Shown here one piece after another: positions 1 to 64,000 of a DNA stretch of 64,000 bases. The stretch covers positions 5,121 through 69,120 of the forward strand of contig DATDOV010000007.1 in assembly GCA_035293105.1 (NCBI GenBank), written 5' to 3'. Within the stretch, counting starts at the first letter, position 1, and each line of letters begins with the position of its first letter. Both the position numbers and the translations under genes were made by a program. Source of the DNA: Blastocatellia bacterium. Its GTDB lineage: Bacteria > Acidobacteriota > Blastocatellia > UBA7656. The notes under the pieces are model-generated. The model searched no databases. It saw only the letters and a list, made by a program, of their open reading frames with translations, and was not told the DNA's origin.

Positions 1-756
1 ACGTCCGCCGATCATGCAACCGGCAACGCGTTGGCAGTCATTAATCAAGAAATGGCCCGGCGGTATTGGCCGAACATCAATCCCGTCGGAGAGCGACTCT
101 CGGTCGAGGGCGGCCTGACGTACGAGATAGTCGGTGTGGCTGGAAACGCGAGAAACTCCCTGGATGCACAACCGGAGCCGCACATGTACATTCCATATTG
201 GCAAGGGCCACCCTCGGGATCGCTGAGCATATTGGTTAAGACTCCTACGAGTGCGGCGGTTCTTGCGCCTTCGCTCCGAAGTGCGGTCGCCAGTGTCGAT
301 CCGAATCGCGCAGTTGCTAGCATGCGTGGAATGGAAGACTACGTTGACGATTGGCTAGTGAGTTACCGGTTCCGCGCGAGCCTGTTCGCGGTCTTTGGCG
401 GATTGGCCGTTGTGCTGACGGCTCTCGGTTTGTATAGCGTGATGTCTTTCTTCGTGACTCAGCGCACCACCGAGATAGGCGTGCGGATGGCGCTTGGCAG
501 TCAGGCTGGCTCCGTCGTGTTGCTGGTGATGGCACGGGGAATGAAGATCGCCTCAATCGGTGTAGTATTCGGGTTGTTTGCCGCCGTCGCCATGGGCCGC
601 TTGTTATCGAGATTCTTGTTCGGCGTGAGCAACAGCGATCCGAAGATATTTGTGGGCGCGACGTTGCTGGCCATCCTTGTCTGTGTTGCGGCGGCGTACT
701 TACCTGCGCGAAAAGCCGCGACGATAGATCCGTTGAAGGCCTTGCGATACGAATAA
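1..756 (+). CDS. ABC transporter permease (MacB/FtsX-like, ADOP-type), 5'-truncated by the window edge
   Basis: Frame open from base 1. FtsX-type C-terminal motifs 'GLYSVMSFFVTQRTTEIGVRMALG' and 'PARKAATIDPLKALRYE'. Confidence 0.9.
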   Translation, partial: TSADHATGNALAVINQEMARRYWPNINPVGERLSVEGGLTYEIVGVAGNARNSLDAQPEPHMYIPYWQGPPSGSLSILVKTPTSAAVLAPSLRSAVASVDPNRAVASMRGMEDYVDDWLVSYRFRASLFAVFGGLAVVLTALGLYSVMSFFVTQRTTEIGVRMALGSQAGSVVLLVMARGMKIASIGVVFGLFAAVAMGRLLSRFLFGVSNSDPKIFVGATLLAILVCVAAAYLPARKAATIDPLKALRYE

Positions 757-997
757 TTAGCGGATCGGAAGTGCCTGGACGCGGCGCCACTGCGAGGGGG
801 ACGCGCGACGGGGGACGCGGCGACCGTGATGGCAGGCGGTTTAGCCTACCAAGACTCACACCTCAGCGGGTGAAGGTTCTCTGAGGTCAAGCCCGCACGG
901 ATTCAACTCGTAGCCTTACCCATTCTTGAGCCCAACCCGTCTCGGGATTAGTATCGTCAACGGCATCGATTCAAGCCCAGACCAGGAGGCATTCATC

Positions 998-1996
998 ATG
1001 AATAATAAGGGACCATTGTTCACTGTTGCCGCGATTCTCTTTTGCATCATCCCGTTTGTTCATACCGAGCTTGGCAGTACGGCGTTCGCCCAATCCGAAC
1101 CGCTCGGCGACCCGGGGGCCCGGCCCGGATTGTGGCTGCCGTGGCGTGTCGACGTCACCGGCTTTCCGCAGTACGGCATCTCTACGGCGGATCGCAAAGC
1201 GGTTGCCGAGCAGCTCGCGGCCGTCGCTTCCGTCGTGCGGGCGAGTCCGGCGCTCGCCGACCTGCGCGGCATCTACCCGGAACTCACCGGCTCACTCATG
1301 CCCGGCGGCGCGCCCACCGACGAGAAGCACTTCAAGTCCGCGCCGCTGGGTGGAACGATCATTCTGGCTGTCTGGGTCGAGAACCAGATCGACCGCGTGG
1401 GCAACTCCGTCAGCGTAAAAAAGGAGTGGCGGTACAACGGCCCCGCGAGCCTCGTGATCGCCCTCAACCGCCCAATCGAGCCCAACGCCGAGCCGTGGAT
1501 GCAAGACGAGCAGGGCCGCTTCTTTCCACTCGACGAGGGCCGGCCCATCGGCGGATTCCCCGTGCAGTTCGAGCACGTCATCGTCAGCAAGAACGGAAGG
1601 CCCCTCTACCTGCCGGTGACGAAGGAGCGCCTGATCAAGGCATACATCGTGAAGATCGAGCCTGCCGCGCGCACGGTGCCCGAGTACAAGCGCCAACTCA
1701 ACGAAGCGCAGGCGCTGCTAGCGAAGCTGAGCGACGCGGAGAAGAAGCAACCGGCCTGGCGCAAGAACGGCGCGTCGAAGCTCGACCTCGTTCCCGAAGG
1801 CTCCGCCAACGCGCGTCCGCTCGTCGAGGTGAACCGTGCGTTCTTCGACCCGAAGCTCCCGCGGGCAGCATTGCAAGTGCTTCTCGTGCGCATCGAGCCT
1901 CACGCCTCGCAGCGAGCCGCTGGCTCGAAGCTGCTCGCCGCGCGCGCGAGTATGGCCGTCATCGAACGGACCGATTGGCGCAAGGCGCTGCGCTGA
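998..1996 (+). CDS. Exported hypothetical protein
   Basis: AGGAGG at 984-989 precedes ATG 998. Hydrophobic signal-like N-terminus ending 'AFAQ'. No family recognised. Confidence 0.7.
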   Translation: MNNKGPLFTVAAILFCIIPFVHTELGSTAFAQSEPLGDPGARPGLWLPWRVDVTGFPQYGISTADRKAVAEQLAAVASVVRASPALADLRGIYPELTGSLMPGGAPTDEKHFKSAPLGGTIILAVWVENQIDRVGNSVSVKKEWRYNGPASLVIALNRPIEPNAEPWMQDEQGRFFPLDEGRPIGGFPVQFEHVIVSKNGRPLYLPVTKERLIKAYIVKIEPAARTVPEYKRQLNEAQALLAKLSDAEKKQPAWRKNGASKLDLVPEGSANARPLVEVNRAFFDPKLPRAALQVLLVRIEPHASQRAAGSKLLAARASMAVIERTDWRKALR

Positions 1997-2107
1997 ACAA
2001 GCTAAGAGGTTGTCCAACTAACCGCCGGCCGCCGGCGGCCGTCGACAGGTCCGTCAATACCAGTCGGGATCCCATTTGTTTCAAATTTGTTGCGGCCGGT
2101 CAAATCG

Positions 2108-2137
2108 TTGACTTGGCCGAAATTCGCGTGGTATAAC
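2108..2137 (+). promoter_or_regulatory. Sigma70-type promoter upstream of the lytic transglycosylase
   Basis: TTGACT (2108-2113), 18-bp spacer, TGG-TATAAC extended -10 (2132-2137). Confidence 0.55.
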
Positions 2138-2272
2138 GCCCGCGTTCAGCAGGGATATCAGAGCGGAAAGTCGAGACTACGGTTCACTGCCAACGGGGAC
2201 GTCAGCGCGTTCCGGCTTATTCGAACCGCAGCTCATCGCACAACGAGATTCGAGCACAAGGGGAAGTGGAGA

Positions 2273-3874
2273 ATGCGGTTACCCAAAGGACTGTGCCGCA
2301 GTAGTGTTGTTCTACTGCTTTCATTATTGATCATCGAACCATTCGGATTTCAAGCGGCTTTCGCCCAGGCTCAGCAGCAAACTCAACCTCCTAGTGTCGA
2401 GTCCCTGATCGAGCGCGCCGAAACGACTTTCAAGCGGGGCGAGGATGCGCTCGCGAAGGGTCAGCAGGCCGAAGCGCGCGAATTGTTCGATCAAGCCGTT
2501 GATGTGATCCTGCTGTCGGGAATCAACCTGCGAACCAATTCGCGACTGATGGCTTACTATCGCGACCTCGTTGATCGAATCCACAAGCACGAAGCGAATC
2601 CCAACGACCAACACGGCGACGAGGAACGTGAGGAGATCGTCGAGCCGGCCCTGCTCGACCAACTGGCCGACATCAAGGAATCGGAGCTGGCGATGGTCAC
2701 GCCGGACGGGTTGAAGGTCTTCGGCAAGTACGATTTCGATTTCTCGGTTGCGCCGCCGGTCTTTCAGTTCATCGACTTCTTTACCGCCGGCCGGGGTCGT
2801 TCGACGATGGAAGCGGGACTTCGACGCGCGGGCCGCTATCGCGCGATGGTCGAGAAGGTCTTCACCGAAGAGCGCGTGCCGTTAGACCTGATGTGGCTGG
2901 CGCAGGCCGAATCGGGATGGAGACCGAATGCGTTGTCTCGCGCGGCGGCGAAGGGCATCTGGCAGTTCGTGCCGTCGACCGGGCTGCGTTACGAGCTTCA
3001 GCAGACGGCGTGGATTGATGATCGCTCGCAGCCGGAGAAATCCACCCGTGCGGCGGCCCGGTACCTGCGGTGGCTCTACGATCGGTTTGCGGGTGATTGG
3101 CTGCTCGCGATGGCGGGTTACAACTCGGGCGAGAACCGGATTGACAGTGCCATCGCCCGATGTGGCTACGCTGATTTTTGGGAGCTGCACAAACGAGGGT
3201 TGATTCCGGGGGAGACACGCAATTATGTGCCGAGCATCCTCGCGATAATGATCGTCAGCAAGAACCAGAAGCGGTACGGCTTTGACGTGACGCCCGACCC
3301 GCCGTTGAGCTTCGACACGTTCGATCTTCCCGATCAGACGGACTTGAAGGTTGTCGCGGATCTGCTCGGCGTGCCTTACGACGCGATTCAAGAGATGAAT
3401 CCCGAGCTACGTCGCGGCGTGTCCCCGGCAAGTGAGCGCTACACGATCAGGATTCCGAAGGGGATGAAGAAGCAGTTCGAGGCGGCTTACGCGAGCCTGC
3501 CCGCGGACAAGCGCGTGCAGCGCGTGTTGATTCCCGCCGACGAGATCGCCTCAACATACCGGCCGGGATACCGGACAAAAGTCGTCTCTTATCGAGTGCG
3601 GCGCGGCGACACGTTAGCGAGCATCGCACGCCGGAACGGCGTGTCAGTGAAAGAGATTGCCCGCTTGAACCGAATGTCGACCCGCGGCGAGTTGCGAAAG
3701 GGCCAAACGGTGCGCATCCCGAAGGCGGTGCGAACGCGCCGTGTTCGCGCCTCTCGTTCTCGGACTCGCGTGGGCCGCTACCGCGCGAGGGCCGCCGTGC
3801 GCTCGCGTGTTTCGCGGGCGAGAAAGCCGGCCAAAATAAAAGCCTCTCGCGTTCGCTCTTCACGCCGCAAGTAA
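2273..3874 (+). CDS. mltD: Lytic murein transglycosylase, MltD-like (SLT domain plus LysM), with an Arg-rich tail
   Basis: SLT motifs 'AQAESGW', 'GIWQF', 'YNSGE'. LysM 'YRVRRGDTLASIARRNGVSVKEIARLN'. ATG 2273 follows a purine-rich RBS and starts a signal peptide. Confidence 0.85.
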   Translation: MRLPKGLCRSSVVLLLSLLIIEPFGFQAAFAQAQQQTQPPSVESLIERAETTFKRGEDALAKGQQAEARELFDQAVDVILLSGINLRTNSRLMAYYRDLVDRIHKHEANPNDQHGDEEREEIVEPALLDQLADIKESELAMVTPDGLKVFGKYDFDFSVAPPVFQFIDFFTAGRGRSTMEAGLRRAGRYRAMVEKVFTEERVPLDLMWLAQAESGWRPNALSRAAAKGIWQFVPSTGLRYELQQTAWIDDRSQPEKSTRAAARYLRWLYDRFAGDWLLAMAGYNSGENRIDSAIARCGYADFWELHKRGLIPGETRNYVPSILAIMIVSKNQKRYGFDVTPDPPLSFDTFDLPDQTDLKVVADLLGVPYDAIQEMNPELRRGVSPASERYTIRIPKGMKKQFEAAYASLPADKRVQRVLIPADEIASTYRPGYRTKVVSYRVRRGDTLASIARRNGVSVKEIARLNRMSTRGELRKGQTVRIPKAVRTRRVRASRSRTRVGRYRARAAVRSRVSRARKPAKIKASRVRSSRRK

Positions 3875-3878
3875 TGCC

Positions 3879-4000
3879 TTGGAGTGCGGCGACTTGGCGC
3901 CGCTTTTGTAGTCCTTTCTTGCGGCGGGCGGTTTCGAGAGCCTACCAAAGCGGCGCCGGGTCGCCGCGCTCCAAAGCGCCGGGTGCGCCGCGCTCCAAAG
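3879..4000. repeat. REP-like inverted repeat pair (GGAGTGCGGCGAC...GCCGCTTT family) plus a partial third copy
   Basis: Arms at about 3879-3907 and 3947-3974 are near reverse complements. Lies between convergent genes. Same family at 63634-63740. Confidence 0.75.
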
Positions 4001-4002
4001 CG

Positions 4003-5124
4003 TCATCCTCCTTCTTCGAACGCTTCCTTGTTGACCACGTAAGGCATGCGAGTCGGGTCGCCGCCGTAGTTGCCTTCGAGCACGTCGATCACCGCTTGAA
4101 CAGTCCGGCCTGCCATCCCGACCGCCGGGTCAGCCGATAGCCGAGTCTCGTGCGTACCCGAGGCAACGTGATGAAACAAGCGCAGCCGGTCCACGAGCCG
4201 CGCGTCTCGCAACGGACTGTCCGCCGGCAATGGCTCTTGCTCATAAACATCGAGAGCCGCTCCTGCGATTTTGTTATTGATCAGAGCTTCGTGAAGCGCG
4301 CGCTCATCCACAACCGGCCCCCGCGACGTGTTGATCAAGTAGGCGCCCGGCTTCATCGACTCGAACGCTGCGGCATTAAGGAGATGGTAAGTAGGCGCTT
4401 CAGATTCCCCAGGCATGATCAGCGGAACGTGCACGCTCACGTAGTCAGCAGCATTGAGCGCCCGCTCTAACGTCGCGTAGGAGACCCTGTGGAGCGCGTG
4501 CGAGAATCCGGCCTCGTATCTCAAGCGCATTTCGCGATCGGCGGACTCGACGAACTTGTCGTCTCGAAGGATTGGATCGTACAGCAACAGGTCCACGTCG
4601 AGGCCGATGCACTTTTTCGCGAACGCCTTTCCGATCCTTCCCGTGCCGATCACGGCGACGGTCTTGCCCGTTACTTCGTCGCCGAGGATCGGGTGATAAG
4701 GATGCCACGACTCCCAGCGGTTCTCTCGCACCAGATTCTCCGACGGGTAGAGCTTGCGCGACACGGCGCCGAGTATGAACAAGGCGAACTCGGCGGTCGC
4801 TTCGGTGAGTACGTCGGCGGTGTTGGTGAACGGCACGCGATAGCGGTTGGCCGCAGCGCGATCTATGTTGTCGACTCCGACCGCAATCTGAGCAACGACG
4901 CGCAACGTCCCCGAGCCGGCCGCGAAAACTTCTTCGTCGATTGGGTCGCGCAGCGTAGTGATGAGCGCGTTGATGCCGCTGCGGACCTCCTCGACGATCA
5001 GCGATTTGGGCGGCGCTTCGGTGTCGGCGTAGACTTCGACCTCGTAGCCGCGCTCGCGGAGGCGATCGAGCGCGGCGTTGCCGATATCGGCTGTGACAAA
5101 GACTCTCGGTCTCGAATTGCTCAT
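4003..5124 (-). CDS. D-isomer-specific 2-hydroxyacid dehydrogenase (glyoxylate reductase / D-glycerate dehydrogenase-like)
   Basis: 'AVGVDNID', NAD-binding 'GTGRIG', 'INTSRGPVVDE', 'AALDVYEQEP'. Start ATG 5124 (MSNSRPRVFVT). Confidence 0.9.
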   Translation of the reverse strand: MSNSRPRVFVTADIGNAALDRLRERGYEVEVYADTEAPPKSLIVEEVRSGINALITTLRDPIDEEVFAAGSGTLRVVAQIAVGVDNIDRAAANRYRVPFTNTADVLTEATAEFALFILGAVSRKLYPSENLVRENRWESWHPYHPILGDEVTGKTVAVIGTGRIGKAFAKKCIGLDVDLLLYDPILRDDKFVESADREMRLRYEAGFSHALHRVSYATLERALNAADYVSVHVPLIMPGESEAPTYHLLNAAAFESMKPGAYLINTSRGPVVDERALHEALINNKIAGAALDVYEQEPLPADSPLRDARLVDRLRLFHHVASGTHETRLSADPAVGMAGRTVQAVIDVLEGNYGGDPTRMPYVVNKEAFEEGG

Positions 5125-5232
5125 GCGATGATCACGAAATCGAAGGCTAATGTTGAAGGAGGCTCGCTCACGGCGCAAGCGCGACGGCTTCGGTTCCACG
5201 CCGGCGACATTGGATTACCCGTTCTTCGGCGG

Positions 5233-5316
5233 CGGGCGTTTAGAGTACCGACTTCAGTCGGGTCGTAAATCGTCCGGCTCGAAATACCCGACTGAAGTCG
5301 GTACTCTAAACGCCCG
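5233..5316. repeat. REP-like perfect 31-bp inverted repeat; each arm has an internal palindrome CCGACTTCAGTCGG next to GTAC
   Basis: 5233-5263 is the exact reverse complement of 5286-5316. Confidence 0.85.
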
Positions 5317-5393
5317 GCCCAACATATTGGCGACGCGGCGCGAGGCAAACGCTATTAGTTGTGCAGCGCTCGCCGGGTTGGCGCACTTTTTTC

Positions 5394-5422
5394 TTGACTT
5401 GAGAAACGACTCTGCTTACTAT
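5394..5422 (+). promoter_or_regulatory. Sigma70-type promoter
   Basis: TTGACT (5394-5399), 17-bp spacer, TACTAT (5417-5422). Confidence 0.7.
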
Positions 5423-5457
5423 GCGGCGTAACACCGGAAAGGAGGTGGTCCAGACTT

Positions 5458-5499
5458 ATGATAAGTAACAACAGACCAGGTGAGGTGGCTGAGGCCTGA
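5458..5499 (+). CDS. Candidate small ORF (13 aa, MISNNRPGEVAEA) on a structured transcript
   Basis: Directly after the promoter. Preceded by GAAAGGAGGTGGTCCAG (5437-5453) and followed by hairpins. Too short for the ORF track. Confidence 0.45.
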   Translation: MISNNRPGEVAEA

Positions 5500-5640
5500 G
5501 CGTGGCCGGCCGCCGCGTGCGGCTACCGGAGACCTCTTGCTCGCGCGAGCGGTCTCGATCAACCTCTGCTGATTGCAGGAGCAGCACGCTCACTCTTGAA
5601 ATTGCGGATAGGCCCCGGGCCAATCCCAACAGTCCACCGC

Positions 5641-5677
5641 GAGCCCCGGCGCATGACGAGCGTCGGGGCTTGTTTCA
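5641..5677 (+). terminator. Possible intrinsic terminator or attenuator hairpin upstream of dacB
   Basis: GAGCCCCGGCGC / GCGTCGGGGCTT stem followed by GTTTCATT (weak U-tract). Confidence 0.35.
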
Positions 5678-5822
5678 TTCGAGCGAGATCGCCGGCATCC
5701 CGCGCGCAGGCGCCGGCAATCCGAGTGGATGCGCGCGTGATGCAGAACCAAGCGTGAGGTTGCAATTTGTCGAACCGAGTGAAACGATGTCGATCAGAGT
5801 GAGACGATCAGGAAGACCCTCC

Positions 5823-7544
5823 ATGAAGGAATCCCGGCCGGGCGCCGTACTCAATCGAGGCCTGGCTCTGGCGATTTTGATCTGGCTGCTTCAACCGTTC
5901 GTATCGGGTATCGCCCAGGAGCCGAACCGCGCAAGCGCCGCACAACAGACCGCCGCCGCGCCGGAGAGCCTCGAGTCGCTCCGCTCGCGCCTCCTCGCTC
6001 AAATTTCGCAGCCGCGATTCGCGCCGGCCGCCTGGGGCGTGAAGGTCGTCTCGCTTGAAACGGGCAAGACCCTCTTCGATCACAACTCGGACAAGTACTT
6101 CAATCCTGCGTCGAACGCCAAGCTGTACACCGTCGCGCTGGCACTGGATCGCCTGGGACCTGACTACCGGATCAAGACGTCGCTCTACTCGAGAGTGCGG
6201 CCTGATGCGGCCGGGACGCTTAAAGGCGACCTGACGATTTATGGCCGCGGCGACCCTGCGATGGCAGCGAGGTTGAACGACGGAGACTACTACAAGCCGC
6301 TCGAACCGCTTGCGGCCGTGCTGATGAACGCGGGGGTGCGGCGCATCGAAGGGGACCTGATCGGCGACGAGAGTTATTTCACCGGGCCGCCGCTGGGGTC
6401 GGGCTGGAATTGGGACGACCTTCAGTGGTACTACGGCGCTGAGGTATCTGCACTGTCGCTCAACGACAACTCGGTTGACCTCTTTGCCAAACCCGCGGAC
6501 AGGGTAGGCATCCCGTCGCGCCTGAGCACCGGCCCGCCGACCTCTCACGTTACGCTGATCAACCGGACGCTGACGGTGGCCAAAGGCGAGCCGCTTCGCA
6601 TCAGCGTCTACAGGCCGGTAGGCGAGAACATCATCTATGTATCGGGCCGCGTGCCAATAGGCAGCGCAGGTTATTCGGGCTCGGTCGCGGTGCATAATCC
6701 GGCGGGCTTGTTTGTGAACCTCTTCAAGGAAGTGCTCGCGCGCCACGGGATCGAAGTGACCGGCCGCTCGCGAACCATAGACTGGAAATACCGAGAGGTC
6801 ACGCCCGTCGATCTTGCGAAGCTGGTCGAGCTTGGCGGAGTCGAATCGCTGCCGCTCGCGGACCTCGCGCGAGAGACGCTCAAGCCGTCGCAGAACCTCT
6901 ATGCTCAACTGTTGTTGCTCCAGGTTGGAGCCAACGGCGCCCAGGTGGCCAATCAGGCGACGTCAGGGGCTCCGGAGTCGCAATCTGGCGCCTCCAATCC
7001 CAGATCTCAGATTCCGGGTTCCAAGTCTGAAACCTCGAGTCTGAAATCTGATAGTGCAAGGACTCCTCAACCGCCAGCTACGAACCCCTTCATGACCACC
7101 GAAGATGCCGGCGTCGAGGCGATGAGAGCGTTCCTTGCCGAGGTCGGGATAAAGAAGGGCGACGTCCTGCTCGAGGAAGGCTCCGGCCTGTCGCGGCGCG
7201 ACGTCATAACGCCCGCCGCCACGGTCGAGCTGCTGAAATTCATGAGCCGCCACCGATGGGCTGGCGTGTACGCCGACGCGATGCCGGTCGCGGGAGTTGA
7301 CGGCACTCTGCAAAACAGGATGAAAGGGACGGCGGCTGCGAATAACGTCCGCGCAAAGACAGGGTCGCTCCGTTATGTTTTCACGCTCTCGGGATACGTT
7401 ACGGATGCGGCAGGCGAGCGGCTGGCCTTCTCGATCATGCTGAACAACTATTACAGCGCGGACCGGACAGCTTCACCGAGGGAAGACATCGACGCAATCG
7501 CCGTGATGCTTGCGGGGTTCACCGGTCACACAGGTAAGAACTAG
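5823..7544 (+). CDS. dacB: D-alanyl-D-alanine carboxypeptidase/endopeptidase (PBP4, peptidase S13)
   Basis: SxxK 'PASNAKL', SxN 'KPSQNLYAQ', 'EGSGLSR', KTG 'AKTGSL'. Signal peptide after ATG 5823; start is uncertain (5787 possible). Confidence 0.9.
   Translation: MKESRPGAVLNRGLALAILIWLLQPFVSGIAQEPNRASAAQQTAAAPESLESLRSRLLAQISQPRFAPAAWGVKVVSLETGKTLFDHNSDKYFNPASNAKLYTVALALDRLGPDYRIKTSLYSRVRPDAAGTLKGDLTIYGRGDPAMAARLNDGDYYKPLEPLAAVLMNAGVRRIEGDLIGDESYFTGPPLGSGWNWDDLQWYYGAEVSALSLNDNSVDLFAKPADRVGIPSRLSTGPPTSHVTLINRTLTVAKGEPLRISVYRPVGENIIYVSGRVPIGSAGYSGSVAVHNPAGLFVNLFKEVLARHGIEVTGRSRTIDWKYREVTPVDLAKLVELGGVESLPLADLARETLKPSQNLYAQLLLLQVGANGAQVANQATSGAPESQSGASNPRSQIPGSKSETSSLKSDSARTPQPPATNPFMTTEDAGVEAMRAFLAEVGIKKGDVLLEEGSGLSRRDVITPAATVELLKFMSRHRWAGVYADAMPVAGVDGTLQNRMKGTAAANNVRAKTGSLRYVFTLSGYVTDAAGERLAFSIMLNNYYSADRTASPREDIDAIAVMLAGFTGHTGKN
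6982..7051 (+). repeat. Degenerate heptamer tandem array inside dacB
   Basis: aatctgg-cgcctcc-aatccca-gatctca-gattccg-ggttcca-agtctga-aacctcg-agtctga-aatctga. Confidence 0.55.
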
Positions 7545-10500
7545 GGCGAGATCGTTATCCTCAAATCCGCGGACGTGACGGAGGTGGGAGTTGCATCAGT
7601 CGCCGTCACCCTGAACGTAAAATTCCCCCGCTGCGTCGGTGACCCGGAAATCACTCCTGTAGTCGCGTTGAGGGTCAAGCCCGGCGGCAACGACACTCCG
7701 GAGGCCAGGGCCCAGGTCGCGGGAGGTCTTCCTCCTGAAGAGACGAGTTGATGGGTGTAGGCAACGCCGACGCGGCCGCCTGTGAGGTCGCCGGCGCTCA
7801 CGATCGCAAGCGGCGCGAAATCGACCACGATCCGCAGAGTTGCCGAAGTGACGCTGACCGGCTGTGAGTCCGTCAGTTGGACCGTGAAGGTGAATGTCCC
7901 ATCCGTCGTCGGCCGCCCGGCTATCACTCCCGTGGTCGCATTCAGCGACAATCCGGCTGGAAGCGCGCCCGACGCCAGCTCCCACGTGTAAGGCGAGGCG
8001 CCGCCAGCCTTCAGGAGCTGATACGAGTAGGCAACGTTCACTCTTCCCGAGGGCAGGTTGCCGCTGCTGCCGATCGACAGCGGTCCCGGACCGACCACTA
8101 TTCTCAGCGTGTCCGACGTGGCGGTTGAGGGCGTCGCGTCGGTCAGCCTCACTGTGAAGTTGAATGCACCGACTTGCGTGGGCGTTCCCGAGATCACTCC
8201 CGTCGCGGCCCCGAGTGAGAGTCCCGCCGGAAGCGACCCGCTGTTGATCGCCCACGTACGCGGGGCCCTTCCACCAATGAACAAGAGCTGGTACGAATAG
8301 GCGACTCCGGTGCTGCCCGGGGCGAGGTCACCGCGGCTTACGATTGCGAGGGGATCGACATCGGGGAGGATCAGCAGCGTCAGGCTCGTGAGGGCGATCG
8401 CTCCCGTCGAATCAGTAGCCCGCACGGTGAAGGAGAACGTGCCGAAAACCGACGGCGTGCCGGAAATGACTCCGGCCAAGTTGAGAGAGAGGCCTTGCGG
8501 GAGCGAGCCTGACGCGAGCGACCACGAGTAGGGCGCCCGGCCATTGCTGGCGCTAAGCTGCACACTATAGGGTTCGCCCTTCTTCCCTCGAGTCAGTTCT
8601 CTAGTGTTGATGACGAGAAGCTGATTCTGCACCTGGAAGGGGCGTGTCGGCAGCACGGTCATATTGCCCGACGCATCGAACAGCCGAATGCCGAGCCGGT
8701 GCGCGCCGTTGATAAACTTCGTCGTGTCGAATGAGAAAGCGAAGCCGGAGTTGCCGGCGTTCGGGTAGCTCGCCCATGTCGCGGCGAGGTCGGGGCGCGC
8801 CAACCCGTAGACCCCTTGAGCCACGGTCACCCCGTCGACCTGAACCTCAACGGCAGTGACGCCGACGTTGTCGAGAGCCCATCCCGTTCCAGTCCCGATG
8901 GTGTTGAGCGTCACGTTATAGTCGGGTGTCTCGAGGCTGCCGAAAGGCGAGAGCTTATCGGCAGGCGTAACGATGATGGCAAGGGTCCGGCTCACGGACT
9001 GTGTCGCGGCATCCGTCACTCGCACCGCAAACACGTAAGTCCCCGCCGCCGGCGGCGTTCCGGAGATCACCCCGTTGGCTGAGAGATTCAACCCGGCGCC
9101 AAGGCTACCGCTCGCGAGGCTCCATGCATAAGGCGGGACGCCTCCCGACGCGCCGAGGGTCTGTGTGTATTGACGCTCCGCCGGCGTGTTGGGCAGCGAC
9201 ACCGTCGTAATCGCAAGCGGAGGCGGCGGCGGCACCACGACTATGATCAGCGTCTTCAAGCTGGATGTTCCGAGAGTGTCTCTGACGCGAACTGAGAAGG
9301 TCACGGCCCCGAGCGTCGTGGCGCGACCCGTGATGGCGCCGGCAGGACTCATGGAAAGACCATCCGGAAGCGTGCCTCCTTCCAGCGCCCACGTATAGGG
9401 TGCGACTCCTCCCGCCGCGTCTAGCGACGTGCTGTAAGGCAGACCCTGAAGCGCGTTCGGCAATGCCGCGCTTCGAATGTCGAGCGGCGGCGGCGGCGGT
9501 CCTACCTCGATGGTGAAAGGCTTCGAGGCCAGCTTCCCGATTGCATCGGTCACGCGAATCGTAGAATTGAAGATGCCCTGAGTCGTCGGTGTACCCGAGA
9601 GGACGCCGTCCGCCGCGAGCGCAATGCCGTCCGGCAAGATCCCGCCCACCTTCTTCTTTTTCTTCTTATTCCAAGTATACGGCTCGGTGCCTGCCGATGC
9701 TCTCAGCTCGACTCTGTATGGCACGCCGACGGCGGCCAGCGGCAGCGCCGATTGATTCACGATAGTGAGTTCCGGCGCGGGGTCGACGTCAATGGACAGC
9801 TCGCCGGAAGCCGACTGACCGCTCTGATCGTCCACCTGGACCTCGAATGCCGCCTCGCCGACTGCGAGCGGCGTTCCCGATATCACGCCGGACTCCGATA
9901 GCGCAAAGCCAGTCGGAAGCGCGCCGGTTTTCAGCGACCAGCGATACGGAGCATTGCCTCCCGTTGCTCTCAACGTCTGCGAATACGACTGCCCCAGAAC
10001 AGCGTCAGGAAGCGACGCGGTCTCCAGCGCGAGTTGCTGGCTCGCCGGATTAACCGCTATTGAAAAGCTGGCCGTCACGCTTTCATTGATGCTATCGGTT
10101 AGCTTCACGACGAAGCTGTACGAGCCTGCTCGTTCGGGAGTACCGGAAATGGCGCCGGCTGTTTGGTTCAGCGCCAGGCCTTCCGGGAGACTTCCCGATT
10201 GGATAGTCCAGTTGTAAGGCGTCTGCCCGCCGCTCCCGCCGAGGTTCTGGCTGTAGGTCGTCCCAACCGAGCCTCGCGGCAAGGCAGCGATGGTAATCGC
10301 AAGCGGCGCCGTCGGCTTGATCGTCATCGACAGCGCCTTGGTCGCAATGTTGCCATCGGCGTCCGTCACGCGCACGACAAAGTTATAAGTTCCGGCCGTA
10401 GTCGGCGTACCGGACATCTCGCCGGTCTGCGTGAGACCCAATCCGGGCGGGAGAACGCCGCTTTCGGCCAGCCACGCGTATTCCGGTCTTCCTCCGAGAG

Positions 10501-12178
10501 AGGTGAGGATGTGACTGAAGCGTACGCCGACGGTCGCATCGGGCATGCTTGCAGTCGTGACCGTCAGCACGGGCGGCGTCGCAGGCGTAATCACGGAAGC
10601 CTCCGCAGAGTACGATGGCGACGTGCCGGAACGATTGAACGCCATCACGCGGTAGGCATACGCGGTGTTGGGCAGGGCTGTCGTGTCCGAATAACGGGGT
10701 GAGTCGGCCGCGCCGACGACGCCGATGTGACTGAACTCGGCGCTCGATCCTCCGCGCCGTTCGATGTTGAAGCCTTCGGCGGCGCCGGAACTGCCCCTCG
10801 ACGGATCCCGCCAGATGAGGCTCACCTGCGTGGGCGATGCTGCGGTCGCGACGAGGTCCAGCGGAGTTGCCGGCGCGGGCGGCGCGATGACGCCGGTCCA
10901 ACCGATCTGCGCCACCGTGAACGGGCACAGGGCCAACTCGTTTATGCGCATTATGCAGGCGGTCGAGTTGATGTTGCAGCTCGCGTCCTCACAGTTGCCG
11001 TTGACCGCCGCCGGTCTTACCTCGGGCGCGCATGTGCAACTACAAGTTTGATACCCCGGCTGCGAGTACTCATCACACGCGAAGAAGATGTGGCCGGCCT
11101 CGTGAGCTACGACGCGGCTAAGCGGCCAGGTGAAGGTGCGGAAAAGGACGTTCGTGTGCGGGCCCCCAAGGTACGCCCACGATGCGCGGCCATCCACGAA
11201 GGCAGTTCGCGACCCCGGCGGGTTATAAGCAATGAAGATCGAGAATGCCCAATCGCCGCGGTTCCGATCCCTCGTGACAAGGTTATAGCTTGCTACGTTG
11301 ACGAACGTGTCGGGTCCGGCAGCGCCGAGACTGTTCATTATCGACTGAATCCAAAGATTGGCGTCGCGTCCCTCGTGTAGCAGAGGCTCGTAGGGAGTCT
11401 GGCACGCGGGATTATTCGGCAGCATCGGCAAGACGGTGAACCGAAGCGGTCGCGCGAGGCCGAAAGCCTTCGACTGCTCGACCCACCAGTTTAGTCCCTC
11501 GATGACGTCCGAGATCGCGGTCGTCTGATCGGCCTGGCTCCAGTCGTACAGGTTCGGATCGATGCCCCCTGCGCTCTCGATCAGAAAAACCGAGACGACC
11601 ACGTTGCCGTCCATCGTGTCGCTGCCGCTGAAGAACTGGGGCTGCGGTGTTGATTGAAGTCCTCGCAGGGTCTGATCGGCGCCCATAAGCCGGAGGCTCC
11701 GGATGATCTCATCGCGATTCATTTCGGGGCGGGGCAGTGAGCAGTCCACGAGCGGCTTGGGTCCGCCCTCCCCGCGCCGGCGCGACCGCCGAGCGCTTTC
11801 GCCTGAAGCGATGTCGTTGAAGGCGCCGATCGCGATCCGGGTCTCACGATCCCTGAATTCGGGCGCGATCGTTCGCACCGGCGAACGGTGAATGGCCCGT
11901 ATGCGATGGCGCCCGGCCACCTTGTCGGCGGTCTCCGTGGACATCCAACCCAGGATCGCATGAGGCGGTAGCACTACTGCGATGCGGCCACCCTGCGACG
12001 CGATGAAGTCGCGAGCTTCGGTAAGCTCGTCATTCGATCGGGCATCCACCAGCACGAGCGTGTAGCGGCTTCCCGACGGAGATGTCGATCTGGGTTGATT
12101 TGCCGGTGTGCTCGCGAGCGCGGCCGATGAGGGGAGCAACGACAGCAATGCGCACGTGAGGAATGTGGGGCGAAGCAT
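7541..12178 (-). CDS. Large secreted zinc metalloprotease-like protein with FN3 and ten putative Ig (He_PIG-like) repeats
   Basis: Signal peptide. 'HEAGHIFFACDEY' zinc motif and 'CIMR' Met-turn-like segment. FN3 'LVATAASPTQVSLIW...YAYRVMAFN'. Ten '...GSLPxGLxL...GxISGTP...FTVRxTD' repeats, with one different domain ('PFGSLETP...GWALD') between repeats 6 and 7. Confidence 0.8.
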   Translation of the reverse strand: MLRPTFLTCALLSLLPSSAALASTPANQPRSTSPSGSRYTLVLVDARSNDELTEARDFIASQGGRIAVVLPPHAILGWMSTETADKVAGRHRIRAIHRSPVRTIAPEFRDRETRIAIGAFNDIASGESARRSRRRGEGGPKPLVDCSLPRPEMNRDEIIRSLRLMGADQTLRGLQSTPQPQFFSGSDTMDGNVVVSVFLIESAGGIDPNLYDWSQADQTTAISDVIEGLNWWVEQSKAFGLARPLRFTVLPMLPNNPACQTPYEPLLHEGRDANLWIQSIMNSLGAAGPDTFVNVASYNLVTRDRNRGDWAFSIFIAYNPPGSRTAFVDGRASWAYLGGPHTNVLFRTFTWPLSRVVAHEAGHIFFACDEYSQPGYQTCSCTCAPEVRPAAVNGNCEDASCNINSTACIMRINELALCPFTVAQIGWTGVIAPPAPATPLDLVATAASPTQVSLIWRDPSRGSSGAAEGFNIERRGGSSAEFSHIGVVGAADSPRYSDTTALPNTAYAYRVMAFNRSGTSPSYSAEASVITPATPPVLTVTTASMPDATVGVRFSHILTSLGGRPEYAWLAESGVLPPGLGLTQTGEMSGTPTTAGTYNFVVRVTDADGNIATKALSMTIKPTAPLAITIAALPRGSVGTTYSQNLGGSGGQTPYNWTIQSGSLPEGLALNQTAGAISGTPERAGSYSFVVKLTDSINESVTASFSIAVNPASQQLALETASLPDAVLGQSYSQTLRATGGNAPYRWSLKTGALPTGFALSESGVISGTPLAVGEAAFEVQVDDQSGQSASGELSIDVDPAPELTIVNQSALPLAAVGVPYRVELRASAGTEPYTWNKKKKKKVGGILPDGIALAADGVLSGTPTTQGIFNSTIRVTDAIGKLASKPFTIEVGPPPPPLDIRSAALPNALQGLPYSTSLDAAGGVAPYTWALEGGTLPDGLSMSPAGAITGRATTLGAVTFSVRVRDTLGTSSLKTLIIVVVPPPPPLAITTVSLPNTPAERQYTQTLGASGGVPPYAWSLASGSLGAGLNLSANGVISGTPPAAGTYVFAVRVTDAATQSVSRTLAIIVTPADKLSPFGSLETPDYNVTLNTIGTGTGWALDNVGVTAVEVQVDGVTVAQGVYGLARPDLAATWASYPNAGNSGFAFSFDTTKFINGAHRLGIRLFDASGNMTVLPTRPFQVQNQLLVINTRELTRGKKGEPYSVQLSASNGRAPYSWSLASGSLPQGLSLNLAGVISGTPSVFGTFSFTVRATDSTGAIALTSLTLLILPDVDPLAIVSRGDLAPGSTGVAYSYQLLFIGGRAPRTWAINSGSLPAGLSLGAATGVISGTPTQVGAFNFTVRLTDATPSTATSDTLRIVVGPGPLSIGSSGNLPSGRVNVAYSYQLLKAGGASPYTWELASGALPAGLSLNATTGVIAGRPTTDGTFTFTVQLTDSQPVSVTSATLRIVVDFAPLAIVSAGDLTGGRVGVAYTHQLVSSGGRPPATWALASGVSLPPGLTLNATTGVISGSPTQRGNFTFRVTATDATPTSVTSADLRITISP

Positions 12179-12583
12179 TCCAGCGAACCTCGTGAGAACT
12201 TGAACCCTGCGGCAGGTCCTTCCGCTTCAGTTGCGGTCTTGCGTCAAAATCTAACGTTCAAGACGCCTTCAGGGTAAATACACCTGAAGGGCGGCTAGCT
12301 AAGGTCACGCTGACTTATGATGGGGAAGCGGGCTCAGGACGACGCTGTCTCGTGTCTTCAAATCCATTCATCAGAACGTCAACCTCTTCACGTGTCGATC
12401 ATCGGTAGAATGCTCCAAGAACGCGCTCGCAACGAACTCCATTTCGATACCACTTGCGCCCGCCAGGCGTTCCACCGAATAGGCGCGCCAGTATATATCA
12501 GCAGTAGAAGTGGTGCAAGCTGAATCGCATTCCGAGTCCGCGAACGACTGACCATAAGTGACGCACGATATAAGTGGGTAACC

Positions 12584-12612
12584 TTGACACCCATCATGTC
12601 GAAGTGTAGAGT
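12584..12612 (+). promoter_or_regulatory. Sigma70-type promoter upstream of rpsA
   Basis: TTGACA (12584-12589), 17-bp spacer, TAGAGT (12607-12612). Confidence 0.65.
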
Positions 12613-12629
12613 TAGCGCTCGCCTCACAC

Positions 12630-12660
12630 GCGTAGAAGGGTACTGCGTAGAAGGGTACTG
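12630..12660 (+). repeat. Perfect 15-bp tandem duplication in the rpsA upstream region
   Basis: GCGTAGAAGGGTACT twice. Confidence 0.8.
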
Positions 12661-12983
12661 ATAGATGGGCGCCAGTGGTCAGAATCCTGCCGCACTCTCT
12701 TGGGGGAAAGAGAGCACCGAAGCCTCAAGGACACGTTAGCCTCGCAGTTGTAGTTGTTGTTTGCTGCTCGGAGCGCGAGGGATCGCCGCCCTTGGTTCGC
12801 AGGGCTTCACGAGCATGACCGTTCGCGCGGAGGTATCTTCGGCAGCAGTTCTCCAATCACGCGCGGTTCGCGAGGCGCTGGGAGGCTTGAAGGATGATAT
12901 TTAATCGCGCATACTATGCGAAAATCTGATTGGAACGATTCATCATTGAAGAATTCGGCACATTGGAGGAGGAGCACCGATTG

Positions 12984-14840
12984 ATGGCGACTGAGAATGT
13001 TAACCAGACCGGCGCGAGCGCAGCGGCCGACAGCGCCGTGGAGAATCCCGCTTCGCTCGATCAGGCCGCCGGCCAAGACGACAAGCCCGAACAAGGTCCA
13101 ACCGCAGACACCGCGGCGAGTGCGTCGGCGCCCGAGACACCCGCCGGCGCTGAAGGAGGCGGCGGCCAGGACTTCGGCGCTATGCTCGATCATTACGAGA
13201 AGGAGAGCGCTGCGGCGACGCAGGAGGGCGAGATCGTTCGCGGCATCGTCGTGGACGTCTCCGAGCAGAACGTTCTGATCGATATCGGCTATAAATCGGA
13301 AGGCGTCGTCCCGCGCGAAGAGTTCCAGGACCGTCACGGAAACGTGACCGTCAAACGCGGCGATGAGGTCGATGTCCTCATCAAGAGCCTCGAGAACCAG
13401 GAGGGCTACGCGATCCTCTCTCGGGCCGACGCAGTGCGCGTCCAGTCCTGGGAACGGCTGCGCCGTGCTCACCAGCACCATGAGAACATCAAAGGCCGCG
13501 TGCTCGACCGGATCAAAGGCGGTCTCCGGGTCGAGATAAGCGGTGTCAGCGCCTTCCTGCCCGGCTCTCAAGTCGACATCCGTCCGGTGCGAAACCTCGA
13601 AGCGTTCATCAACCAGGAGATCGAGGTCCGCGTTATCAAACTCAATCGCAAGCGCGGCAACGTCGTCGTCTCCCGCAAGGCTGTCCTCGAAGAATCCTCC
13701 AACCAGAAAAAGTCTGAAACCCTGAGCGCGATCGAAGAAGGCGTGATAATGGAAGGGACGGTCAAGAACGTGACCGACTACGGCGCGTTCATCGACCTCG
13801 GCGGCATCGACGGGCTTCTGCACATCATCGACATGAGCTGGGGACGCATTCAATCCCCTAACGACGTGCTCAAAGTTGGCGACACGCTTCAGGTAAAGGT
13901 GCTTAAGTTCGACCGCGAGAAGGAGCGCATATCGCTCGGCTACAAGCAACTCGTGCCCGACCCGTGGCAAAGCGTGCCTGAGCGATTCCCGGTCGGCTCG
14001 CGAGTCACCGGCAAGGTCGTCAGCCTGACCGACTACGGCGCGTTCGTCGAGATTGAACCCGGCGTTGAAGGTCTCGTTCACGTCACCGAGATGACGTGGT
14101 CCAAGCGATTGAAACACCCCTCCAAGCTCCTCTCGATCGGCCAGGAAGTTCAAGCGGTCGTTCTCGACGTCGACCGCGACCATCGCCGCATCGGACTGGG
14201 GATCAAGCAGACGAGTCCCGATCCGTGGGACACGCTGCCGGCCCGCTATCACACGGGCTCGCACGTGACCGGAAAAGTTCGTTCGCTCACTGACTTCGGC
14301 GCGTTCGTCGAGATAGAGGACGGGATTGACGGACTGGTTCACGTGTCCGATATTTCGTGGACCCGGCGGATCAAACATCCCTCCGACGTGTTGAAGAAGG
14401 GCCAGCAGGTCGATGCCGTGATCACGAACATCGACGTCGAAGGCAGGCGGCTGAGCCTATCGATCAAGGACCTCGAGCCCAACGCCTGGGACCGCTTCTT
14501 TGAAACACATCGCCTCGGCGACGTGGTTCAAGGCCGCGTGGTGCGCTTCGCGAGCTTCGGCGCCTTCGTTGAAATAGAAGAAGGCATTGAAGGTCTCTGT
14601 CACGTGTCGGAACTCAGCGACGAGCGGGTTGAGAAGCCCGAAAGCGCGGTGAAGATCGGCCAGGTCATGCCCTTCAAGGTGCTCAAGCTCGATCCGGCGC
14701 AAAAGAAGATAGGGCTCTCAGCGCGCGCGATCGGCAAGGAGAGCGATCCCGGTGACGTGCGAACCTACCATGAGACAGGGGCGGGCATGGCGACGCTTGG
14801 CGACATCGCCAATCTGATAAGCAAGAAGCAGGAAGATTGA
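12984..14840 (+). CDS. rpsA: 30S ribosomal protein S1
   Basis: Six S1 repeats ('IDIGYKSEG', 'AFLPGSQVD', 'DYGAFIDLGGIDGLLH', 'GVEGLVH', 'GIDGLVH', 'GIEGLCH'). GGAGG RBS upstream. Confidence 0.97.
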   Translation: MATENVNQTGASAAADSAVENPASLDQAAGQDDKPEQGPTADTAASASAPETPAGAEGGGGQDFGAMLDHYEKESAAATQEGEIVRGIVVDVSEQNVLIDIGYKSEGVVPREEFQDRHGNVTVKRGDEVDVLIKSLENQEGYAILSRADAVRVQSWERLRRAHQHHENIKGRVLDRIKGGLRVEISGVSAFLPGSQVDIRPVRNLEAFINQEIEVRVIKLNRKRGNVVVSRKAVLEESSNQKKSETLSAIEEGVIMEGTVKNVTDYGAFIDLGGIDGLLHIIDMSWGRIQSPNDVLKVGDTLQVKVLKFDREKERISLGYKQLVPDPWQSVPERFPVGSRVTGKVVSLTDYGAFVEIEPGVEGLVHVTEMTWSKRLKHPSKLLSIGQEVQAVVLDVDRDHRRIGLGIKQTSPDPWDTLPARYHTGSHVTGKVRSLTDFGAFVEIEDGIDGLVHVSDISWTRRIKHPSDVLKKGQQVDAVITNIDVEGRRLSLSIKDLEPNAWDRFFETHRLGDVVQGRVVRFASFGAFVEIEEGIEGLCHVSELSDERVEKPESAVKIGQVMPFKVLKLDPAQKKIGLSARAIGKESDPGDVRTYHETGAGMATLGDIANLISKKQED

Positions 14841-14847
14841 TGGAAAA

Positions 14848-14967
14848 GGATTCGGGAATCAGGATGCAGGAATCAGGATGCAGGACCGAAGCCGACTGCA
14901 TCCCGCTTCTGAATCCTGGCTCCTGCATCCTGATTCCTGCCTGAATCCTGCATCCTGTTTCCTGTCC
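14848..14967. repeat. Inverted arrays of heptamer repeats (CAGGAAT/CAGGATG facing ATTCCTG/CATCCTG)
   Basis: Fills almost the whole rpsA-HIT intergenic spacer. Confidence 0.8.
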
Positions 14968-14971
14968 TGAC

Positions 14972-15454
14972 ATGGAACACATCTGGAGTCCCTGGCGCTA
15001 CAAGTACATCGCCTCGGTTGATCGCGAACCAGGCTGCGTATTCTGCGCCGCCGAGGCGGGCCCGGACGACGAATACCTCATTCTCCATCGCGCGACCCTG
15101 AGCTTCATAATCCTCAATCTGTATCCATACACGAGCGGGCACTTGATGATCGTGCCTTATGAACACGTGGCGTCGCTCTCGGCGTTGAAAGAGGCGACCA
15201 CGACCCAGATGATGGAACTCGCCAAACTTTCACAGCGGGCGCTTGAAACTGAGTACAAACCCGACGGGTTCAACATCGGGATAAACCTGGGGCGCTCGGC
15301 GGGCGCCGGAGTTGCAGAGCACGTTCACATGCACGTTGTTCCGCGCTGGACGGGTGACGCGAACTTCGTGTCGGTAGTCGGAGAGACCCGCGTGCTGCCC
15401 GAGGAACTTGCGACTACATATGAAAGGCTGCGAAAGCACTTCTACGCGAGGTGA
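14972..15454 (+). CDS. HIT-family nucleotide hydrolase (Ap4A hydrolase/phosphorylase-like)
   Basis: Histidine triad 'HVHMH', 'CVFC', 'NLYPYTSGHLMIVPY', 'GFNIGINLGRSAGAG'. Confidence 0.92.
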   Translation: MEHIWSPWRYKYIASVDREPGCVFCAAEAGPDDEYLILHRATLSFIILNLYPYTSGHLMIVPYEHVASLSALKEATTTQMMELAKLSQRALETEYKPDGFNIGINLGRSAGAGVAEHVHMHVVPRWTGDANFVSVVGETRVLPEELATTYERLRKHFYAR

Positions 15455-15460
15455 CCGACC

Positions 15461-16384
15461 ATGCCATCGCACGGTTTAATCCCATCATCGCCGCCAAGAG
15501 CTCCGAAGCGGTCCCGATCCGTCGCCGTTAGGGCAGCCCTGTTGTTCTTCGTCTCGTTGGTCGGCACTGTGATCGTCGGCGTGCCCGCCCAGTCTGTCCC
15601 TCCAGCTTCGCCCCGCCCTCCGAAGCCTCTCGTAATCGCGCACCGCGGCGGCGCTATGGAGTCGACCGAAAACACGATCGGTGCATTCCAGCGGGCGACA
15701 AGACTCGGAGCGGATGGGATCGAAACGGATATCCGGCTGACGCGCGATGGGGTTGTCGTGATTTATCACGACGAAAAGTTCGGCCGCGTCGAAGGGCTCG
15801 CGCCGGCTCAACGGACTCGGCTGGTGTCCGATCTGACTTATGCCGAGTTGAGCAGGCAGACGCTGCTTCCAGTAGGCGAAGACACCGGCGGCCGCCGCGT
15901 GCCAACTCTGAATGACCTGCTCGCGAGCGTCAGGTCCGGTTTGCTCAACATCGAGATCAAACGCGGCGCGCGGTTTAATGAACTGGTCAACAAGACGGCC
16001 GAAATCCTCCGCCGGTTCGACGGACTCGATCGCGTCGTGCTGGAGACACCCGATCTCGCAACCGCCCAGAAGCTCCGCAATGCGATAGGCCCTCGTCTCA
16101 AGCTCCACATCAATCCGGACTATGACGGGTCGGCGTCGTTTGATGCTTCGCTGGAGAGGGTCCTCAAATTCAAACCGCATTCGATATCGGTGTCGCAGAA
16201 GAAGGTCTCGTTGGAGTTGATCGACAAAGCTCACAAGGCGGGGGTGGAGGTTTGGACCTGGACCGTCAACTCGCCCGATATCGGCAAGGCGATGGCACTG
16301 ATGGGCGTCGATGCGATCAAGACGGACAGGCCGTCGATGCTGCTCGATTTGCTTAGGGATTCCCGCCAGAGAGGGCGTCAGTGA
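15461..16384 (+). CDS. Glycerophosphodiester phosphodiesterase
   Basis: 'IAHRGG...ENTIGAF', 'IETDIRLTRDG', 'NIEIK', 'WTVN', 'GVDAIKTDRP'. Confidence 0.9.
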   Translation: MPSHGLIPSSPPRAPKRSRSVAVRAALLFFVSLVGTVIVGVPAQSVPPASPRPPKPLVIAHRGGAMESTENTIGAFQRATRLGADGIETDIRLTRDGVVVIYHDEKFGRVEGLAPAQRTRLVSDLTYAELSRQTLLPVGEDTGGRRVPTLNDLLASVRSGLLNIEIKRGARFNELVNKTAEILRRFDGLDRVVLETPDLATAQKLRNAIGPRLKLHINPDYDGSASFDASLERVLKFKPHSISVSQKKVSLELIDKAHKAGVEVWTWTVNSPDIGKAMALMGVDAIKTDRPSMLLDLLRDSRQRGRQ

Positions 16385-19100
16385 CCGCCAGCAAACACAA
16401 GTCCCGCCGAGTTCTCCACAGAGTATAGGGCAGCGGAACGATCCTGAGACCGGCGCGATGAAACATCTTGTAGCGTTCGAGCGGAAAGGCTGATTCGTAG
16501 GCCCCAGGATAACCGACCAGATCGACGCCGCAACTCCGCCCATCCCGCGCCGCCACGAGGTCCAGTAACATTCCTGCAATCGGATAGCCCGGCCACGTTC
16601 GACAACCGAGTCCCTTCAGCGCTTCCTCTACTTCGCTGAGAAACCGATCTCGCTGCGCATTACTGTTGGACGGCTCTGCCTGCTTCCGAGAGTCGTCTAT
16701 ATGACGCAAGTACGCGCCGAGAAGCGAGTCGGCAGGGAGGTGATTCGCGTCAACGGAAGTGTAAACGCGCTGCGCGACTCGCGCTCGCGTTATCGACACG
16801 TTAAAGACGTCTGGCTTCTCCAGGAAACGCAGCGCCGCCGGGTGAGTAGACGAATCGACCGCCAGCGAGAGGTACACAAGGTCGCGCTCTTCTCCCTGAA
16901 AAGTGTGCGCCGTGCCGATTAAGACATCGTGTCTGTCGAGCGCAGCTAGCGGCAGCGATTTCGCAATCTGATCTGAGATGTAGTCGACTTGGCTGCGGAA
17001 GGGGGAGAGGATTCCCACCGAACGACGTGATTCCCGGCCGAGTGATTGCTCTGATTCAATCTGCTGCAAGCAGTCTGAGATCAGCCTGTGCGCCTCTTCC
17101 TCATTCACGCCCGAGCGATTCCGCCGCCCCGCCCCGCAGCACAGCGTCAGCGCATCAGTAGCCGGCGTTCCGGGCTTCTCGGTCATTACGCGGAGCGAAT
17201 CGGCGTAATACCTCCGGTTACTAAACTGAATGATCGGTGGGAGGCTTCGATAGTGCTCGTCTAGAAAGACGACGTGACCCTGGGAAGGCAATGCGTCGTT
17301 CACAAAATCCAATATGCTCTTCCCTCGATAATCGTAGTGGTGTTCCTGCTCAGCCGGCACACCGTGCTTGGCCAGAAGTTCCTTCTGGCGGCTCTGGGGT
17401 AAGAACGAGAGGTGTCGAAGCTGGTTGGGGTCGCCGGTGATCACGACGCGCCGAGCGCGTTGAAGGATGGGGAGACAGCTCGCGATGTCACACTGAGTTG
17501 CCTCGTCGATGATTGCCAGATCGAACAGCTCTTTCTTTAACGGGAGCACGTCGTGAATGTCGGCTAGATTGACCAGCCAGATCGGAAGCGCGGTGAAGAG
17601 AGTCGGGAAGTCGATTTGCTGGAAGAGGTCTTCTTGCTTCACGCCGGTGCGCGCACGGATCGCGTGCAAAAAAGTTCTGAACTGTTTGCGATGCTTACCC
17701 AGCGCTTCTCTGAGACGCCTGCGGTTCAGGAGTTGAAGCAGTTCGGTAGTCTTGTGTAAGCGCTGGTCGAGCAACCGCTGGAGTTCATCCAGCAACCGCC
17801 ACAGGTGAACCGAACGGCTCACTCGGTAGCCGATGTAAGAACTGCGCATTGATCGCCACAGGCCGGTTCCAGTTCTGCTCAGAGACCGGCCCCACGAGAG
17901 CTCGTTGAGGTTGCGTCGACGAATCCTACGCTCCAGTTGATCGACATCGCCCTCCAGCCGTGTTACGTCCTTCTCGATCCGCCTCTGATCGCGGCTCTGG
18001 TCTTCAGTGACGGTGTGCATTCCTGCAAGGAGCTGAACAAGATACTGCTTCAGGTCTTTGAGATACTGTTTTCGCCCGCCACGAACCACACAGCCTGCGA
18101 TACCCAACTGTCGTTCGATTTTGTCTCCGACGACATCGACCGCGTGGTTCATTCTTGAAGCTACAAGCACGGATTGTCGTCGGCTGAGACTCTCGGCCGC
18201 GAGCGCCGCGATCGTGAATGACTTACCGGTGCCGGGAGGGCCAATGACCAGAGTCAAGGGCATTGTCGCGCCAAGCTCGATGATGGTTTGCTGCGCTTTG
18301 TTGAGCAGCGCGGGAACGCGCCCCAATCGCGGCTTACGTGTGACTGACCGGGTCGGCGAAGTGGCGAAAAGCACCTGGAGCGGCTCGGAAAGTGACTCGC
18401 CCTCTGCCATCTCCGAAAGCTCGTTCACGACGCCGCGCGTCTCGACCGACCTGTTGACGATCGCCGCAGCCGAGGAAGCAACGGCTAGCGGTCGACCGCC
18501 CTGCTCTCTCATGCGAGCGAACATGTCTTGCAGTCCGCGTTGAGAGACAAGCTTCGGGTAGTCGCGAAGAGCGCTGGCGTTCAGTTCCGGCACTGTCTCC
18601 TCGAGTAGCGCGGCAAGCTCAAAGACCTGTTCTGCGCCCAGGGGCCAATTGCGCGACAACTCGGCGGTCTGTTGCGAGAGACGCCTCTGCCCAGAGTCTC
18701 CTTCCAGCGCGTCCAGCAGGTGATAATTCAACCGACGGTTGTCAAAGTCCGGCTTCAGGAAGACGTGAGGATGTCGCTCGGTGATTTCTGCTGGATGGAT
18801 GAGGAGCGGGGCGCAGATGGCGCGGGGCTCCTCTTCGCCGATGCTCAGACGAGCGACGACGAAGAGCGAGCAGTAGACCAGTTCCTTCTCCTTCTTGTAA
18901 AGATAGGCAGTCTTCTTGGCTTCCGATCCGTCATCAGGATCCAGCACCGCCTCGGCGAGGAAGCCGTTTAGAAGCTCCTCTTCGCGTTCGACAAAGATCC
19001 GATGACTCACTGTCGGTTGGAAGATATTCCAAAGTGTACTTCTCCTGTTGTCTTCCTCGTAGCAGTCTCTGAAATACCGGATGATGTTTGAACGAACCAT
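16353..19100 (-). CDS. Superfamily 1 (Upf1/DNA2-like) helicase with a C-terminal Vsr/REase-like domain
   Basis: Walker A 'GPPGTGKS', 'IIDEATQ', 'GDPNQL', 'EHYRS', 'FQGEERD', 'NVSITRAR'. C-terminal 'EVEEALKGLG...YPIAGMLLDLV'. Confidence 0.85.
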   Translation of the reverse strand: MVRSNIIRYFRDCYEEDNRRSTLWNIFQPTVSHRIFVEREEELLNGFLAEAVLDPDDGSEAKKTAYLYKKEKELVYCSLFVVARLSIGEEEPRAICAPLLIHPAEITERHPHVFLKPDFDNRRLNYHLLDALEGDSGQRRLSQQTAELSRNWPLGAEQVFELAALLEETVPELNASALRDYPKLVSQRGLQDMFARMREQGGRPLAVASSAAAIVNRSVETRGVVNELSEMAEGESLSEPLQVLFATSPTRSVTRKPRLGRVPALLNKAQQTIIELGATMPLTLVIGPPGTGKSFTIAALAAESLSRRQSVLVASRMNHAVDVVGDKIERQLGIAGCVVRGGRKQYLKDLKQYLVQLLAGMHTVTEDQSRDQRRIEKDVTRLEGDVDQLERRIRRRNLNELSWGRSLSRTGTGLWRSMRSSYIGYRVSRSVHLWRLLDELQRLLDQRLHKTTELLQLLNRRRLREALGKHRKQFRTFLHAIRARTGVKQEDLFQQIDFPTLFTALPIWLVNLADIHDVLPLKKELFDLAIIDEATQCDIASCLPILQRARRVVITGDPNQLRHLSFLPQSRQKELLAKHGVPAEQEHHYDYRGKSILDFVNDALPSQGHVVFLDEHYRSLPPIIQFSNRRYYADSLRVMTEKPGTPATDALTLCCGAGRRNRSGVNEEEAHRLISDCLQQIESEQSLGRESRRSVGILSPFRSQVDYISDQIAKSLPLAALDRHDVLIGTAHTFQGEERDLVYLSLAVDSSTHPAALRFLEKPDVFNVSITRARVAQRVYTSVDANHLPADSLLGAYLRHIDDSRKQAEPSNSNAQRDRFLSEVEEALKGLGCRTWPGYPIAGMLLDLVAARDGRSCGVDLVGYPGAYESAFPLERYKMFHRAGLRIVPLPYTLWRTRRDLCLLAVTDALSGGNP

Positions 19101-19189
19101 AACAGTAAGAGCGGCGCCACCGCGACAACCGACTGTGGATACCGCGCCGACAACTTCTCGCAGTCGGTTCGCCGAGAGCGACGTGCAAA

Positions 19190-20884
19190 TCAGGCCTGTG
19201 AATCGGTTGATTCAACGGATACCGAGGCGTGCTCAGCATCAATCGTCGTCATCTCGGCCATCAACAAGCGCTCGCACTCAGCCGCCGAGGTGCCAGCCCG
19301 CGTCGTTGCCTCCACTGCTTCACCAACCGGCCGCACGGGCTTCGACGGAATCCAGAAGCCCGACACCAACCCCAGCGCAGCGAAGACGACCCCAACCAGA
19401 AATACATTCTCCAGCGCCCCCGCCAATGCCTCGCCAAGCGGCTTGACGATCTCTGGCGGCAGCGACCTCCGCGCAATGGGCTCGATCAACGCGCTCGGAT
19501 TGTGCACGATGCGCGAGACCTTGTCCTCCTCGAGCCCGCTCTTGCGCTGAATCTCGGTCATCTGCGACGTGAGGCTGATCGTCATCACCGCGCCCATCAC
19601 CGCTACGCCGACCGCGCCGCCGATCGAGCGCGCGAATTGGTTGATCGAAGTCGCGATCCCGAGCTGGCCCCGCTCGACCGAATTCTGCGTCGTCAAGAGC
19701 AACGCGAGCATCACCAGGCCCATGCCCCCGCCGAGCGCCCCCGCTACCGCAAGCAACTGCCAGCGAGGCGTTCCCGTGCCGAACCTCGACAGTACCAGGA
19801 AGCTGGCCGTCAGCACCGTCAGTCCCGCCAGTATCGTCGGCCGGTGACCAACCCTGAGCATCAACCTCCCACCGACAATCGCCAGTCCGACCCACCCGAG
19901 CAGGAACGGAGTCAAGACCGTGCCTGCTTCGGTCGCCGTTCCTCCCAGCGTTCCTTGCACGAACAGCGGGATGAATGAGATCGCGCCGAACATAGCCGTG
20001 CCGACCAGGAAACTCGTGATCGAACCGACGCTCACCATTCGATTTCGAAACAGGCTGAACGGAATGATCGGCTCGGGCGCGCGCCGCTCGGTTCTGACGA
20101 AAAGGAAGCCGAACAGGATCGCACCTGCCACCGGCGCAATCATCGCGGGCCGGGTCCACACCGATGGGTCGCCGCTCTCGACCAGCGCGATCAGTAGCAG
20201 CGTGATAGCAAGCGTCAGCCATATCGCCCCGGCATAATCTATGATCGGATGCTGCTCGCGTTTGGGTTCTGCGAGAGCAGTGCCTACGACGACCGCCGCC
20301 GCGACCCCGAACGGGATGTTGATGTAGAAGACCCATCGCCATGAAAGATTGTCCGTGATGAACCCGCCCGCGAGCGGCCCAAGAATCGATGCGAGACCCC
20401 AGACCCCGCTGAAGAGTCCCTGCATTCGCGCTCGCTCCTTCAGCGTGAAAATGTCGCCGGTGATCGTCATGCTCAGCGGCACGAGCCCGCCGGCGCCCAA
20501 ACCTTGAATAGCGCGAAACGCGATCAGTTGATTGAAGGACGCCGATGCGCCCGACAACGCCGATCCGACGAGGAAGAAGATGACCGCGGCCAGATAGAGC
20601 GGCCGGCGTCCGTATAAATCCGACAGCCGTCCCCACACCGGCACGCTCACGGTCGCGGTCAGAAGGTAAGCCGAGAATGCCCAACTGTAACGATCAAGTC
20701 CGCCGAGCGACGCGATCACCGTCGGCATCGCGGTTCCGATGACCGTGGCTTCGAGCGCGGCCAGGAACATTCCGAGCATCACGCCTGCGGTCACGGCCCA
20801 GCGGCGGCGCGAAGAGAGCACGACGTGTGGTTGGTCGAGTGAGCTGGCTATCAGCGGCTCGGTTCGTAGCGTCTTCAGGCTCAT
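19190..20884 (-). CDS. MFS transporter, DHA2 (EmrB/QacA) drug:H+ antiporter family
   Basis: Motif A 'GRLSDLYGRR', 'RAIQGLGAGG', 'GPLAGGFIT', 'WRWVFYINIPFG'; about 14 hydrophobic segments. Confidence 0.92.
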   Translation of the reverse strand: MSLKTLRTEPLIASSLDQPHVVLSSRRRWAVTAGVMLGMFLAALEATVIGTAMPTVIASLGGLDRYSWAFSAYLLTATVSVPVWGRLSDLYGRRPLYLAAVIFFLVGSALSGASASFNQLIAFRAIQGLGAGGLVPLSMTITGDIFTLKERARMQGLFSGVWGLASILGPLAGGFITDNLSWRWVFYINIPFGVAAAVVVGTALAEPKREQHPIIDYAGAIWLTLAITLLLIALVESGDPSVWTRPAMIAPVAGAILFGFLFVRTERRAPEPIIPFSLFRNRMVSVGSITSFLVGTAMFGAISFIPLFVQGTLGGTATEAGTVLTPFLLGWVGLAIVGGRLMLRVGHRPTILAGLTVLTASFLVLSRFGTGTPRWQLLAVAGALGGGMGLVMLALLLTTQNSVERGQLGIATSINQFARSIGGAVGVAVMGAVMTISLTSQMTEIQRKSGLEEDKVSRIVHNPSALIEPIARRSLPPEIVKPLGEALAGALENVFLVGVVFAALGLVSGFWIPSKPVRPVGEAVEATTRAGTSAAECERLLMAEMTTIDAEHASVSVESTDSQA

Positions 20885-20968
20885 CGAAGTGTACTCTGAC
20901 CGATTGCGGCAAAGATGATCAAGCTCTCACGCGCACACGGCGCCGCCAACCGGAGGGCGTCATTTGGT

Positions 20969-21325
20969 TCAGCGCGGCCAAAGCTCGTCAGGACCGTATA
21001 TGATAATCGCGGCGTTGAAACCGTACGCGAGAAGGAGCAAGCCGCCCATCGCTAACGACCCCGACACCGACAGCAGCAGGCGCAACCTTCTCAACCGGCC
21101 CTCAAATCGACGTTCCGCGAACATCGTCGTGAGGCTCAGTCCGATCAGAAGGCAAAGGTAGAGAACCAGAACGAGGAAGTAGATCAAGCCTCCCCATCCT
21201 CTCATCGCCGTGAAAAGAAGGAGCCAGCCGAGAGGCGCGACGACTAGACGCAAGGCCCATCGAGCGAGCCCTCGGTATAGGATGCCGGCCTGAACGGGAT
21301 TGGCCGAATCGCGCTTAGTGTTCAT
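20969..21325 (-). CDS. Small membrane protein, unknown function
   Basis: 118-aa ATG-started ORF with about three hydrophobic stretches, co-oriented with its neighbours. Confidence 0.55.
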   Translation of the reverse strand: MNTKRDSANPVQAGILYRGLARWALRLVVAPLGWLLLFTAMRGWGGLIYFLVLVLYLCLLIGLSLTTMFAERRFEGRLRRLRLLLSVSGSLAMGGLLLLAYGFNAAIIIYGPDELWPR

Positions 21326-21378
21326 ATAGCCGCCGTGGAGTCAGTCGGGTCGATGCCAGAACGACGCACGTTCCCGGA

Positions 21379-21747
21379 TTAGGCTTCCGTCGGATATCCA
21401 AGCTCGCCCCAGCGCTTCCACCCCCCATCCATCGAGACCGGATTCTTGTAGCCCATCCGCTGCAGCGCATCCGCCGCGAGCGCGCTCCTGTACCCGCCTC
21501 CACAGTAGAGGATTATTTCCGCGTCGTGATCGGGAATGGTCGTCTCGATATCGCGTTCGATGATGCCCTTGCCTAGATGAATCGCTCCGCGCGCGTGGCC
21601 GCGTTCCCACTCGTTGTCCTCGCGCACGTCAACGAAGTGAAACCTCTCGCCCGCCTCTTGCCTGCGCCGGACTGCCTCAGGCGTCGTTTCGCGGACGCGG
21701 CTCTTGGCTTCGTTGACGAGCTCTAAGAACCCTTCCGAATGTTGCAT
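21379..21747 (-). CDS. Rhodanese-like sulfurtransferase
   Basis: 'VDVREDNEW', 'LYCGGGYRSALAA', 'SMDGG'. GGAGG RBS before ATG 21747. Confidence 0.92.
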   Translation of the reverse strand: MQHSEGFLELVNEAKSRVRETTPEAVRRRQEAGERFHFVDVREDNEWERGHARGAIHLGKGIIERDIETTIPDHDAEIILYCGGGYRSALAADALQRMGYKNPVSMDGGWKRWGELGYPTEA

Positions 21748-21812
21748 GGTTCGGCCTCCCTTCAACAAGAGACATACTCTGACTGATTGTGGGCGCGATG
21801 ATCAAGCGGAGG

Positions 21813-21971
21813 TTTAACCGCCAAGACGCCAAGAGCGGAAAGTAAGCAATGGAGTGAATGGGAGATTTTGACTTCATCTTGAACATCCGCCTGAGAATCG
21901 AACCCTTCCATCACTTTGCCCATCACTTGGCCTTGCGCATTCTTGGCGTTCTTGGCGTCTTGGCGGTTAAA
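21813..21971. repeat. Perfect 22-bp inverted repeat built from CGCCAAGA octamers (REP/BIME-like)
   Basis: TTTAACCGCCAAGACGCCAAGA (21813-21834) and its reverse complement (21950-21971). Confidence 0.8.
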
Positions 21972-21978
21972 TCCCAGC

Positions 21979-22008
21979 TTGACCCGAAATTTTGAGACAA
22001 CATAGAAT
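21979..22008 (+). promoter_or_regulatory. Possible sigma70 promoter for the S9 peptidase pair
   Basis: TTGACC, 18-bp spacer, TAGAAT. Confidence 0.45.
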
Positions 22009-22087
22009 GCCCTTCTCGCGAACGAAGCTCTCACATACGCGTTCACCCACCAGTGGATTGAAAGACCAGCTACACAGGAGTCTCCCA

Positions 22088-24094
22088 ATGCGACAACGAA
22101 ATGTGCTTATCTCATTCGCCGTGATGGTCGCGATGGCGGCCGGGGTGTGGGCCAACAACCGAGACCGGCTGACCATCGACCTGTTCCTCGATTGGGAATA
22201 CGTCGCGTCGCCCCAGATCTCTCCCGATGGCGCGCAGATCGTCTACACCCGACGCTGGGCCGACAAGGTCAACGACCGATTCGAAAGCGATGTGTGGATC
22301 ATGAACTCGGACGGCAGCAAGAACCGGTTCCTCGTCAAAGGCGGATCGCCTCAATGGTCGCCAGACGGCAAGCGCATCGCCTACGTCGCGCCCGGCCAAC
22401 CCAGCGGCGCGCAGATATGGGCCAAGTGGATGGACACCGGCGAAGAGACTCAGTTGACTCGCCTCGAGCGCGGCCCGAGCAACATCCAGTGGTCGCCCGA
22501 TGGTAAGCGGATCGCCTTCAACATGGTCGTACCCGCGACCCCGAGTTTCACCGTCAAGTTGCCGGCGCGGCCCGCGGGCGCAAAGTGGATCGATCCGCCG
22601 AAGGTGATCGATAAGCTCGATTATCGCGCGGATGGCTCCGGCTACAGGCCTGAGGGCTACATGCACATCTTCGTGATACCCGACACCGGGGGCACGCCGC
22701 GGCAGTTGACCGACGGCGACTACAATCACGGCGGCGTGGAATGGACGCCGGATTCTCAGTCCGTGATCTTCAGCGCCGTGCGAAAACCCGATGCTGAGTA
22801 TCTTCGCGGCGGCGGCGAGATCTACTCGCTCACTCTCGGCGACGATCAGATTCGCGCGCTGACCGATCGCAACGGGCCCGATACGAACCCGACGGTCTCG
22901 CCTGACGGCAAGCTGATCGCCTACACGGGATTTGACCAGACCGACGACACCTACACGGTCGCGAAGCTCGCCGTCATGAACATCGATGGCAGCGGCAAAC
23001 GGACGCTCACCGATGGTTTCGACCGCGCGCCCGGCGGCTTGTTTTGGGCGACGGATGGCAGCGGAGTCTACTTCACCACGGAAGACCGCGGGACCAACAA
23101 TCTCTACTTCATGCCCATGACTGGAACCGGCCCGCGTCAGGTCACCCAGGGCAATCACCAGTTGCAGGTCTCGTCGGCGGCGAAAAACGGTTTGATGGCT
23201 GGCGTGCTCTCGAGTCCGACTGAACCGGGCGACGTCGTAGTCTTCAGCGCCAAGAGTCCCGCGCCGAAGCGGCTGACCGGCGTGAACGACGACTTGCTCG
23301 AAGGCCGCAAGATCGGCGCGACCGAAGAGGTTTGGTATGACTCGGTCGGCGGCAAGAAGATTCAAGGCTGGATCATCAAGCCGCCCGACTTCGATGCATC
23401 GAAGAAGTACCCGCTGATGCTCTATATTCACGGCGGCCCGCATTCGATGTACGGCGTTGGGTTCAACTTCGAGTTTCAGAACCACGCGGCCGAAGGCTAC
23501 GTCGTGTTGTACACGAACCCGCGCGGCTCGACCGGCTATGGTTACGAGTTCGGCAACGCGATCAAGAACAACTACCCGGGCGAGGACTACGACGACTTGA
23601 TGAACGGCGTTGACGCGGTGATCAAGAAGGGTTTCATCGACGAGCGCAACCTGTTCGTCTGCGGCGGGAGCGGCGGCGGAGTGCTGTCGTCGTGGATCGT
23701 CGGCCACACGAATCGGTTCGCGGCGGCGGTAGTAATGAAGCCGGTGATCAACTGGTACAGCTTCGTTGGGACGACGGACGGCTCGTCGTGGTATTACAAC
23801 TTCAAGAAGCTGCCGTGGGAGGACCCTTCGGAGCACCTGCGGCGGTCGCCGATCACTTATGTGGGCAACGTGACGACGCCGACGATGCTGATGACGGGGG
23901 ATCTCGATTTGCGCACGCCGATGGAGCAAACCGAGCAGTACTACCGGGCGCTGAAGATGCGCAAAGTGCCGACGGTGATGGTGCGGATAGCGGATGAGTA
24001 TCACGGCTTCAATTTCGTGCCGCGGCATCCGTCGAACCGGCTTCAGCAGATACTGTTTCTGCGAGGGTGGTTCGAGAAGTGGAGAAAGAAATAA
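22088..24094 (+). CDS. S9-family serine peptidase (acylaminoacyl/dipeptidyl aminopeptidase) with beta-propeller
   Basis: PD40-like 'SPDG' repeats, 'IHGGPH', nucleophile 'GGSGGG', 'DLRTP', 'EYHG'. Confidence 0.92.
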
Positions 24095-24129
24095 AGGACA
24101 CCGGCCGTCGAGCACTTCAAGGAGACATC

Positions 24130-26559
24130 ATGAAACTGCACGCACTTCGCGGGCGAGCGGTTCTCGCTTGCCTGTTACTGTTACCGGCGACCGTTTGCGC
24201 ACAAGGCACGCGGGCCGACTATGAACGGGCGAACAAGCTACGTGACAAGTTTCAGGGGCTTGCGATCAACGTCCCCGAGCGAGCGAACTGGATCGGGACC
24301 ACGAGCCGCTTCTGGTATCGCAAATCGGTAAAGGGCGGCAACCAGTTTGTCCTCGTAGACGGCGCGACGCTCGCAAAGCAGCCGGCCTTTGACCACGAAA
24401 GGTTGTCGGCGTCGCTCTCAACCGCTACCGGCGAGAAGTACACCGCAGTGACTCTGCCGTTTCCCTCCATCACGTTCGTTGACGAGGATCGGGCGATTGA
24501 ATTCGTCGCGGCGGCCTGGACCTGGAAGTGTGACCTTGCGAGCTATGAATGCAAGAAGCTCGGCGCCGCCCCGCGAGGACCACAGCGCCCCGGAGGACCC
24601 TACGATGGCCTCGAAGAGAATCCTGCCGAGTTTGGCAACGACGTGTATGACGGCGTCGCGGGCCTCTCACCGCAAGGACAGCAGCAGCGTGGCGGCGCTC
24701 AAGGTCGAGGCGTGGGTCAGACCTCGGAACAACTCCCGGATCGCGCGGTCTCCCCAGATGGCAAGTGGGAAGCCCTCATTCAGAATTACAACGTCTTCAT
24801 CCGGCCCAAAGGAAAGACCGACGCTTCGCCGCTGAGCTACGACGGTTCGGAAGGGAACTACTACACGCTTGCTTCGATCGCCTGGTCGCCTGATTCAAAG
24901 TACGTGGCCGCGTATCGGGTGCGCCCCGGCTACCGCCGTCAGGTCCACTACGTCGAATCGTCGCCGGCCGATCAGGTGCAGCCGAAACACTCGCAGCGGG
25001 ACTACGCTAAACCCGGAGATGTTCTGAACGTCGCGCATCCCGTGCTCTTTGATATCGCCGCGAAAAGACAAATCAACATCGAGAACGGCCTCTTTCCCAA
25101 TCCCTATAGCCTGTCGACCCTAGTCTGGCGGAAAGACAGCCGCGCTTTCACCTTTGAGTACAACCAGCGGGGTCATCAGGTGTACCGAATCATCGAAGTC
25201 GAGGCGGCGACGGGAAAACCTCGGACCGTGATCTCGGAAGAGAGTTCCACGTTCATCGACTACCGCCCTCTGATCCCGAACCCGCGCGACACCGGAAAGA
25301 AGTATCGCTATGACCTGAGCGATGGCAGGGAGATCATCTGGGCGTCGGAACGCGACGGATGGAATCACCTCTACTTGTATGACGGCGCGACGGGCAAGCT
25401 CAAGAACCAGATCACGAAGGGCAACTGGGTAGTCCGGGCAGTCGAAAAGGTCGATGAAGCCAAACGCCAAATCTGGTTTCAGGCGAGCGGTATGTATCCG
25501 GGCAAGGACCCGTACTTCACTCACTTCTACAGAATCGATTTCGACGGCGGCAACCTCACGGCGTTCACCGAAGCCGACGCCAATCACACCGTCGCGTTCT
25601 CGTCCGATCTGAAGCACTACGTCGATACCTGGTCGCGCGTCGACGCGGGGACCGTGTCCGAGCTTCGCCGAACAGAAGATCGAAAGGTGTTGCTCGAACT
25701 TGAGAAGGTCGATGTCAGCGAGTTGATCGCCGCGGGCTGGCGCGCCCCCGAAGTCTTCACCGCTCCCGGGCGAGACGGCAAGACCGACATCTGGGGAATC
25801 ATCGTTCGACCGGCCGGTCTCGACCCGTCGAAGAAATACCCGGTCATCGAGAACATCTACGCCGGTCCTCAAGGCTCGTTCGTTCCCAAAACATTCAGCG
25901 CGTACAACGCGATGCAATCGCTTGCGGAGTTGGGATTCATCGTCGTTCAGATCGACGGCATGGGCACGAACAACAGGTCGAAGGTGTTTCACGACGTGGC
26001 TTGGAAGAACCTGGGCGACGCCGGCTTCGCCGACCGAATCGCGTGGCACAAGGCCGTGGCCGCGAAGTATCCCTACTACGACATCACGCGCGTCGGAATC
26101 TACGGCACGTCGGCGGGCGGCCAGAACTCGATGGGGGCATTGTTGTTTCATCCCGAGTTCTACAAAGCGGCGGTATCGAATTCGGGTTGTCACGACAACC
26201 GGATGGACAAGATTTGGTGGAACGAGCAATGGATGGGATGGCCGGTGGGGCCACATTATTCGGCGTCGTCGAACGTGGATAACGCTCACAAGCTGCAAGG
26301 CGACTTGCTGCTCGTGCTTGGAGAGATGGACACGAATGTCGATCCGGCTTCGACGTTGCAGGTAGTGAACCAGCTCATCAAGGCCAACAAGAAGTTTGAT
26401 TTGCTTTACGTGCCAGGTGGCGGGCACGGTGCGGGCGGCGCGTACGGGCAACGATTGATGTATGACTTTTTCGTGCACCATCTGCTGGCAGTCGAGCCGC
26501 CAGATTGGAACAAGGAGGAGGCAAAGGGAGAATCTGCGGCGGGACGGGATCAACGGTGA
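24130..26559 (+). CDS. Dipeptidyl peptidase IV-like S9B peptidase
   Basis: '[12 protein letters not shown]', 'IYAGPQG', nucleophile 'GTSAGG', 'DTNVDP', 'GGGHG'. GGAG RBS before ATG 24130. Confidence 0.92.
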
Positions 26560-27181
26560 ACGCCTCTCCCCACGCTTGCGGTGAGGATGCCGCTCGGGAC
26601 CGATCAACTTCGCGCCGAGCTGGGGGCTCCCAGGCTTAGTGATGGCTAGTCATAAGCAAGAGTAAAGCCGAGGGCCCGTAACTCTCGCGTGAATGCCGCG
26701 ATCTTTCTTATCACCGCGAGCGGTGATAAAAGAGGCGCTGAGTTGAGGTTCGCCCACTTCATTGGGGTGGCGTTTGCCAGGGAATGAACCTCTCAACCCA
26801 ATACTGATCGTTTCGTCAGATTTCGGGCGATACTTCATATATTGAGTTGTTCGATGATCTCACGTGGGCATCGGAGCAGCATCCAAAACGGTAATCGTGC
26901 GCCTAAACCGGACCGATCCGCCAAAGATCTGGTACATATGAGTTGGTGAAGGGGTGAAGTCCGGTCACAAGGGAATTTGCAGACGACAATAGGGTTTCAG
27001 TTAAGGTTCTTTGTAAACAAATCATGGGATCGTGAAGACGCTAGAAGAGTGTACGGATCGTCCAACCAGCGATGCGACGGAAGGTGGGTGGCGGTAACGT
27101 GGTGCATGCTGTCGTGCTCAGTCTGATTCAAACGCACGCAGGGTCAATCACAAGCATTTCGCGACGCCTGAGACAAGCCCA

Positions 27182-27351
27182 ACTCAATCCACTCGCCCTG
27201 ACATGGCGTGTTCGGGCATCCTCCTCGTGCGCGTCAGCCCGTAAGACTTCAATTGGCGATAGAGCGTGCTCGGCGAGATTCCCAGAATCTCCGACGCTTT
27301 GCCCTGATGCCATCCCGTCTGTTCAAGCACGATGATTATCTGTTTCTTCTT
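27182..27351 (-). pseudogene. 170-bp copy of the 3' end (Fis-type HTH) of the sigma54 response regulator gene; putative attachment-site scar 1
   Basis: Aligns without gaps to 49126-49295 with 14 mismatches by hand count. Similarity ends 2 nt past the stop codon. Confidence 0.9.
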
Positions 27352-27441
27352 TGTTCCGCAAGCGACGGGACGTCCGCGGGACGTTCGCGCAGCGGCGATG
27401 CGTCACCTCCGTCCCGCCTCGTTCCCCGGAGCCATCAAGAT

Positions 27442-30400
27442 TCACCTGTTGGTCGCAGTCTTTCTGATGAGAAGCTGTCTGTCATCCTCCTTGATCACGC
27501 TGGCGAAGAATTTCTTGAATTCCTGGTACTCGTCGGGCGCGACAAGCGCCTTCTTATTGGTTACCTGCCTTCTCGCAGTGATGATGCCCTGTGAAAAGGT
27601 GAAGGTCAGCGAGTAATCCGCGACGGACGAAGTCAGGGTCACGTTGGATGGCATCTCTACGAGCTCGTAGCCGTTCGGCAACTTAACTACTACCTCTTCG
27701 ACTATCGTGTCCGCCCACGGCCAGTAGAAGAATGGGAACTTGCGGGACTCATATGACAACGCGGAGCTTGCTTCCAGACTTTCGACCCACGGGAGTTTCA
27801 GGAGCTTAAACTGGCCAGCCTCACCCACGTATGTCGGCACGACGAAATTGCACCTGAGTTTTACTTGTGGGGTGAGCTCATCAATCCCATCCAACTCCAA
27901 CCGGGTCAATTTAAGATTGGGGAACACAGTGCCCAGCCACTCGGTCGCTGTCTTCTCGCGCTCACTCTGGCCTTTGTTCCGGTACCCCTCGCGCAGACTG
28001 GCAGCAGTCGCGCCTTCGGCGACCACATCTTGCCGGACTGAAAGGCTGGAGTCCTCGAGTATGTCGGCTTTGGTTCGCCAGGTTATTCGCCGCGGAGCGA
28101 ACCCGTCGCACGGGATGTACGCCGGGGCCTTGACGCCCGGCTTGATCAACAAGGAAGAGGCGCCAAGGTCCGAGGTGGGTATGGCTCCGAATGGATAGTT
28201 GTAGGCGGTCAGGTCCAGGTACTTGAGCCCGGCGTCGGTCTCGACCGCGACGATGCAGTGGTTGAAAGGGATAGCCGGCAAAGCGTTCTTGTTGGCGCCC
28301 GCGTCCCGCGTGTTTACAAGGACGTAGTACGCCTTGATGCCGGCCTCAGCCAGCATCGCGATGCAAAGGGTCGCCAAGTCCTTGCAATCACCTATTTTGT
28401 TCACCAGGACGTCGCGCGCTTTCTGGGGCGCCAGTGCTGACTGGCGGAACGGGACGCTGCTGTACCTGATGTTTTCAGTTATGAAAGTGTAGATCACTTC
28501 GATCTTCCGTTCACTCGAGAGGTTCTCTTCGCCTTTTAACAACTCCTGCACCTGTTCTTTCACTTCATATGGGCGCTTGGTCTTGCTTCGAGCCAGATCG
28601 GAATACCAGTTCACGACGGTCTGCCAGTCGGCTACGCTCGAGATGTAGAGAACCTTGCCCACATCTTCCAGGGAGGGCATTGCGGCCTCGTATCGAATGG
28701 CGGGCTCGTCCGTTAACGCCCACTGGTAGAGCACGCCGTCTTCGGTTCGCCTCTGAAGGGGTTGCTCGGGCATGTTCTGCGCCTTCCACTGGAACTTAAA
28801 ATCCTCCGGCGCGAGCAGAGAGTACCTGATCGTCTTGGCCGGATAGTAATGGCTGAAATGGAAGGTGTCCCAAACGTGTTGCGATATGCTGCCGCTGTAC
28901 AGATTCTTGATGCTCCACTTCAGGTAGATGTGATCCGACTCTTCCAGTGCTTTAAACACGATGTGACTGGTATCAACATCGGCCTTCACCTCCGAACCAT
29001 CCTTCTTGATCACGACGGCTTTCTCAACGTTCAAGCTCTCGGTGTACGGACCGAAAGGGATCCAGTACTCTTTGAACTCGTCAATTCCGCTCTTGTTGAA
29101 AACCTTCACCAGCAACTCTGCGGAAGACTCGGAGGCGCCCCGATCATATACGACCCTCTTCTCGTCCCGCAGAAGCACAATTCCGCTATCCTCAGGATAG
29201 GCTTTTGCGTCCGGCGAATTCCTTATGAGTGCCGCAATGTCGGCGGTCTCGAACGGAGCGAAGACCGGCTTCTTGCCTTCGAGCTCCCGCAGCGCGCGCC
29301 TGGCATCGTAGTCGCGCGGATCATATGTCAGGGCTTCGCGGTACGCTTTTGCGGAGAGGCCATCCTGCTTCTTGATCCGATGAATCTCTCCGACCTTCGA
29401 CCAGAACGTCGAGTTGTTGGGACACAACTCGATGGCTTCCTTCAGCCTCTTTTCGGCGTTTTCGTACTGTTGAAGAGAATAATAGACGGCGGCCATTTGG
29501 AAGTGTGTCGTTGTCGATGCGGGGTCTATCTCGATGATCTTTCCCATGGTCTCCTGCCACTTTTTGATGTCCGACGCTTGCAGGTAGTAGTTTGCCAGAG
29601 TCGATAGCGCTGCCTCGCTGTACTCACGTCGAAGGTAATCTTCGATGACGGCTATCGCTCGGTCGTATTTGCGACTCGTCTGGAACTCGATGGCGCTCTG
29701 AATGTAGGCGAACGCAAAATTGCCCGGATATCGCGCATAAGACTCTCTCGCCAGCTCGATCAACTTATCGACCTGCTCCTTGTTGGCATAAAAGCCTAAC
29801 TGCATCTCATACGCCTGTTCGGACCCGGGCATCGCCTTCTCTACGCGGTTCATCAGCTCCTCAGCCTTATCATATTCCTCGTTTTGGAGATATTCGTTGA
29901 ACTTGTACTCAATTGCCTTGGGGACATTCGAGTCGATCGCGCATATCTTCTCGATCGTGGTCGCCGCCTCGTCGTGTTTCCTGCCGCTGAAGTATGCCTC
30001 GACCATTTGATGATGGAAAACTGCGCAGTTCGGATAGTACCTCAGCGCCTCACGCAGCACCGATTCCGCATCAGCGGCCTTGTCGTTTCGCAGATAACAG
30101 TCGGCAAGCAGCAGGTAGTTTTCGAAATGGTCCGGACTATCCTTGACTCTGGCCTTGAAGAAAGATTCTGCAAAGTTCTCCACCGGTCTGTTGGGTGCTC
30201 CGGGTCGCGACTTGTAGGGCTTTGCATCGGTGCCAAACTGCAATCCTCTGACAGGTTCGCCACGCTCGTCCGTTATGCGCGCCAGAAAGTTGCACAACCG
30301 AATCTCCGAATAACCGCACTTGATGAGCACCCTGTTCCATCCTTCTTGAAGCTCCGTAGAGACGATAAAGGTATCCAGATCGTTGTTTGTTTCCTCGTCA

Positions 30401-31215
30401 GATTCGATTATCAGCTCGTCGTTCAGAAAGACCTTAGTCGAGCCCGATGTGCCGATCCGGATCTGCACAGTCTGCTTCGCGGGCGAGAAGACGAAGTTGT
30501 TCGCATAGAAGACCGACCGAACCTGGGCGAAGTAACGAGTGAACTCAATCCAACGATCGTTCTTGACGGCCGCAAGCTTGAACCACTTCGCCGAAATGTC
30601 AGCTTTTCCCCGATAGGTCTTTGAAACATTGAACTCATTTTCGGGGGGAAATGCCTTCTCATGACCGGAAGCGGAGACGTTGTCAAAAGGACCGATCACG
30701 AGCCAATCCGTTATAGCGTTCATCTGGCTGTAATAATGGTTCGAGTTCGCCAAGTCGCCCCTCTGCTGGTAGTACTGGCCGAGCATCTCACATGCCATCG
30801 CTTTGAGGACGCCTGTCGAATCGGCGCTCTGGCTCAGCTTTTCGAGGAGCACAACCGCGCCGGAATCCGACTTCTTCAAGGCGGTTCGCATCCTCTCGGT
30901 CGACATCACCGCGTATACATAGGGATAATAATTCTGTTCGCCCTCCAAGACCCTCCTGAAGGCATTCCAGGATTCTTCATTCTTTCCCTGCAGTGAGTAG
31001 AGATATGCCAGCCCGAGGTTGGCGCGTATGTCAGCCGGGTTCTTTGTGACAGCGTCCAACAGTATCGTTTCAACCTGTTTTTGGTTGTTGTTCCCCCAGG
31101 CCTTCCACGCGTCTGCAACTGTTGAAGGGGATGATCCGGAAACCGTAAGGGGTCTCTGCGTGAAGCACAAAACGAGCAGGAAGCCCAGAACAAGTACTCT
31201 GCGTCGTATCATCAT
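27442..31215 (-). CDS. Secreted TPR + DUF3857 + transglutaminase-like protein
   Basis: Signal peptide, many TPR-like helices, transglutaminase-like triad segments 'GDCKDLATL', 'FNHCIVAV', 'YLDLT'. GAGGAGG RBS. Confidence 0.85.
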   Translation of the reverse strand: MMIRRRVLVLGFLLVLCFTQRPLTVSGSSPSTVADAWKAWGNNNQKQVETILLDAVTKNPADIRANLGLAYLYSLQGKNEESWNAFRRVLEGEQNYYPYVYAVMSTERMRTALKKSDSGAVVLLEKLSQSADSTGVLKAMACEMLGQYYQQRGDLANSNHYYSQMNAITDWLVIGPFDNVSASGHEKAFPPENEFNVSKTYRGKADISAKWFKLAAVKNDRWIEFTRYFAQVRSVFYANNFVFSPAKQTVQIRIGTSGSTKVFLNDELIIESDEETNNDLDTFIVSTELQEGWNRVLIKCGYSEIRLCNFLARITDERGEPVRGLQFGTDAKPYKSRPGAPNRPVENFAESFFKARVKDSPDHFENYLLLADCYLRNDKAADAESVLREALRYYPNCAVFHHQMVEAYFSGRKHDEAATTIEKICAIDSNVPKAIEYKFNEYLQNEEYDKAEELMNRVEKAMPGSEQAYEMQLGFYANKEQVDKLIELARESYARYPGNFAFAYIQSAIEFQTSRKYDRAIAVIEDYLRREYSEAALSTLANYYLQASDIKKWQETMGKIIEIDPASTTTHFQMAAVYYSLQQYENAEKRLKEAIELCPNNSTFWSKVGEIHRIKKQDGLSAKAYREALTYDPRDYDARRALRELEGKKPVFAPFETADIAALIRNSPDAKAYPEDSGIVLLRDEKRVVYDRGASESSAELLVKVFNKSGIDEFKEYWIPFGPYTESLNVEKAVVIKKDGSEVKADVDTSHIVFKALEESDHIYLKWSIKNLYSGSISQHVWDTFHFSHYYPAKTIRYSLLAPEDFKFQWKAQNMPEQPLQRRTEDGVLYQWALTDEPAIRYEAAMPSLEDVGKVLYISSVADWQTVVNWYSDLARSKTKRPYEVKEQVQELLKGEENLSSERKIEVIYTFITENIRYSSVPFRQSALAPQKARDVLVNKIGDCKDLATLCIAMLAEAGIKAYYVLVNTRDAGANKNALPAIPFNHCIVAVETDAGLKYLDLTAYNYPFGAIPTSDLGASSLLIKPGVKAPAYIPCDGFAPRRITWRTKADILEDSSLSVRQDVVAEGATAASLREGYRNKGQSEREKTATEWLGTVFPNLKLTRLELDGIDELTPQVKLRCNFVVPTYVGEAGQFKLLKLPWVESLEASSALSYESRKFPFFYWPWADTIVEEVVVKLPNGYELVEMPSNVTLTSSVADYSLTFTFSQGIITARRQVTNKKALVAPDEYQEFKKFFASVIKEDDRQLLIRKTATNR

Positions 31216-31472
31216 TACCTCCTCACCCAGGCACTGAGATTCACTTTCCTATCCTTAATAGACGCCAATTAGCACTGAGATCATTCAGATCCCCCGAGAC
31301 TATTTGGACCGTACCGAGAGCCCGCGGAGAATCAACCCAACGAGATCGGTAAAAGCAGAGGAGCGTCACTCATCAGAAGGCAGTTGTCCAGCACCTATCG
31401 ACGCGATTCTCGAATCGCGAAGGAGGCGATAGAACAATCGGCTTGGACTGAATCGACGTCGATCGAGCGGCG

Positions 31473-31868
31473 TATCAAGACCCGCTGTCAGTGGATGTGA
31501 ATGGCAACGTCGTAGGCAGCCAATAACACTTGGCTTTCGGTGAGGATTTCGCGGGTTCCGGCAGTTAGGAAAAACATCACTTCACATCATACGCACGGGA
31601 CGCTGACATTGGCACTGCTAACGCACCAAACGGGCAGTACGTGCCCACGACGGGTCGATTTCTGCGCGTTGATCCTCCCCTTGGCCGAGAGGGCGCAAGC
31701 CGGAATCGATGTAGTTATGTTCAGAACGATCCGATTGGGGCGACGGATCCGCTTGGGGTTACGAGTTGTCTTGCTTCTGACGCCGCAGACGAACCACTTT
31801 GCGGATACATCCATGTATGCGTCGACAATGCGCTCGACCAGAGTGCTCGATGCGCTCTCTGTGCATAG
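31473..31868 (+). pseudogene. Degenerate Rhs repeat-associated core fragment
   Basis: One frame reads YQDPLSVDVNGNVVGSQ*HLAFGEDFAGSGS*EKHHFTSYARD...GRFLRVDP...NRCSYVQNDPIGATDPLG, with stops at 31524 and 31566. Confidence 0.8.
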
Positions 31869-31921
31869 CGCGCCCGGCGTTCGGTCAACTCAACGATGGG
31901 GCGAACTCTCCGCCCTGGGTG

Positions 31922-32255
31922 CTCAGTCCATATGCCCTGACATCGCGTGTTCGGGCATTCTCCTCGTCCGCGTCAGACCGTAAGACTTCAACTGGCGATA
32001 GAGTCGTGCTCGGCGAGATTCCCAGAATCTCCGACGCCTTGCCTTGCCATCCCGTCTGTTCCAGCACGTTGATTATCTGTTTTTTCTTCAGTTCATCAAG
32101 ACTCCCCGGCTGATGGTCGTCGCCGTTATTCGAAGCCGGACTCAGCCGCACATTGGTCCTCAACTCGATCGGCAGATCGTCCGGCGTGATCTCCTCGCTC
32201 GACGCCAGGATCACCGCGCGCTCGATCGGGTTCCTAAGCTCGCGCGTTGCCCGGC
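31922..32255 (-). pseudogene. 334-bp copy of the 3' end of the sigma54 response regulator gene; putative attachment-site scar 2
   Basis: Aligns to 49127-49464 with +1, -3 and -2 nt indels. Encodes 'ELRNPIERAVILASSEEITPDDLP...GISPST'. Confidence 0.9.
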
Positions 32256-32475
32256 GTTGACGTTCAAGCCTCACTACCGACCGAGTTTCCGCCTTGTGAG
32301 GATAGCGCGATCCGGGTCGTGAGATCGAAGTGGCAAACAGATACTGCTGTATTTAATGCGCGAGACCGAAAGATTGAAGCCGGTCTTGGCGGCCCACACA
32401 AGCTTCGCAAGTCTTGGCACCACCGACCACCGGGACCTTCGATGGCTTCTCGAGTTGCGGACTCATCATCACAGG

Positions 32476-32553
32476 TTAGTTCTTGAGGCGTGCGTCAAAG
32501 AACTTGATCGTCGGCTCGAGGAACGCGGGATCAACTTCTCGCCCTGACCCTGG
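32476..32553 (-). pseudogene. 3' fragment of an alpha/beta hydrolase gene paralogous to 40133-41197
   Basis: Reads PGSGREVDPAFLEPTIKFFDARLKN* versus PGSGREVDPAFFEPTIKFFDGRLRKLMR*. Confidence 0.8.
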
Positions 32554-32649
32554 GCCCAGGCCACCGGCCCACCACCGCTCGCTGGCGAAAGGGGCCCGCG
32601 ATATAATAAGGCGTCCTTAAGAACTCCGAACTTCGAATTCCGAAATCGT

Positions 32650-35600
32650 ATGACCCCGGAACGGTGGCAACAAATCGAGCAGGTGTTTCAATCGGCGCTG
32701 GCGCGTGAGCCGGAGCAGCGCGGCGCCTTTTTAACCGACGCCTGCGCCGGCGACGAGGCCCTGCGTGACAAAGTCGAGGCGATGCTTCAGGCGCACGAGC
32801 AGGCGGGAAGTTTCCTCCGGGCTCCAGTGGCTGAGGTGGCGGCGGAGTTGATAGCCCAAGAGGACGCTCGATGGGCGGTAGGGGCCACCATCGGCCCCTA
32901 CCAGATCGTGCGCCAGTTGGGCGCGGGCGGGATGGGCGATGTTTACCTGGCCCGGGATAACCGGCTCGGGCGCAGCGCGGCGTTGAAAGTGCTGCCTGAC
33001 TATTTCACCAACGACAAAGACCGAATGCGACGCTTCCATCAGGAGGCGCGGGCGGCGTCGGCGTTGAGTCATCCGAACGTGGCCACGATCTATGACATCG
33101 GAAAAGCGGAGGGGACCACGTACATCGCGATGGAATATGTCGAGGGACAGACGCTGGAGGCCAAGATCAACGGGCAACCGCTGGAAACCACTGAAATCCT
33201 TGACATCGCCGCGCAGGTAGCCGACGCCTTGGATGAAGCGCACGCCAAAGGCATCGCGCACCGGGACATCAAACCCTCGAACATCATGATCACGCCTCGC
33301 GGTCAAGCGAAGGTGCTGGACTTTGGACTGGCGAAGATGACCCGACGCGAGGAGCAGAGGATTGGAAGCGACATCTCCATCCAAACGGAAACCGAACCGG
33401 GTGTGGTGATGGGCACGGTGGCGTACATGAGCCCGGAGCAGGCATTGGGGCATGAGGTGGACGACCGCACCGACCTCTTCAGCTTGGGCGTGGTGACGTA
33501 TGAGATGACCACGGGCCGACGGCCATTCGCCGGGACCACCACTGGCGAGACACTCGATCAAGTCATCCACGCGGAACCAGAGGCGATTGCGCGATTGAAC
33601 GCGCGCGCGCCCGCCAAGTTGGAGCGCATTATAGGCAGGTGCCTGGAGAAGGACCGGGAGCGGCGCTATCAGTCAGCGCACGAGCTACTGACTGATTTGA
33701 GGAATCTCAAGCGCGATCTGGACTCAGGCGAGCGCGCCGCCCGCCCGACCGCCAGCGCGGAGTATCTTCTCAGCCAGATCAAACATCATGCGCGTGGTGC
33801 GCTCATCACAGTGGTCGCGCTCGTCATCGCCGCTGCCCTGTTCTTCTACTTCCCCCGCGCGCCGGTGTTGACCGAGCAGGATACGATTCTGCTGGCCGAT
33901 TTCGTAAACACGACCGGCGATCCGGCATTTGACGGCACACTCAAACAGGGCTTGGCGGTGCACTTGGGACAGACCCCGTTTTTGAATATCTTCCCTGACG
34001 AGCGCGTACGCGAGGCATTGCGCTTGATGGGCCGCCCGGCTGATGAGCACCTGACGCGGGACGTCGGCCGCGAGATCTGCCAGCGGCAGGGACTCAAGGC
34101 GATGATTGTCGGCTCGATTGCCAGCCTCGGGAGTCGCTATGTGCTGACGCTGGAGGCCGTCAACGCGCAGACCGGAGAGGTGATGGCGCGCCAACAGACC
34201 GAAGCTGCTTCCAAAGAGCAGGTCTTGCAGTCGCTGGGGCAGGCCGCCTCCGCGTTGCGCCCGAAGCTGGGCGAATCGCTCCGATCGATTCAGAAGTTCG
34301 ACATCCAGCTTGCCCAGGCGACGACCTCATCGCTGGAGGCGCTCAAAGCCTATTCGCTGGGAGGGGAGAGATTCGGGAGTTACCTTGAAGCCATACCGTT
34401 TTTTGAACGCGCGACAGAGTTGGATCCGAATTTCGCGCTCGCCTACAGCGTACTATCAGATCTCTACAGCAATACCGGCCAAGCAGAGCGGGCGGCTACG
34501 GCTGCGGAGAAAGCCTTTGCTTTGCGGGAGCGCGTGACGGAGCGCGAAAAGTTCCGCATCGCCGGCACCTACTACTTATATGCGACCGGAGAAATAGACA
34601 AGGCCATCGAAACGTTCGAAGTGTGGAAGCAGGTCTATCCGCGAGACACTGTCCCGACCGGTGCTCTGGCTATGTGGTACCTCCCAATCGGGAAATTCGA
34701 GAAGGCAGTGGACGAGGCGCGCGAGGCCATGCGCCTCACTCCGAATTACAATCCCCGTTTTTATCTGTCGTCTGCTCTCTATCGTCTCAATCGTTTCGAC
34801 GAGGCCAAAGCGACGATTGAGGAGATGTTTCAGCAGAAGCGTGACAATATGCTCTTGCACATCAACCGCTATTTCATAGCTTCTATTCAGGGTGACACCG
34901 CCGCGATGAGGCAACAGCTTGATTGGCTGGAAAGCCATTCGAGCGAGTACCGGTCGCTCCACCTGCAAAGCAGGACAGCGGCGAGCGCGGGCCAGTTGCG
35001 CCAGGCGCGACGTTTCTCGCGCCAAGCTGTAGAGTTGGCGGTCCGGCGTAATTTCAAAGACCTGGCCGCTTTTTTTGTGGCCGCTCAGATGGTGAATGAA
35101 GCAAGCTGTGGTTTGTGCGAGCAAGCCAGACAGAGGGCACAGGCTCTGGCACTCTCGCGGGCTAGTTTTGTGCAGGGCTACATTCCAATGCTCCCGAGTG
35201 TGGCCTACGCGCTGGCTTTGTGCGGTGACATCACCGAGGCGCAGAAGTTGGTCGACGAGCTGGCGAGGCGGTATCCGAAAGCCACGTTGGTGAACGCCAT
35301 CTACCTGCCGGTAATTCGCGCGGCGATCGAACTCCAGCGCGGGAACGCCGAGCAGGCGATTCAATCATTGGAAGTGGTGACTCCATATGAGGGCGCGTGC
35401 TGGTTGATGCCCCCCTATCTGCGCGGCCAAGCCTATCTGCGCAAGCGGGCAGGGACGGAAGCAGCAGCCGAGTTCCAAAAGATTCTCGATCACCGGGGCT
35501 GGGATCTCTATTCTTCTTGGTATGTGCTTGCGCATCTGGGGCTGGCGCGGGCGGCGGCGCTCACGGGCGACCGTGTCAAAAGCCGCCAAGCATATCAAGA

Positions 35601-35682
35601 GTTCTTCGCCTTGTGGAAAGATGCCGACCCGGACATTCCCATCCTGATCGAAGCGAACAGAGAATACCAGAAATTGAAGTGA
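32650..35682 (+). CDS. Hanks-type Ser/Thr protein kinase with TolB-like and TPR regions
   Basis: 'GAGGMGDVY', 'AALK', 'HRDIKPSN', 'DFG', 'GTVAYMSPE'. N-terminus 'MTPERWQQIEQVF...ACAGDEALR' is typical of ECF-linked kinases. One TM segment. Confidence 0.95.
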   Translation: MTPERWQQIEQVFQSALAREPEQRGAFLTDACAGDEALRDKVEAMLQAHEQAGSFLRAPVAEVAAELIAQEDARWAVGATIGPYQIVRQLGAGGMGDVYLARDNRLGRSAALKVLPDYFTNDKDRMRRFHQEARAASALSHPNVATIYDIGKAEGTTYIAMEYVEGQTLEAKINGQPLETTEILDIAAQVADALDEAHAKGIAHRDIKPSNIMITPRGQAKVLDFGLAKMTRREEQRIGSDISIQTETEPGVVMGTVAYMSPEQALGHEVDDRTDLFSLGVVTYEMTTGRRPFAGTTTGETLDQVIHAEPEAIARLNARAPAKLERIIGRCLEKDRERRYQSAHELLTDLRNLKRDLDSGERAARPTASAEYLLSQIKHHARGALITVVALVIAAALFFYFPRAPVLTEQDTILLADFVNTTGDPAFDGTLKQGLAVHLGQTPFLNIFPDERVREALRLMGRPADEHLTRDVGREICQRQGLKAMIVGSIASLGSRYVLTLEAVNAQTGEVMARQQTEAASKEQVLQSLGQAASALRPKLGESLRSIQKFDIQLAQATTSSLEALKAYSLGGERFGSYLEAIPFFERATELDPNFALAYSVLSDLYSNTGQAERAATAAEKAFALRERVTEREKFRIAGTYYLYATGEIDKAIETFEVWKQVYPRDTVPTGALAMWYLPIGKFEKAVDEAREAMRLTPNYNPRFYLSSALYRLNRFDEAKATIEEMFQQKRDNMLLHINRYFIASIQGDTAAMRQQLDWLESHSSEYRSLHLQSRTAASAGQLRQARRFSRQAVELAVRRNFKDLAAFFVAAQMVNEASCGLCEQARQRAQALALSRASFVQGYIPMLPSVAYALALCGDITEAQKLVDELARRYPKATLVNAIYLPVIRAAIELQRGNAEQAIQSLEVVTPYEGACWLMPPYLRGQAYLRKRAGTEAAAEFQKILDHRGWDLYSSWYVLAHLGLARAAALTGDRVKSRQAYQEFFALWKDADPDIPILIEANREYQKLK

Positions 35683-35871
35683 GCGCGAATCTCAAGGCCC
35701 CTCGAACCAGCCAGTGACTCAATCCTGGTGGGTGTTCGGTCGCTGAGTACCTGCAATTCATAAATACGCTGACAAACCACCGATGGACGCAGATGAACAC
35801 AGCTTAGCCGCAACAAGAGCTTCGACGCTGGGAAACTGCTTAATACCCCAGGCGGGAGAAGGTGTGAAAAA

Positions 35872-36020
35872 AAACGCAAAGGCGCAAAGACGCAAAGTCA
35901 ACAGAAACACGGTCGCTACGGCGCTGGTGGTAAGCACTGCAATTCGCAGGACTTGGTTCGGTCTTCTCTGGTTTCAGCTCTATCGCCTTTGCGTCTTTGC
36001 ACCTTAGCGTCTTTGCGTTT
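35872..36020. repeat. Inverted octamer arrays (CGCAAAGA/CGCAAAGG type, REP/BIME-like)
   Basis: aaacgcaaaggcgcaaagacgcaaag (35872-35897) faces ctttgcgtctttgcaccttagcgtctttgcgttt (35987-36020). Confidence 0.7.
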
Positions 36021-36081
36021 CGATTCTTTCGCAGCTTCGGGAGCCCGGGGATTGTTCACGCCTGCCTACACAACCGGAGGA

Positions 36082-36122
36082 CCCCTCACCCCATGCCCCT
36101 CTCCCCGCTCGCGGGGAGAGGG
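36082..36122. repeat. REP-like hairpin CCCTCTCCCCGC-TC-GCGGGGAGAGGG with a CCCCTCACCCC lead
   Basis: Perfect 12-bp stem in the spacer between convergent genes. Confidence 0.7.
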
Positions 36123-36148
36123 TTGACGAGTGGGGCGCCGCCCGACGT

Positions 36149-36570
36149 TCATTCGAGCGGCTCTACGTAGATGGGAACTGCCTCAACAGACCCCTCCATT
36201 GAGAAAAGGGCAATCCCAGCAGGATCGTGGAAGTCTGCCCTGAAGGGACCGGCAGACTGTATCGCCGTCAGCGTCCAGATTGAGCGTCGCTCTGATTTTC
36301 ACACTCTGGAACGGCGTAGTTGGGTCTTGCGAGAGCATCACAAAGGTGAGTGCAAAACGGCGTTTGCCTATCCTCTCCCAGACCTCATGGCCTGAGGTTG
36401 CGCCCGGCACGTTGGTCGACATTGTCAGGCATCCATCCCGGCATGACCTTGACTTTCCAGGCGCCAACCAATGACTTGTGGCCGCTGGGCCCGTTGGACT
36501 GAACGGCCGCGACAGATGACACAACAAATATGGCGATAGCTGCGGTACAAAGTACTCTCTTCGCGTTCAT
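36149..36570 (-). pseudogene. Frameshifted gene for a small secreted, beta-rich hypothetical protein
   Basis: AAAGGAG RBS and signal peptide MNAKRVLCTAA...LVGAWKVKV. Continues in a second frame (DG...GHEVWERIGKRRFALTF...VKIRATLNLDADGDT) and a third (AGPFRADFHDPAG...VEPLE*). Confidence 0.65.
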
Positions 36571-36619
36571 AGCCTCTTCTCCTTTCAATGCTTTAGTTGC
36601 TGCCTCGGTTGAGGAGTTC

Positions 36620-37060
36620 CAACTCAACGGGAGGTACGAGGAGGCGTTGGCTGAATGTCGGACGATGTTTTCGCTGTTGGGGAATGAAGAAGTCGTGGAG
36701 GCCATCGAGCAGGGCTATGCGGAGTCAGGCTACAGGGGCGCCATGCGCCGGGGGGCCGAAAGTCTGGTAGCGCAATCGAAGGCAAGGTATGTCGCGCCGA
36801 CTTCTATCGCACTGTTTTATATTCACGCTGAGGAGACGGAGCAGGCCATCGAGTGGCTTGAAAAGGCCTACGAGGAGCGCGATCCAAATCTACACCGGGT
36901 GGGGATAGAACCGGATTGGGAGAGCTTGCATCCTGACCCGCGCTTCCAAGCCCTATTGCAGCGGCTCGGTCTTCCAGAGGTCATACCTAAGAACAATGCT
37001 TTAAGCGAGGCCGTTGCGTCCCTACGAGTAGAGCGCAACTTGGCCTCGCTCAAACCGTAG
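36620..37060 (+). pseudogene. C-terminal TPR fragment of a kinase/wHTH-TPR regulator, 5' part missing
   Basis: 'GRYEEALAE...AIEWLEKAYEERDP...DPRFQALLQRLGL' resembles the C-terminus of 37833-39617. No plausible start; left boundary approximate. Confidence 0.7.
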
Positions 37061-37070
37061 AGCGTGAGTC

Positions 37071-37646
37071 TCACCGACCGGGGTGCCGCCCGTGAGGATC
37101 GAAGACCATTAGGGAGACGTTCCCGTAAGGGTAGGGCCTGTCTCCCGGGTACTCCGCATCGATCTTCAGTTTCAGACCATCGAGACGTCCGCCGTGTCCG
37201 TGCCCGGCTGCTTTGTAGCTTCCGGCGAAGGTCGCAAGATTAAACGGACCGTACCAGATGCCTTCCCATCTTTCTTCATCCGATGCGGGCCACTCAAAAG
37301 TGCCCCAGCAAGGGCCAGTCATGTTCTCGTCAAGGTTGCAGTTCAGCGTCGCCGTTGCGCTTGGGCCAAAAAGACCGGCAGCCGGCCCTTCCAGCACATA
37401 GTTGTATTCCGAAACTCGTCCACGGATCTTCATCCGACTTCCTGGCCCGCAAGGACCACCTGGGCAGGAAATCTCACCAGGGTCGATCACGCCGACGAAG
37501 AACTCCTGACCGGTGGCGCTCAGGAACTTTGGCCGGTGTCGCGTCTCCACGGACGGTTTAGAGATACCCGCTGATGCATTGTGGGAGATTGTGCTTCCCA
37601 TAAGTATGAGTGCTAACAGCAGGATTATAGAAGCTCTTAGTTTCAT
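37071..37646 (-). CDS. Secreted hypothetical protein
   Basis: AAAGGAG RBS, signal peptide MKLRASIILLLALILMG; Cys/Gly-containing, beta-rich body. Confidence 0.7.
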   Translation of the reverse strand: MKLRASIILLLALILMGSTISHNASAGISKPSVETRHRPKFLSATGQEFFVGVIDPGEISCPGGPCGPGSRMKIRGRVSEYNYVLEGPAAGLFGPSATATLNCNLDENMTGPCWGTFEWPASDEERWEGIWYGPFNLATFAGSYKAAGHGHGGRLDGLKLKIDAEYPGDRPYPYGNVSLMVFDPHGRHPGR

Positions 37647-37832
37647 AGCTGCTCTCCTTTCGTTCATTCATGCTGATTACCGGGCTCAGCCTTTGGTTTT
37701 CTTATTGTCCAATTGCGAGAGCCTTCGCGAGAATTCGATCTCGATCTCGCAATTACTCATGAGATTAGCAGGACGTGGTATGATGATCTTGACAGAACCC
37801 GGAAAAAACTCTGCAAAGTTCGTGACAGGCTC

Positions 37833-39617
37833 ATGGCACCTAATGGCGGGCAAAGCTATCGGTTTGGTGACTTCACCCTGGAAGCGAGCGAGCACCGCCT
37901 ACGGCGAAAGGGTGAGGAGGTGCCTCTCCGACCCAAAGCCTTTGAGACTCTCCTATACCTTGTCGAGCGCCATGGTCACCTTGTCGAAAAAGATGAATTG
38001 CTTGAAAGGTTGTGGGCGGAAACGGCCGTGACGGAGGGTGTGCTTACGCATTGCATCACAGAAGTGCGCCAGGCGTTACAGGACGAGGCTCACAATCCGC
38101 GATACCTCAAGACTATCCCGCGCGTCGGGTACAAGTTCATTGGCAAGGTCGAAAAGATTGCCTCGGCCGCACAAGCCCCCGAACCTGTGAAGACCGGGAC
38201 GCACGCTATAGCCGTGCTGCCGTTTGTAAACCTGTCTGCCGAACCAGAGAACGAGTACCTCTGCGACGGCCTGGCCGAAGAACTCATCAACGGGCTGACC
38301 AAGGTCAGGGAACTCCGAGTCGTGGCTCATAGCTCGTCTTTCTCGTTCAAAGGTCAGTCTGTGGACGCGCGTGAGATTGGCTGGAAGCTGAACGTCGGAT
38401 GGGTAGTGGAAGGAAGCGTACGCAAGGTTGCCAGCCGCGTGCGCATCTCGGCTCAACTGATCAATGCTGCGGACGGCTACCATCTGTGGTCAGAGCAGTA
38501 CGACCGTCAGATGGAGGATCTGTTCGCCATCCAGGATGAGATCTCGCTTGCGATACTCGAGAGGTTGAAGGTCAAGCTGTTGGGGCGGGAAAAGGCATCG
38601 CTGGTAAAGCGGTACACGGAGGACTTGGAAGCCTATCACCTGTATCTCAAGGGCCGTTACTTCTGGCACAGGCGCTACGAAGGGTTCATGCAAAAAGCCC
38701 AGGAATCCTTTCAGCAAGCGATCGAAAGGGACCCGCTCTATGCGCCGGCCTACACGGGATTGGCTGACACATACAATTCGCTGGGGGTGTGGGGCTTCAT
38801 GGCTCCAGGGGATGTCTTCCCCAGAGCGAGGGCAATGGCACACAAGGCTCTGGAGATTGATGACACCTTGGGCGAGGCTCACGCCTCGTCGGCTTTCGTC
38901 AACTTGTTTTACGACTGGGACTGGGCGGCCGCCGAGCGCGGATTCAAACGAGCCAGTGAACTGTCCCCCGGTTATGCGCTCTCTCACCTCTGGTATGCTC
39001 ACTACTTGAGTTTAGTGGGCCGATTTGATGAGGCCATCGGCGAGGCGAAACAAGCGCAGTTTTTCGACCCCCTGTCGCCCATCATCAACGCCAATGTGGG
39101 ATGGACGTACTACCTGATCCGAGAATACGGCCGGGCAATAGAAGAACTGCGGAAGACGCTTCATCTAGACCCTCACTGCGGCATGGCCCACTTGTACATG
39201 GGGTATACATATGCACAAGCAGGAAGGTACGAAGAGGCCATCGAGGCGCTTCAAAGGGCGATAGATACAACAGAAAGAATGTCTTGGACCGCTGAATCAC
39301 TCGGATACGTTTACGGCCTGGCTGGCAAACGAGAAAGAGCCGAGAAGATACTCCACGAATCGGAGACGCTATCGAAGGAGCGATATGTTCCCTCATCGGC
39401 GCTTGCGCTGATCTATCTGGGATTGGGTGAGCACGACAAAGTTTTCGAGTGGCTCGACAGAGCGTACGACGAGCGTGATGCGTTGCTGCCCTGGCTCAGC
39501 CAGATGCCCGAGTTTGACGCGGTGCGATCAGATCCACGATTCCGAGACCTGCTCCGCCGCATGTGGCTCGCTTCGTCACCTCACCTCTTCGAGCGCCCTT
39601 CCAAAACGTCGGCGTAG
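37833..39617 (+). CDS. CadC-like winged-helix DNA-binding protein with TolB-like and TPR domains
   Basis: 'YRFGDFTL...LRPKAFETLLYLVERHGHLVEKDELLERLW...YLKTIPRVGYKF', 'IAVLPFVNLS', TPR repeats. Confidence 0.9.
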   Translation: MAPNGGQSYRFGDFTLEASEHRLRRKGEEVPLRPKAFETLLYLVERHGHLVEKDELLERLWAETAVTEGVLTHCITEVRQALQDEAHNPRYLKTIPRVGYKFIGKVEKIASAAQAPEPVKTGTHAIAVLPFVNLSAEPENEYLCDGLAEELINGLTKVRELRVVAHSSSFSFKGQSVDAREIGWKLNVGWVVEGSVRKVASRVRISAQLINAADGYHLWSEQYDRQMEDLFAIQDEISLAILERLKVKLLGREKASLVKRYTEDLEAYHLYLKGRYFWHRRYEGFMQKAQESFQQAIERDPLYAPAYTGLADTYNSLGVWGFMAPGDVFPRARAMAHKALEIDDTLGEAHASSAFVNLFYDWDWAAAERGFKRASELSPGYALSHLWYAHYLSLVGRFDEAIGEAKQAQFFDPLSPIINANVGWTYYLIREYGRAIEELRKTLHLDPHCGMAHLYMGYTYAQAGRYEEAIEALQRAIDTTERMSWTAESLGYVYGLAGKRERAEKILHESETLSKERYVPSSALALIYLGLGEHDKVFEWLDRAYDERDALLPWLSQMPEFDAVRSDPRFRDLLRRMWLASSPHLFERPSKTSA

Positions 39618-39654
39618 GTCTTCTATCGGCTGGTGGCGCTGAGTGGCTTGGATA

Positions 39655-39683
39655 ATAACGGCTCCTTAAAAGGAGGCCGTTAT
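39655..39683. terminator. Hairpin between convergent units; possible terminator
   Basis: ATAACGGCTCCT-TAAA-AGGAGGCCGTTAT. Confidence 0.45.
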
Positions 39684-39750
39684 GAAGATGTTTTGTTAGA
39701 TCAGTCAAGCAAAAGTCAGAGCCCTTACTTGATCTCAAACGCGCTTGCCC

Positions 39751-40128
39751 TCACGGGATGTAGTTGAGAGCCTCGGGCAGTGGATCGACCATAGGCACCT
39801 CAAAGAAGCGCGCCGGTTCCGGGTGGATGATCATCTTGCCCTTGGAAGCGAAAAAGACCGCAATCTGCTCCTGAGCGCCAAGGGAGACCGCACCGAACAT
39901 GGTGAACAGCGGCATGAAGGAGTGCGGGTTCTTCGGCAGCGCGGGATTTTCGGCAAAGGCGAGATCGTGCCGGTAGCAAACCCCGCGGTCCGTCAAGTCG
40001 CCCGCGTGCAGCATTGCCGTCGTCGCTGGGTTAGGCACGCTTTGGTCACCTTTAGCGAACTGACCGATCACCGACTTGGCGGGCACCCCGACAAGCGGGG
40101 CTTTCCGGAGGTGAGGCGCGTATGCGGC
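39751..40128 (-). pseudogene. 3' fragment (~125 codons) of a paralog of the lipase-like gene at 44893-47169
   Basis: About 90% identical by hand count to 44893-45268. Begins within 5 bp of the hydrolase stop at 40133. Confidence 0.88.
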
Positions 40129-40132
40129 ACCT

Positions 40133-41197
40133 TCATCTCATCAACTTCCTCAGGCGGCCATCAAAGAACTTGATCGTCGGCTCAAAGAAGGCCGGATCAA
40201 CCTCCCGCCCCGAGCCTGGCGAACCGGCGAACCCATGCCCGACGCCAGGGAGCCGGACAAAGGTGACACCAACGCCAGCATTCCTCAACGCTGCCACGAG
40301 CAGTTCGCTCTGGTTGATGGGCACCATGTTATCGCCCTCGCCGTGGATTACGAGGAACGGTGGGTCCCCGCTGTCGATATAGGTGAGAGGGCTGGCACGA
40401 GGGGCTCGTTTCAGCACTGGCGGATCGGCTAACGAACCTCCCAGAAAAGTCGCCCACGCCAACGTCCAGTAGAAATACGGCGTGCTCTCGCCGCCGTATT
40501 TCGAAATCAGAGTGGCAATGCTTGTCGAGCAAGGATTGTCGTTGAAGACGATTGGGGGGCCTCGCGTGACGTCCACTGGCGCGAACCAGTCGGCGACTGC
40601 CTGCACTTCATCGGAGACCCCCAGGTTCTCGGTGCCTTCGAGGTCAGCCACTCCAGGCGATACCCCGAGCAACACGGCTAGATGCCCACCCGAGGAAGCG
40701 CCGAGCGTGCCAAAGCGATTGGGATTGATCCCATATTTGCCAGCGTGTTTGCGCAGCCACCGCACTGCCGCTTTCACGTCATGTACCTGTGCAGGAAAGG
40801 AGAGTTCTTTTGGACAGCCGGCCGTGTGGTTTGCGAGACGATAGCCGACGCAGGCCACGGCATACCCTCTTGCCGCAAAAGAGCGTCCAGGACAAGTGTC
40901 CTTTCTGCCCTCGAACCACCCGCCGCCGTGAAGGAAGATAATCAGCGGCGATGGTTGCTCAGTCCTTTGCGGAAGGTAGAGGTCGAGGAGAAGCTTCTTG
41001 CTGACTCCGCCAAACTGGTAAGAGGCATACTGCAGGTCCCGAAGAACTGTGACCTCAGTTGGGCCAATGTCAGGACGGACTTGCGAGCGCACCGCGCTGC
41101 CAGGCGGGCTCACGCTTAGCAGACAGATAGTCAATGTCACGATCGTACAGGTTCTCGGCCAGCACTCCGACAACGTCTTGTCCCGCCTTCCGTTCAT
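40133..41197 (-). CDS. Secreted alpha/beta hydrolase (esterase, BD-FAE/HSL-like)
   Basis: 'LHGGGW', nucleophile 'GASSGG', 'HGEGDNMVP', 'GVGHG'. GGAGG RBS before ATG 41197. Confidence 0.9.
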   Translation of the reverse strand: MNGRRDKTLSECWPRTCTIVTLTICLLSVSPPGSAVRSQVRPDIGPTEVTVLRDLQYASYQFGGVSKKLLLDLYLPQRTEQPSPLIIFLHGGGWFEGRKDTCPGRSFAARGYAVACVGYRLANHTAGCPKELSFPAQVHDVKAAVRWLRKHAGKYGINPNRFGTLGASSGGHLAVLLGVSPGVADLEGTENLGVSDEVQAVADWFAPVDVTRGPPIVFNDNPCSTSIATLISKYGGESTPYFYWTLAWATFLGGSLADPPVLKRAPRASPLTYIDSGDPPFLVIHGEGDNMVPINQSELLVAALRNAGVGVTFVRLPGVGHGFAGSPGSGREVDPAFFEPTIKFFDGRLRKLMR

Positions 41198-41288
41198 GAT
41201 ACACCCCTCCCGTTTAGCCTGTCTCAACGCGTCAATAATCTCGGGCGGTCACCCGAGCGAGACGTGTCCGCAGCAGGCGCCGCGCTAC

Positions 41289-42908
41289 TCACAGGCGGCT
41301 GACCGTAACTCCGCCAAAGACGACAGGGTTATTGAACTGAAGAGTCAGTCTCATCGAGACGGCGCGCATGCCGAATACAATTTCGGCGGGCCCCGGCCCC
41401 TCGTCCCTGAACGGCTTAATGGTGCAGAGACCAACCAGACCGGACTTATCTGTTGTCGGGGCAAGAGTCAGCTTTACATATTCCTCCTTCCCGGCCGTGT
41501 TAACGTATGTCACCAACGCAACTAGATTCACCGGAAAATACTCCGAGATGCTAGACCAAAGGGAGCTGGCCTGGACAGCAATCAGATACTGCCCCCCGCC
41601 CGGAGGCAACTCTGCATACAGATAAACCTGCCCTTCGTTACCGAGGAGAAGCACATCTTTCTGCAACATTAGGTTCAACGAATTCTTGGTGGTCATAAAG
41701 ATGCCGCCAGCATTCGTATTTCCCGCAGCGTAACCGGTCTGGCCCTGCTGGTACATGGGTCCCGGCTTGGTTGGGGAGAAGTGGACCGGGGCGCTCCAAA
41801 TCTCCGACAGCGTCTTACCTGCTCCAAAGGCAGAAGGGACTGTATTCCCGACCGGCGTCCCATCCAGGCTCTCTGTCTTCAACTGGGCCAATTGCCTTCC
41901 CGCACTGGCAGCGGCGCTTTCGAGTGAGGCCTTAGTCGCGGGATTGCCCAAGAGCGAGTCGAGCATCGTCGTTCGTGTGGGCGGGGTCGTCACCTGATTC
42001 AGCACAGCAGCAGATGGGGTGGGGAACTGACCCAGCTTTCCCGCTTCGGGCATCGGGATCGGTATTGGCGTTGCGGCGGGGCTCTTTGGATTGGGGATGT
42101 TAATGGGCGTTGCGGCTGATCCGCCTGCCGGCGTCGCCAGGGATATTCGGGACAAGACCACTCCGTTTTCCCACTCAATGCGATTGGCTTTGCCGTTTGG
42201 GTCAATCCCTACTCCGCCCTGGGCTGATCCAGAACCTGTGTTGCCGGTCCAGCTCGCAGTGATGTTCTGCCCCTTGAGCGTCCCGCTCCCCTTCTCATTT
42301 ATCGCTGCCACGTACCAGATGAACTGCTCTCCGTTCTGCGTGATCTCATAGACCTGCCCCGTCGTGCTCGTCCACTTGCCTGAAATGTCTATTACGCCCT
42401 TTGGCACAGCCGGCCCAATTGAGCCGGGCGGTGCCACTTTTGCGGTCGGGTCGGTTTGCACAATCGGCGGAGTGGGGGCAGTGGGGCTGGAGGCGCTGCC
42501 CGTCTTCCTGAAGAAGACTACGCCGTTGTCCCACTCAATCCGAGTTGCCGCTCCTGAAGAATCAACCTCGGTGATGTTTCCTTTAGCCGAGCCTGAGCCG
42601 CCCGGGTCAGTCCACGAAGCGCTAATGCCGCTCTGTGACAGAGTGCCGCTGCCCTTCTGGTTGATCTTGGCCGCAAACCAGGTAAACTGGTTTCCGCTCT
42701 GGGTGATCTCATAGTCAACGCCGATATTGCTGCTCCATTTTCCTGAAATGTCACGGACCTGTCCCGCCGCAAGCTCAGTCGGCAGAAACGTCTTTGCAGA
42801 GCTGCTGCCGCACAGGTAGCTGCCCGCAAGCAGATAAATCGCGCAAGCCGCAATCACGGCGAGCATCGGCCTGCTTCTTGCAATCGTTTTCGTGATGCGA
42901 TTTAACAT
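41289..42908 (-). CDS. Secreted modular protein with two ~82-aa 'DISGKW' modules and Pro-rich linkers
   Basis: AGAAAGGAGGTGA RBS and signal peptide. Modules at 42507-42752 and 42147-42389. Confidence 0.75.
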   Translation of the reverse strand: MLNRITKTIARSRPMLAVIAACAIYLLAGSYLCGSSSAKTFLPTELAAGQVRDISGKWSSNIGVDYEITQSGNQFTWFAAKINQKGSGTLSQSGISASWTDPGGSGSAKGNITEVDSSGAATRIEWDNGVVFFRKTGSASSPTAPTPPIVQTDPTAKVAPPGSIGPAVPKGVIDISGKWTSTTGQVYEITQNGEQFIWYVAAINEKGSGTLKGQNITASWTGNTGSGSAQGGVGIDPNGKANRIEWENGVVLSRISLATPAGGSAATPINIPNPKSPAATPIPIPMPEAGKLGQFPTPSAAVLNQVTTPPTRTTMLDSLLGNPATKASLESAAASAGRQLAQLKTESLDGTPVGNTVPSAFGAGKTLSEIWSAPVHFSPTKPGPMYQQGQTGYAAGNTNAGGIFMTTKNSLNLMLQKDVLLLGNEGQVYLYAELPPGGGQYLIAVQASSLWSSISEYFPVNLVALVTYVNTAGKEEYVKLTLAPTTDKSGLVGLCTIKPFRDEGPGPAEIVFGMRAVSMRLTLQFNNPVVFGGVTVSRL

Positions 42909-42996
42909 GACGTCACCTCCTTTCTGAGGATCTGAATTGAAAACCTCGCTGGCAGAACAACCCCGTCCGCATCGAGTCGCGACGTTACACGGCTGG

Positions 42997-44461
42997 CTAC
43001 CTGAAGAAGGTCACCCGTTATCCCAATCAATGCGAATCGCTCTGCCATTGGCGTTTACCCCAGTGATCTTTCCTTTAGCTGAACCTGAGCCGCCCGGGCC
43101 AGACCACGAAGCGGTGAGGCCATTCCCCGTTAATGTGCCGCTGCCCATCTGGTCTTGGCCGCGTTCCAGCTAAACTGGTTCCCGCTCTGAGTGATCTCGT
43201 AGGCCACCCCTATAGACCTGTCCCATTTGCCTGAGATGTCAGGCAGGGAGGGCTTCACGGGACCTGGTCCGGCTTCACCGGGTGCCTGTCCCGCTTGAGG
43301 CGACCTGACGCCTGAGACGCAATCCTTATTCGGGACGGCGTTGGGGATACTGTATTTCAGATAGCAGCGCGCCTGTGGCCCCTGCACCCCTGCGCGAACA
43401 TAGGTGAAGGCCTTGCAGTCTACGTCGGCTTCGCAGGCATAGCGGCAATCTTCGGGTCCGCCGCTCACCCAGAAGCTCTTGTAGTCGAGACCGGGCCGGT
43501 CCGTGTTGTCTTCTAATCCCCCTGCCATAGGTCTGACCCCTACGACTTTCGGAGGCGCAGGACCGGCAGGCTTAGCCGCTCCAGCTTGCCAGGAGGGCTG
43601 TCCGGCAGGGGCGGCACCTCCGACCTTTGGCGGAGGTGGAGGTGGAGGCCCGGTCCATCGGATCTCGAGAGAGGATGCCATCTCGTCCCAGCCGTACTTG
43701 TTCAACTCGTACCACGCCGCTGAAGGACCACCTGCCCCAGGCAAGGTAATGCACTTGCCGGCGCAGCCGGTTTCGTCGCAAAGCGTCACCGCTATGTTCT
43801 TGTGAGATGGGTGCACCCATTCGGACTCGTTGTCGATGAAGTCAGGGATCGTTGGGTACTTTATCTCAGTTGCAAACAACGATTCGGGCAGGGGGAAGAA
43901 CGCGCCGTTGTACAATTCATGCGCGAGGAATACGCCAAGTGGTTCTCCAGCATCCTTGCTAAATACTATCAGAGACGAACAATTGTCATTCTCCCCGGAA
44001 ACTGGCAAATCCTTGTTGGAAGCCAGATGCGGCTTGGCGTAAGCACCGATGAAATGAGGATGCTGGAAAAGAATAACGCCTACTCGTTCGCCGACCTGGA
44101 TGGAAGAGATCCTGTCGTTCATATTCAAAGCGGCCCCGATGCCGCCGACGACGGCTGGCGTCGAGCCAGCCTGGCCGGCGGGTTTGTCGTCCGTTACCGC
44201 TGATAAATCGGGCACCAGCCGCTGCCTCATCCACGACGGATCGAGGCGGAAGGAAACGTGCACGCCAACGAAGTCCGAATGCTCGTAGACGATCACCTCA
44301 TAAGGGTCAACAGTCTTCGGATAATTAATCTGTGAGCTGGCCGCGCTGCCGGGCGCATAGCTCCCGCCAAGCAGCCACAAACTGAGGCACGCCGCAATGG
44401 CCAGCCCCCGCATGAGGCTCGTCTTCGCTCTGCTCTTTTTCATAACCAACTGATAAGCCAT
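42997..44461 (-). pseudogene. Secreted beta/gamma-crystallin-like + PAN/apple + 'DISGKW' module protein; last module frameshifted (translated ORF ends at 43130)
   Basis: Crystallin-like 'VIVYEHSDFVG...MNDRISSIQV'. PAN-like 'NTDRPGLDY...CRYACEADVDCKAFTY...CYLK...CVSG'. A 4-nt deletion near 43150 and a 1-nt deletion near 43013 relative to the intact modules. Confidence 0.7.
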
Positions 44462-44892
44462 GACCTTGCTCCTTTCTATGTCAACCGAGATGCAGGGGAA
44501 CGGGCAGCCCTAGAAAAACGGTACATTGTAAGTCCTGTGCGCCCCCCCACAGTCTGTGACCGCTGGCACATGCCGCGAGCCGTGGAACACACGTCGGGAG
44601 GCGCCAGAGGAGACTTCGTCCGAGCACAGCCGGGCGTGCCGTACACTTCTGAAGCCGCACTATATCCCGCGCACCAACATCGCCACCGCCAGCGTCAGGG
44701 CAATAATACTCAGGATCCTATCCAGAGCTGCAGCGCATCGGTCTGCCACAGATGGTTCATTATCAGAGAGGGTCAACTACTAAAACACCAAAGAGCACCA
44801 AAGAGGGGCAGGCCTGAGTTCTTGTCGCGACTGAATAGCAATGTCACAGTTGCGACCGATTGTGACATTTCTACTAGTCAAAACATGTTCCC

Positions 44893-47169
44893 TCACGGGA
44901 TGTAGTTGAGGGCCTCCGGCAGTGGATCGGCCATAGGCACGTGGAAGAACCGTGCCGGTTCAGGGTGGATAACCATCTTGCCCTTGGAAGCGAAAAAGAC
45001 CGCAATCTGCTGCTGAGCGCCAAGGGAGACCGCACCGAACATGGTGAACAGCGGCATGAAGGAGTGCGGGTCCTTCCGCAACGCGGGGTTTTCGGCAAAG
45101 GCGAGATCGTGCCGGTAGCACGTGGCGCGGTCAGTCAAGTCACCGGCGCGCAGCAATGCCGTCGTCGCCGGGTTAGGCACGCTTTGGTCACCTTTAGCGA
45201 ACTGAACGATCACCGACTTGGCGGGCACGCCGGCGAGTGGAGCTTTCCGGAGGTGCGGCGCGTATGCGACCGGAGTGCCCGACTGCATGACCCACTCCAG
45301 CTTTTCGAAGAAATCCTGGATCTCGATCGCTCCGGCGACCGTGTTGATCATCGGCGACTGAATAAGGGAGATGGTTCCGTCAGCCAGACGGACGGCCAGC
45401 GGCATGCCGTTCCTGAGCGGTATGTTCTCGTTGAATTGAGGAGGTGCGACGGCAACTCCCTCAATGTAGGTGATCCCTGGCGAGTTGATCAACGACGGGG
45501 TTCGCGTGGCTAGCAAACGGCCATTGATAATCCGGTTGCCGGGGGAAAACAGGAGATTCGCGGCTGGGCCGCCGGCGACGGTGAGGACTCCGGCCCGAAC
45601 ATTCGGCTCGACGGCGAGGAAGAGCGTGCCGTAGAAGCCGCCCATCGAGAATCCAACATAGTAAATACGGGAGGGTTTCAGGTCCCGTAGTCCGTCTCCG
45701 TCCACGTCCATACCGACCTTGATAACACGGACGAGTTGCATGAGGTCTGCAACGGTCTGCCGCAGACCGTCGCCCGTAGAGATGATCGCCCGCGGCCGGG
45801 CAGTCTGGAGGCCCTCGCTGGCGCCGATTTCGCCGTTGCCGTCCTGGTTAATGCCGCGCCCGCCAGCGGGGAATGTCACCGAAACGCCGTTGCTCTCGTT
45901 GACCGTCAGCGTCCCCAGCGGGCCTCTGCCGTGCCCGACGGCGTTGATCCCGATGGTGGCGATGCCCTGCGCCGCCATCGAAGCGGCAACATGGTTTAGG
46001 CTCAAGAAGCCGTCCTTGCTGAGAGTGACACCATGACCGTAGATCGCTATGGGCCATCCACCCGGAGGCATCGCGCCTGAAGGCAAGAACAGATTAAAGT
46101 AAATCTCGTTCACCCCTTGCACGGCTGGCACGCCAGTGCGTGTGTCCACTGGCGGAATGAACTCCCCAGGATGTACCTCATAGTCGGGTGAGAGGTACTT
46201 CCCGAAGGCAACCTGTCCCACTGCACCGGGGATGTTCCGCGGTAATGACACATCGACCGGGACTGCGGTGAACTTGGGCGGGTTGTCACCCGTCTGCTGG
46301 TTCCACGTGATGCCATTGACCTGATCGAGCGGAAAGACCGTCCGGCTCCCGCCGGGTCCCAGGTTGAAATCGGCGGGAGCAGGGGTAGCCGCCTTGATCT
46401 GATCCCGGATCTTCTCCAGGATGGCTGTCGCGCTATGCGTGGTGAACACACTGGCGCTGACGACCTCGCTCTTGGGCACGCCCGCTCTCCGCGCCGCGCC
46501 GAGAGCTTGGAGCAACCTCTTCCGATATTTTTTCAAGCCAGGATCGCCCGGCTGGCCTTCGCTGAGTTCTTGCCGGAATCGCTCAAACGCTTCGCTCGCC
46601 TCAACTGATGAACCATTCTGATCCTGCACGCCGCGGGTAACGATCAGCCCGTAGCGCGTATGCTGGTCCAGGAGTTCGTCCGACTCGACGTGAAGCGTGT
46701 TCGTCGCCGGGTCCCACACTACCTGATTGATGCCGATACGGCGGCCGCCCAGGTCATTGGGATCGAGCATGTCACCCAGGCTAACGAGAAAGACTGTCTG
46801 GCTAGTGACTGAGTTAACGTCGATCGGTCCGTCAAACGGAATGGAGAGTCGCGGCTGCAGATTGAACCCGTCCAGCGTGTTAATGACGTCCAGGTCTTCG
46901 CAGTCCGACGTCCGTTGGGAGCAGTCCGGCTTTGGCAGGTTGACCCTAAGCCCGGTGTTTTGACTCGGATCACGCACAGTGAACCGGTCGGCCGGAAAGG
47001 GACCTCCTGCAGGGGCGTCAAGATTGAACAGAGCGTGGATGGAGCTATCGTTAGAAGCTCTACCCTTAAAGAATGAAGCAGTAGTCAGGAGTAAGACGGC
47101 CGCCGACACCGCCAGGCAGCGGACGGTTAAACCCCTCAAGCTAATTGTTCGCAAACTTATCTCTCGCAT
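44893..47169 (-). CDS. Secreted Ig-like-domain + alpha/beta hydrolase (extracellular lipase-like) protein
   Basis: Signal peptide, 'GPFPADRFT', 'IYGHG', nucleophile 'GFSMGG', 'FAKGDQSVPN', 'DPHSF'. GGAGG RBS. Confidence 0.8.
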   Translation of the reverse strand: MREISLRTISLRGLTVRCLAVSAAVLLLTTASFFKGRASNDSSIHALFNLDAPAGGPFPADRFTVRDPSQNTGLRVNLPKPDCSQRTSDCEDLDVINTLDGFNLQPRLSIPFDGPIDVNSVTSQTVFLVSLGDMLDPNDLGGRRIGINQVVWDPATNTLHVESDELLDQHTRYGLIVTRGVQDQNGSSVEASEAFERFRQELSEGQPGDPGLKKYRKRLLQALGAARRAGVPKSEVVSASVFTTHSATAILEKIRDQIKAATPAPADFNLGPGGSRTVFPLDQVNGITWNQQTGDNPPKFTAVPVDVSLPRNIPGAVGQVAFGKYLSPDYEVHPGEFIPPVDTRTGVPAVQGVNEIYFNLFLPSGAMPPGGWPIAIYGHGVTLSKDGFLSLNHVAASMAAQGIATIGINAVGHGRGPLGTLTVNESNGVSVTFPAGGRGINQDGNGEIGASEGLQTARPRAIISTGDGLRQTVADLMQLVRVIKVGMDVDGDGLRDLKPSRIYYVGFSMGGFYGTLFLAVEPNVRAGVLTVAGGPAANLLFSPGNRIINGRLLATRTPSLINSPGITYIEGVAVAPPQFNENIPLRNGMPLAVRLADGTISLIQSPMINTVAGAIEIQDFFEKLEWVMQSGTPVAYAPHLRKAPLAGVPAKSVIVQFAKGDQSVPNPATTALLRAGDLTDRATCYRHDLAFAENPALRKDPHSFMPLFTMFGAVSLGAQQQIAVFFASKGKMVIHPEPARFFHVPMADPLPEALNYIP

Positions 47170-47815
47170 TGCTTCTTACCTCCTGCTTTGAAATCCAGTA
47201 CCATTGCCCCCACTCAGATCTATCCTTCGTGGGGCGCACGTTTTTTTTGTGTCTCGCCTAGTAACGCGCCGATTTCGCTCGAATCCCATCATCGGGGGAC
47301 GAGATTCCGTCTCATTCACCTCTCCGTAATAAACGGATGTAATTCCGGTCCCGCTAACCCCAATTTCGAGATGCCATCACGGCGATGTGCGGCCGCCATC
47401 AGAAGGCTGGTCCAGCGCTCCCATGTCTGACATTTCTGCTGTTCCCCGTCCGAACAGCTTGGCAGAATCGACCACGAGAATCGGGGCCGGAATCGAATTT
47501 CGCTCCACGACTCTGAAGCACCATGTGGCCCGCCCCGTTTGTTGTCCTTGGCCTAGTAACGGCCGATTTCGCCGGAATTCACAAGGGGCGAAAGATTCTT
47601 TGAGACGCAAACAGGATAGTGGCCTTTCTGGATTTCATAATTCCTCCTTCTATATTCTTTGAGGCGCTGGTTGAAGCTGGCCAGCCACCGGGTTTCACAA
47701 GGGTGGAATTGGTCTTGCCAACCAACTGCTTCGCCACCTCTCTTGCTCCATCTACTAACGCAAGAGTTTCAGGAGAATTCCCTCACGCCATGACGAAGTT
47801 CTTTTCGAGAGATCA

Positions 47816-48104
47816 CCTGGCAGGATGCTGAAAAACCCTGCTGCGCCCCCACCAACCCAGCGTTGGTGGTGTGGTGACTGTTGAGCTATACGAGTGTGTG
47901 CGAGCCGCTGCCCTCCACCGACCCTGTGTCGGCGGAGGCATGACTGAGATGGTAGTTAGCTTAGCGATCAGTCGTGATTCCACCGACGCAGGGTCGGTGG
48001 AGATCGCCCAGTAGCCTTGGGCGGCTTGTTTTCGGTGTCAGTCAGGGTTACCACCAACACGGGGTTGATGGAGAGTGAAACAACTTTTTCAGCGGCCTGC
48101 CAGG
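47816..48104. mobile_element. MITE-like non-coding element (~290 bp) with terminal inverted repeats
   Basis: CCTGGCAGGATGCTGAAAAA ... TTTTTCAGCGGCCTGCCAGG (18/20 complementary). Internal inverted pair CTCCACCGACCCTGTGTCGGCGGAG / TCCACCGACGCAGGGTCGGTGGAG. No ORF. Confidence 0.65.
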
Positions 48105-48172
48105 CAGGATTTGGTCAAAGTTGTTTATAATCGGGGGCAACAGGAGATGGCCTGCGGAGAGATAGGCAGCCG

Positions 48173-48772
48173 ATGACGAAACCATCGCCAGGAGAAATAA
48201 CTCAGCTGCTCATCGACTGGAGCCGGGGAGACCAAACGGCGCTGGACCAGTTGATGCCTTTGGTGTATGACGAGCTGCGCCGGCTGGCTCATCGGTACAT
48301 GCGCCGCGAGCGACCGGGCCACACGCTGCAAACGACGGCGCTGGTCAACGAGGTCTATATCCGGCTCATCGATCAGACGAAAGCGAATTGGCAGAATCGG
48401 GTCCAGTTCCTGGCCGTCTGCGCCATGTTGATGCGTCGCATCCTGGTCACGTACGCCCAGCGCCGGCGCTCTGCCAAGCGCGAGGGCCAGACGCTCCTGG
48501 TGTCGCTGGACGAAGCGGCGGTGGTATCCAAGGCGCGAGCGGCGGAAGTGATCGCCTTGGATGAGGCGCTGATGAGCCTGGAAGCCATCGACCCAAGAAA
48601 AAGCCGGATCGTGGAGCTGCGGTTCTTCGGCGGACTCACCATCGAAGAGACGGCGGAGGCCCTGCACGTGTCACATGCCACAGTCGAGCGCGAGTGGAAC
48701 ACGGCGCGGGCCTGGCTCTACTGCGAGATGACGCAGGGAGGGATGAGCGAGGGACTCCCCCGCGGGGTATAG
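48173..48772 (+). CDS. ECF sigma factor, kinase-associated type (ECF43 / TIGR02999-like)
   Basis: 'LMPLVYDELRRLA...HTLQTTALVNEVYIRL', 'SRIVELRFFGGLTIEETAEAL', 'REWNTARAWL'. Confidence 0.92.
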   Translation: MTKPSPGEITQLLIDWSRGDQTALDQLMPLVYDELRRLAHRYMRRERPGHTLQTTALVNEVYIRLIDQTKANWQNRVQFLAVCAMLMRRILVTYAQRRRSAKREGQTLLVSLDEAAVVSKARAAEVIALDEALMSLEAIDPRKSRIVELRFFGGLTIEETAEALHVSHATVEREWNTARAWLYCEMTQGGMSEGLPRGV

Positions 48773-49127
48773 CCGGTGCAGAACCGATCCCCAACCAGTT
48801 CAGCCTCTCTATTCGAATAGCGTGCGCAGTGTGGGATATCGCTTTGACGGCTAAAGCGCAAGCAACACTCAAAAGACGTCAAGCTGAAGCTTGTACTGTG
48901 TACTCCTGGCGACTGCCGCAAGGATGACGCAAACTTCACACGATCCTGATGGTTCTCTTATTTGCGCCAAACATGTAAGAACAATACGTTAAGCGAGACC
49001 GTTGAGGTCTACAAGCAGAACGCAATCTGGCTTCGCTCAAACAGCGGAGTGTGAGCTTCCCCGCCCGTGCCGCCCAGTTACTTCATTGTATACACATCTC
49101 GGCAGGAGAGCTCTGACGTCACGCCAC

Positions 49128-50534
49128 TCAATCCATCTGCCCTGACATCGCGTGTTCCGGCATCCTCCTCGTCCGCGTAAGCCCATAAGACTTCAACTGG
49201 CGATAGAGCGTGCTTGGCGATATGCCGAGAATCTCCGACGCTTTGCCCTGATGCCATCCCGTCTGTTCAAGCACGTTGATTATCTGTTTCTTCTTCAGCT
49301 CATCGAGGCTTCCCGGCTGATGGTCGTCGCCATTATTCGAAGCCGGACTCAGCCGCACATTGGTCCTCAACTCGATCGGCAGATCGTCCGGCGTGATCTC
49401 CTCGCTCGACGCCAGGATCACCGCGCGCTCGATCACGTTCCTAAGCTCGCGGACGTTGCCCGGCCACGAGTAGTTCATCAACACCTGCATTGCGTCCGGG
49501 TTCAACCACGCGCGGGTCCCGCCTTCGACTCGCGCCAGAAAATGGTCCGCCAGCGAAGGGATGTCCTCGGGACGTTCGCGCAGGGACGGCAGTTTTATCG
49601 TGAAGTTGTTGATGCGGAAGAGCAGGTCCGAACGGAACCGGCCCTCGGCCGCAAACTGATCGAGTTCGCGATTCGTCGCCGCGATGACTCGCACGTCAAC
49701 CTCGACCTTCTTCGTGCCCCCGACGCGGAAGAACGACCGGGTCTCGAGCACGCGCAGCAGCTTCGATTGCAGCGTCAGGCTCATCTCGCCGATCTCATCC
49801 ATGAACAACGTCCCGCCATTGGCCAGTTCCATCAATCCGAGCTTCCGCTTGCGAGCGCCGGTGAATGCCCCCTGTTCATACCCAAACAACTCGGACTCCA
49901 AAAGCGTGTCCTGAATCGCGGCGCAGCTTATGTCGATGAACGGCCCGGCGTGGCGGTTCGAGAACAAGTGGATCGTATTGGCGACCAGTTCCTTGCCGGT
50001 TCCCGATTCCCCGGCAATGAGAACGAGCGCCGATGACGGGGCGACCTTCCTGACCATCGACATGACCTCGACCATCTTCTGGCTGCGGACGATGATCTCG
50101 GGCGCCTTCTCCTTGTAGGTCAGCCGCGACTGGAGAATTAGGTTCTCGTTTCTCAACTGCCGCTTCTCATACGCCTTGGTGAGAATCGCCTCGAGCTCGC
50201 GAATGTGGCACGGTTTGGTGAGGTAATCGTAGGCGCCGAGCTTCATGGCTTGAAGCGCGGTCTCGACCGTGGCGTGCCCGGTCATCATCAGCACTTCAGG
50301 CGGTTGCTCGTGCTTGCGCAGTTCGCGCAGCGCTTCGATGCCCCCGACCACCGGCATCATTATGTCGAGCAGCGCGACGTCGAACTCGTTCTCTCGAGCA
50401 ACGCGCAATGCCGCCTCGCCGTCGTGGACGAGGGTTACCTGATGTCCGAGCCGCGAGAGTTCTTTTTGAAGGACGATACCGAGGTTCTTCTCGTCCTCAG
50501 CTATAAGCAGTTTCATGCTTGGGTTTGGATTCAC
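49128..50534 (-). CDS. Sigma54-dependent response regulator (NtrC/AtoC family)
   Basis: Receiver 'LLDIMMP', 'GESGTGKE', 'GAFTGA', 'FMDEIGE', 'WPGNVRELRNVIER', C-terminal HTH. GTG start overlaps the kinase stop (GTGA). Confidence 0.96.
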   Translation of the reverse strand: MNPNPSMKLLIAEDEKNLGIVLQKELSRLGHQVTLVHDGEAALRVARENEFDVALLDIMMPVVGGIEALRELRKHEQPPEVLMMTGHATVETALQAMKLGAYDYLTKPCHIRELEAILTKAYEKRQLRNENLILQSRLTYKEKAPEIIVRSQKMVEVMSMVRKVAPSSALVLIAGESGTGKELVANTIHLFSNRHAGPFIDISCAAIQDTLLESELFGYEQGAFTGARKRKLGLMELANGGTLFMDEIGEMSLTLQSKLLRVLETRSFFRVGGTKKVEVDVRVIAATNRELDQFAAEGRFRSDLLFRINNFTIKLPSLRERPEDIPSLADHFLARVEGGTRAWLNPDAMQVLMNYSWPGNVRELRNVIERAVILASSEEITPDDLPIELRTNVRLSPASNNGDDHQPGSLDELKKKQIINVLEQTGWHQGKASEILGISPSTLYRQLKSYGLTRTRRMPEHAMSGQMD

Positions 50535-53197
50535 AGTGCACTCTCCAATTCTTGTTCTCGTAGCGTGTGTTGTGCCTGCCGCTGCGCTACTTCTGGTGAA
50601 ACGGGAAGCAGTATTCTGAACGTGGCCCCTTTACCCTCAACCGTGTCCACTTCGATTCGTCCCCCGTGCTCCGATACGATTCCGTAACAGACCGACAGCC
50701 CGAGTCCGGTGCCGCTGCCAAGCGGTTTGGTTGTGAAGAATGGATCAAATATTTTCTGAAGGTGCCCGGCAGGTATCCCGCAGCCGGTGTCGGCTATCTC
50801 GGCGCATATCCGCGGTTCGTCGCCGCTATCGTGCCAGCGCGTTCGTACGGTGAGGGTCCCGATTCCATCCATCGCGTCGTACGCGTTCGAGATCAACGCG
50901 ATGAAGACTTGCTTCATCTGGCCTTCGTTGACGTACGCGGGGATGAGCGAATGGTCGAGCTCCATGACGATTCGGAGCTTGCCGAGCTTCGGATGATGTC
51001 TGACGAGCTGTAAGGTCTGTTCGATGAGCTGATTGATGTCGCTTGAGATCTTCTCCGCCTGCCGCTGGTGCGAAAAGTCGAGCAGGCTGTTGGTTATCGT
51101 CTTGCACCGGAACGCTTCGTCTTTGATTATTCGAAGGTATTCGCCGAAGTCATTGTCTATCGCGCCCTGCTGAGGATCCTCCACGCGAGTCGCGAGCGCC
51201 TCGGCACAAGCCGCGATCGTAGCCAGCGGGTTGTTAAGCTCGTGGACGACGCCGGCGGCGAGCCTGCCGATGGAAGCCAGCTTTTCCGCGTGGATGACGG
51301 CTTCGTTCATCTTCTTCTGCTCGGTGACGTCCTCGCCGACTGTTATGACGTGGCTCACCTCGGCGTTGTCGACTCGCATGGGAATCTTGCTGATGGTCCA
51401 GATCTTCTGCTGGCCGTCGACCCACGATTCCTGCTCCATCCGCACGATTTCTCCCGTGCGGAAGACTTCGACGAATTCCTCTTCGAGCATTCGCCGAGGC
51501 TGGCGCGCGAGCACGTTGAAGACGTTGCGGCCGAGCACCTCTTCACGCGTGAGCCCGCGCCCGCCGACCTCGCGGTTACGGTTCCAGGCGACGATGTGCA
51601 TGTCGCGATCCACGACGTAGAGCGAGACGGGAAGGGAATCGATTATCTTTTCGGTAAAGCGCTTCTGCTCTTCGATCTCCTTTGTGCGCTTTGAGACTTC
51701 GAGCGCCAGATTGATCGACGTGTCCTTCGTACGCTGGTACAACTCGGTGTTGCGTATCGCAAGGCTGAGCTGCTGGGCGACCGCGCCCAGGAGCCGCTGG
51801 TCATCGTCGCTGAAGCGCCGCGCCGCGTGCATACCGGTCAACAGGATTCCGAGAAGCGAATCGTCGAAGACGAGCGGGACGATTGTCTCGATCGATATCT
51901 TAGGGTCGCGCAGAAACCGTTCGGCGACGCGGGTCTCGATCGAAGGCCGAAGCGAGCCGTCGGCGGTGTCGAGATAGCGCTTCACCCGTTCGGGAATGAA
52001 CCACTCGTTTTCTCCCGCGTTCTGGTCGTGCGACTTCGAGTAAAACGCTGAGATCAAGTCTTCATTCTCACCCGACGACCTGACCACCACCGCGCACACG
52101 TCGCACTCGAGGCTCTTGCCGACGGTGAACACCGCGTAGCCCAACAACTCGTCCATCTCGAGCGAGGTCATCAGGTTGTTGCCCAGGTTGTAGACGAAGG
52201 AGAGCTGCGATGCGGACCGCCGGGTTTCTACGTAGAGCCGGGCATTATCCAGCGCGACGCTCAACTGATTGCAAATCGTTGACAGCAGTTCGGCGTAGGG
52301 CTTCGGGAACGGCACGCTTGTGTGCGACACCAGGCAGATTGCGCCCAGCGCCTGGCCCTTGACGCCCAGCGGCGCGCAGAGCAGCCCGCGAACTCCGGCG
52401 AGGGTGTCACACGCAAGACCCAATCGCGCCGAGTCGGGAAAGGGCTCAAGCACGAGCGGCTTGCCGTTCATCAACGGAACGATCCGCGAGTATAGATCGA
52501 GGACCCCGCACTTGTTGTCTTCGCTGAGGTCGAGACCCTCGGCGGCCACTATGCTGATGGCCTGGCTGCTGCTGTTCTTCAGGAAGACGACGCCGGCATC
52601 GGCGCGCATCTTCTTGATGAGGACCGATAGCGTGCCGCTCAGCAGCACTTCGGGCTCGAGCGAACTGGCCAGCACCGACGAGACCGCGTGCAAGACGTTC
52701 AACTGTTCGAATCGCTCAGTCCGCTCGCGTTCATAGTGCCACGTGCGCAGGTGAGCGCGGACACGCGAGAGCAGCTCGGCTCGCTGGTACGGTTTGGTTA
52801 TGAAATCGGTCGCGCCGGCGTTCAGGCAGGCGATGCGGTCCTGCGGCCGCTGGCTCTTGGAAATGATGAGCACCGGCAACTCGGTGGCTGCGTCCGCGGA
52901 TCGAATCTGGCTGCAAAACGCCAGCGCATCGCTCGCCCACTTCAACCTCTCCTGACTCTCAGCCGACTCCGTTTCGGCGGGTCCGATGATCGAGCCGCCG
53001 GTCAGGCGATAGGCGGACAACTCGATTATTACGAGCGAGGCGGCGTCGTTGCGAACTTGCTCGCGCGCCAGTTCGAGGCTGCCGATCAGTTCTGCGGCAT
53101 AGCCGGCTGCCGTAAGCAATCGTTCGGTCGCACGGGCGGATTTGACCTCGTCCCCTATAACGAGGACACGATCCGATAACCCGTTAGGGCTGGACAT
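50531..53197 (-). CDS. Sensor histidine kinase (atypical REC-GAF-GAF-PAS-HisKA-HATPase)
   Basis: H-box 'GVVHELNNPL', 'DTGCGI', 'FDPFFTTK', 'GTGLGLSV'. Two GAF-like segments ending 'VALDNARLY' and 'AIRNTELY'. Confidence 0.93.
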   Translation of the reverse strand: MSSPNGLSDRVLVIGDEVKSARATERLLTAAGYAAELIGSLELAREQVRNDAASLVIIELSAYRLTGGSIIGPAETESAESQERLKWASDALAFCSQIRSADAATELPVLIISKSQRPQDRIACLNAGATDFITKPYQRAELLSRVRAHLRTWHYERERTERFEQLNVLHAVSSVLASSLEPEVLLSGTLSVLIKKMRADAGVVFLKNSSSQAISIVAAEGLDLSEDNKCGVLDLYSRIVPLMNGKPLVLEPFPDSARLGLACDTLAGVRGLLCAPLGVKGQALGAICLVSHTSVPFPKPYAELLSTICNQLSVALDNARLYVETRRSASQLSFVYNLGNNLMTSLEMDELLGYAVFTVGKSLECDVCAVVVRSSGENEDLISAFYSKSHDQNAGENEWFIPERVKRYLDTADGSLRPSIETRVAERFLRDPKISIETIVPLVFDDSLLGILLTGMHAARRFSDDDQRLLGAVAQQLSLAIRNTELYQRTKDTSINLALEVSKRTKEIEEQKRFTEKIIDSLPVSLYVVDRDMHIVAWNRNREVGGRGLTREEVLGRNVFNVLARQPRRMLEEEFVEVFRTGEIVRMEQESWVDGQQKIWTISKIPMRVDNAEVSHVITVGEDVTEQKKMNEAVIHAEKLASIGRLAAGVVHELNNPLATIAACAEALATRVEDPQQGAIDNDFGEYLRIIKDEAFRCKTITNSLLDFSHQRQAEKISSDINQLIEQTLQLVRHHPKLGKLRIVMELDHSLIPAYVNEGQMKQVFIALISNAYDAMDGIGTLTVRTRWHDSGDEPRICAEIADTGCGIPAGHLQKIFDPFFTTKPLGSGTGLGLSVCYGIVSEHGGRIEVDTVEGKGATFRILLPVSPEVAQRQAQHTLREQELESAL

Positions 53198-53272
53198 AGG
53201 AATCCCTGCGATGGTTATGGAGGGCGTGAGGTGCAGTAGGGGCCAGTCCTGCTATTACAACAGGATGCCGCG

Positions 53273-53301
53273 AATTTAAGTCATTTTGACATAACTGTCA
53301 A
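53273..53301 (-). promoter_or_regulatory. Sigma70-type promoter for the kinase/regulator operon, with the -35 inside a palindrome
   Basis: Minus strand TTGACA (53301-53296), 17 bp, TAAATT (53278-53273). TTGACA-TAAC-TGTCAA palindrome at 53286-53301. Confidence 0.6.
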
Positions 53302-53619
53302 CAGTTATTGTCGGGTCGGTCGGTCGGACCGAAATCGGTCGAACGGACGGGCACCGACTACGGCCTGCCCGGGTGAGCGCGGCTGCGTCCCTTCGCATAC
53401 GCTGGAGCATCGGCACCACCCCTTGCGCGTGCGTATGCGCGAGAATGTGATGCCCGGTCGACGCGGAGCGTTGAGTCAGCCTCGTAAGGCTGAGACTCGG
53501 AAGACGCGAGTCTCCGATTTGATGTTGATTGAAGGCGGAATCTTCTTCTGATAAGTTTGAAGCTCGCGTGTGGGTTAGTCACTGTCATTCTCGCTCGCGA
53601 GTTGTGGAGGGAGATGGTC

Positions 53620-54801
53620 ATGTCAAAAGACGTTCTCATATTGGGTGGCGCGCGGACGCCGATGGGTGAATACGGCGGCGCGCTTCGCGAACTCAGCGCG
53701 ATTGAGCTCGGGGCAATCGCCGGGCGCGCGGCGCTCGAACGCAGCGGCGTCGCGCCTGAGATGATCGACCACACGGTCATCGGCAACGCAATGCAGACCT
53801 CGGGCGATGCGATCTATGGCGCGCGACACGTGGCCCTCAAAGCCGGCGTCCCCATCGATAAACCGGCCCTCACCGTTAACCGATTGTGCGGCTCCGGCAT
53901 CCAGTCGATCGTCAGCGGCGCGCAGATGATTAAGCTTGGGGAAGCGGGAGCCGTCCTCGCCGGCGGAATGGAATCGATGAGCCAGGCGCCTCACGTCATT
54001 CGCGGGGCCAGATGGGGCTTTCGATTGGGTGAGGGAAAGCTGGAAGACTCGCTGATGGTTGCGCTGCTCGACACTCACTGCGGATATTACATGGCGCAGA
54101 CTGCAGAGAACCTTGCCCGTGAGCGCGGCATCTCGCGCGAGGAGCAGGACGCGTTCGCTCTCACCAGTCAGAAGCGCGCGGCTGCTGCGCTCGAGGCAGG
54201 CCGATTCAAAGACGAGATAGTCCCGGTCGAGATCAAGGACCGGAAAGGAATCATCCTCTTCGATCGCGACGATCACATGCGGCCCGACACTACGATCGAG
54301 GGACTCGCGAAGCTGAAACCCGCGTTTTCAAAGGACGGCTTTGTGACGGCCGGGAACGCTTCGGGAATAGTTGATGGCGCGGCGGCGGTTGTGATCGCCG
54401 ACGAAACGACTGCTCGAAAGATGGAATCGAAGCCGCTTGGCCGTGTAGTCTCGTGGGGAATCGCCGGCGTACCGCCTGAGATCATGGGCATCGGCCCGGT
54501 TCCGGCTTCTCAAAAAGCGCTCGCCGCCGCCGGCCTCAAACTGGCCGACATCGACCTGATCGAAGTCAACGAAGCATTCGCGGGGCAGTACCTCGCCGTC
54601 GAGCGCGAGCTTGAACTCGACCGCGACCGGACTAACGTGAACGGCGGCGCGATCGCGTTTGGGCACCCGCTTGGCGCGTCCGGGACTCGCCTGGTGCTGA
54701 CGCTTGTGTTGGAGTTGCGCCGGCGTGGAAAGAAGCTCGGCCTGGCGACGGCTTGCATCGGCGGCGGCCAGGGTATTGCGATGATCGTCGAGGCGTTCTA
54801 G
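53620..54801 (+). CDS. Acetyl-CoA C-acetyltransferase (thiolase)
   Basis: 'NRLCGSG', 'NEAFA', 'GHPLGASG', 'CIGGGQG'. Confidence 0.96.
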   Translation: MSKDVLILGGARTPMGEYGGALRELSAIELGAIAGRAALERSGVAPEMIDHTVIGNAMQTSGDAIYGARHVALKAGVPIDKPALTVNRLCGSGIQSIVSGAQMIKLGEAGAVLAGGMESMSQAPHVIRGARWGFRLGEGKLEDSLMVALLDTHCGYYMAQTAENLARERGISREEQDAFALTSQKRAAAALEAGRFKDEIVPVEIKDRKGIILFDRDDHMRPDTTIEGLAKLKPAFSKDGFVTAGNASGIVDGAAAVVIADETTARKMESKPLGRVVSWGIAGVPPEIMGIGPVPASQKALAAAGLKLADIDLIEVNEAFAGQYLAVERELELDRDRTNVNGGAIAFGHPLGASGTRLVLTLVLELRRRGKKLGLATACIGGGQGIAMIVEAF

Positions 54802-54811
54802 TCGGTTCAAC

Positions 54812-56116
54812 TTGGAACAGGCGGCAATCCAACAAAAACTCCGCGTTTGCCCTTCGTGCGGCAAGCTGATCCCAACTGACACAACACAGTGTATCTACTG
54901 CGGGCTGCGTTTCGAGGAAGAGATTGCGGCGCAGCGCGAGGTGGCCGAGACTCGCCGGTTCGTAGGGGCGCTGTTCATGCGCGGCAGTCCGTTCACGTTC
55001 CTGTTCTTTGGGATCAACGCCGGGTTGTTCGTGCTGATGTGGCTTGCGGGCGGTATGGGCGCGATGCAGGCGGACGAATCGGTGTTGCTCGGCTTCGGCG
55101 CGAAGCAGAATGAACTGATAAGAGACCAGCACGAATACTGGCGGCTGGTTACGTGCATCTTCCTTCACATCGGCTTCCTGCACATCTTCTTCAACAACTA
55201 TGCGCTGTGGATCATCGGGCAGGAGATCGAGCGATTGTACGGCTCGGCTCGCTTCGTGGTGCTGTACCTGGCGACGGGGATCGCCGCCTCGATCGCGAGC
55301 TACCTTTTCAGCCCGACCCACCCCTCGGCGGGCGCGTCGGGCGCGTTGTTCGGATTGTTTGGCGTGCTTGGGGTGTTCGCGTTCAGGTACCGCAAGGAGA
55401 TTCCCGACTCGATAAGCCGCGCGATCAAGCGGCGAGTTCTGCCATTGATCGTTATCAACCTGATGCTCGGCTTTTCCACGTCGATTGTCGACAACTCGGC
55501 GCACGTGGGCGGACTTGTCGCAGGCGCGGTGCTGTGCCTGGTCGTGCCCTACAAGCGGCCACACGAAGAGTCGACACCGGTTGTATGGCGGACGTTGCAG
55601 GGAATCTCACTCAGCATCATCGCGCTCTCGTTTGTGATGGCGTTCCGGAGCTACGACGGTCCGCCGCTGCGACTGTCCAATCTCGCGGCGAGGGACTCCA
55701 ACCGCACTCCCCGCACGCCGGCGGGCAAGTACGTCACCGAGATGGCCACAGCGGACGACGCGATGACGTCGGCCCGGCGTACCTTCTACGCACTCGTTGC
55801 AATGCAGAATGTGGAGATGAGCGCGTCTCCTGCGCTCGCGGCGGTGCGGCAGGGTCTTCGAAGCATAGAACAGACGCCACGAATGGACGAACCGGCAGAG
55901 GCATTCCGCCGGCAGCTCTTCGACTTATTGGCCCGGCAGGAGGAGATCATCGAGCTACACGACGCTTCGCCCAGCAAAAACTGGAAGAAGGAGCTGGCCG
56001 ACCAGCGGGAACTTGCCTCTCGGCACTCGCAGTTCGAGGAGGAGTTCGTGCCGTGGTTGGAGGAATACGCAAAGAAGCACGGCGTTCCGATCACAGGTGC
56101 GCCGGACAATCAGTAA
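54812..56116 (+). CDS. Rhomboid intramembrane serine protease with an N-terminal zinc ribbon
   Basis: 'CPSCG...CIYCG', 'YWRLVTCIFLHIGFLHIFFN', catalytic 'GASGA' and 'AHVGG'. TTG start is uncertain. Confidence 0.88.
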   Translation: MEQAAIQQKLRVCPSCGKLIPTDTTQCIYCGLRFEEEIAAQREVAETRRFVGALFMRGSPFTFLFFGINAGLFVLMWLAGGMGAMQADESVLLGFGAKQNELIRDQHEYWRLVTCIFLHIGFLHIFFNNYALWIIGQEIERLYGSARFVVLYLATGIAASIASYLFSPTHPSAGASGALFGLFGVLGVFAFRYRKEIPDSISRAIKRRVLPLIVINLMLGFSTSIVDNSAHVGGLVAGAVLCLVVPYKRPHEESTPVVWRTLQGISLSIIALSFVMAFRSYDGPPLRLSNLAARDSNRTPRTPAGKYVTEMATADDAMTSARRTFYALVAMQNVEMSASPALAAVRQGLRSIEQTPRMDEPAEAFRRQLFDLLARQEEIIELHDASPSKNWKKELADQRELASRHSQFEEEFVPWLEEYAKKHGVPITGAPDNQ

Positions 56117-56181
56117 GATGCTCTGGTCGCGCCCTAGCGATTTGTTACGGATCAATTCTCAACTTTGGAGGTTCATCAGCA

Positions 56182-57072
56182 ATGGCAATAAATACAGTGG
56201 CCGTACTTGGATGTGGACTCATGGGCTCGGGCATCGCGCAGGTCCTGGCGCAGGCCGGGCGAGAAGTGATCGTCATCGAAGTTTCGGACGATCTCTTGAA
56301 GAAGGGTCTAGGTGGAATCGAACGCCAACTCGACAAACTCGTCGAAAAAGGCAAGCTGACTGCTGAAGGGCGCGAGCAGACGCGGGCTCGGCTGCGGGGA
56401 TCAACCCGGCTCGAAGACGCAGCCGGCGCGGATCTCGTGATCGAAGCGATAGTCGAGAACATCGACGAGAAGAACAAGACCTACTCGCGGCTCGATCAGA
56501 TTTGCCGGCCTGACACCATCTTCGCGTCGAACACTTCGAGCTTGTCAATCACGCAGATGATGACGGCAACCGGCGCGGAGCGGCAGCGGCGGTTCATAGG
56601 GATGCATTTCTTCAACCCGGTGCCGGTGATGAAGCTGGTCGAGATCGTGCGGACGATACTGACCGACCGCGCGGTGTTCGATGCGGCAACCAGCTTTGCA
56701 CGCGAGATTGGAAAAGTCCCGGTTCAAACTTCCGATCGGACCGGCTTCATCGTAAACCGCCTGCTCGTGCCGTACATGCTCGACGCCATTCGCGCTCTCG
56801 AGGAGGGCGTAGGCTCGATCGTTGATATCGATAACGCGATGAAGCTCGGCTGCGGGTATCCGATGGGTCCGTTCACGCTTGGGGACTTCGTCGGGTTGGA
56901 TACGACGTACTACATCGCCAACATCATGTTCGACGAGTTCAAGGAGCGGCGGTTCGCCGCGCCGCCGTTGTTGAAGCGAATGGTGATGGCCGGCTTGTAT
57001 GGCCGGAAGACGGGCCGGGGGTTCTACGACTACAGCGACCCCCAGAATCCGGCGCCGATGAACTTGCTGTGA
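56182..57072 (+). CDS. hbd: 3-hydroxybutyryl-CoA dehydrogenase
   Basis: 'GCGLMGSG', 'EAIVE', 'SNTSS', 'HFFNP', 'GFIVNR', 'PMGPF'. GGAGG RBS. Confidence 0.93.
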   Translation: MAINTVAVLGCGLMGSGIAQVLAQAGREVIVIEVSDDLLKKGLGGIERQLDKLVEKGKLTAEGREQTRARLRGSTRLEDAAGADLVIEAIVENIDEKNKTYSRLDQICRPDTIFASNTSSLSITQMMTATGAERQRRFIGMHFFNPVPVMKLVEIVRTILTDRAVFDAATSFAREIGKVPVQTSDRTGFIVNRLLVPYMLDAIRALEEGVGSIVDIDNAMKLGCGYPMGPFTLGDFVGLDTTYYIANIMFDEFKERRFAAPPLLKRMVMAGLYGRKTGRGFYDYSDPQNPAPMNLL

Positions 57073-57102
57073 CGTCGATGCCTCGGGCAATCGAAGGCGG
57101 TT

Positions 57103-57261
57103 TCAAAACAGCGAGTAGATGAACGGGGCGAGCGCCGACGTCTCCGCGAACACGACAATCACGCCAAGAAACGCAAGGGCGAGGAGTATCGGCCCCAGCC
57201 ACCACTTTTTGCGATGCCTGATGAAGAGCCAGAACTCCGCGAGGATTGAGATTTTCGACAT
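57103..57261 (-). CDS. DUF5989 / SxtK-like small membrane protein (52 aa)
   Basis: MSKISILAEFWLFIRHRKKWWLGPILL...SALAPFIYSLF. Not in the ORF track; lies just after the carbamoyltransferase. Confidence 0.85.
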   Translation of the reverse strand: MSKISILAEFWLFIRHRKKWWLGPILLALAFLGVIVVFAETSALAPFIYSLF

Positions 57262-57280
57262 CGTTATGCCTCGACAGCGG

Positions 57281-59020
57281 TCAGTCTAGCTCAAACTCGC
57301 TGCGCCAATCAACATCCGCGGCAAGCGGTTTCATATCCCGCTTGTCCAGCAGAAAGTGGTCCATCACCAGATAGTCCATGTCAGTTCGCATGAAACACGT
57401 GAACGCGTCGCGCGGGCTGCACACGATCGGTTCGCCTCGCACGTTGAACGACGTGTTGATCAGAACGGGCACTCCAGTCTGTTTGAAGAACTCGGCAATG
57501 AGGTCGTAGAAAAGTGGATTGGTCTGGCGAGACACCGTTTGGATTCGCGCTGACCCGTCGACGTGGGTCACCGAAGGTATGACTCGCTTGTCGGGCCTGA
57601 CCTCCGCCACGAGCAGCATGTATGGGCTTGGGCGGTCGAGGTCGAAATACTCGCCGCAGCGGTCTTCGAGGACTGACGGCGCGAAGGGTCGGAAGCTCTC
57701 GCGAAACTTGATCTTCAGATTCACGCGGTCTTTGTTTTCGGCGCGCCTTGCGTCTGCGAGTATGCTTCGATTGCCGAGCGCCCGGGGGCCGAACTCCATG
57801 CGACCCTGAAACCACCCCACGACGTTTTGATCCGCGATGAGCCGGGCGGTGATTCGGAGCAAGTCGTCACGTTCGATCCTTCTGTAGCTGACGCCGACCT
57901 CATTTAGAAATGCGGCGATCTCTTCGGGCGAATAAGCAGGCCCCAGGAAAGCGTGCTCCAGAGCCGCGCCTCGAGGGTTATCGAGCAGCGTGTGATAGAT
58001 GTACTTCGCGACTCCGATGGCGCCTCCGGCGTCTCCCGCCGCCGGCTGGATGAAAACATCCTTGAATGGACCTTCTCGCAGAATCCGCCCATTCGCCACG
58101 CAGTTCAGCGCGACGCCGCCGGCCATGCACAAGTTGTCGAGCCGTGTCTGATCGTGGAGCGAGAACGCCAGCCTCAGCATCACTTCCTCGGTGACCGTCT
58201 GAATGCTCGCCGCGATGTCTTTATGGCGTTGGTCCAGCGGCGATTCGATCTCACGCGGCGGCCCCTCGAAGAGGTCCTCGAAGCGCCCGTTGGTCATCCG
58301 CAGCCCATAGTCATACGCGAAATAGTCCATATTGAGCCGAAAGCCGCCGTCCGCGCGGACATCCAACAGTTCGCTCATGATCCGGTCGTAATAGCGCGGC
58401 TTGCCATAGGGCGCAAGTCCCATGACCTTGTACTCGGCGCTGTTGACCTTGAATCCCAGGTAGTAGGTGAAGGCGCTGTACAGCAGGCCGAGCGAGTGCG
58501 GATAGTCGATCTGACGCAGCATGCGAATCTCGTTGCCGGAGCCGGCGGCGAGGCTTGCTGTGGCCCATTCGCCCACGCCGTCCACCGTGAGGATCGCGGC
58601 TTCTTCGAAGGGCGAAACCAGAAACGCACTCGCCGCGTGAGACTGATGATGCTCGGCGAACAGAATCTCTCCCTTGTAGTCCAGCTCGCGGGCGATCAGG
58701 TCTTTGGTCCAGAGCTTTTCCCGGAGCCAGAGGGGTACGGCCTTCATGAAGGCGCGATAAGAGCGGGGGAAATTCGCGATGTATGACGCAATAATGCGTT
58801 CGAACTTGAGTATGGGCTTGTCATAGAATCCGACGTGATCGAGGTCGCTCGCCGTTATGCCCCCTTCGCCGAGACAGTAGCGTATGGCGTTTGATGGAAA
58901 CCCTGGATCGTGTTTCTTGCGGGTGAACCGCTCTTCGGATGCGGCGGCGATGATTTGCCCGTCCCGCACAAGGCAGGCTGCGGCGTCGTGATAAAAACAT
59001 GATATTCCGAGTATGTTCAT
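57281..59020 (-). CDS. O-carbamoyltransferase (CmcH/NodU family)
   Basis: 'ILGISCFYHDAAA', 'EERFTRKKHD', 'EHHQSHAASAF', 'EFGPRALGNRSIL', 'FRPFAPS', 'LINTSFNVRGEPIV'. Confidence 0.95.
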   Translation of the reverse strand: MNILGISCFYHDAAACLVRDGQIIAAASEERFTRKKHDPGFPSNAIRYCLGEGGITASDLDHVGFYDKPILKFERIIASYIANFPRSYRAFMKAVPLWLREKLWTKDLIARELDYKGEILFAEHHQSHAASAFLVSPFEEAAILTVDGVGEWATASLAAGSGNEIRMLRQIDYPHSLGLLYSAFTYYLGFKVNSAEYKVMGLAPYGKPRYYDRIMSELLDVRADGGFRLNMDYFAYDYGLRMTNGRFEDLFEGPPREIESPLDQRHKDIAASIQTVTEEVMLRLAFSLHDQTRLDNLCMAGGVALNCVANGRILREGPFKDVFIQPAAGDAGGAIGVAKYIYHTLLDNPRGAALEHAFLGPAYSPEEIAAFLNEVGVSYRRIERDDLLRITARLIADQNVVGWFQGRMEFGPRALGNRSILADARRAENKDRVNLKIKFRESFRPFAPSVLEDRCGEYFDLDRPSPYMLLVAEVRPDKRVIPSVTHVDGSARIQTVSRQTNPLFYDLIAEFFKQTGVPVLINTSFNVRGEPIVCSPRDAFTCFMRTDMDYLVMDHFLLDKRDMKPLAADVDWRSEFELD

Positions 59021-59032
59021 TGCTGGATAAGC

Positions 59033-59272
59033 CTAGAACTGCCGCCGTGCCCGCTCCATCTCATCGCCCGATGACCGGTAATCGGTCCAGTAATCGGAGC
59101 GTGGCCGCGCGCGCCGGTTGAGTGGGTCTTTGCCGACCAGTTTCATGGAGACCCAGGCCGGCCCCGCCACGAAAAAGTAGAAGATGGTCAGCAGGATGCG
59201 AGTCTGGATGCGGCCTATGAAGGCCGCGATTCTCTTCCACCTCGCCCAAACAAGCCTGAGTAATCTCTTCAC
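59033..59272 (-). CDS. SxtJ-like small membrane protein
   Basis: GTG start. 'WKRIAAFIGRIQTRILLTIFYFFV...GKDPL...YW...RQF' matches the SxtJ C-terminal pattern. Confidence 0.75.
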   Translation of the reverse strand: MKRLLRLVWARWKRIAAFIGRIQTRILLTIFYFFVAGPAWVSMKLVGKDPLNRRARPRSDYWTDYRSSGDEMERARRQF

Positions 59273-59424
59273 GATGAGAAGTTCCTTCTGCGGTCGGGAA
59301 TTCTGAATGTATGGAAGGCACTTCCCGGAGTCAAGCACACGCGGCGCCTACTTGCGGAAATTGACATCGAACGATGGTTCAGCCAGAATCAGCCTTCTTT
59401 GAGTACCGCCACTGGGAGGACAGT

Positions 59425-60552
59425 ATGACCGAAGATGTTGAGTCAGCCGGGCCCGCGCGACCCGATCTCCGCATCAAGCTCTCGAAGAAGAAACAGGCGC
59501 TGTTTTTGAGCGTGATCTTCGTGGTCTTCCTGTTGGCGCTGGAAGGAGCGCTGAGGTTGTTTGGTATCCCCGCCGATTCTCCCCGCCTCAGGAACGATGG
59601 CGGATTAGTGCGAGCTTCGAAAGGCGTTCTTAGTCGCGAGTACACCCCCGGCTGGAGCGGGTGGCACGCCGGGGCGATGGTGCACATAAACTCTGTTGGG
59701 TGGCGCGGCGAGGACTTTTCGGAACAAAAATCGAAAGGGACTTTCCGGATCCTGGGCGTTGGAGACTCCTTCACGTTTGGGCGGGCGGTCAACGACGAGG
59801 ACGTTTGGCTCGAACGATTGGAACAGATGATCAACAACGAGGACGGCCCTCGTTGTGAAGCCATCAATTCGGCCCACGAAGGGGTCAACACCTCGAGGGA
59901 GCTAAAATACTTCAAAGCCCGCGAGATGTTAAAGCTTTCGCCCGATGTAGTGGTGCTCGGGTTCACCGTTCACAACGACGCGCAGCGCGAAGGAAGCCAC
60001 CGAAAAAACAAGGCTCTCTATCGCGCCTTTAGGCGTCGAGCCAGCTTGCCGATCAGAATCTCCGACAGTAACTGGTTCAAGGGCATGGCCGATCAGTATC
60101 GCATTGCGAGGCTACTCAGTCTCGGCACCGAGTGGGCATACCGCGATGAACTGACTGATATGTACGCCAACATCATAGTGGCCAATTATGCTGATGAGTC
60201 AGAATCCTGGATCAGGTGCCGCGCGGCGCTGGAGGGGTTCTACGAACTGTGCCGCCAATCCAACACACCGCTTGTCGTCGTCTTGTTCCCGGTCTACACG
60301 AAGGATCTCGACCAGACATACAGAGAATACCCGGAAGAGTTCAAAAGGATTCACGACAAGTTGAAGTCGGTCTTCGCGGGCAAGGCGGGCGTCACCGTTG
60401 TGGATATGCTTGGCGACTTGGCCGATAGCGGCGTAACCGCCCGCGAAGTAAGGGTTCCAGTTGACGGACATCCGAACCGGATCTGGCACGAGATGGTCGG
60501 GCGCAGGCTGCACCAAACGATCAAGGACCTTGATCTGCTCGTTAGCGAATAG
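59425..60552 (+). CDS. SGNH/GDSL hydrolase family membrane-anchored protein
   Basis: N-terminal TM with 'LEGALRL', 'INSVGWRG', 'GVGDSFTFG', 'DGHPN'. GGAGG RBS. Confidence 0.88.
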   Translation: MTEDVESAGPARPDLRIKLSKKKQALFLSVIFVVFLLALEGALRLFGIPADSPRLRNDGGLVRASKGVLSREYTPGWSGWHAGAMVHINSVGWRGEDFSEQKSKGTFRILGVGDSFTFGRAVNDEDVWLERLEQMINNEDGPRCEAINSAHEGVNTSRELKYFKAREMLKLSPDVVVLGFTVHNDAQREGSHRKNKALYRAFRRRASLPIRISDSNWFKGMADQYRIARLLSLGTEWAYRDELTDMYANIIVANYADESESWIRCRAALEGFYELCRQSNTPLVVVLFPVYTKDLDQTYREYPEEFKRIHDKLKSVFAGKAGVTVVDMLGDLADSGVTAREVRVPVDGHPNRIWHEMVGRRLHQTIKDLDLLVSE

Positions 60553-60609
60553 AACGCGCAATCGGGGGCGCCGAGCGCTCGCCGTGGTCCGCGTTCGCTT
60601 GACTTCCGA

Positions 60610-61926
60610 GTGAAAGCGCCGATGAGAGAGGTCCACTTCTATAACCGCGAACTGGAAACTTCAGACCGCGGCCGTCTGAGCGAGCTTACCAACGAGAAGC
60701 TCCGACGGTTGCTCGCACAGCTCTCAACTAATGAGTTTTATCAGGCGAAGTTCAAGGCCGCCGGGATTGACGCCCAAGACATACGCGGCGCCAAGGACCT
60801 GAGCCCGTTGCCTTTCACGACGAAGCGCGAACTGGCGGAAGATCAGCGGGCGCGTCCTCCGTTCGGCAGACTGCCCACTTATCCACTGCGGCGCTATCGG
60901 TATTTCCACCGAACATCGGGCACAACCGCGAGCCCGCTCAAGTGGCTCGACACCGAGGAGAGCTGGCGGTGGTGGCTTGACTGTTGGGGCTACGTGTATC
61001 GGGCGGCAGGCGTCACTGAGCACGACATTGTGTTTTGCGCCTTCTCGTTCGGCCCCTACATAAGCCACTGGGCCGGGATCGCGGGGGCATGGCATGCAGG
61101 AGCGATGTGCATCTCGGGCGGCGGGATGAACAGCGAGCAGCGCTTGCATACGATGCTCGACAACAAATGCACAGTGCTCGTGTGCACACCGACTTATGCA
61201 TTGCATCTCGCTGAAGTCGCTCGCTCTCGCGGCATCGACCTTCGTTCATCGGCGCTTCGCGTCTCGGTTCACGCGGGCGAGCCGGGAGCTAGCGTGCCCA
61301 GTGTGAAGCGGCTCATTGAAGACTCGTTCGGCACGGCTTGTTTCGATCACGCCGGGGCGACGGAAGTTGGCGCATGGGCTTTCGATTGCGGAACTCAAAC
61401 GGGTGCGATCCATCTGAACGAGCTCGAATTCATCTTCGAGGTGATCAACCGCGATACTTGTGAGCCGGCCGCCGAGGGAGAGTGTGGAGAGCTGGTGATA
61501 ACGAACCTCGGCCGCGCCGGTATGCCGGTTCTGCGCTACAGGAGCGGCGATCTTGTCGAGATGACGAGTGAGCCGTGTCCGTGTGGCAGGAAGCTCGCGC
61601 GCATACGAGGCGGTGTTCTTGGGCGCGCTGACGATATGCTGATCGTGCGCGGCGTGAATGTCTACCCGAGCACGATAGACAATCTGATTCGCAACATACC
61701 GCAGATCGTCGAATACGAAGTTGAGATCCGGCGCGTCTCGGGAATGGATGACTTGTTGATCAAGATTGAGACCGCCGACGCGCAGCCCTTTGAAAGCGTC
61801 AGGCGAATGGTCCTGGAGGCGTTTCGCGCGCAGTTGAACATCAGAGTGTCAGTCGAGCCCGCTGCTCCGGCAAGCCTCCCTCGATACGAGTTCAAGGCGC
61901 GGCGCTACAAACGAATCGCCGATTGA
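60610..61926 (+). CDS. paaK: Phenylacetate-CoA ligase-like adenylate-forming enzyme
   Basis: 'TSGTTASP', 'HAGEPG', 'AGATE', 'RYRSGD', 'GRADDMLIVRGVNVYP'. Substrate not demonstrated; ATG 60622 is an alternative start. Confidence 0.75.
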   Translation: MKAPMREVHFYNRELETSDRGRLSELTNEKLRRLLAQLSTNEFYQAKFKAAGIDAQDIRGAKDLSPLPFTTKRELAEDQRARPPFGRLPTYPLRRYRYFHRTSGTTASPLKWLDTEESWRWWLDCWGYVYRAAGVTEHDIVFCAFSFGPYISHWAGIAGAWHAGAMCISGGGMNSEQRLHTMLDNKCTVLVCTPTYALHLAEVARSRGIDLRSSALRVSVHAGEPGASVPSVKRLIEDSFGTACFDHAGATEVGAWAFDCGTQTGAIHLNELEFIFEVINRDTCEPAAEGECGELVITNLGRAGMPVLRYRSGDLVEMTSEPCPCGRKLARIRGGVLGRADDMLIVRGVNVYPSTIDNLIRNIPQIVEYEVEIRRVSGMDDLLIKIETADAQPFESVRRMVLEAFRAQLNIRVSVEPAAPASLPRYEFKARRYKRIAD

Positions 61927-61936
61927 GAACACCGTT

Positions 61937-63604
61937 ATGAGCGACACGATGATGCGTCGCACGATTATTGTTCTGCTGATCGCCTGCGTCGGGGCATCCG
62001 ACGCGCGGGGCCGACAGACTGGTCCGCAGGCGCGGTTCGCTCGCGCGAGGCAGAACGGTCGCGACTTCGACCGTGGTGCGGCGGCGATGCGAAAAGTGCT
62101 CAAGGCGTGGCTCGCCGAGGCCGACCGGGGCACTTTCTTGATTCCCGATCGATTGTCGGGAGGGCCGGGCTGGCGGCCGGGTGAGAGAATCTACACGCCG
62201 CACAATTCCGGAGCCGATCTTTATTCTTACTTGATTCTCACCGCGAGCCTCACCGACCCCGCCATCTACAATCGACGGATGATCGAGATGCTGCGCAATG
62301 AAATCCGCTACACGACAACGACCGACGCGGTCCCTGGCAGTCTGGACCTGATCACGCGTCGGCGCGGTGAGCCGCGCGTGTTCGACGCAGCCGAGTACGC
62401 CAAAGACGGGCTGGTCGCGGTTACCGAGTTGCTGGGCCGCACGCCGTGGTATTACCGCATGGTCGATATGACGGTTGACATGATGCATCGCGCACCGGTG
62501 ATTACTCGATTCGGCAACATTCCGGGCGACGATGCTGAGACCAACGGCGACGCGTTGCAAGTCCTCGTTCGGCTGGCGGGGATGACCGGCGATAAGCGTT
62601 TTCTCGAGTGGGCCGAGCGCATAGGTGACGCCTACGTGGACGAAGTGCTGCCGGGGAATAACGGACTCCCCGATCACAAATGGGATTTCGAGAAGCATAC
62701 CGGCACGGGCCGGCTGCGATTGCGGGACCACGGCAACGAGATAATAGTCGGGCTCGCGCTGCTCTTCGCCATCGAGCAGTATCACCAAACTGAGCGAGCC
62801 CGCCGCTACCGGCCCGTGCTCGCGAACATGTTCGACCGGATTCTCGAATCGGCTAACGCGGACGGAATGTTTCACAACATCATCGACACGCGGACGCTGA
62901 AGCCGCGGAGAGTGGCGCTGGTGGACAACTGGGGTTATATCTATGGCGCGGCTTACGCGTTCTATCAGAGCACCGGCGAAACGAAGTACCGTGACGCCGT
63001 CATCGGCGCGCTGAAGACCCTGCCGAAGTATCGCGACCACAATTGGCAGCGCGGGCAAGCGGACGGCCTTGCGGATTCGATCGAAAGCGCGTTTTATCTG
63101 GTCGCGCGCGAGCCGGTGCCCGAAGCGTTGGAGTGGATCGAGTCGCAGGTCCGGCGAATGACGGCGATGCAGAAGCCCTCGGGTTTCGTCGACCGGTGGT
63201 ACAACGACGGGAACTTCAATCGAACGTTGTTGCTCTACATACTCTACAAGAGTCAGGGGTGCCGGCCCGACCGCTGGGTGAAGGGCTTACGCGTCGGCGC
63301 GGTGCGGGAAGGGGACCGCTTGTATCTCAACGTCGCTGCGGTTGGGCGGGCGACTCGCTTGCGGGGGAAGATCAAGTTTGATTTCGCGCGGCACCGGCGA
63401 GTGATGGGCTTCGATAAGAACTACGTAAGGCTGAACGAATTCCCGGAGTGGTACACGGTGGATGAAAACACGCTGTACAGGGTTTCCGCCGCGTCGAAGA
63501 GATCGGAGCGAATCCTGCTGGGATCGGAGTTGATAGCGGGGATAGCGCTCAGGCCGGGTGACTGGGTGATCGAGCCTGTAGGCCGTAGCCAACTCGGTCG
63601 ATGA
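61937..63604 (+). CDS. Secreted hypothetical protein, possibly an (alpha/alpha)6-barrel glycosidase-like fold
   Basis: Signal peptide and repeated helix-hairpin-like segments rich in W/Y/D/E. The fold call is a guess. Confidence 0.6.
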   Translation: MSDTMMRRTIIVLLIACVGASDARGRQTGPQARFARARQNGRDFDRGAAAMRKVLKAWLAEADRGTFLIPDRLSGGPGWRPGERIYTPHNSGADLYSYLILTASLTDPAIYNRRMIEMLRNEIRYTTTTDAVPGSLDLITRRRGEPRVFDAAEYAKDGLVAVTELLGRTPWYYRMVDMTVDMMHRAPVITRFGNIPGDDAETNGDALQVLVRLAGMTGDKRFLEWAERIGDAYVDEVLPGNNGLPDHKWDFEKHTGTGRLRLRDHGNEIIVGLALLFAIEQYHQTERARRYRPVLANMFDRILESANADGMFHNIIDTRTLKPRRVALVDNWGYIYGAAYAFYQSTGETKYRDAVIGALKTLPKYRDHNWQRGQADGLADSIESAFYLVAREPVPEALEWIESQVRRMTAMQKPSGFVDRWYNDGNFNRTLLLYILYKSQGCRPDRWVKGLRVGAVREGDRLYLNVAAVGRATRLRGKIKFDFARHRRVMGFDKNYVRLNEFPEWYTVDENTLYRVSAASKRSERILLGSELIAGIALRPGDWVIEPVGRSQLGR

Positions 63605-63633
63605 ACAAGCCGACTCTTGAGGCTAACGCGATA

Positions 63634-63740
63634 TGGAGTGCGGCGACCTCGTGCCGCTTTGGTAGTTCCGACATTGAATTCTCCTATCGGAGGGAACGCT
63701 TTCGACTGGACTACGAAAGCGGCCAGGTCGCCGCACTCCA
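63634..63740. repeat. REP-like inverted repeat pair (same family as 3879-4000)
   Basis: TGGAGTGCGGCGACCTCGTGCCGCTTT ... AAAGCGGCCAGGTCGCCGCACTCCA. Confidence 0.75.
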
Positions 63741-63757
63741 AGGAAAGGAACGTACTA

Positions 63758-64000
63758 ATGACGCCCGAGCAGTACAAACAACATGTCCTGACGCTGCTGA
63801 GAGCCGCATTCCCCGAAAGCAGCTTCGAAGATTCGCCGGACCCATTCATCATCACGTGTGGAGACGCCCAGATCGGCCTCCAGAATCTTTACAGCGTGTA
63901 CACCGGTCAGCGGCTCGAAGCCCCGGAGCGCGACGCGCACATTCACGAGCACTTCTCGAACCTGATCGAAACTCTTCGCGAGAGGCAACACGCCGAATCG
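63758..64000 (+). CDS. Hypothetical protein, 3'-truncated by the window edge (possibly DUF1444-like)
   Basis: AAGGA RBS, ATG 63758, frame open to the window end (MTPEQYKQHVLTLLRAAFP...IGLQNLY). Confidence 0.55.
   Translation, partial: MTPEQYKQHVLTLLRAAFPESSFEDSPDPFIITCGDAQIGLQNLYSVYTGQRLEAPERDAHIHEHFSNLIETLRERQHAES

What the first reader, a model, noticed from the sequence alone, without database searches (positions are those of the whole stretch)
27182..49464. A sigma54 response-regulator gene serves as a repeated insertion site: three copies of its 3' end frame two tandem islands with no integrase
Seen: the intact gene ends at 49128. Same-strand copies of its 3' end lie downstream at 31922-32255 (334 bp) and 27182-27351 (170 bp). 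In both, similarity stops 1-2 nt after the stop codon. By hand count the 170-bp copy has 14 mismatches, 10 of them synonymous, and the two fragments share seven synonymous states absent from the intact gene. Established: islands that integrate into a gene carry a replacement 3' end and displace the old one to their far side, usually at tRNA/tmRNA genes and with an integrase next to the site. Inference: two successive insertions (about 17 kb and 4.6 kb) each swapped in a foreign allele of the HTH-coding end. Mostly synonymous divergence means the fragments were once functional gene ends. Different fragment lengths and no visible recombinase point to homology-driven additive integration or a trans-acting enzyme. 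A side effect would be exchange of the regulator's DNA-binding helix.
Basis: partly seen in the sequence, partly recalled or inferred. Interest (0 to 1): 0.85.

Follow-up and report, generated by a model that had tools for sequence, protein, structure and literature searches.

The report
Stacked displaced gene ends, no integrase
Downstream of a conserved regulator gene in an uncultured soil acidobacterium, accessory DNA was added several times, each time with a fresh working copy of a gene's end that pushed the old end aside, and no integrase gene is present.

Summary
The sigma54 response-regulator gene (49128-50534, minus strand) has two same-strand copies of its 3' end, at 31922-32255 and 27182-27392, and nowhere else in the genome. 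Three independent MEGAHIT assemblies reproduce the structure.

The fragments were once working gene ends. All 20 substitutions between the intact end and fragment 2 are at third codon positions. The fragments now carry indels or a ~247-nt deletion.

- The same "intact gene, then displaced 3' end" pattern recurs for a lipase-like gene and an esterase gene inside the larger island.
- Six 3'-end relics lie in the 25 kb between the S9 peptidase genes and the regulator.
- The regulator's stop codon is also the breakpoint of an inversion-type rearrangement. In 10 of 11 related genera the regulator is followed by an HtrA protease gene, not by the S9 peptidase region.
- Only the last 205 nt of fragment 2 is a diverged allele. 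The 102 nt before it are identical to the intact gene.
- The HTH protein sequence is unchanged.

No tyrosine or serine recombinase lies on the contig. The best explanation is recombinase-free, homology-driven additive integration, but the mechanism is inferred. One contig that lacks the 17-kb island may be an assembly mis-join.

The parts
50531..53197 (-). Sensor histidine kinase (partial receiver domain, GAF x2, PAS, HisKA, HATPase_c). Core gene upstream of the regulator.
   Evidence: Pfam. The HK-RR pair is conserved in all related genera examined.
49128..50534 (-). Intact sigma54-dependent response regulator, 468 aa (receiver, AAA+ sigma54-interaction domain, Fis-type HTH). It is the anchor gene.
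   Evidence: Pfam and NCBIfam NtrC/AtoC-like matches. Single-copy ortholog at 74-82% aa identity in the family. Closest outside the species among 5.8 billion proteins is 83%.
49127..49464 (-). Copy A, the working 3' end. 49333-49434 is identical to copy A'. 49128-49332 is the diverged allele that encodes the linker and the HTH.
48976..49075 (+). Relic B: the last ~25 codons, frameshifted, of a gene like 36530-37060. It lies 51 nt from the regulator's stop.
   Evidence: 77% identical to 36988-37091. Translation matches KNNxLSExV...ERNLASLK.
48173..48772 (+). ECF sigma factor (PF07638 / TIGR02999) at the right end of the 17-kb segment, without its usual kinase partner.
   Evidence: In 10 of the 11 closest loci in relatives a Ser/Thr kinase gene follows directly; where longer stretches were read, its start overlaps or abuts the sigma-factor stop.
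44893..47169 (-). Lipase-like secreted protein (Lipase_bact_N, Big_5), intact. Its last 376 nt plus 3 nt form copy C (44890-45268).
   Evidence: Pfam. Repeat. Absent from 23 of 24 relatives.
40133..44461 (-). Nested insert: PAN-domain protein (43130-44461), unnamed repeat protein (41289-42908) and BD-FAE esterase (40133-41227).
   Evidence: Pfam. Bounded by C (44890) and C' (40126).
39748..40126 (-). Copy C': displaced 3' end of the lipase-like gene. The frame is open and there are no indels. It starts 7 nt after the esterase stop codon.
   Evidence: 91% over 379 nt, E 4e-151. 20 of 34 mismatches are at third positions. Similarity ends 3 nt after the stop.
36530..39617 (.). Cargo: small TPR-like ORF (36530-37060, +), ORF 37071-37667 (-), and OmpR-type winged-helix plus TPR regulator (37713-39617, +).
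   Evidence: Pfam.
32650..35682 (+). Ser/Thr protein kinase with TPR, at the left end of the 17-kb segment, without its usual ECF partner upstream.
   Evidence: Pfam. 49-53% identical in the kinase domain to the kinases that directly follow ECF genes in relatives. No partner relic at either end.
32467..32553 (-). Relic D': the last ~30 codons of a BD-FAE esterase paralog.
   Evidence: 82% over 74 nt to 40146-40219. Translation ...GSGREVDPAFLEPTIKFFDARLKN*.
31922..32255 (-). Copy A' (fragment 2): displaced regulator 3' end with a 2-bp deletion, a 3-bp deletion and a 1-bp insertion.
   Evidence: Pfam AAA_lid_14 and HTH_8 on its ORF.
31473..31868 (+). 5'-truncated Rhs relic (core-domain end plus a short C-terminal tip, one in-frame stop) that converges on copy A'.
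   Evidence: TIGR03696 Rhs_assc_core, 44.7 bits against a cut-off of 32.5. Translation.
27442..31215 (-). Cargo of the 4.6-kb segment: 1257-aa protein with TPR, DUF3857, transglutaminase-core and DUF3858 domains.
   Evidence: Pfam. Absent from 12 of 12 relatives.
27182..27392 (-). Copy A'' (fragment 1): the oldest displaced regulator end. Two pieces (27182-27351 and 27352-27392) are joined by a ~247-nt deletion.
24067..26559 (+). S9 dipeptidyl-peptidase (S9b), an accessory gene at the left edge of the flexible segment.
   Evidence: Pfam. Present in 3 of 12 relatives, in unrelated contexts.
21992..24094 (+). S9 peptidase (S9a), the last gene of the conserved dacB...MFS...S9a block. It marks the other side of the rearrangement junction.
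   Evidence: Synteny with G016 and G013.

Best explanation
Shown. The 25 kb between S9a and the regulator's stop codon (window 24095-49127) is a lineage-specific flexible segment. It sits at an inversion-type rearrangement junction that separated the regulator from its ancestral neighbour, an HtrA protease gene.

Inferred. The segment grew by at least four additive insertions. Each incoming piece carried a working copy of the 3' end of the gene it entered, so that gene stayed intact while its old end was pushed downstream and decayed. The order would be:
1. The regulator with end A'' lay next to S9b.
2. A 4.6-kb piece (end A', Rhs relic, TPR-transglutaminase gene) entered.
3. A piece of about 12 kb (end A, relic B, ECF, lipase-like gene, regulators, kinase, relic D') entered.
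4. A 4.8-kb piece (lipase end C, PAN protein, repeat protein, esterase) entered the lipase-like gene inside piece 3.

Most likely mechanism (inferred). The host's own homologous recombination did the work. A circular, non-replicating DNA from a close relative, carrying only a partial copy of the gene, recombines once with the chromosomal gene (Campbell-type integration). That duplicates the shared stretch on both sides of the cargo. This is the 'insertion with long target duplication' topology, and it needs no element-encoded integrase. Recombination between the two copies can later delete the cargo or release it as a circle.
For: Reality of the structure.

The fragments were once functional ends.
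- All 20 A/A' substitutions are at third codon positions (p 3e-10).
- All 8 changes private to fragment 2 are at third positions (p 1.5e-4).
- 11 of 14 for A'' and 20 of 34 for the lipase copy are at third positions.
- Plain duplication followed by decay would spread changes evenly over codon positions.

Recombination mosaic. There are 0 substitutions in 102 nt next to 20 in 205 nt (p about 3e-5).

No dedicated enzyme.
- The genome holds four tyrosine-recombinase matches and one serine-recombinase match, none on this contig. The search reads through stop codons.
- No recombinase domain was found in any ORF tested.
- There are no tRNA or Rfam hits.

Against one site-specific core.
- The 5' edges of the displaced ends differ: at least 456 nt against 337 nt from the stop.
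- Three different genes show the same pattern within 25 kb.

Cargo is accessory. The ancestral neighbour lies elsewhere.

Hint of a circular form. The ECF sigma factor and the Ser/Thr kinase are adjacent in 10 of the 11 closest loci in relatives and in the genome's own paralog. Here they sit at opposite ends of the 17-kb segment, both on the plus strand, so a circle would put ECF upstream of the kinase.

Genome-wide. Other fragment/intact pairs with third-position divergence occur as a 3' fragment downstream or a 5' fragment upstream of the intact gene. These are the two non-disruptive Campbell outcomes.

Precedent. Furuta et al. 2010 (PMC2853133) list restriction-modification inserts flanked by direct repeats of about 46-423 bp, after excluding cases with annotated mobility genes, mostly in naturally competent species. 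A comEC homolog is present here; this is weak support because the gene is widespread.
Against: - No donor, no circle and no clean empty site has been seen.
- Every contig found in public data belongs to one clone, at least 99.9% identical. The closest other regulator is 83% identical. The order and direction of events therefore rest on geometry alone.
- Homology-driven integration does not by itself explain why the copies stop matching 1-3 nt after the stop codon in the regulator (three contexts) and in the lipase-like gene. That precision is what a long-lived site-specific element with a selected replacement end would show.
- Across the circle junction the ECF and kinase genes would still be about 1.1 kb apart, about 750 nt of it outside the regulator-end copy. 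Neither end keeps a relic of a partner.
- Relics B and the Rhs piece are 3' ends of plus-strand genes, and this scheme does not explain them.
- Third-position bias also fits truncated resident paralogs.
Confidence: 0.5

Rival explanations
1. Site-specific integrative elements. Islands or prophages of the e14/phage-21-at-icd type each carried a replacement gene end and an integrase. They integrated in tandem (accretion) and then lost their integration and transfer genes, becoming cis-mobilisable remnants. Alternatively they rely on an integrase encoded elsewhere.
For: - The architecture matches e14 at icd/icdC: an intact gene whose end comes from the element, and a displaced C-terminal pseudogene at the far side (PMC13626634).
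- The boundary within 1-3 nt of the stop codon fits a replacement end kept by selection.
- The 102-nt identical block near the 5' edge of fragment 2 could hold a core.
Against: - No integrase, relic, or conjugation or phage gene lies in either segment or anywhere on the contig.
- The 5' edges of the two displaced regulator ends differ, and the longest stretch identical in all three copies is 15 nt.
- The same pattern in three different genes within 25 kb would need three or four different elements that all lost their integrases.
- The whole genome has only about two candidate integrases beyond the two Xer-sized recombinases.
Confidence: 0.2
2. Linear DNA taken up from a close relative was joined by homologous recombination in the conserved gene on one side and by an illegitimate join on the other (homology-facilitated illegitimate recombination). 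No circle was involved.
For: - A conserved core gene borders non-shared DNA.
- The 5' edges of the fragments fall at arbitrary positions: 337, 376 and at least 456 nt from the stop.
- There is no recombinase. comEC is present.
Against: From my own knowledge of the published cases, this route normally replaces or deletes recipient DNA between the anchor and the illegitimate join. It does not duplicate the recipient's gene end. It also does not explain the boundary at the stop codon.
Confidence: 0.12
3. No horizontal transfer. The regulator (and the lipase-like and esterase genes) were duplicated locally and kept as working paralogs for a time. Deletions then truncated them at the 5' side, and gene conversion made the identical block.
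For: - Third-position divergence only requires that both copies were once functional.
- The genome has other truncated near-paralog pairs with the same bias.
- The region is a rearrangement hot spot.
Against: - The regulator is single-copy in all 40 relatives searched; the next best hits are at most 46% identical.
- This would need three redundant regulators with identical HTH kept long enough to diverge at 28% of third positions, followed by two independent 5' truncations.
- Segmental duplicates should share flanking DNA, yet the flanks after the stop codons are unrelated.
- All six relics are 3' ends (two-sided p 0.03). Random deletions should also leave 5' ends.
Confidence: 0.12
4. Assembly artefact: alleles from co-occurring strains were strung together by the assembler.
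For: The genome is a short-read metagenome bin of 101 contigs. One JGI contig (L046) does join the copies differently.
Against: - The same order was recovered in three separately assembled samples, at 99.9-100% identity across every junction.
- Logan contigs from a further run break exactly inside the repeats, as expected for true repeats.
- The longest shared exact stretch is 102 nt, below k=141.
- The fragments carry indels and an internal deletion, so they are relics and not live alleles.
Confidence: 0.03

Closest known systems
e14 element and phage 21 in the E. coli icd gene, with the icdC pseudogene (Hill et al. 1989, as cited in PMC13626634; the phage 21 part is from my own knowledge)
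   Same: - The insert sits in the 3' end of a protein-coding gene and brings a replacement end.
- The native end survives as a C-terminal pseudogene at the far side.
- For e14 the published end-replacement differences are nearly silent: parallel synonymous changes in icd, and a modelled icd-icdC chimera with two D-to-E substitutions and a short duplicated C-terminal stretch (PMC13626634). Here the differences are mostly synonymous.
- Recombination between the two copies removes the insert and leaves a chimeric gene, as contig L046 would if it is real.
   Different: e14 encodes its own integrase and excises site-specifically. Here no recombinase or phage gene is present, there are two stacked displaced ends with different 5' edges, and the same pattern is nested in two cargo genes.
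Insertion with long target duplication (Nobusato et al. 2000; Furuta, Abe and Kobayashi 2010, PMC2853133)
   Same: Cargo is flanked by long direct repeats (about 46-423 bp in the paper's tables, 170-380 bp here). [quoted passage not shown]
   Different: - The published cases carry restriction-modification genes, and the listed repeats are about 93-98% identical.
- Here the cargo is regulatory and secreted-protein genes.
- The repeats are gene ends that stop at the stop codon.
- They differ by allele-like, selection-shaped divergence.
- The events are stacked and nested.
Tandem accretion of ICE/IME and cis-mobilisable elements (CIME) at the 3' end of a gene, for example fda in Streptococcus thermophilus (Pavlovic et al. 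2004; reviewed in PMC5704250)
   Same: [quoted passage not shown]
   Different: CIMEs derive from elements with a shared integrase specificity and one short identical att core. Here no ICE or IME remnant is visible and the copy edges differ.
Orphan C-terminal modules of Rhs, CDI and T6SS toxin genes (displacement model; from my own knowledge)
   Same: Serial displacement of old 3' ends downstream of an intact gene, by recombination in the conserved part. This genome has such Rhs arrays on contig C50, and an Rhs relic lies inside this locus.
   Different: In toxin loci the displaced tips encode different proteins, each with an immunity gene. Here the displaced ends encode almost the same protein, so nothing is gained in the anchor gene itself.

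Membership tests
Integrase-borne island or prophage in the 3' end of a protein-coding gene (e14/phage 21 type) | Direct repeats made of the target gene's 3' end at both boundaries of the insert | tested here: met
   A/A' and A'/A'' frame the 17.2-kb and 4.6-kb segments; C/C' frames the 4.8-kb one.
Integrase-borne island or prophage in the 3' end of a protein-coding gene (e14/phage 21 type) | The end next to the insert restores a full-length working gene | tested here: met
   The regulator is 468 aa with a complete HTH_8. The lipase-like gene is 758 aa and open.
Integrase-borne island or prophage in the 3' end of a protein-coding gene (e14/phage 21 type) | A tyrosine or serine recombinase gene inside the insert, usually next to an att site | tested here: not met
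   PF00589 and PF00239 searched in six frames with read-through give no match on contig C7. Pfam on island ORFs shows none.
Integrase-borne island or prophage in the 3' end of a protein-coding gene (e14/phage 21 type) | An empty site (single gene end, no insert) in related genomes | tested here: inconclusive
   L046 joins the regulator to the 4.6-kb segment, but it switches copy inside the identical block, carries the frameshift, and comes from a sample that also holds the island. Other genera have a different downstream gene.
CIME / tandem accretion at one att site | All copies share one short identical core at the same position, which sets the 5' edge of every displaced end | tested here: not met
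   The 5' edges lie at least 456 nt (A'') and 337 nt (A') from the stop. The longest stretch identical in all three copies is 15 nt.
CIME / tandem accretion at one att site | Remnants of integration, conjugation or mobilisation genes from the parent ICE or IME | tested here: not met
   No such domain was found in any ORF tested. Intergenic zones have no paralogs elsewhere in the genome by tblastx.
Insertion with long target duplication | Insert flanked by long direct repeats (tens to hundreds of bp), with no mobility gene | tested here: met
   Repeats are 170-379 nt at 91-92%. No recombinase is present.
Insertion with long target duplication | Both repeats align to one single-copy target in a genome that lacks the insert | tested here: inconclusive
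   Relatives have a single regulator gene, but no close strain without the inserts is available. L046 is ambiguous.
Rhs/CDI-type orphan-module displacement | The displaced 3' ends encode variable protein tips, each with its own downstream partner gene | tested here: not met
   The regulator ends differ almost only at synonymous sites, and the recognition helix is unchanged.
Diversity-generating retroelement (template/variable repeat at a gene's 3' end) | Mismatches confined to adenines of one copy, and a reverse transcriptase nearby | tested here: not met
   Mismatches are of all kinds (T/C, A/G, C/G, G/T). No RT domain is present in the ORFs tested.

The most novel reading that the evidence does not exclude
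Bacteria may have a general, recombinase-free way of adding gene cassettes. Circular DNA that carries only a piece of a conserved gene would be integrated by RecA at that gene, keeping it intact and leaving a trail of displaced but once-functional gene ends. The cargo could later leave again as a circle by recombination between the copies. In that reading this locus is a four-layer record of the process, and the 17-kb layer would place an ECF sigma factor upstream of its kinase again when circular. A trans-acting enzyme that cuts at stop-codon-proximal sites cannot be excluded either.
Probability: 0.3. Interest if true: 0.65.

Novelty: new variant of a known kind. Interest (0 to 1): 0.45.

Why it matters
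Tools that find genomic islands rely on integrases and on tRNA or short att repeats, so segments like these go unseen. If ordinary homologous recombination can stack accessory genes behind any conserved gene while keeping that gene intact, part of the flexible genome of slow-growing soil bacteria could move without mobile-element machinery.

The displaced ends would then be a dated, layered record of past acquisitions. They also carry alleles of relatives that have never been sequenced.

For this organism, the events and the linked rearrangement cut a conserved kinase-regulator-HtrA arrangement. They placed a new set of regulators and secreted proteins behind the regulator gene.

Tried and rejected
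Circle, deletion and linkage junctions remain untested.
- Closer relatives. The best regulator outside the clone among 5.8 billion proteins is 83% identical. All cluster members and their contigs are the same clone. One 51-aa cluster member on a eukaryote-like contig (L047) has no DNA similarity to the window and was dropped.
- A regulator relic at the reciprocal junction on contig C69: none found by tblastn or blastn.
- Regulator-end fragments downstream of the regulator in 15 loci from related genera: none.
- tRNA, tmRNA or Rfam elements as insertion targets: none.
- Hidden homology in the flanks after the stop codons: none above shuffled sequence.
- GC3 as a sign of a foreign end: the three alleles are alike, 0.69-0.71.
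- Polarising the seven shared sites with 19 orthologs: mixed (4 favour the fragments as ancestral, 2 the intact end, 1 tie). Third positions are saturated.
- Relics of a kinase start after the ECF gene, or of an ECF end before the kinase gene: none.
- Context of S9b orthologs in three relatives: unrelated, with no regulator nearby.
- A contiguous lipase-ECF-kinase-regulator module in relatives: only the ECF-kinase pair is conserved.
- Diversity-generating retroelement, silent-cassette antigenic variation and retro-copy readings were considered and dropped. The mismatches are not adenine-specific, the encoded protein does not vary, and similarity stops at the stop codon rather than at a transcript end.

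Full report
**What is there.** The window is contig C7:5121-69120 of a 6.45-Mb, 101-contig genome. The source names its relatives Blastocatellia, in the Acidobacteriota. A sensor kinase gene (50531-53197) and an NtrC-type sigma54 response-regulator gene (49128-50534) lie on the minus strand.

Self-comparison finds two further same-strand copies of the regulator's 3' end:
- 31922-32255 matches 49127-49464 (339 columns, 92%, E 8e-135).
- 27182-27351 matches 49126-49295 (170 nt, 14 mismatches, E 9e-65).
- 27352-27392 continues the second copy as a match to 49543-49583. This copy is therefore a relic that reaches at least 456 nt into the gene and has lost about 247 nt internally.

These are the only close copies in the genome. 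In all three, similarity ends 1-2 nt after the TGA stop. The next 60 nt are no more alike than shuffled sequence.

**Is it an assembly error?** Contig names show MEGAHIT with k=141. The longest exact stretch shared by any two copies is 102 nt, so each copy is crossed by k-mers that are unique to it.
- Separately assembled samples give contigs that span the junctions at 99.9-100% identity. L051 and L052 cross both fragments. L049 and L050 cross the intact end. L049 and L051 cross the lipase fragment.
- Logan contigs from another run end inside the fragments, at 27302, 32034 and 32198, as expected at true repeats.
- The fragments also carry indels and a deletion.

I put an artefact at about 3%.

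**The fragments were working gene ends.** I use positions in the last 459 nt of the gene. Fragment 2 against the intact end shows:
- a 2-bp deletion and a GT-to-CC change near its 5' edge;
- then no difference at all over 102 nt (49333-49434);
- then 20 substitutions in the last 205 nt, all at third codon positions, 19 of them synonymous;
- plus a 3-bp deletion and a 1-bp insertion that shifts the frame inside the HTH.

Twenty of twenty at third positions has p = 3e-10. No change in 102 nt at that density has p of about 3e-5. Fragment 1 has 11 of 14 changes at third positions (p 7e-4).

All eight changes private to fragment 2 are also at third positions (p 1.5e-4). The fragment's own lineage therefore evolved as coding sequence, and it acquired its indels only later. 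The three ends are about equally distant from one another. Polarising with 19 orthologs gave a mixed result. At the protein level the recognition helix is the same in all three, so no DNA-binding specificity was exchanged.

The same pattern is nested inside the 17-kb segment.
- The last 376 nt (plus 3 nt) of the lipase-like gene (44893-47169) recur at 39748-40126. Identity is 91% with no indels, and 20 of 34 changes are at third positions. This copy begins 7 nt after the stop of the BD-FAE esterase gene.
- The last ~30 codons of a BD-FAE paralog lie at about 32467-32553, just upstream of fragment 2.
- 48976-49075 is a frameshifted relic of the end of a gene like 36530-37060.
- An earlier scan note pointed to an Rhs relic at 31473-31868. 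I confirmed it with TIGR03696 (44.7 bits against a cut-off of 32.5).

Six relics therefore lie in 25 kb, and all are 3' ends (two-sided p 0.03).

**Wider context.** The regulator is a single-copy core gene with 74-82% identical orthologs across the family.
- In 10 of 11 loci from other genera it is followed within about 1.5 kb by a roughly 510-aa Trypsin_2 plus two-PDZ (HtrA/DegP-type) gene, and then by a conserved block. In this genome these lie on contig C69, at 7880-9520 and beyond.
- The window's left side (dacB, Ig-repeat protein, HIT, GDPD, MFS, rhodanese, S9a) is a conserved block that lies far from the regulator in G016 and G013.
- In G013, S9a is followed by orthologs of the STAS and phosphofructokinase genes. 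In this genome those two genes sit right next to the HtrA gene on C69.

The two ancestral loci have thus exchanged partners. The regulator now lies tail-to-tail with S9a, and the HtrA gene lies head-to-head with the STAS gene. This is the signature of an inversion with one breakpoint at the regulator's stop codon. The reciprocal junction rests on one relative.

The 25 kb between S9a and the regulator is accessory. S9b occurs in 3 of 12 relatives, in other contexts. The TPR-transglutaminase gene occurs in none of 12. The lipase-like gene is absent from 23 of 24.

**The one contig without the 17-kb segment.** JGI contig L046 (7015 bp) runs from the kinase through the regulator straight into the TPR-transglutaminase gene.
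- It is identical to the window on both sides.
- It follows the intact copy at the 5' edge of the repeat, switches somewhere in the 102-nt identical block, and then follows fragment 2, including its frameshift.
- Its regulator is 480 aa, and no HTH_8 is listed among its precomputed Pfam hits.
- The same JGI sample also holds L062, a contig that starts inside that block and continues into ECF and the lipase-like gene at 100% identity.

L046 is therefore either a real deletion by recombination between the repeats, as happens between icd and icdC when e14 leaves (PMC13626634), or an assembler's wrong turn at a repeat node. It is not a clean ancestral allele. I lean slightly towards a mis-join, because none of the k=141 assemblies produced this hybrid protein.

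**Recombinases.** Six-frame searches that read through stops find four tyrosine-recombinase matches in the genome. Two are of Xer size, one lies at a contig end, and one is a fragment. There is one serine-recombinase match. None is on C7. No recombinase, transposase, phage or conjugation domain appears in the ORFs tested. The intergenic zones have no paralogs elsewhere in the genome.

**Mechanism.** A plain local duplication followed by decay is contradicted by the third-position pattern, the mosaic and the unrelated flanks.

A site-specific element explains the exact stop-codon boundary. It must, however, assume three or four elements with different targets or cores, all of which lost their integrases, inside 25 kb.

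A single homologous crossover between the chromosome and a circular DNA carrying a partial gene copy gives exactly the topology seen: intact gene, then cargo, then fragment. In that model:
- the two copies differ wherever the two alleles differ, wherever the crossover falls;
- fragment lengths are set by the length of the piece on the circle;
- no enzyme beyond RecA is needed.

The same logic predicts that only 3'-fragment-downstream and 5'-fragment-upstream outcomes survive. These are the commonest classes among other fragment/intact pairs in this genome.

A hint of a circular form comes from the ECF sigma factor and the Ser/Thr kinase. The kinase gene follows directly in 10 of the 11 closest loci in relatives, with its start overlapping or abutting the ECF stop where I read longer stretches, and the two are also adjacent in the genome's own paralog. 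Here they sit at opposite ends of the 17-kb segment in the orientation a circle would restore. They would still be about 1.1 kb apart across that junction, and neither keeps a partner relic, so this is suggestive only.

Insertion with long target duplication, without mobility genes, has been described for restriction-modification units (PMC2853133). That is the nearest published kind.

I give the homology-driven reading 0.5. The rivals are the decayed site-specific reading at 0.2, one-sided homologous plus illegitimate joining at 0.12, local paralogs at 0.12 and an artefact at 0.03. The stop-codon precision remains unexplained under my preferred reading.

**Verdict.** The locus is a stacked, nested record of gene-end displacement without an integrase, at a rearrangement breakpoint. 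The mechanism is inferred, not shown.

Earlier notes of this scan report similar integrase-less displaced ends in other phyla. I did not test those, and they are not independent support.

Noticed in passing
window 31473-31868 (+): 5'-truncated Rhs relic: a complete Rhs-associated core domain (TIGR03696, 44.7 bits) with one in-frame stop and a ~37-codon tip. It converges on regulator fragment 2, and no rhs gene body is nearby.
   Followed up: yes
window 47801-48119: Large imperfect palindrome (arms about 47817-47870 and 48050-48103) in the divergent spacer between the lipase-like gene and the ECF sigma-factor gene. It may be a shared regulatory region.
   Followed up: no
window 16353-19100 (-): A 915-aa AAA_11/AAA_12 superfamily-1 helicase gene sits between the GDPD and MFS genes. 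In G016 and G013 those two genes are adjacent, so this is a separate single-gene insertion in the conserved left block.
   Followed up: partly
window 41289-42908 (-) and L049: The unnamed repeat protein has internal repeats of about 360-490 nt (42277-43241). It is 539 aa here but 526 aa in a contig from another sample, so its repeat number varies within the population.
   Followed up: no
L064 (JGI 3300025160), matching window 47015-44783: A contig from another metagenome carries the lipase-like gene with a 49-nt deletion that splits it into two ORFs. Otherwise there is 1 mismatch in 2.2 kb.
   Followed up: no
genome contig C50:1500-18600 (outside the window): Array of six Rhs core ends with repeats of about 0.6-1.5 kb at 81-87% identity. 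This is a typical main rhs gene followed by orphan C-terminal modules, the classical form of 3'-end displacement in the same genome.
   Followed up: partly
genome contig C69:3144-3284 and 3900-4040 (outside the window): Another displaced 3' end. The last 141 nt of a 403-aa gene, starting exactly at its stop codon, recur 756 nt downstream at 87% identity, with 12 of 20 mismatches at third positions. Similar pairs occur on C66, C20, C60 and C15.
   Followed up: partly
window 49128-53197 and genome contig C69:7880-9520: Kinase, sigma54 regulator and HtrA-type protease form a conserved gene order across about ten genera of the family. This suggests the regulator controls the protease gene. This genome has broken that link.
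   Followed up: partly

Follow-up and report, generated by a model that had tools for sequence, protein, structure and literature searches.

Downstream of a conserved histidine kinase and response regulator pair (HK-R) of this Blastocatellia bacterium, intact genes are followed at a distance by orphan copies of their own 3' ends, which raises the question of how such a region was built. A first-pass annotation had noticed that a lipase-like gene (L) and an esterase (E) repeat the pattern seen for the regulator (R), and had ascribed it either to repeated recombination anchored in gene 3' ends, likened to integron cassette accretion without attC sites, or to the stacking of related island variants followed by deletion. 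We analysed the window, that is, the whole stretch of 64,000 nucleotides, together with related genomes and metagenome assemblies. Our results moderately favour the view that the 22 kb downstream of HK-R form a lineage-specific and strain-variable cargo region produced by several successive recombination events.

Self-BLASTN and a repeat search of the window identified five 3' gene-end fragments for four genes, namely R', R'', L', E' and X (Table 1). All are direct repeats, and every fragment lies downstream of its own intact gene, on the same strand and without the 5' part. R', R'', L', E' and their intact copies are on the minus strand, and the pair formed by g176 and X is on the plus strand. 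This last pair, between the 3' end of g176 and 48976-49075, emerged from the self-alignment that the annotation had proposed as a search for further fragments. L' aligned with L (44890-45268) over 379 nt at 91.0% identity without gaps (E = 4e-151), in agreement with the identity of about 90% reported earlier, and its reading frame is open over 125 codons with the stop codon (39751-39753) retained; the copy of L' in another strain (L051) has a 1-nt deletion. The esterase fragment was likewise found near 32476-32553: E' (32480-32553) aligned with E (40146-40219) over 74 nt at 82.4% identity (E = 9e-14) and has its own TAA at 32476-32478. The described geometry, with the fragment on the minus strand, downstream, including the stop codon and lacking the 5' part, held for L', E' and R'/R'', and the lipase and esterase pairs indeed interleave rather than nest, in the order E' < L' < E < L along the window.

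R is the anchor gene, and the repeated segment is its 3' part, 49127-49464. R' has lost 2 nt at one site and 3 nt at another and has gained 1 nt, an insertion that frameshifts the HTH. Both R' and R'' matched R within 49126-49464, R'' over 170 nt (27182-27351) at 92% identity and in an additional 41-nt patch (27352-27392). The copy X' (36988-37091), which consists of the final 73 nt of g176 plus 30 nt past its stop, is 77% identical to X; a multicopy REP-like element was ruled out as the source of this pair, which is unique in the genome. No extra copies of any of these repeats were detected elsewhere in the 6.45-Mb genome. In L/L' and R/R', similarity extends 1-3 nt beyond the stop codons; in R/R'', it may reach about 20 nt beyond. 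Repeats that end at or just past stop codons are expected when homologous genes lie in unrelated downstream contexts.

Table 1 Features of the locus, with positions in the window.
Feature	Position	Strand	Description
R''	27182-27397	-	Older R 3' fragment; 247-nt internal deletion
TG	27442-31215	-	TPR/DUF3857/transglutaminase protein; cargo between R' and R''
Rhs core-end relic	31473-31983	+	Converges on R'; from translation
R'	31922-32255	-	Displaced R 3' fragment; 339 aligned nt, 92%
E'	32434-32553	-	3' relic of a different esterase allele (probable)
K	32650-35682	+	Ser/Thr kinase with TPR; cargo between E' and L'
g176	36530-37060	+	Small ORF, similar to the C-terminal domain in T/kinase-family proteins; cargo between E' and L'
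O198	37071-37667	-	Secreted; cargo between E' and L'
T	37713-39617	+	Trans_reg_C and TPR; cargo between E' and L'
L'	39748-40126	-	Displaced L 3' fragment; dN/dS 0.22
E|L' joint	40123-40132	-	From the three-way alignment of E, E' and L046 and the L/L' alignment
E	40133-41227	-	Intact BD-FAE esterase (Pfam); probable start 41197
U	41289-42908	-	Cargo gene between L and E
P	43130-44461	-	PAN domain; cargo gene between L and E
L	44893-47169	-	Intact lipase-like alpha/beta-hydrolase, 758 aa (Pfam Lipase_bact_N/Big_5)
ECF sigma factor	48173-48772	+	Convergent with R (Pfam Sigma70_ECF)
X	48976-49075	+	3' fragment, with a frameshift, from an allele of g176; sits between sigma and the stop codon of R
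R	49128-50534	-	Intact NtrC-type sigma-54-dependent response regulator (Pfam Response_reg, Sigma54_activat, HTH_8)
HK	50531-53197	-	GAF/PAS histidine kinase, conserved partner of R (Pfam)

An assembly artefact, arising from strain mixtures in a metagenome-assembled genome, had been named as an outcome that would overturn the pattern. Contig C8 has a 141-nt terminal overlap, and the genome resembles the output of a metagenome assembly with k=141. Chimeric contigs do exist in related samples: L052, initially a candidate TG variant, was rejected as a chimera, since its first 432 nt come from an unrelated PAS-domain gene that meets the rest at a 28-nt word common to both. Against an artefact, the junctions E|L', L'|T, R'|E'|K, TG|R'' and sigma|R were recovered with 99-100% identity from contigs of independent metagenome assemblies in ENA (ERZ27254795, ERZ27254860 and ERZ27254861), Logan (runs SRR3989295 and SRR3989296) and JGI (samples 3300025160 and 3300002124). 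Junctions were seen again, at this identity, in L044, L051, L053, L054, L055, L052 and L056. In addition, L051 carries SNPs of its own, and the joints lie outside the repeats. An artefact is therefore hardly credible.

HK had a match in all 24 same-family genomes (59-78% identity), and R orthologues (75-82% amino acid identity) adjoin HK in 12 related genomes. In 10 related genera, HK-R is followed by one conserved gene block, which in the present genome lies on another contig (C69); the R 3' end is thus a lineage-specific breakpoint. None of the genes at 21992-49000 occurred near HK-R in the 12 related genomes compared. The closest database homologue of L is 66% identical, and L was absent from 40 relatives except for one N-terminal match. 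On the left flank, the S9 peptidase showed no synteny with any window gene in five relatives. The GC content of the island (0.53-0.60) is slightly below that of the flanks (0.58-0.64) and is not decisive. The cargo units comprise 1-10 genes, occupy both strands, and include regulators and a sigma factor. The Rhs relic next to R' is 42-54% identical in amino acid sequence to Rhs-type genes on contigs C50, C51, C16, C78 and C26. R' lies 17.2 kb from the anchor gene and has only small indels, and R'' lies 21.9 kb away and has lost 247 nt internally; the stronger decay of R'' fits accretion beside the anchor gene.

The dN/dS analysis that the annotation had called for gave strongly synonymous-biased differences, which favours recombination between diverged functional alleles. 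We counted 19 synonymous versus 3 nonsynonymous differences for R/R' (omega 0.04, p = 6e-10), 11 versus 3 for R/R'', 10.5 versus 3.5 for R'/R'', and 19.8 versus 15.2 for L/L' (omega 0.22, p = 4e-5); E/E' showed 8 synonymous differences and 4 amino-acid changes in 25 codons. The domains encoded by L', R' and R'' are those of the intact genes (about 90-95% amino acid identity). It is this substitution pattern that suggests that the copies diverged as working genes in separate lineages, and neutral change after truncation would account for at most about 4-22% of the divergence. A single old local tandem duplication with redundant copies decaying neutrally in place, the other outcome named as fatal to the idea of accretion, would explain why the repeats are direct and local. 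It is contradicted by omega values of 0.04-0.22 (binomial p against neutrality 6e-10 to 2e-4), by a marker order that is not colinear (E', X', L' versus E, L, X in self-BLASTN) and by similarity that halts at stop codons instead of running into flanking DNA, and is highly improbable.

The donors of the diverged copies appear to be close relatives, since L' is 90% identical to L whereas the best database homologue reaches 66%, and all three R ends share a C-terminal extension that is absent in 5 other aligned family genomes. None of the collections searched contained a donor allele, by which we mean a complete gene that ends in an R'-, R''- or L'-type 3' part and lies in its native surroundings; the search compared L and R with 5.8 billion proteins, used 90% clusters, and applied a degenerate 36-nt pattern to JGI metagenome contigs. 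One 51-aa cluster member (P0243) sits in a eukaryote-like contig and was set aside as irrelevant.

The synonymous bias would fit equally well if complete diverged island versions, each with full R, L and E, had been stacked in tandem by unequal or single-crossover homologous recombination, had coexisted, and had then been trimmed by illegitimate deletions until only 3' ends remained. The non-colinear marker order is compatible with such stacking, several events being needed under any model, and the only illegitimate joint examined for microhomology resembles a deletion joint. At this E|L' joint, the sequence is homologous to the esterase lineage as far as ...CCGCA and to L from CGCATACG onwards; the CGCA/CCGCA overlap amounts to 4-5 nt of microhomology, a feature for which the annotation had advised inspecting the junctions, and the similarity to L begins 6 nt past the E stop codon (40133-40135). 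A relative, L046 (80-95% identity), shows that alternative island versions exist. Stacking would, on the other hand, need several independent deletions with endpoints within 1-3 nt of stop codons (L' and R'), and random deletions should also have left 5' and internal pieces, whereas all five survivors are downstream 3' ends. Furthermore, neither a second tandem HK copy in 24 same-family genomes nor a second R fragment in 12 downstream regions was seen. We regard stacking as a minor possibility.

Comparison with L046 also clarified the esterase. E' is more similar to the L046 esterase (85%) than to E (81%), and its homology to this esterase-PAN fusion extends to 32434 at 85%; E, for which a gene of 354 aa was called in L044, lacks an extension found downstream in both E' and the L046 esterase. 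L046 has an intact esterase with an E'-type 3' end. E and E', which the annotation had read as a displacement pair, are thus probably not one: from these alignments, E' is probably an older relic of another esterase allele rather than the outcome of a displacement at the present E. E most likely came with an L-anchored event, as the final gene of its cargo, and this arrival, with E' as the older relic, explains why the two pairs interleave. The proposed comparison of cassette order across strains was informative for L046, which contains the same modules in a different order, including a T 3' fragment that abuts the same boundary upstream of K; it yielded nothing for L in the 40 relatives mentioned above. 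K is 89% identical to its L046 counterpart at the nucleotide level, and the ECF sigma factor is 95% identical in L046 and 90% in L047. The orientation of E' relative to K is inverted compared with L046, so further rearrangements are needed.

Site-specific integration is a further way to displace gene ends. Phage 21 and e14 at icd are integrative elements that insert into the 3' end of a protein gene and bring a replacement end. As in these elements, the intact gene at the present locus would be a hybrid whose displaced native 3' end lies on the distal side of the insert; the differences are mostly synonymous, and similarity ends at the stop codon. Degenerate elements of this kind, which target 3' ends and carry a substitute 3' end, and whose integrase was lost or acts in trans, would account for R/R': about 120-130 nt near the 5' end of R' (32120-32244) are identical to R, like a core, and the diverged remainder is an almost purely synonymous substitute end that continues to the stop codon (dS 0.52, omega 0.015). 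They would also make sense of L048, in which the R 5' part and the core are followed by an R'-type end and then TG; 17.2 kb are missing, the sequence is elsewhere 100% identical, and the contig reads like an empty site. A circular form would place sigma and K about 1.1 kb apart. A circle is not needed to explain the sigma/kinase order, as the kinase of L046 is also upstream of sigma on the same strand.

The machinery for such integration was not detected. A six-frame search of the whole genome for tyrosine recombinases (PF00589) returned four matches, all on other contigs and none on C7, and no relics of integrases, transposases or recombinases were found by Pfam in the island ORFs or, in six frames, in the three largest gaps. 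Unlike phage 21 and e14, the locus has no integrase, its cargo contains no phage or conjugation genes by Pfam, its pairs are nested and interleaved, and the core-like identical stretch occurs in R/R' only: differences between L and L' are spread along the whole repeat, with no identical core. L056, which comes from the same sample as L048 (JGI 3300002124), breaks off within the identical stretch, so L048 may have been misjoined there, and the "empty-site" R of L048 would carry the HTH frameshift. We therefore consider degenerate integrative elements quite unlikely. The comparison with integrons stands as an analogy only. The repeat search agreed with the annotation that attC-like inverted repeats are absent; the one inverted pair in the window (21802-21982) is outside the island, and the palindromes found by self-BLAST lie away from the fragment borders. 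Directional accretion beside a fixed point, with older units further off, resembles a cassette array, but IntI, attI and attC are lacking, and the cargo is multi-gene, of mixed orientation and equipped with its own regulators, whereas integron cassettes are mostly promoterless single ORFs in one orientation.

On balance, we lean towards serial, homology-anchored import of an allele together with its cargo, by homology-facilitated illegitimate recombination (HFIR) or a single crossover, each import displacing the resident 3' end. Each event would be anchored in a gene common to donor and recipient. The incoming DNA would derive from a relative that belonged to about the same genus and had diverged (dS roughly 0.25-0.5), and would bring the 3' part of the shared gene plus new downstream genes. 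One end would be joined by homologous recombination within the shared gene; the other would join illegitimately slightly further down the same gene (HFIR), or alternatively a circularised fragment would integrate by a single crossover. In the product, an intact hybrid gene would be followed by the new cargo, and this by the orphaned old 3' end of the resident gene. At least two such events would have occurred at R, with R'' formed first and R' later, one at L, which would have brought P-U-E and left L', and one at g176, from the other side, which would have left X. Who the donors were, in which order the events took place and whether HFIR or a single crossover acted are matters of inference from these traces. 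The annotation's proposal of repeated recombination anchored in gene 3' ends is thus supported for L and R by the synonymous bias and the order of decay, and probably fails for the present E. The mosaic of R/R', an identical stretch followed by one with high dS, is not predicted by simple HFIR and speaks against our preferred reading, so that later gene conversion must be assumed. The failure to find a donor allele in the collections searched and the inversion of E' relative to K count against it too. Transformation would be a putative route of horizontal transfer in this lineage; ComEC and DprA are present in the genome and are not diagnostic of it.

An unlikely extension is that the displaced 3' ends act as portable direct repeats, by which multi-gene cassettes leave and re-enter through RecA-type recombination alone. 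The locus would then amount to an integron-like cassette system that does without a recombinase and uses the 3' end of a conserved regulator as its anchor; L048 would be the empty site, its frameshifted R being repaired by the substitute end of the cassette, and in L049 the L-P-U-E unit would be joined to itself, as a circle or in tandem. L049, from ENA ERZ27254865, is possibly such a junction or possibly a chimera.

Serial homology-anchored import has precedents. Sequential displacement arrays are known from Rhs "C-terminal displacement" (Jackson et al. 2009, PMC2935791) and from Vibrio cholerae T6SS effector-immunity arrays (PMC5361080), for which HFIR was proposed and an integrase is not involved. 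There, as here, an intact gene is followed by orphan 3' ends of earlier versions in the same orientation, and new material enters beside a conserved anchor while older ends are pushed downstream. In the Rhs/T6SS arrays, the displaced ends are different toxin domains with immunity genes, and diversification is the point. In the present locus, a regulator, a lipase-like hydrolase and an esterase are affected, the protein sequence encoded by the displaced ends is almost unchanged (3 nonsynonymous changes between R ends), and the novelty is the cargo between the copies. It is thus not a polymorphic toxin locus, and the nearby Rhs relic is unrelated.

HFIR junctions typically show 3-10 bp of microhomology, and a single crossover with a circular molecule bearing a truncated gene end yields partial duplications of that end of 109-950 bp (PMC3240628, which cites work on Acinetobacter, S. 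pneumoniae and P. stutzeri). The one-sided homologous anchor and the partial end duplication of the anchor gene flanking the insert are common to those cases and ours; a short microhomology at the other joint is seen here at E|L', the one joint examined for it. The published cases were obtained in the laboratory with inserts of about 1 kb, whereas those considered here are natural, repeated, 4.7-17 kb long and known from their scars only. Neisseria "minimal mobile elements" (e.g. PMC3082526) also consist of cargo without mobility genes that is exchanged by homologous recombination in conserved neighbours; they have conserved genes on both flanks and are exchanged cleanly, whereas here the HK-R flank alone is conserved and each exchange would have left a scar. 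The process itself is known, and the present locus is most likely a new example of it, outside toxin loci.

The locus provides a clear, datable natural record of how an accessory region grows in the uncultured soil lineage Blastocatellia, which has almost no classical mobile elements; in this genome, the four tyrosine-recombinase matches are the only ones. Growth would have proceeded by repeated homology-anchored capture of foreign alleles and their neighbours. Displacement scars known from Rhs/T6SS toxin loci would thus also form at ordinary regulatory and hydrolase genes, where they can serve as markers for ordering acquisition events. Because the leftover direct repeats are substrates for deletion, duplication and gene conversion, the locus stays unstable.

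We compared the window with itself to map its repeats. The lipase-like gene L and the esterase gene E each had a downstream 3' fragment including a stop codon, and the two pairs interleaved, as the first-pass annotation had described. L' retained its stop codon and 125 codons in open frame, E' was closed by its own TAA at 32476-32478, and 6 nt lay between the E stop and the onset of L' similarity. The similarity ended 1–3 nt past the stop codon in L/L' and R/R', and one of the indels in R' frameshifted the HTH recognition helix. The self-alignment suggested in that annotation also added a fifth pair on the opposite strand, in which the end of the small ORF g176 matched a frameshifted copy, X, downstream of intact g176. 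No second g176-end pair was found anywhere in the genome, and the rest of the 6.45-Mb genome contained no further copies of any repeat.

Features of the locus in window coordinates; primes denote 3' fragments, except X', the g176 end paired with X
Feature	Position	Strand	Description
L	44893-47169	minus	intact lipase-like gene; island gene
L'	39748-40126	same as L	379-nt gap-free copy of L 3' end, 91.0%
E	40133-41227	minus	intact BD-FAE esterase gene; island gene
E'	32480-32553	same as E	74-nt copy of E 3' part, 82.4%
R	49128-50534		intact sigma-54 regulator gene; two fragments, R' and R''
R'	31922-32255	same as R	3' fragment of R; three small indels
R''	27182-27397	same as R	3' fragment of R with 247-nt internal deletion
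g176	36530-37060		small ORF; island gene
X'	36988-37091		last 73 nt of g176 plus 30 nt
X	48976-49075		copy of g176 end, 77%
HK	50531-53197		histidine kinase, conserved partner of R
TG			TPR/transglutaminase protein; island gene
K			Ser/Thr kinase with TPR repeats; island gene
O198			secreted, 198 aa; island gene
T			Trans_reg_C-TPR regulator; island gene
U, P	41289-44461		tandem secreted repeat proteins, PAN domain in P; island genes
Sigma			ECF sigma factor; island gene

The fragment junctions recurred in contigs of other assemblies, which were retrieved by exact-protein look-ups, and the assembly artefact considered in the first-pass annotation is thereby contradicted. L044 (ENA ERZ27254795) corresponded to window 38866-54145 at 99.7%, L054 to 23064-36114 (taking in R'', TG, R', E', and K), L055 (Logan SRR3989295) to 32198-39861, L052 (JGI 3300025160) to 30888-32747, and L056 (JGI 3300002124) to 44449-49413. 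L051 (ERZ27254860; 39700-41032) spanned the E|L' joint, with nine SNPs and a 1-nt deletion within L'. U differed among assemblies by a 39-nt indel (539 aa in the window, 526 aa in L044). In L052, an unrelated PAS-domain gene (positions 1-432) was spliced to window 30888 onward via a 28-nt common word; this contig is an assembly chimera, which calls for caution in reading L048 and L049.

R (49333-49452) and R' (32120-32244) were identical for approximately 120–130 nt, beyond which dS was 0.52; this pattern suggests later gene conversion. L048 (JGI 3300002124) joined window 53059-49333 to 32120-28838. It contained the R 5' part, the identical stretch, an R'-type end, and TG, lacked 17.2 kb, and was otherwise 100% identical to the window. 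Either a real R × R' deletion (an empty site) or a false join across the repeat could account for L048; L056, from the same sample, terminated inside the R/R' repeat, and the chimeric L052 came from a related sample. L049 (ENA ERZ27254865) began with 46 nt of the E end, ran on through approximately 110 nt of a third, L'-like allele, and then changed to L-type sequence followed by P and U. Such a contig could span the junction of a tandem or a circle, or it could be chimeric.

As proposed in the first-pass annotation, synonymous and nonsynonymous differences between fragments and intact copies were counted (Nei-Gojobori method) and compared with neutrality by binomial tests. The synonymous bias was strong in R/R' (19 synonymous and 3 nonsynonymous; omega 0.04, dS 0.32), R/R'' (11 and 3; 0.06, 0.38), R'/R'' (10.5 and 3.5; 0.08, 0.36), and L/L' (19.8 and 15.2; 0.22, 0.25), with p values from 6e-10 to 2e-4. 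Of the differences in the 25 codons of E/E', 8 were synonymous, and 4 amino acids were changed. Since neutral decay after local duplication would drive omega towards 0.5 or higher, nearly all the divergence accrued with each copy inside a working gene. The synonymous bias of the fragments rejected a single old tandem duplication decaying neutrally.

A C-terminal extension was common to all three R ends and absent from five other family genomes aligned. As proteins, L' and L shared 90% identity, compared with 66% for the best of approximately 4,000 database homologues of L. These two observations point to close relatives, roughly at genus level, as the sources of the copies. One relative at a similar distance (L046, Logan SRR22388038; 80–95% nucleotide identity) carried, in order, U, an intact esterase-PAN fusion, a 53-codon antisense T 3' fragment, K, a secreted-protein gene, and sigma. 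E' was closer to the L046 esterase (85%) than to E (81%) and shared with it approximately 45 nt of downstream sequence absent from E. At the K boundary (window 32554-32650; L046:3006-3216), the upstream segment common to both began at window 32608, and an antisense 3' gene fragment abutted this boundary in each, E' in the window and the T fragment in L046; the left edge of the K module seems to have served repeatedly as a recombination joint. A second relative (L047, Logan ERR15087770) had the same sigma gene (90% nucleotide identity); the gene converging on it encoded a 400-aa sigma-54 activator with no receiver domain and only 42% identity to R. The sigma module probably also moves between contexts.

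The intact upstream copy, the same-strand downstream fragment with its stop, the end of homology at the gene end, and the different DNA after each copy suggested a one-sided homologous anchor. The donor DNA would consist of the 3' part of a common gene plus new genes, entering by homology-facilitated illegitimate recombination (HFIR), with homologous recombination within the gene and an illegitimate join slightly further down, or as a circularised fragment by a single crossover, which in E. coli gave 109–950-bp duplications of the gene end (PMC3240628). Junction microhomology, another check suggested at first pass, was inspected at E|L'. Homology of E to E' and L046 extended to ...CCGCA and that of L' to L began at CGCATACG, an overlap of 4–5 nt between the esterase and L lineages. 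E|L' resembles a typical illegitimate joint, and 3–10 bp of microhomology is usual at HFIR junctions (PMC3240628). At R, R'' (oldest, farthest, and most decayed) would have come first, then R', then the current end. The L event would have brought P, U, and E; its far end, cut in the linker downstream of the esterase, would have been fused to codon 633 of the resident L, yielding L'. By then E', a remnant of a different esterase allele, would already have stood beside K, and this would explain the interleaving. The g176/X pair would reflect an event with its anchor on the other side. Alternatively, complete island variants may have been stacked and later trimmed by deletions; this reading is less likely and would need several deletion endpoints at stop codons.

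No recombinase or transposase was detected among the island ORFs or, in a six-frame scan, in the three largest gaps, and none of the four tyrosine recombinase matches in the genome lay on this contig. The growth model of the first-pass annotation stood as regards recombination anchored in gene 3' ends and synonymous bias, but not its integron-type machinery. The genome encodes ComEC and DprA, which is consistent with DNA uptake without being diagnostic of it. The sole inverted-repeat pair reported in the window lay outside the island. Imperfect 80–110-nt intergenic palindromes (3876-3977, 5233-5316, 14855-14937, 47913-48002, and 63634-63740), two of them mutually similar (3877-3979 and 63628-63743), might serve as terminators or form a small repeat family. 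U and P had a common repeat module (63% identity across 43 aa; 72–74% at the DNA level; 42504-42753/42997-43241 and 42277-42389/42640-42752). g176 resembled the C-terminal 116 residues of T (39222-39569; 34% aa), as well as kinase/T-family proteins on C42, C70, C22, and C65 at their C-termini. It may represent this domain as a separate gene or as a truncated copy.

R homologues were labelled Blastocatellia (Acidobacteriota) by their sources. HK was present in 24/24 family genomes searched and directly adjoined R in all 12 downstream regions retrieved. One common block, of eight conserved genes, followed R in ten related genera. In the source genome, it lay at C69:7880-17969, apart from HK-R and behind unrelated genes including a phosphofructokinase-like gene; either the chromosome was rearranged at the R 3' end or an insertion of very large size took place there. 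None of the genes of 21992-49000 occurred near HK-R in relatives. Given these two observations, the R 3' end is a lineage-specific breakpoint and all downstream DNA variable cargo.

Other local partial gene copies lay beside intact ones on C70, C66, C51, C15, C20, and C60 (80–95% nucleotide identity, omega 0.02–0.19); these were 5' and 3' pieces alike, some not downstream of the intact gene and some within Rhs arrays. C8 (26,282 nt) had identical 141-nt ends; it probably represents a circular element or replicon from a k=141 assembly. An Rhs/YD core-end relic (31473-31983, plus strand; ...SYVQNDPIGATDPLG and a short C-terminal tail) with in-frame stops converged on the R' 3' end and was 42–54% identical (aa) to Rhs-type genes on C50, C51, C16, C78, and C26. 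At least six Rhs-type core ends lay on C50 at intervals of 2.5–6 kb, forming a classical displacement array.

The nearest parallels in the literature are C-terminal displacement in Rhs genes and the T6SS effector-immunity arrays of V. cholerae. The latter were explained by 'sequential displacement', with HFIR invoked, as here, and a likeness to integrons without an integrase noted (PMC5361080). R and R' also recall elements integrating into gene 3' ends, with a core and a substitute end. In contrast to the Rhs and T6SS arrays, the displaced ends in the window still specify nearly the protein sequence of the intact genes, none of which is a toxin gene. The locus adds a new, well-documented case of a process that is already known.
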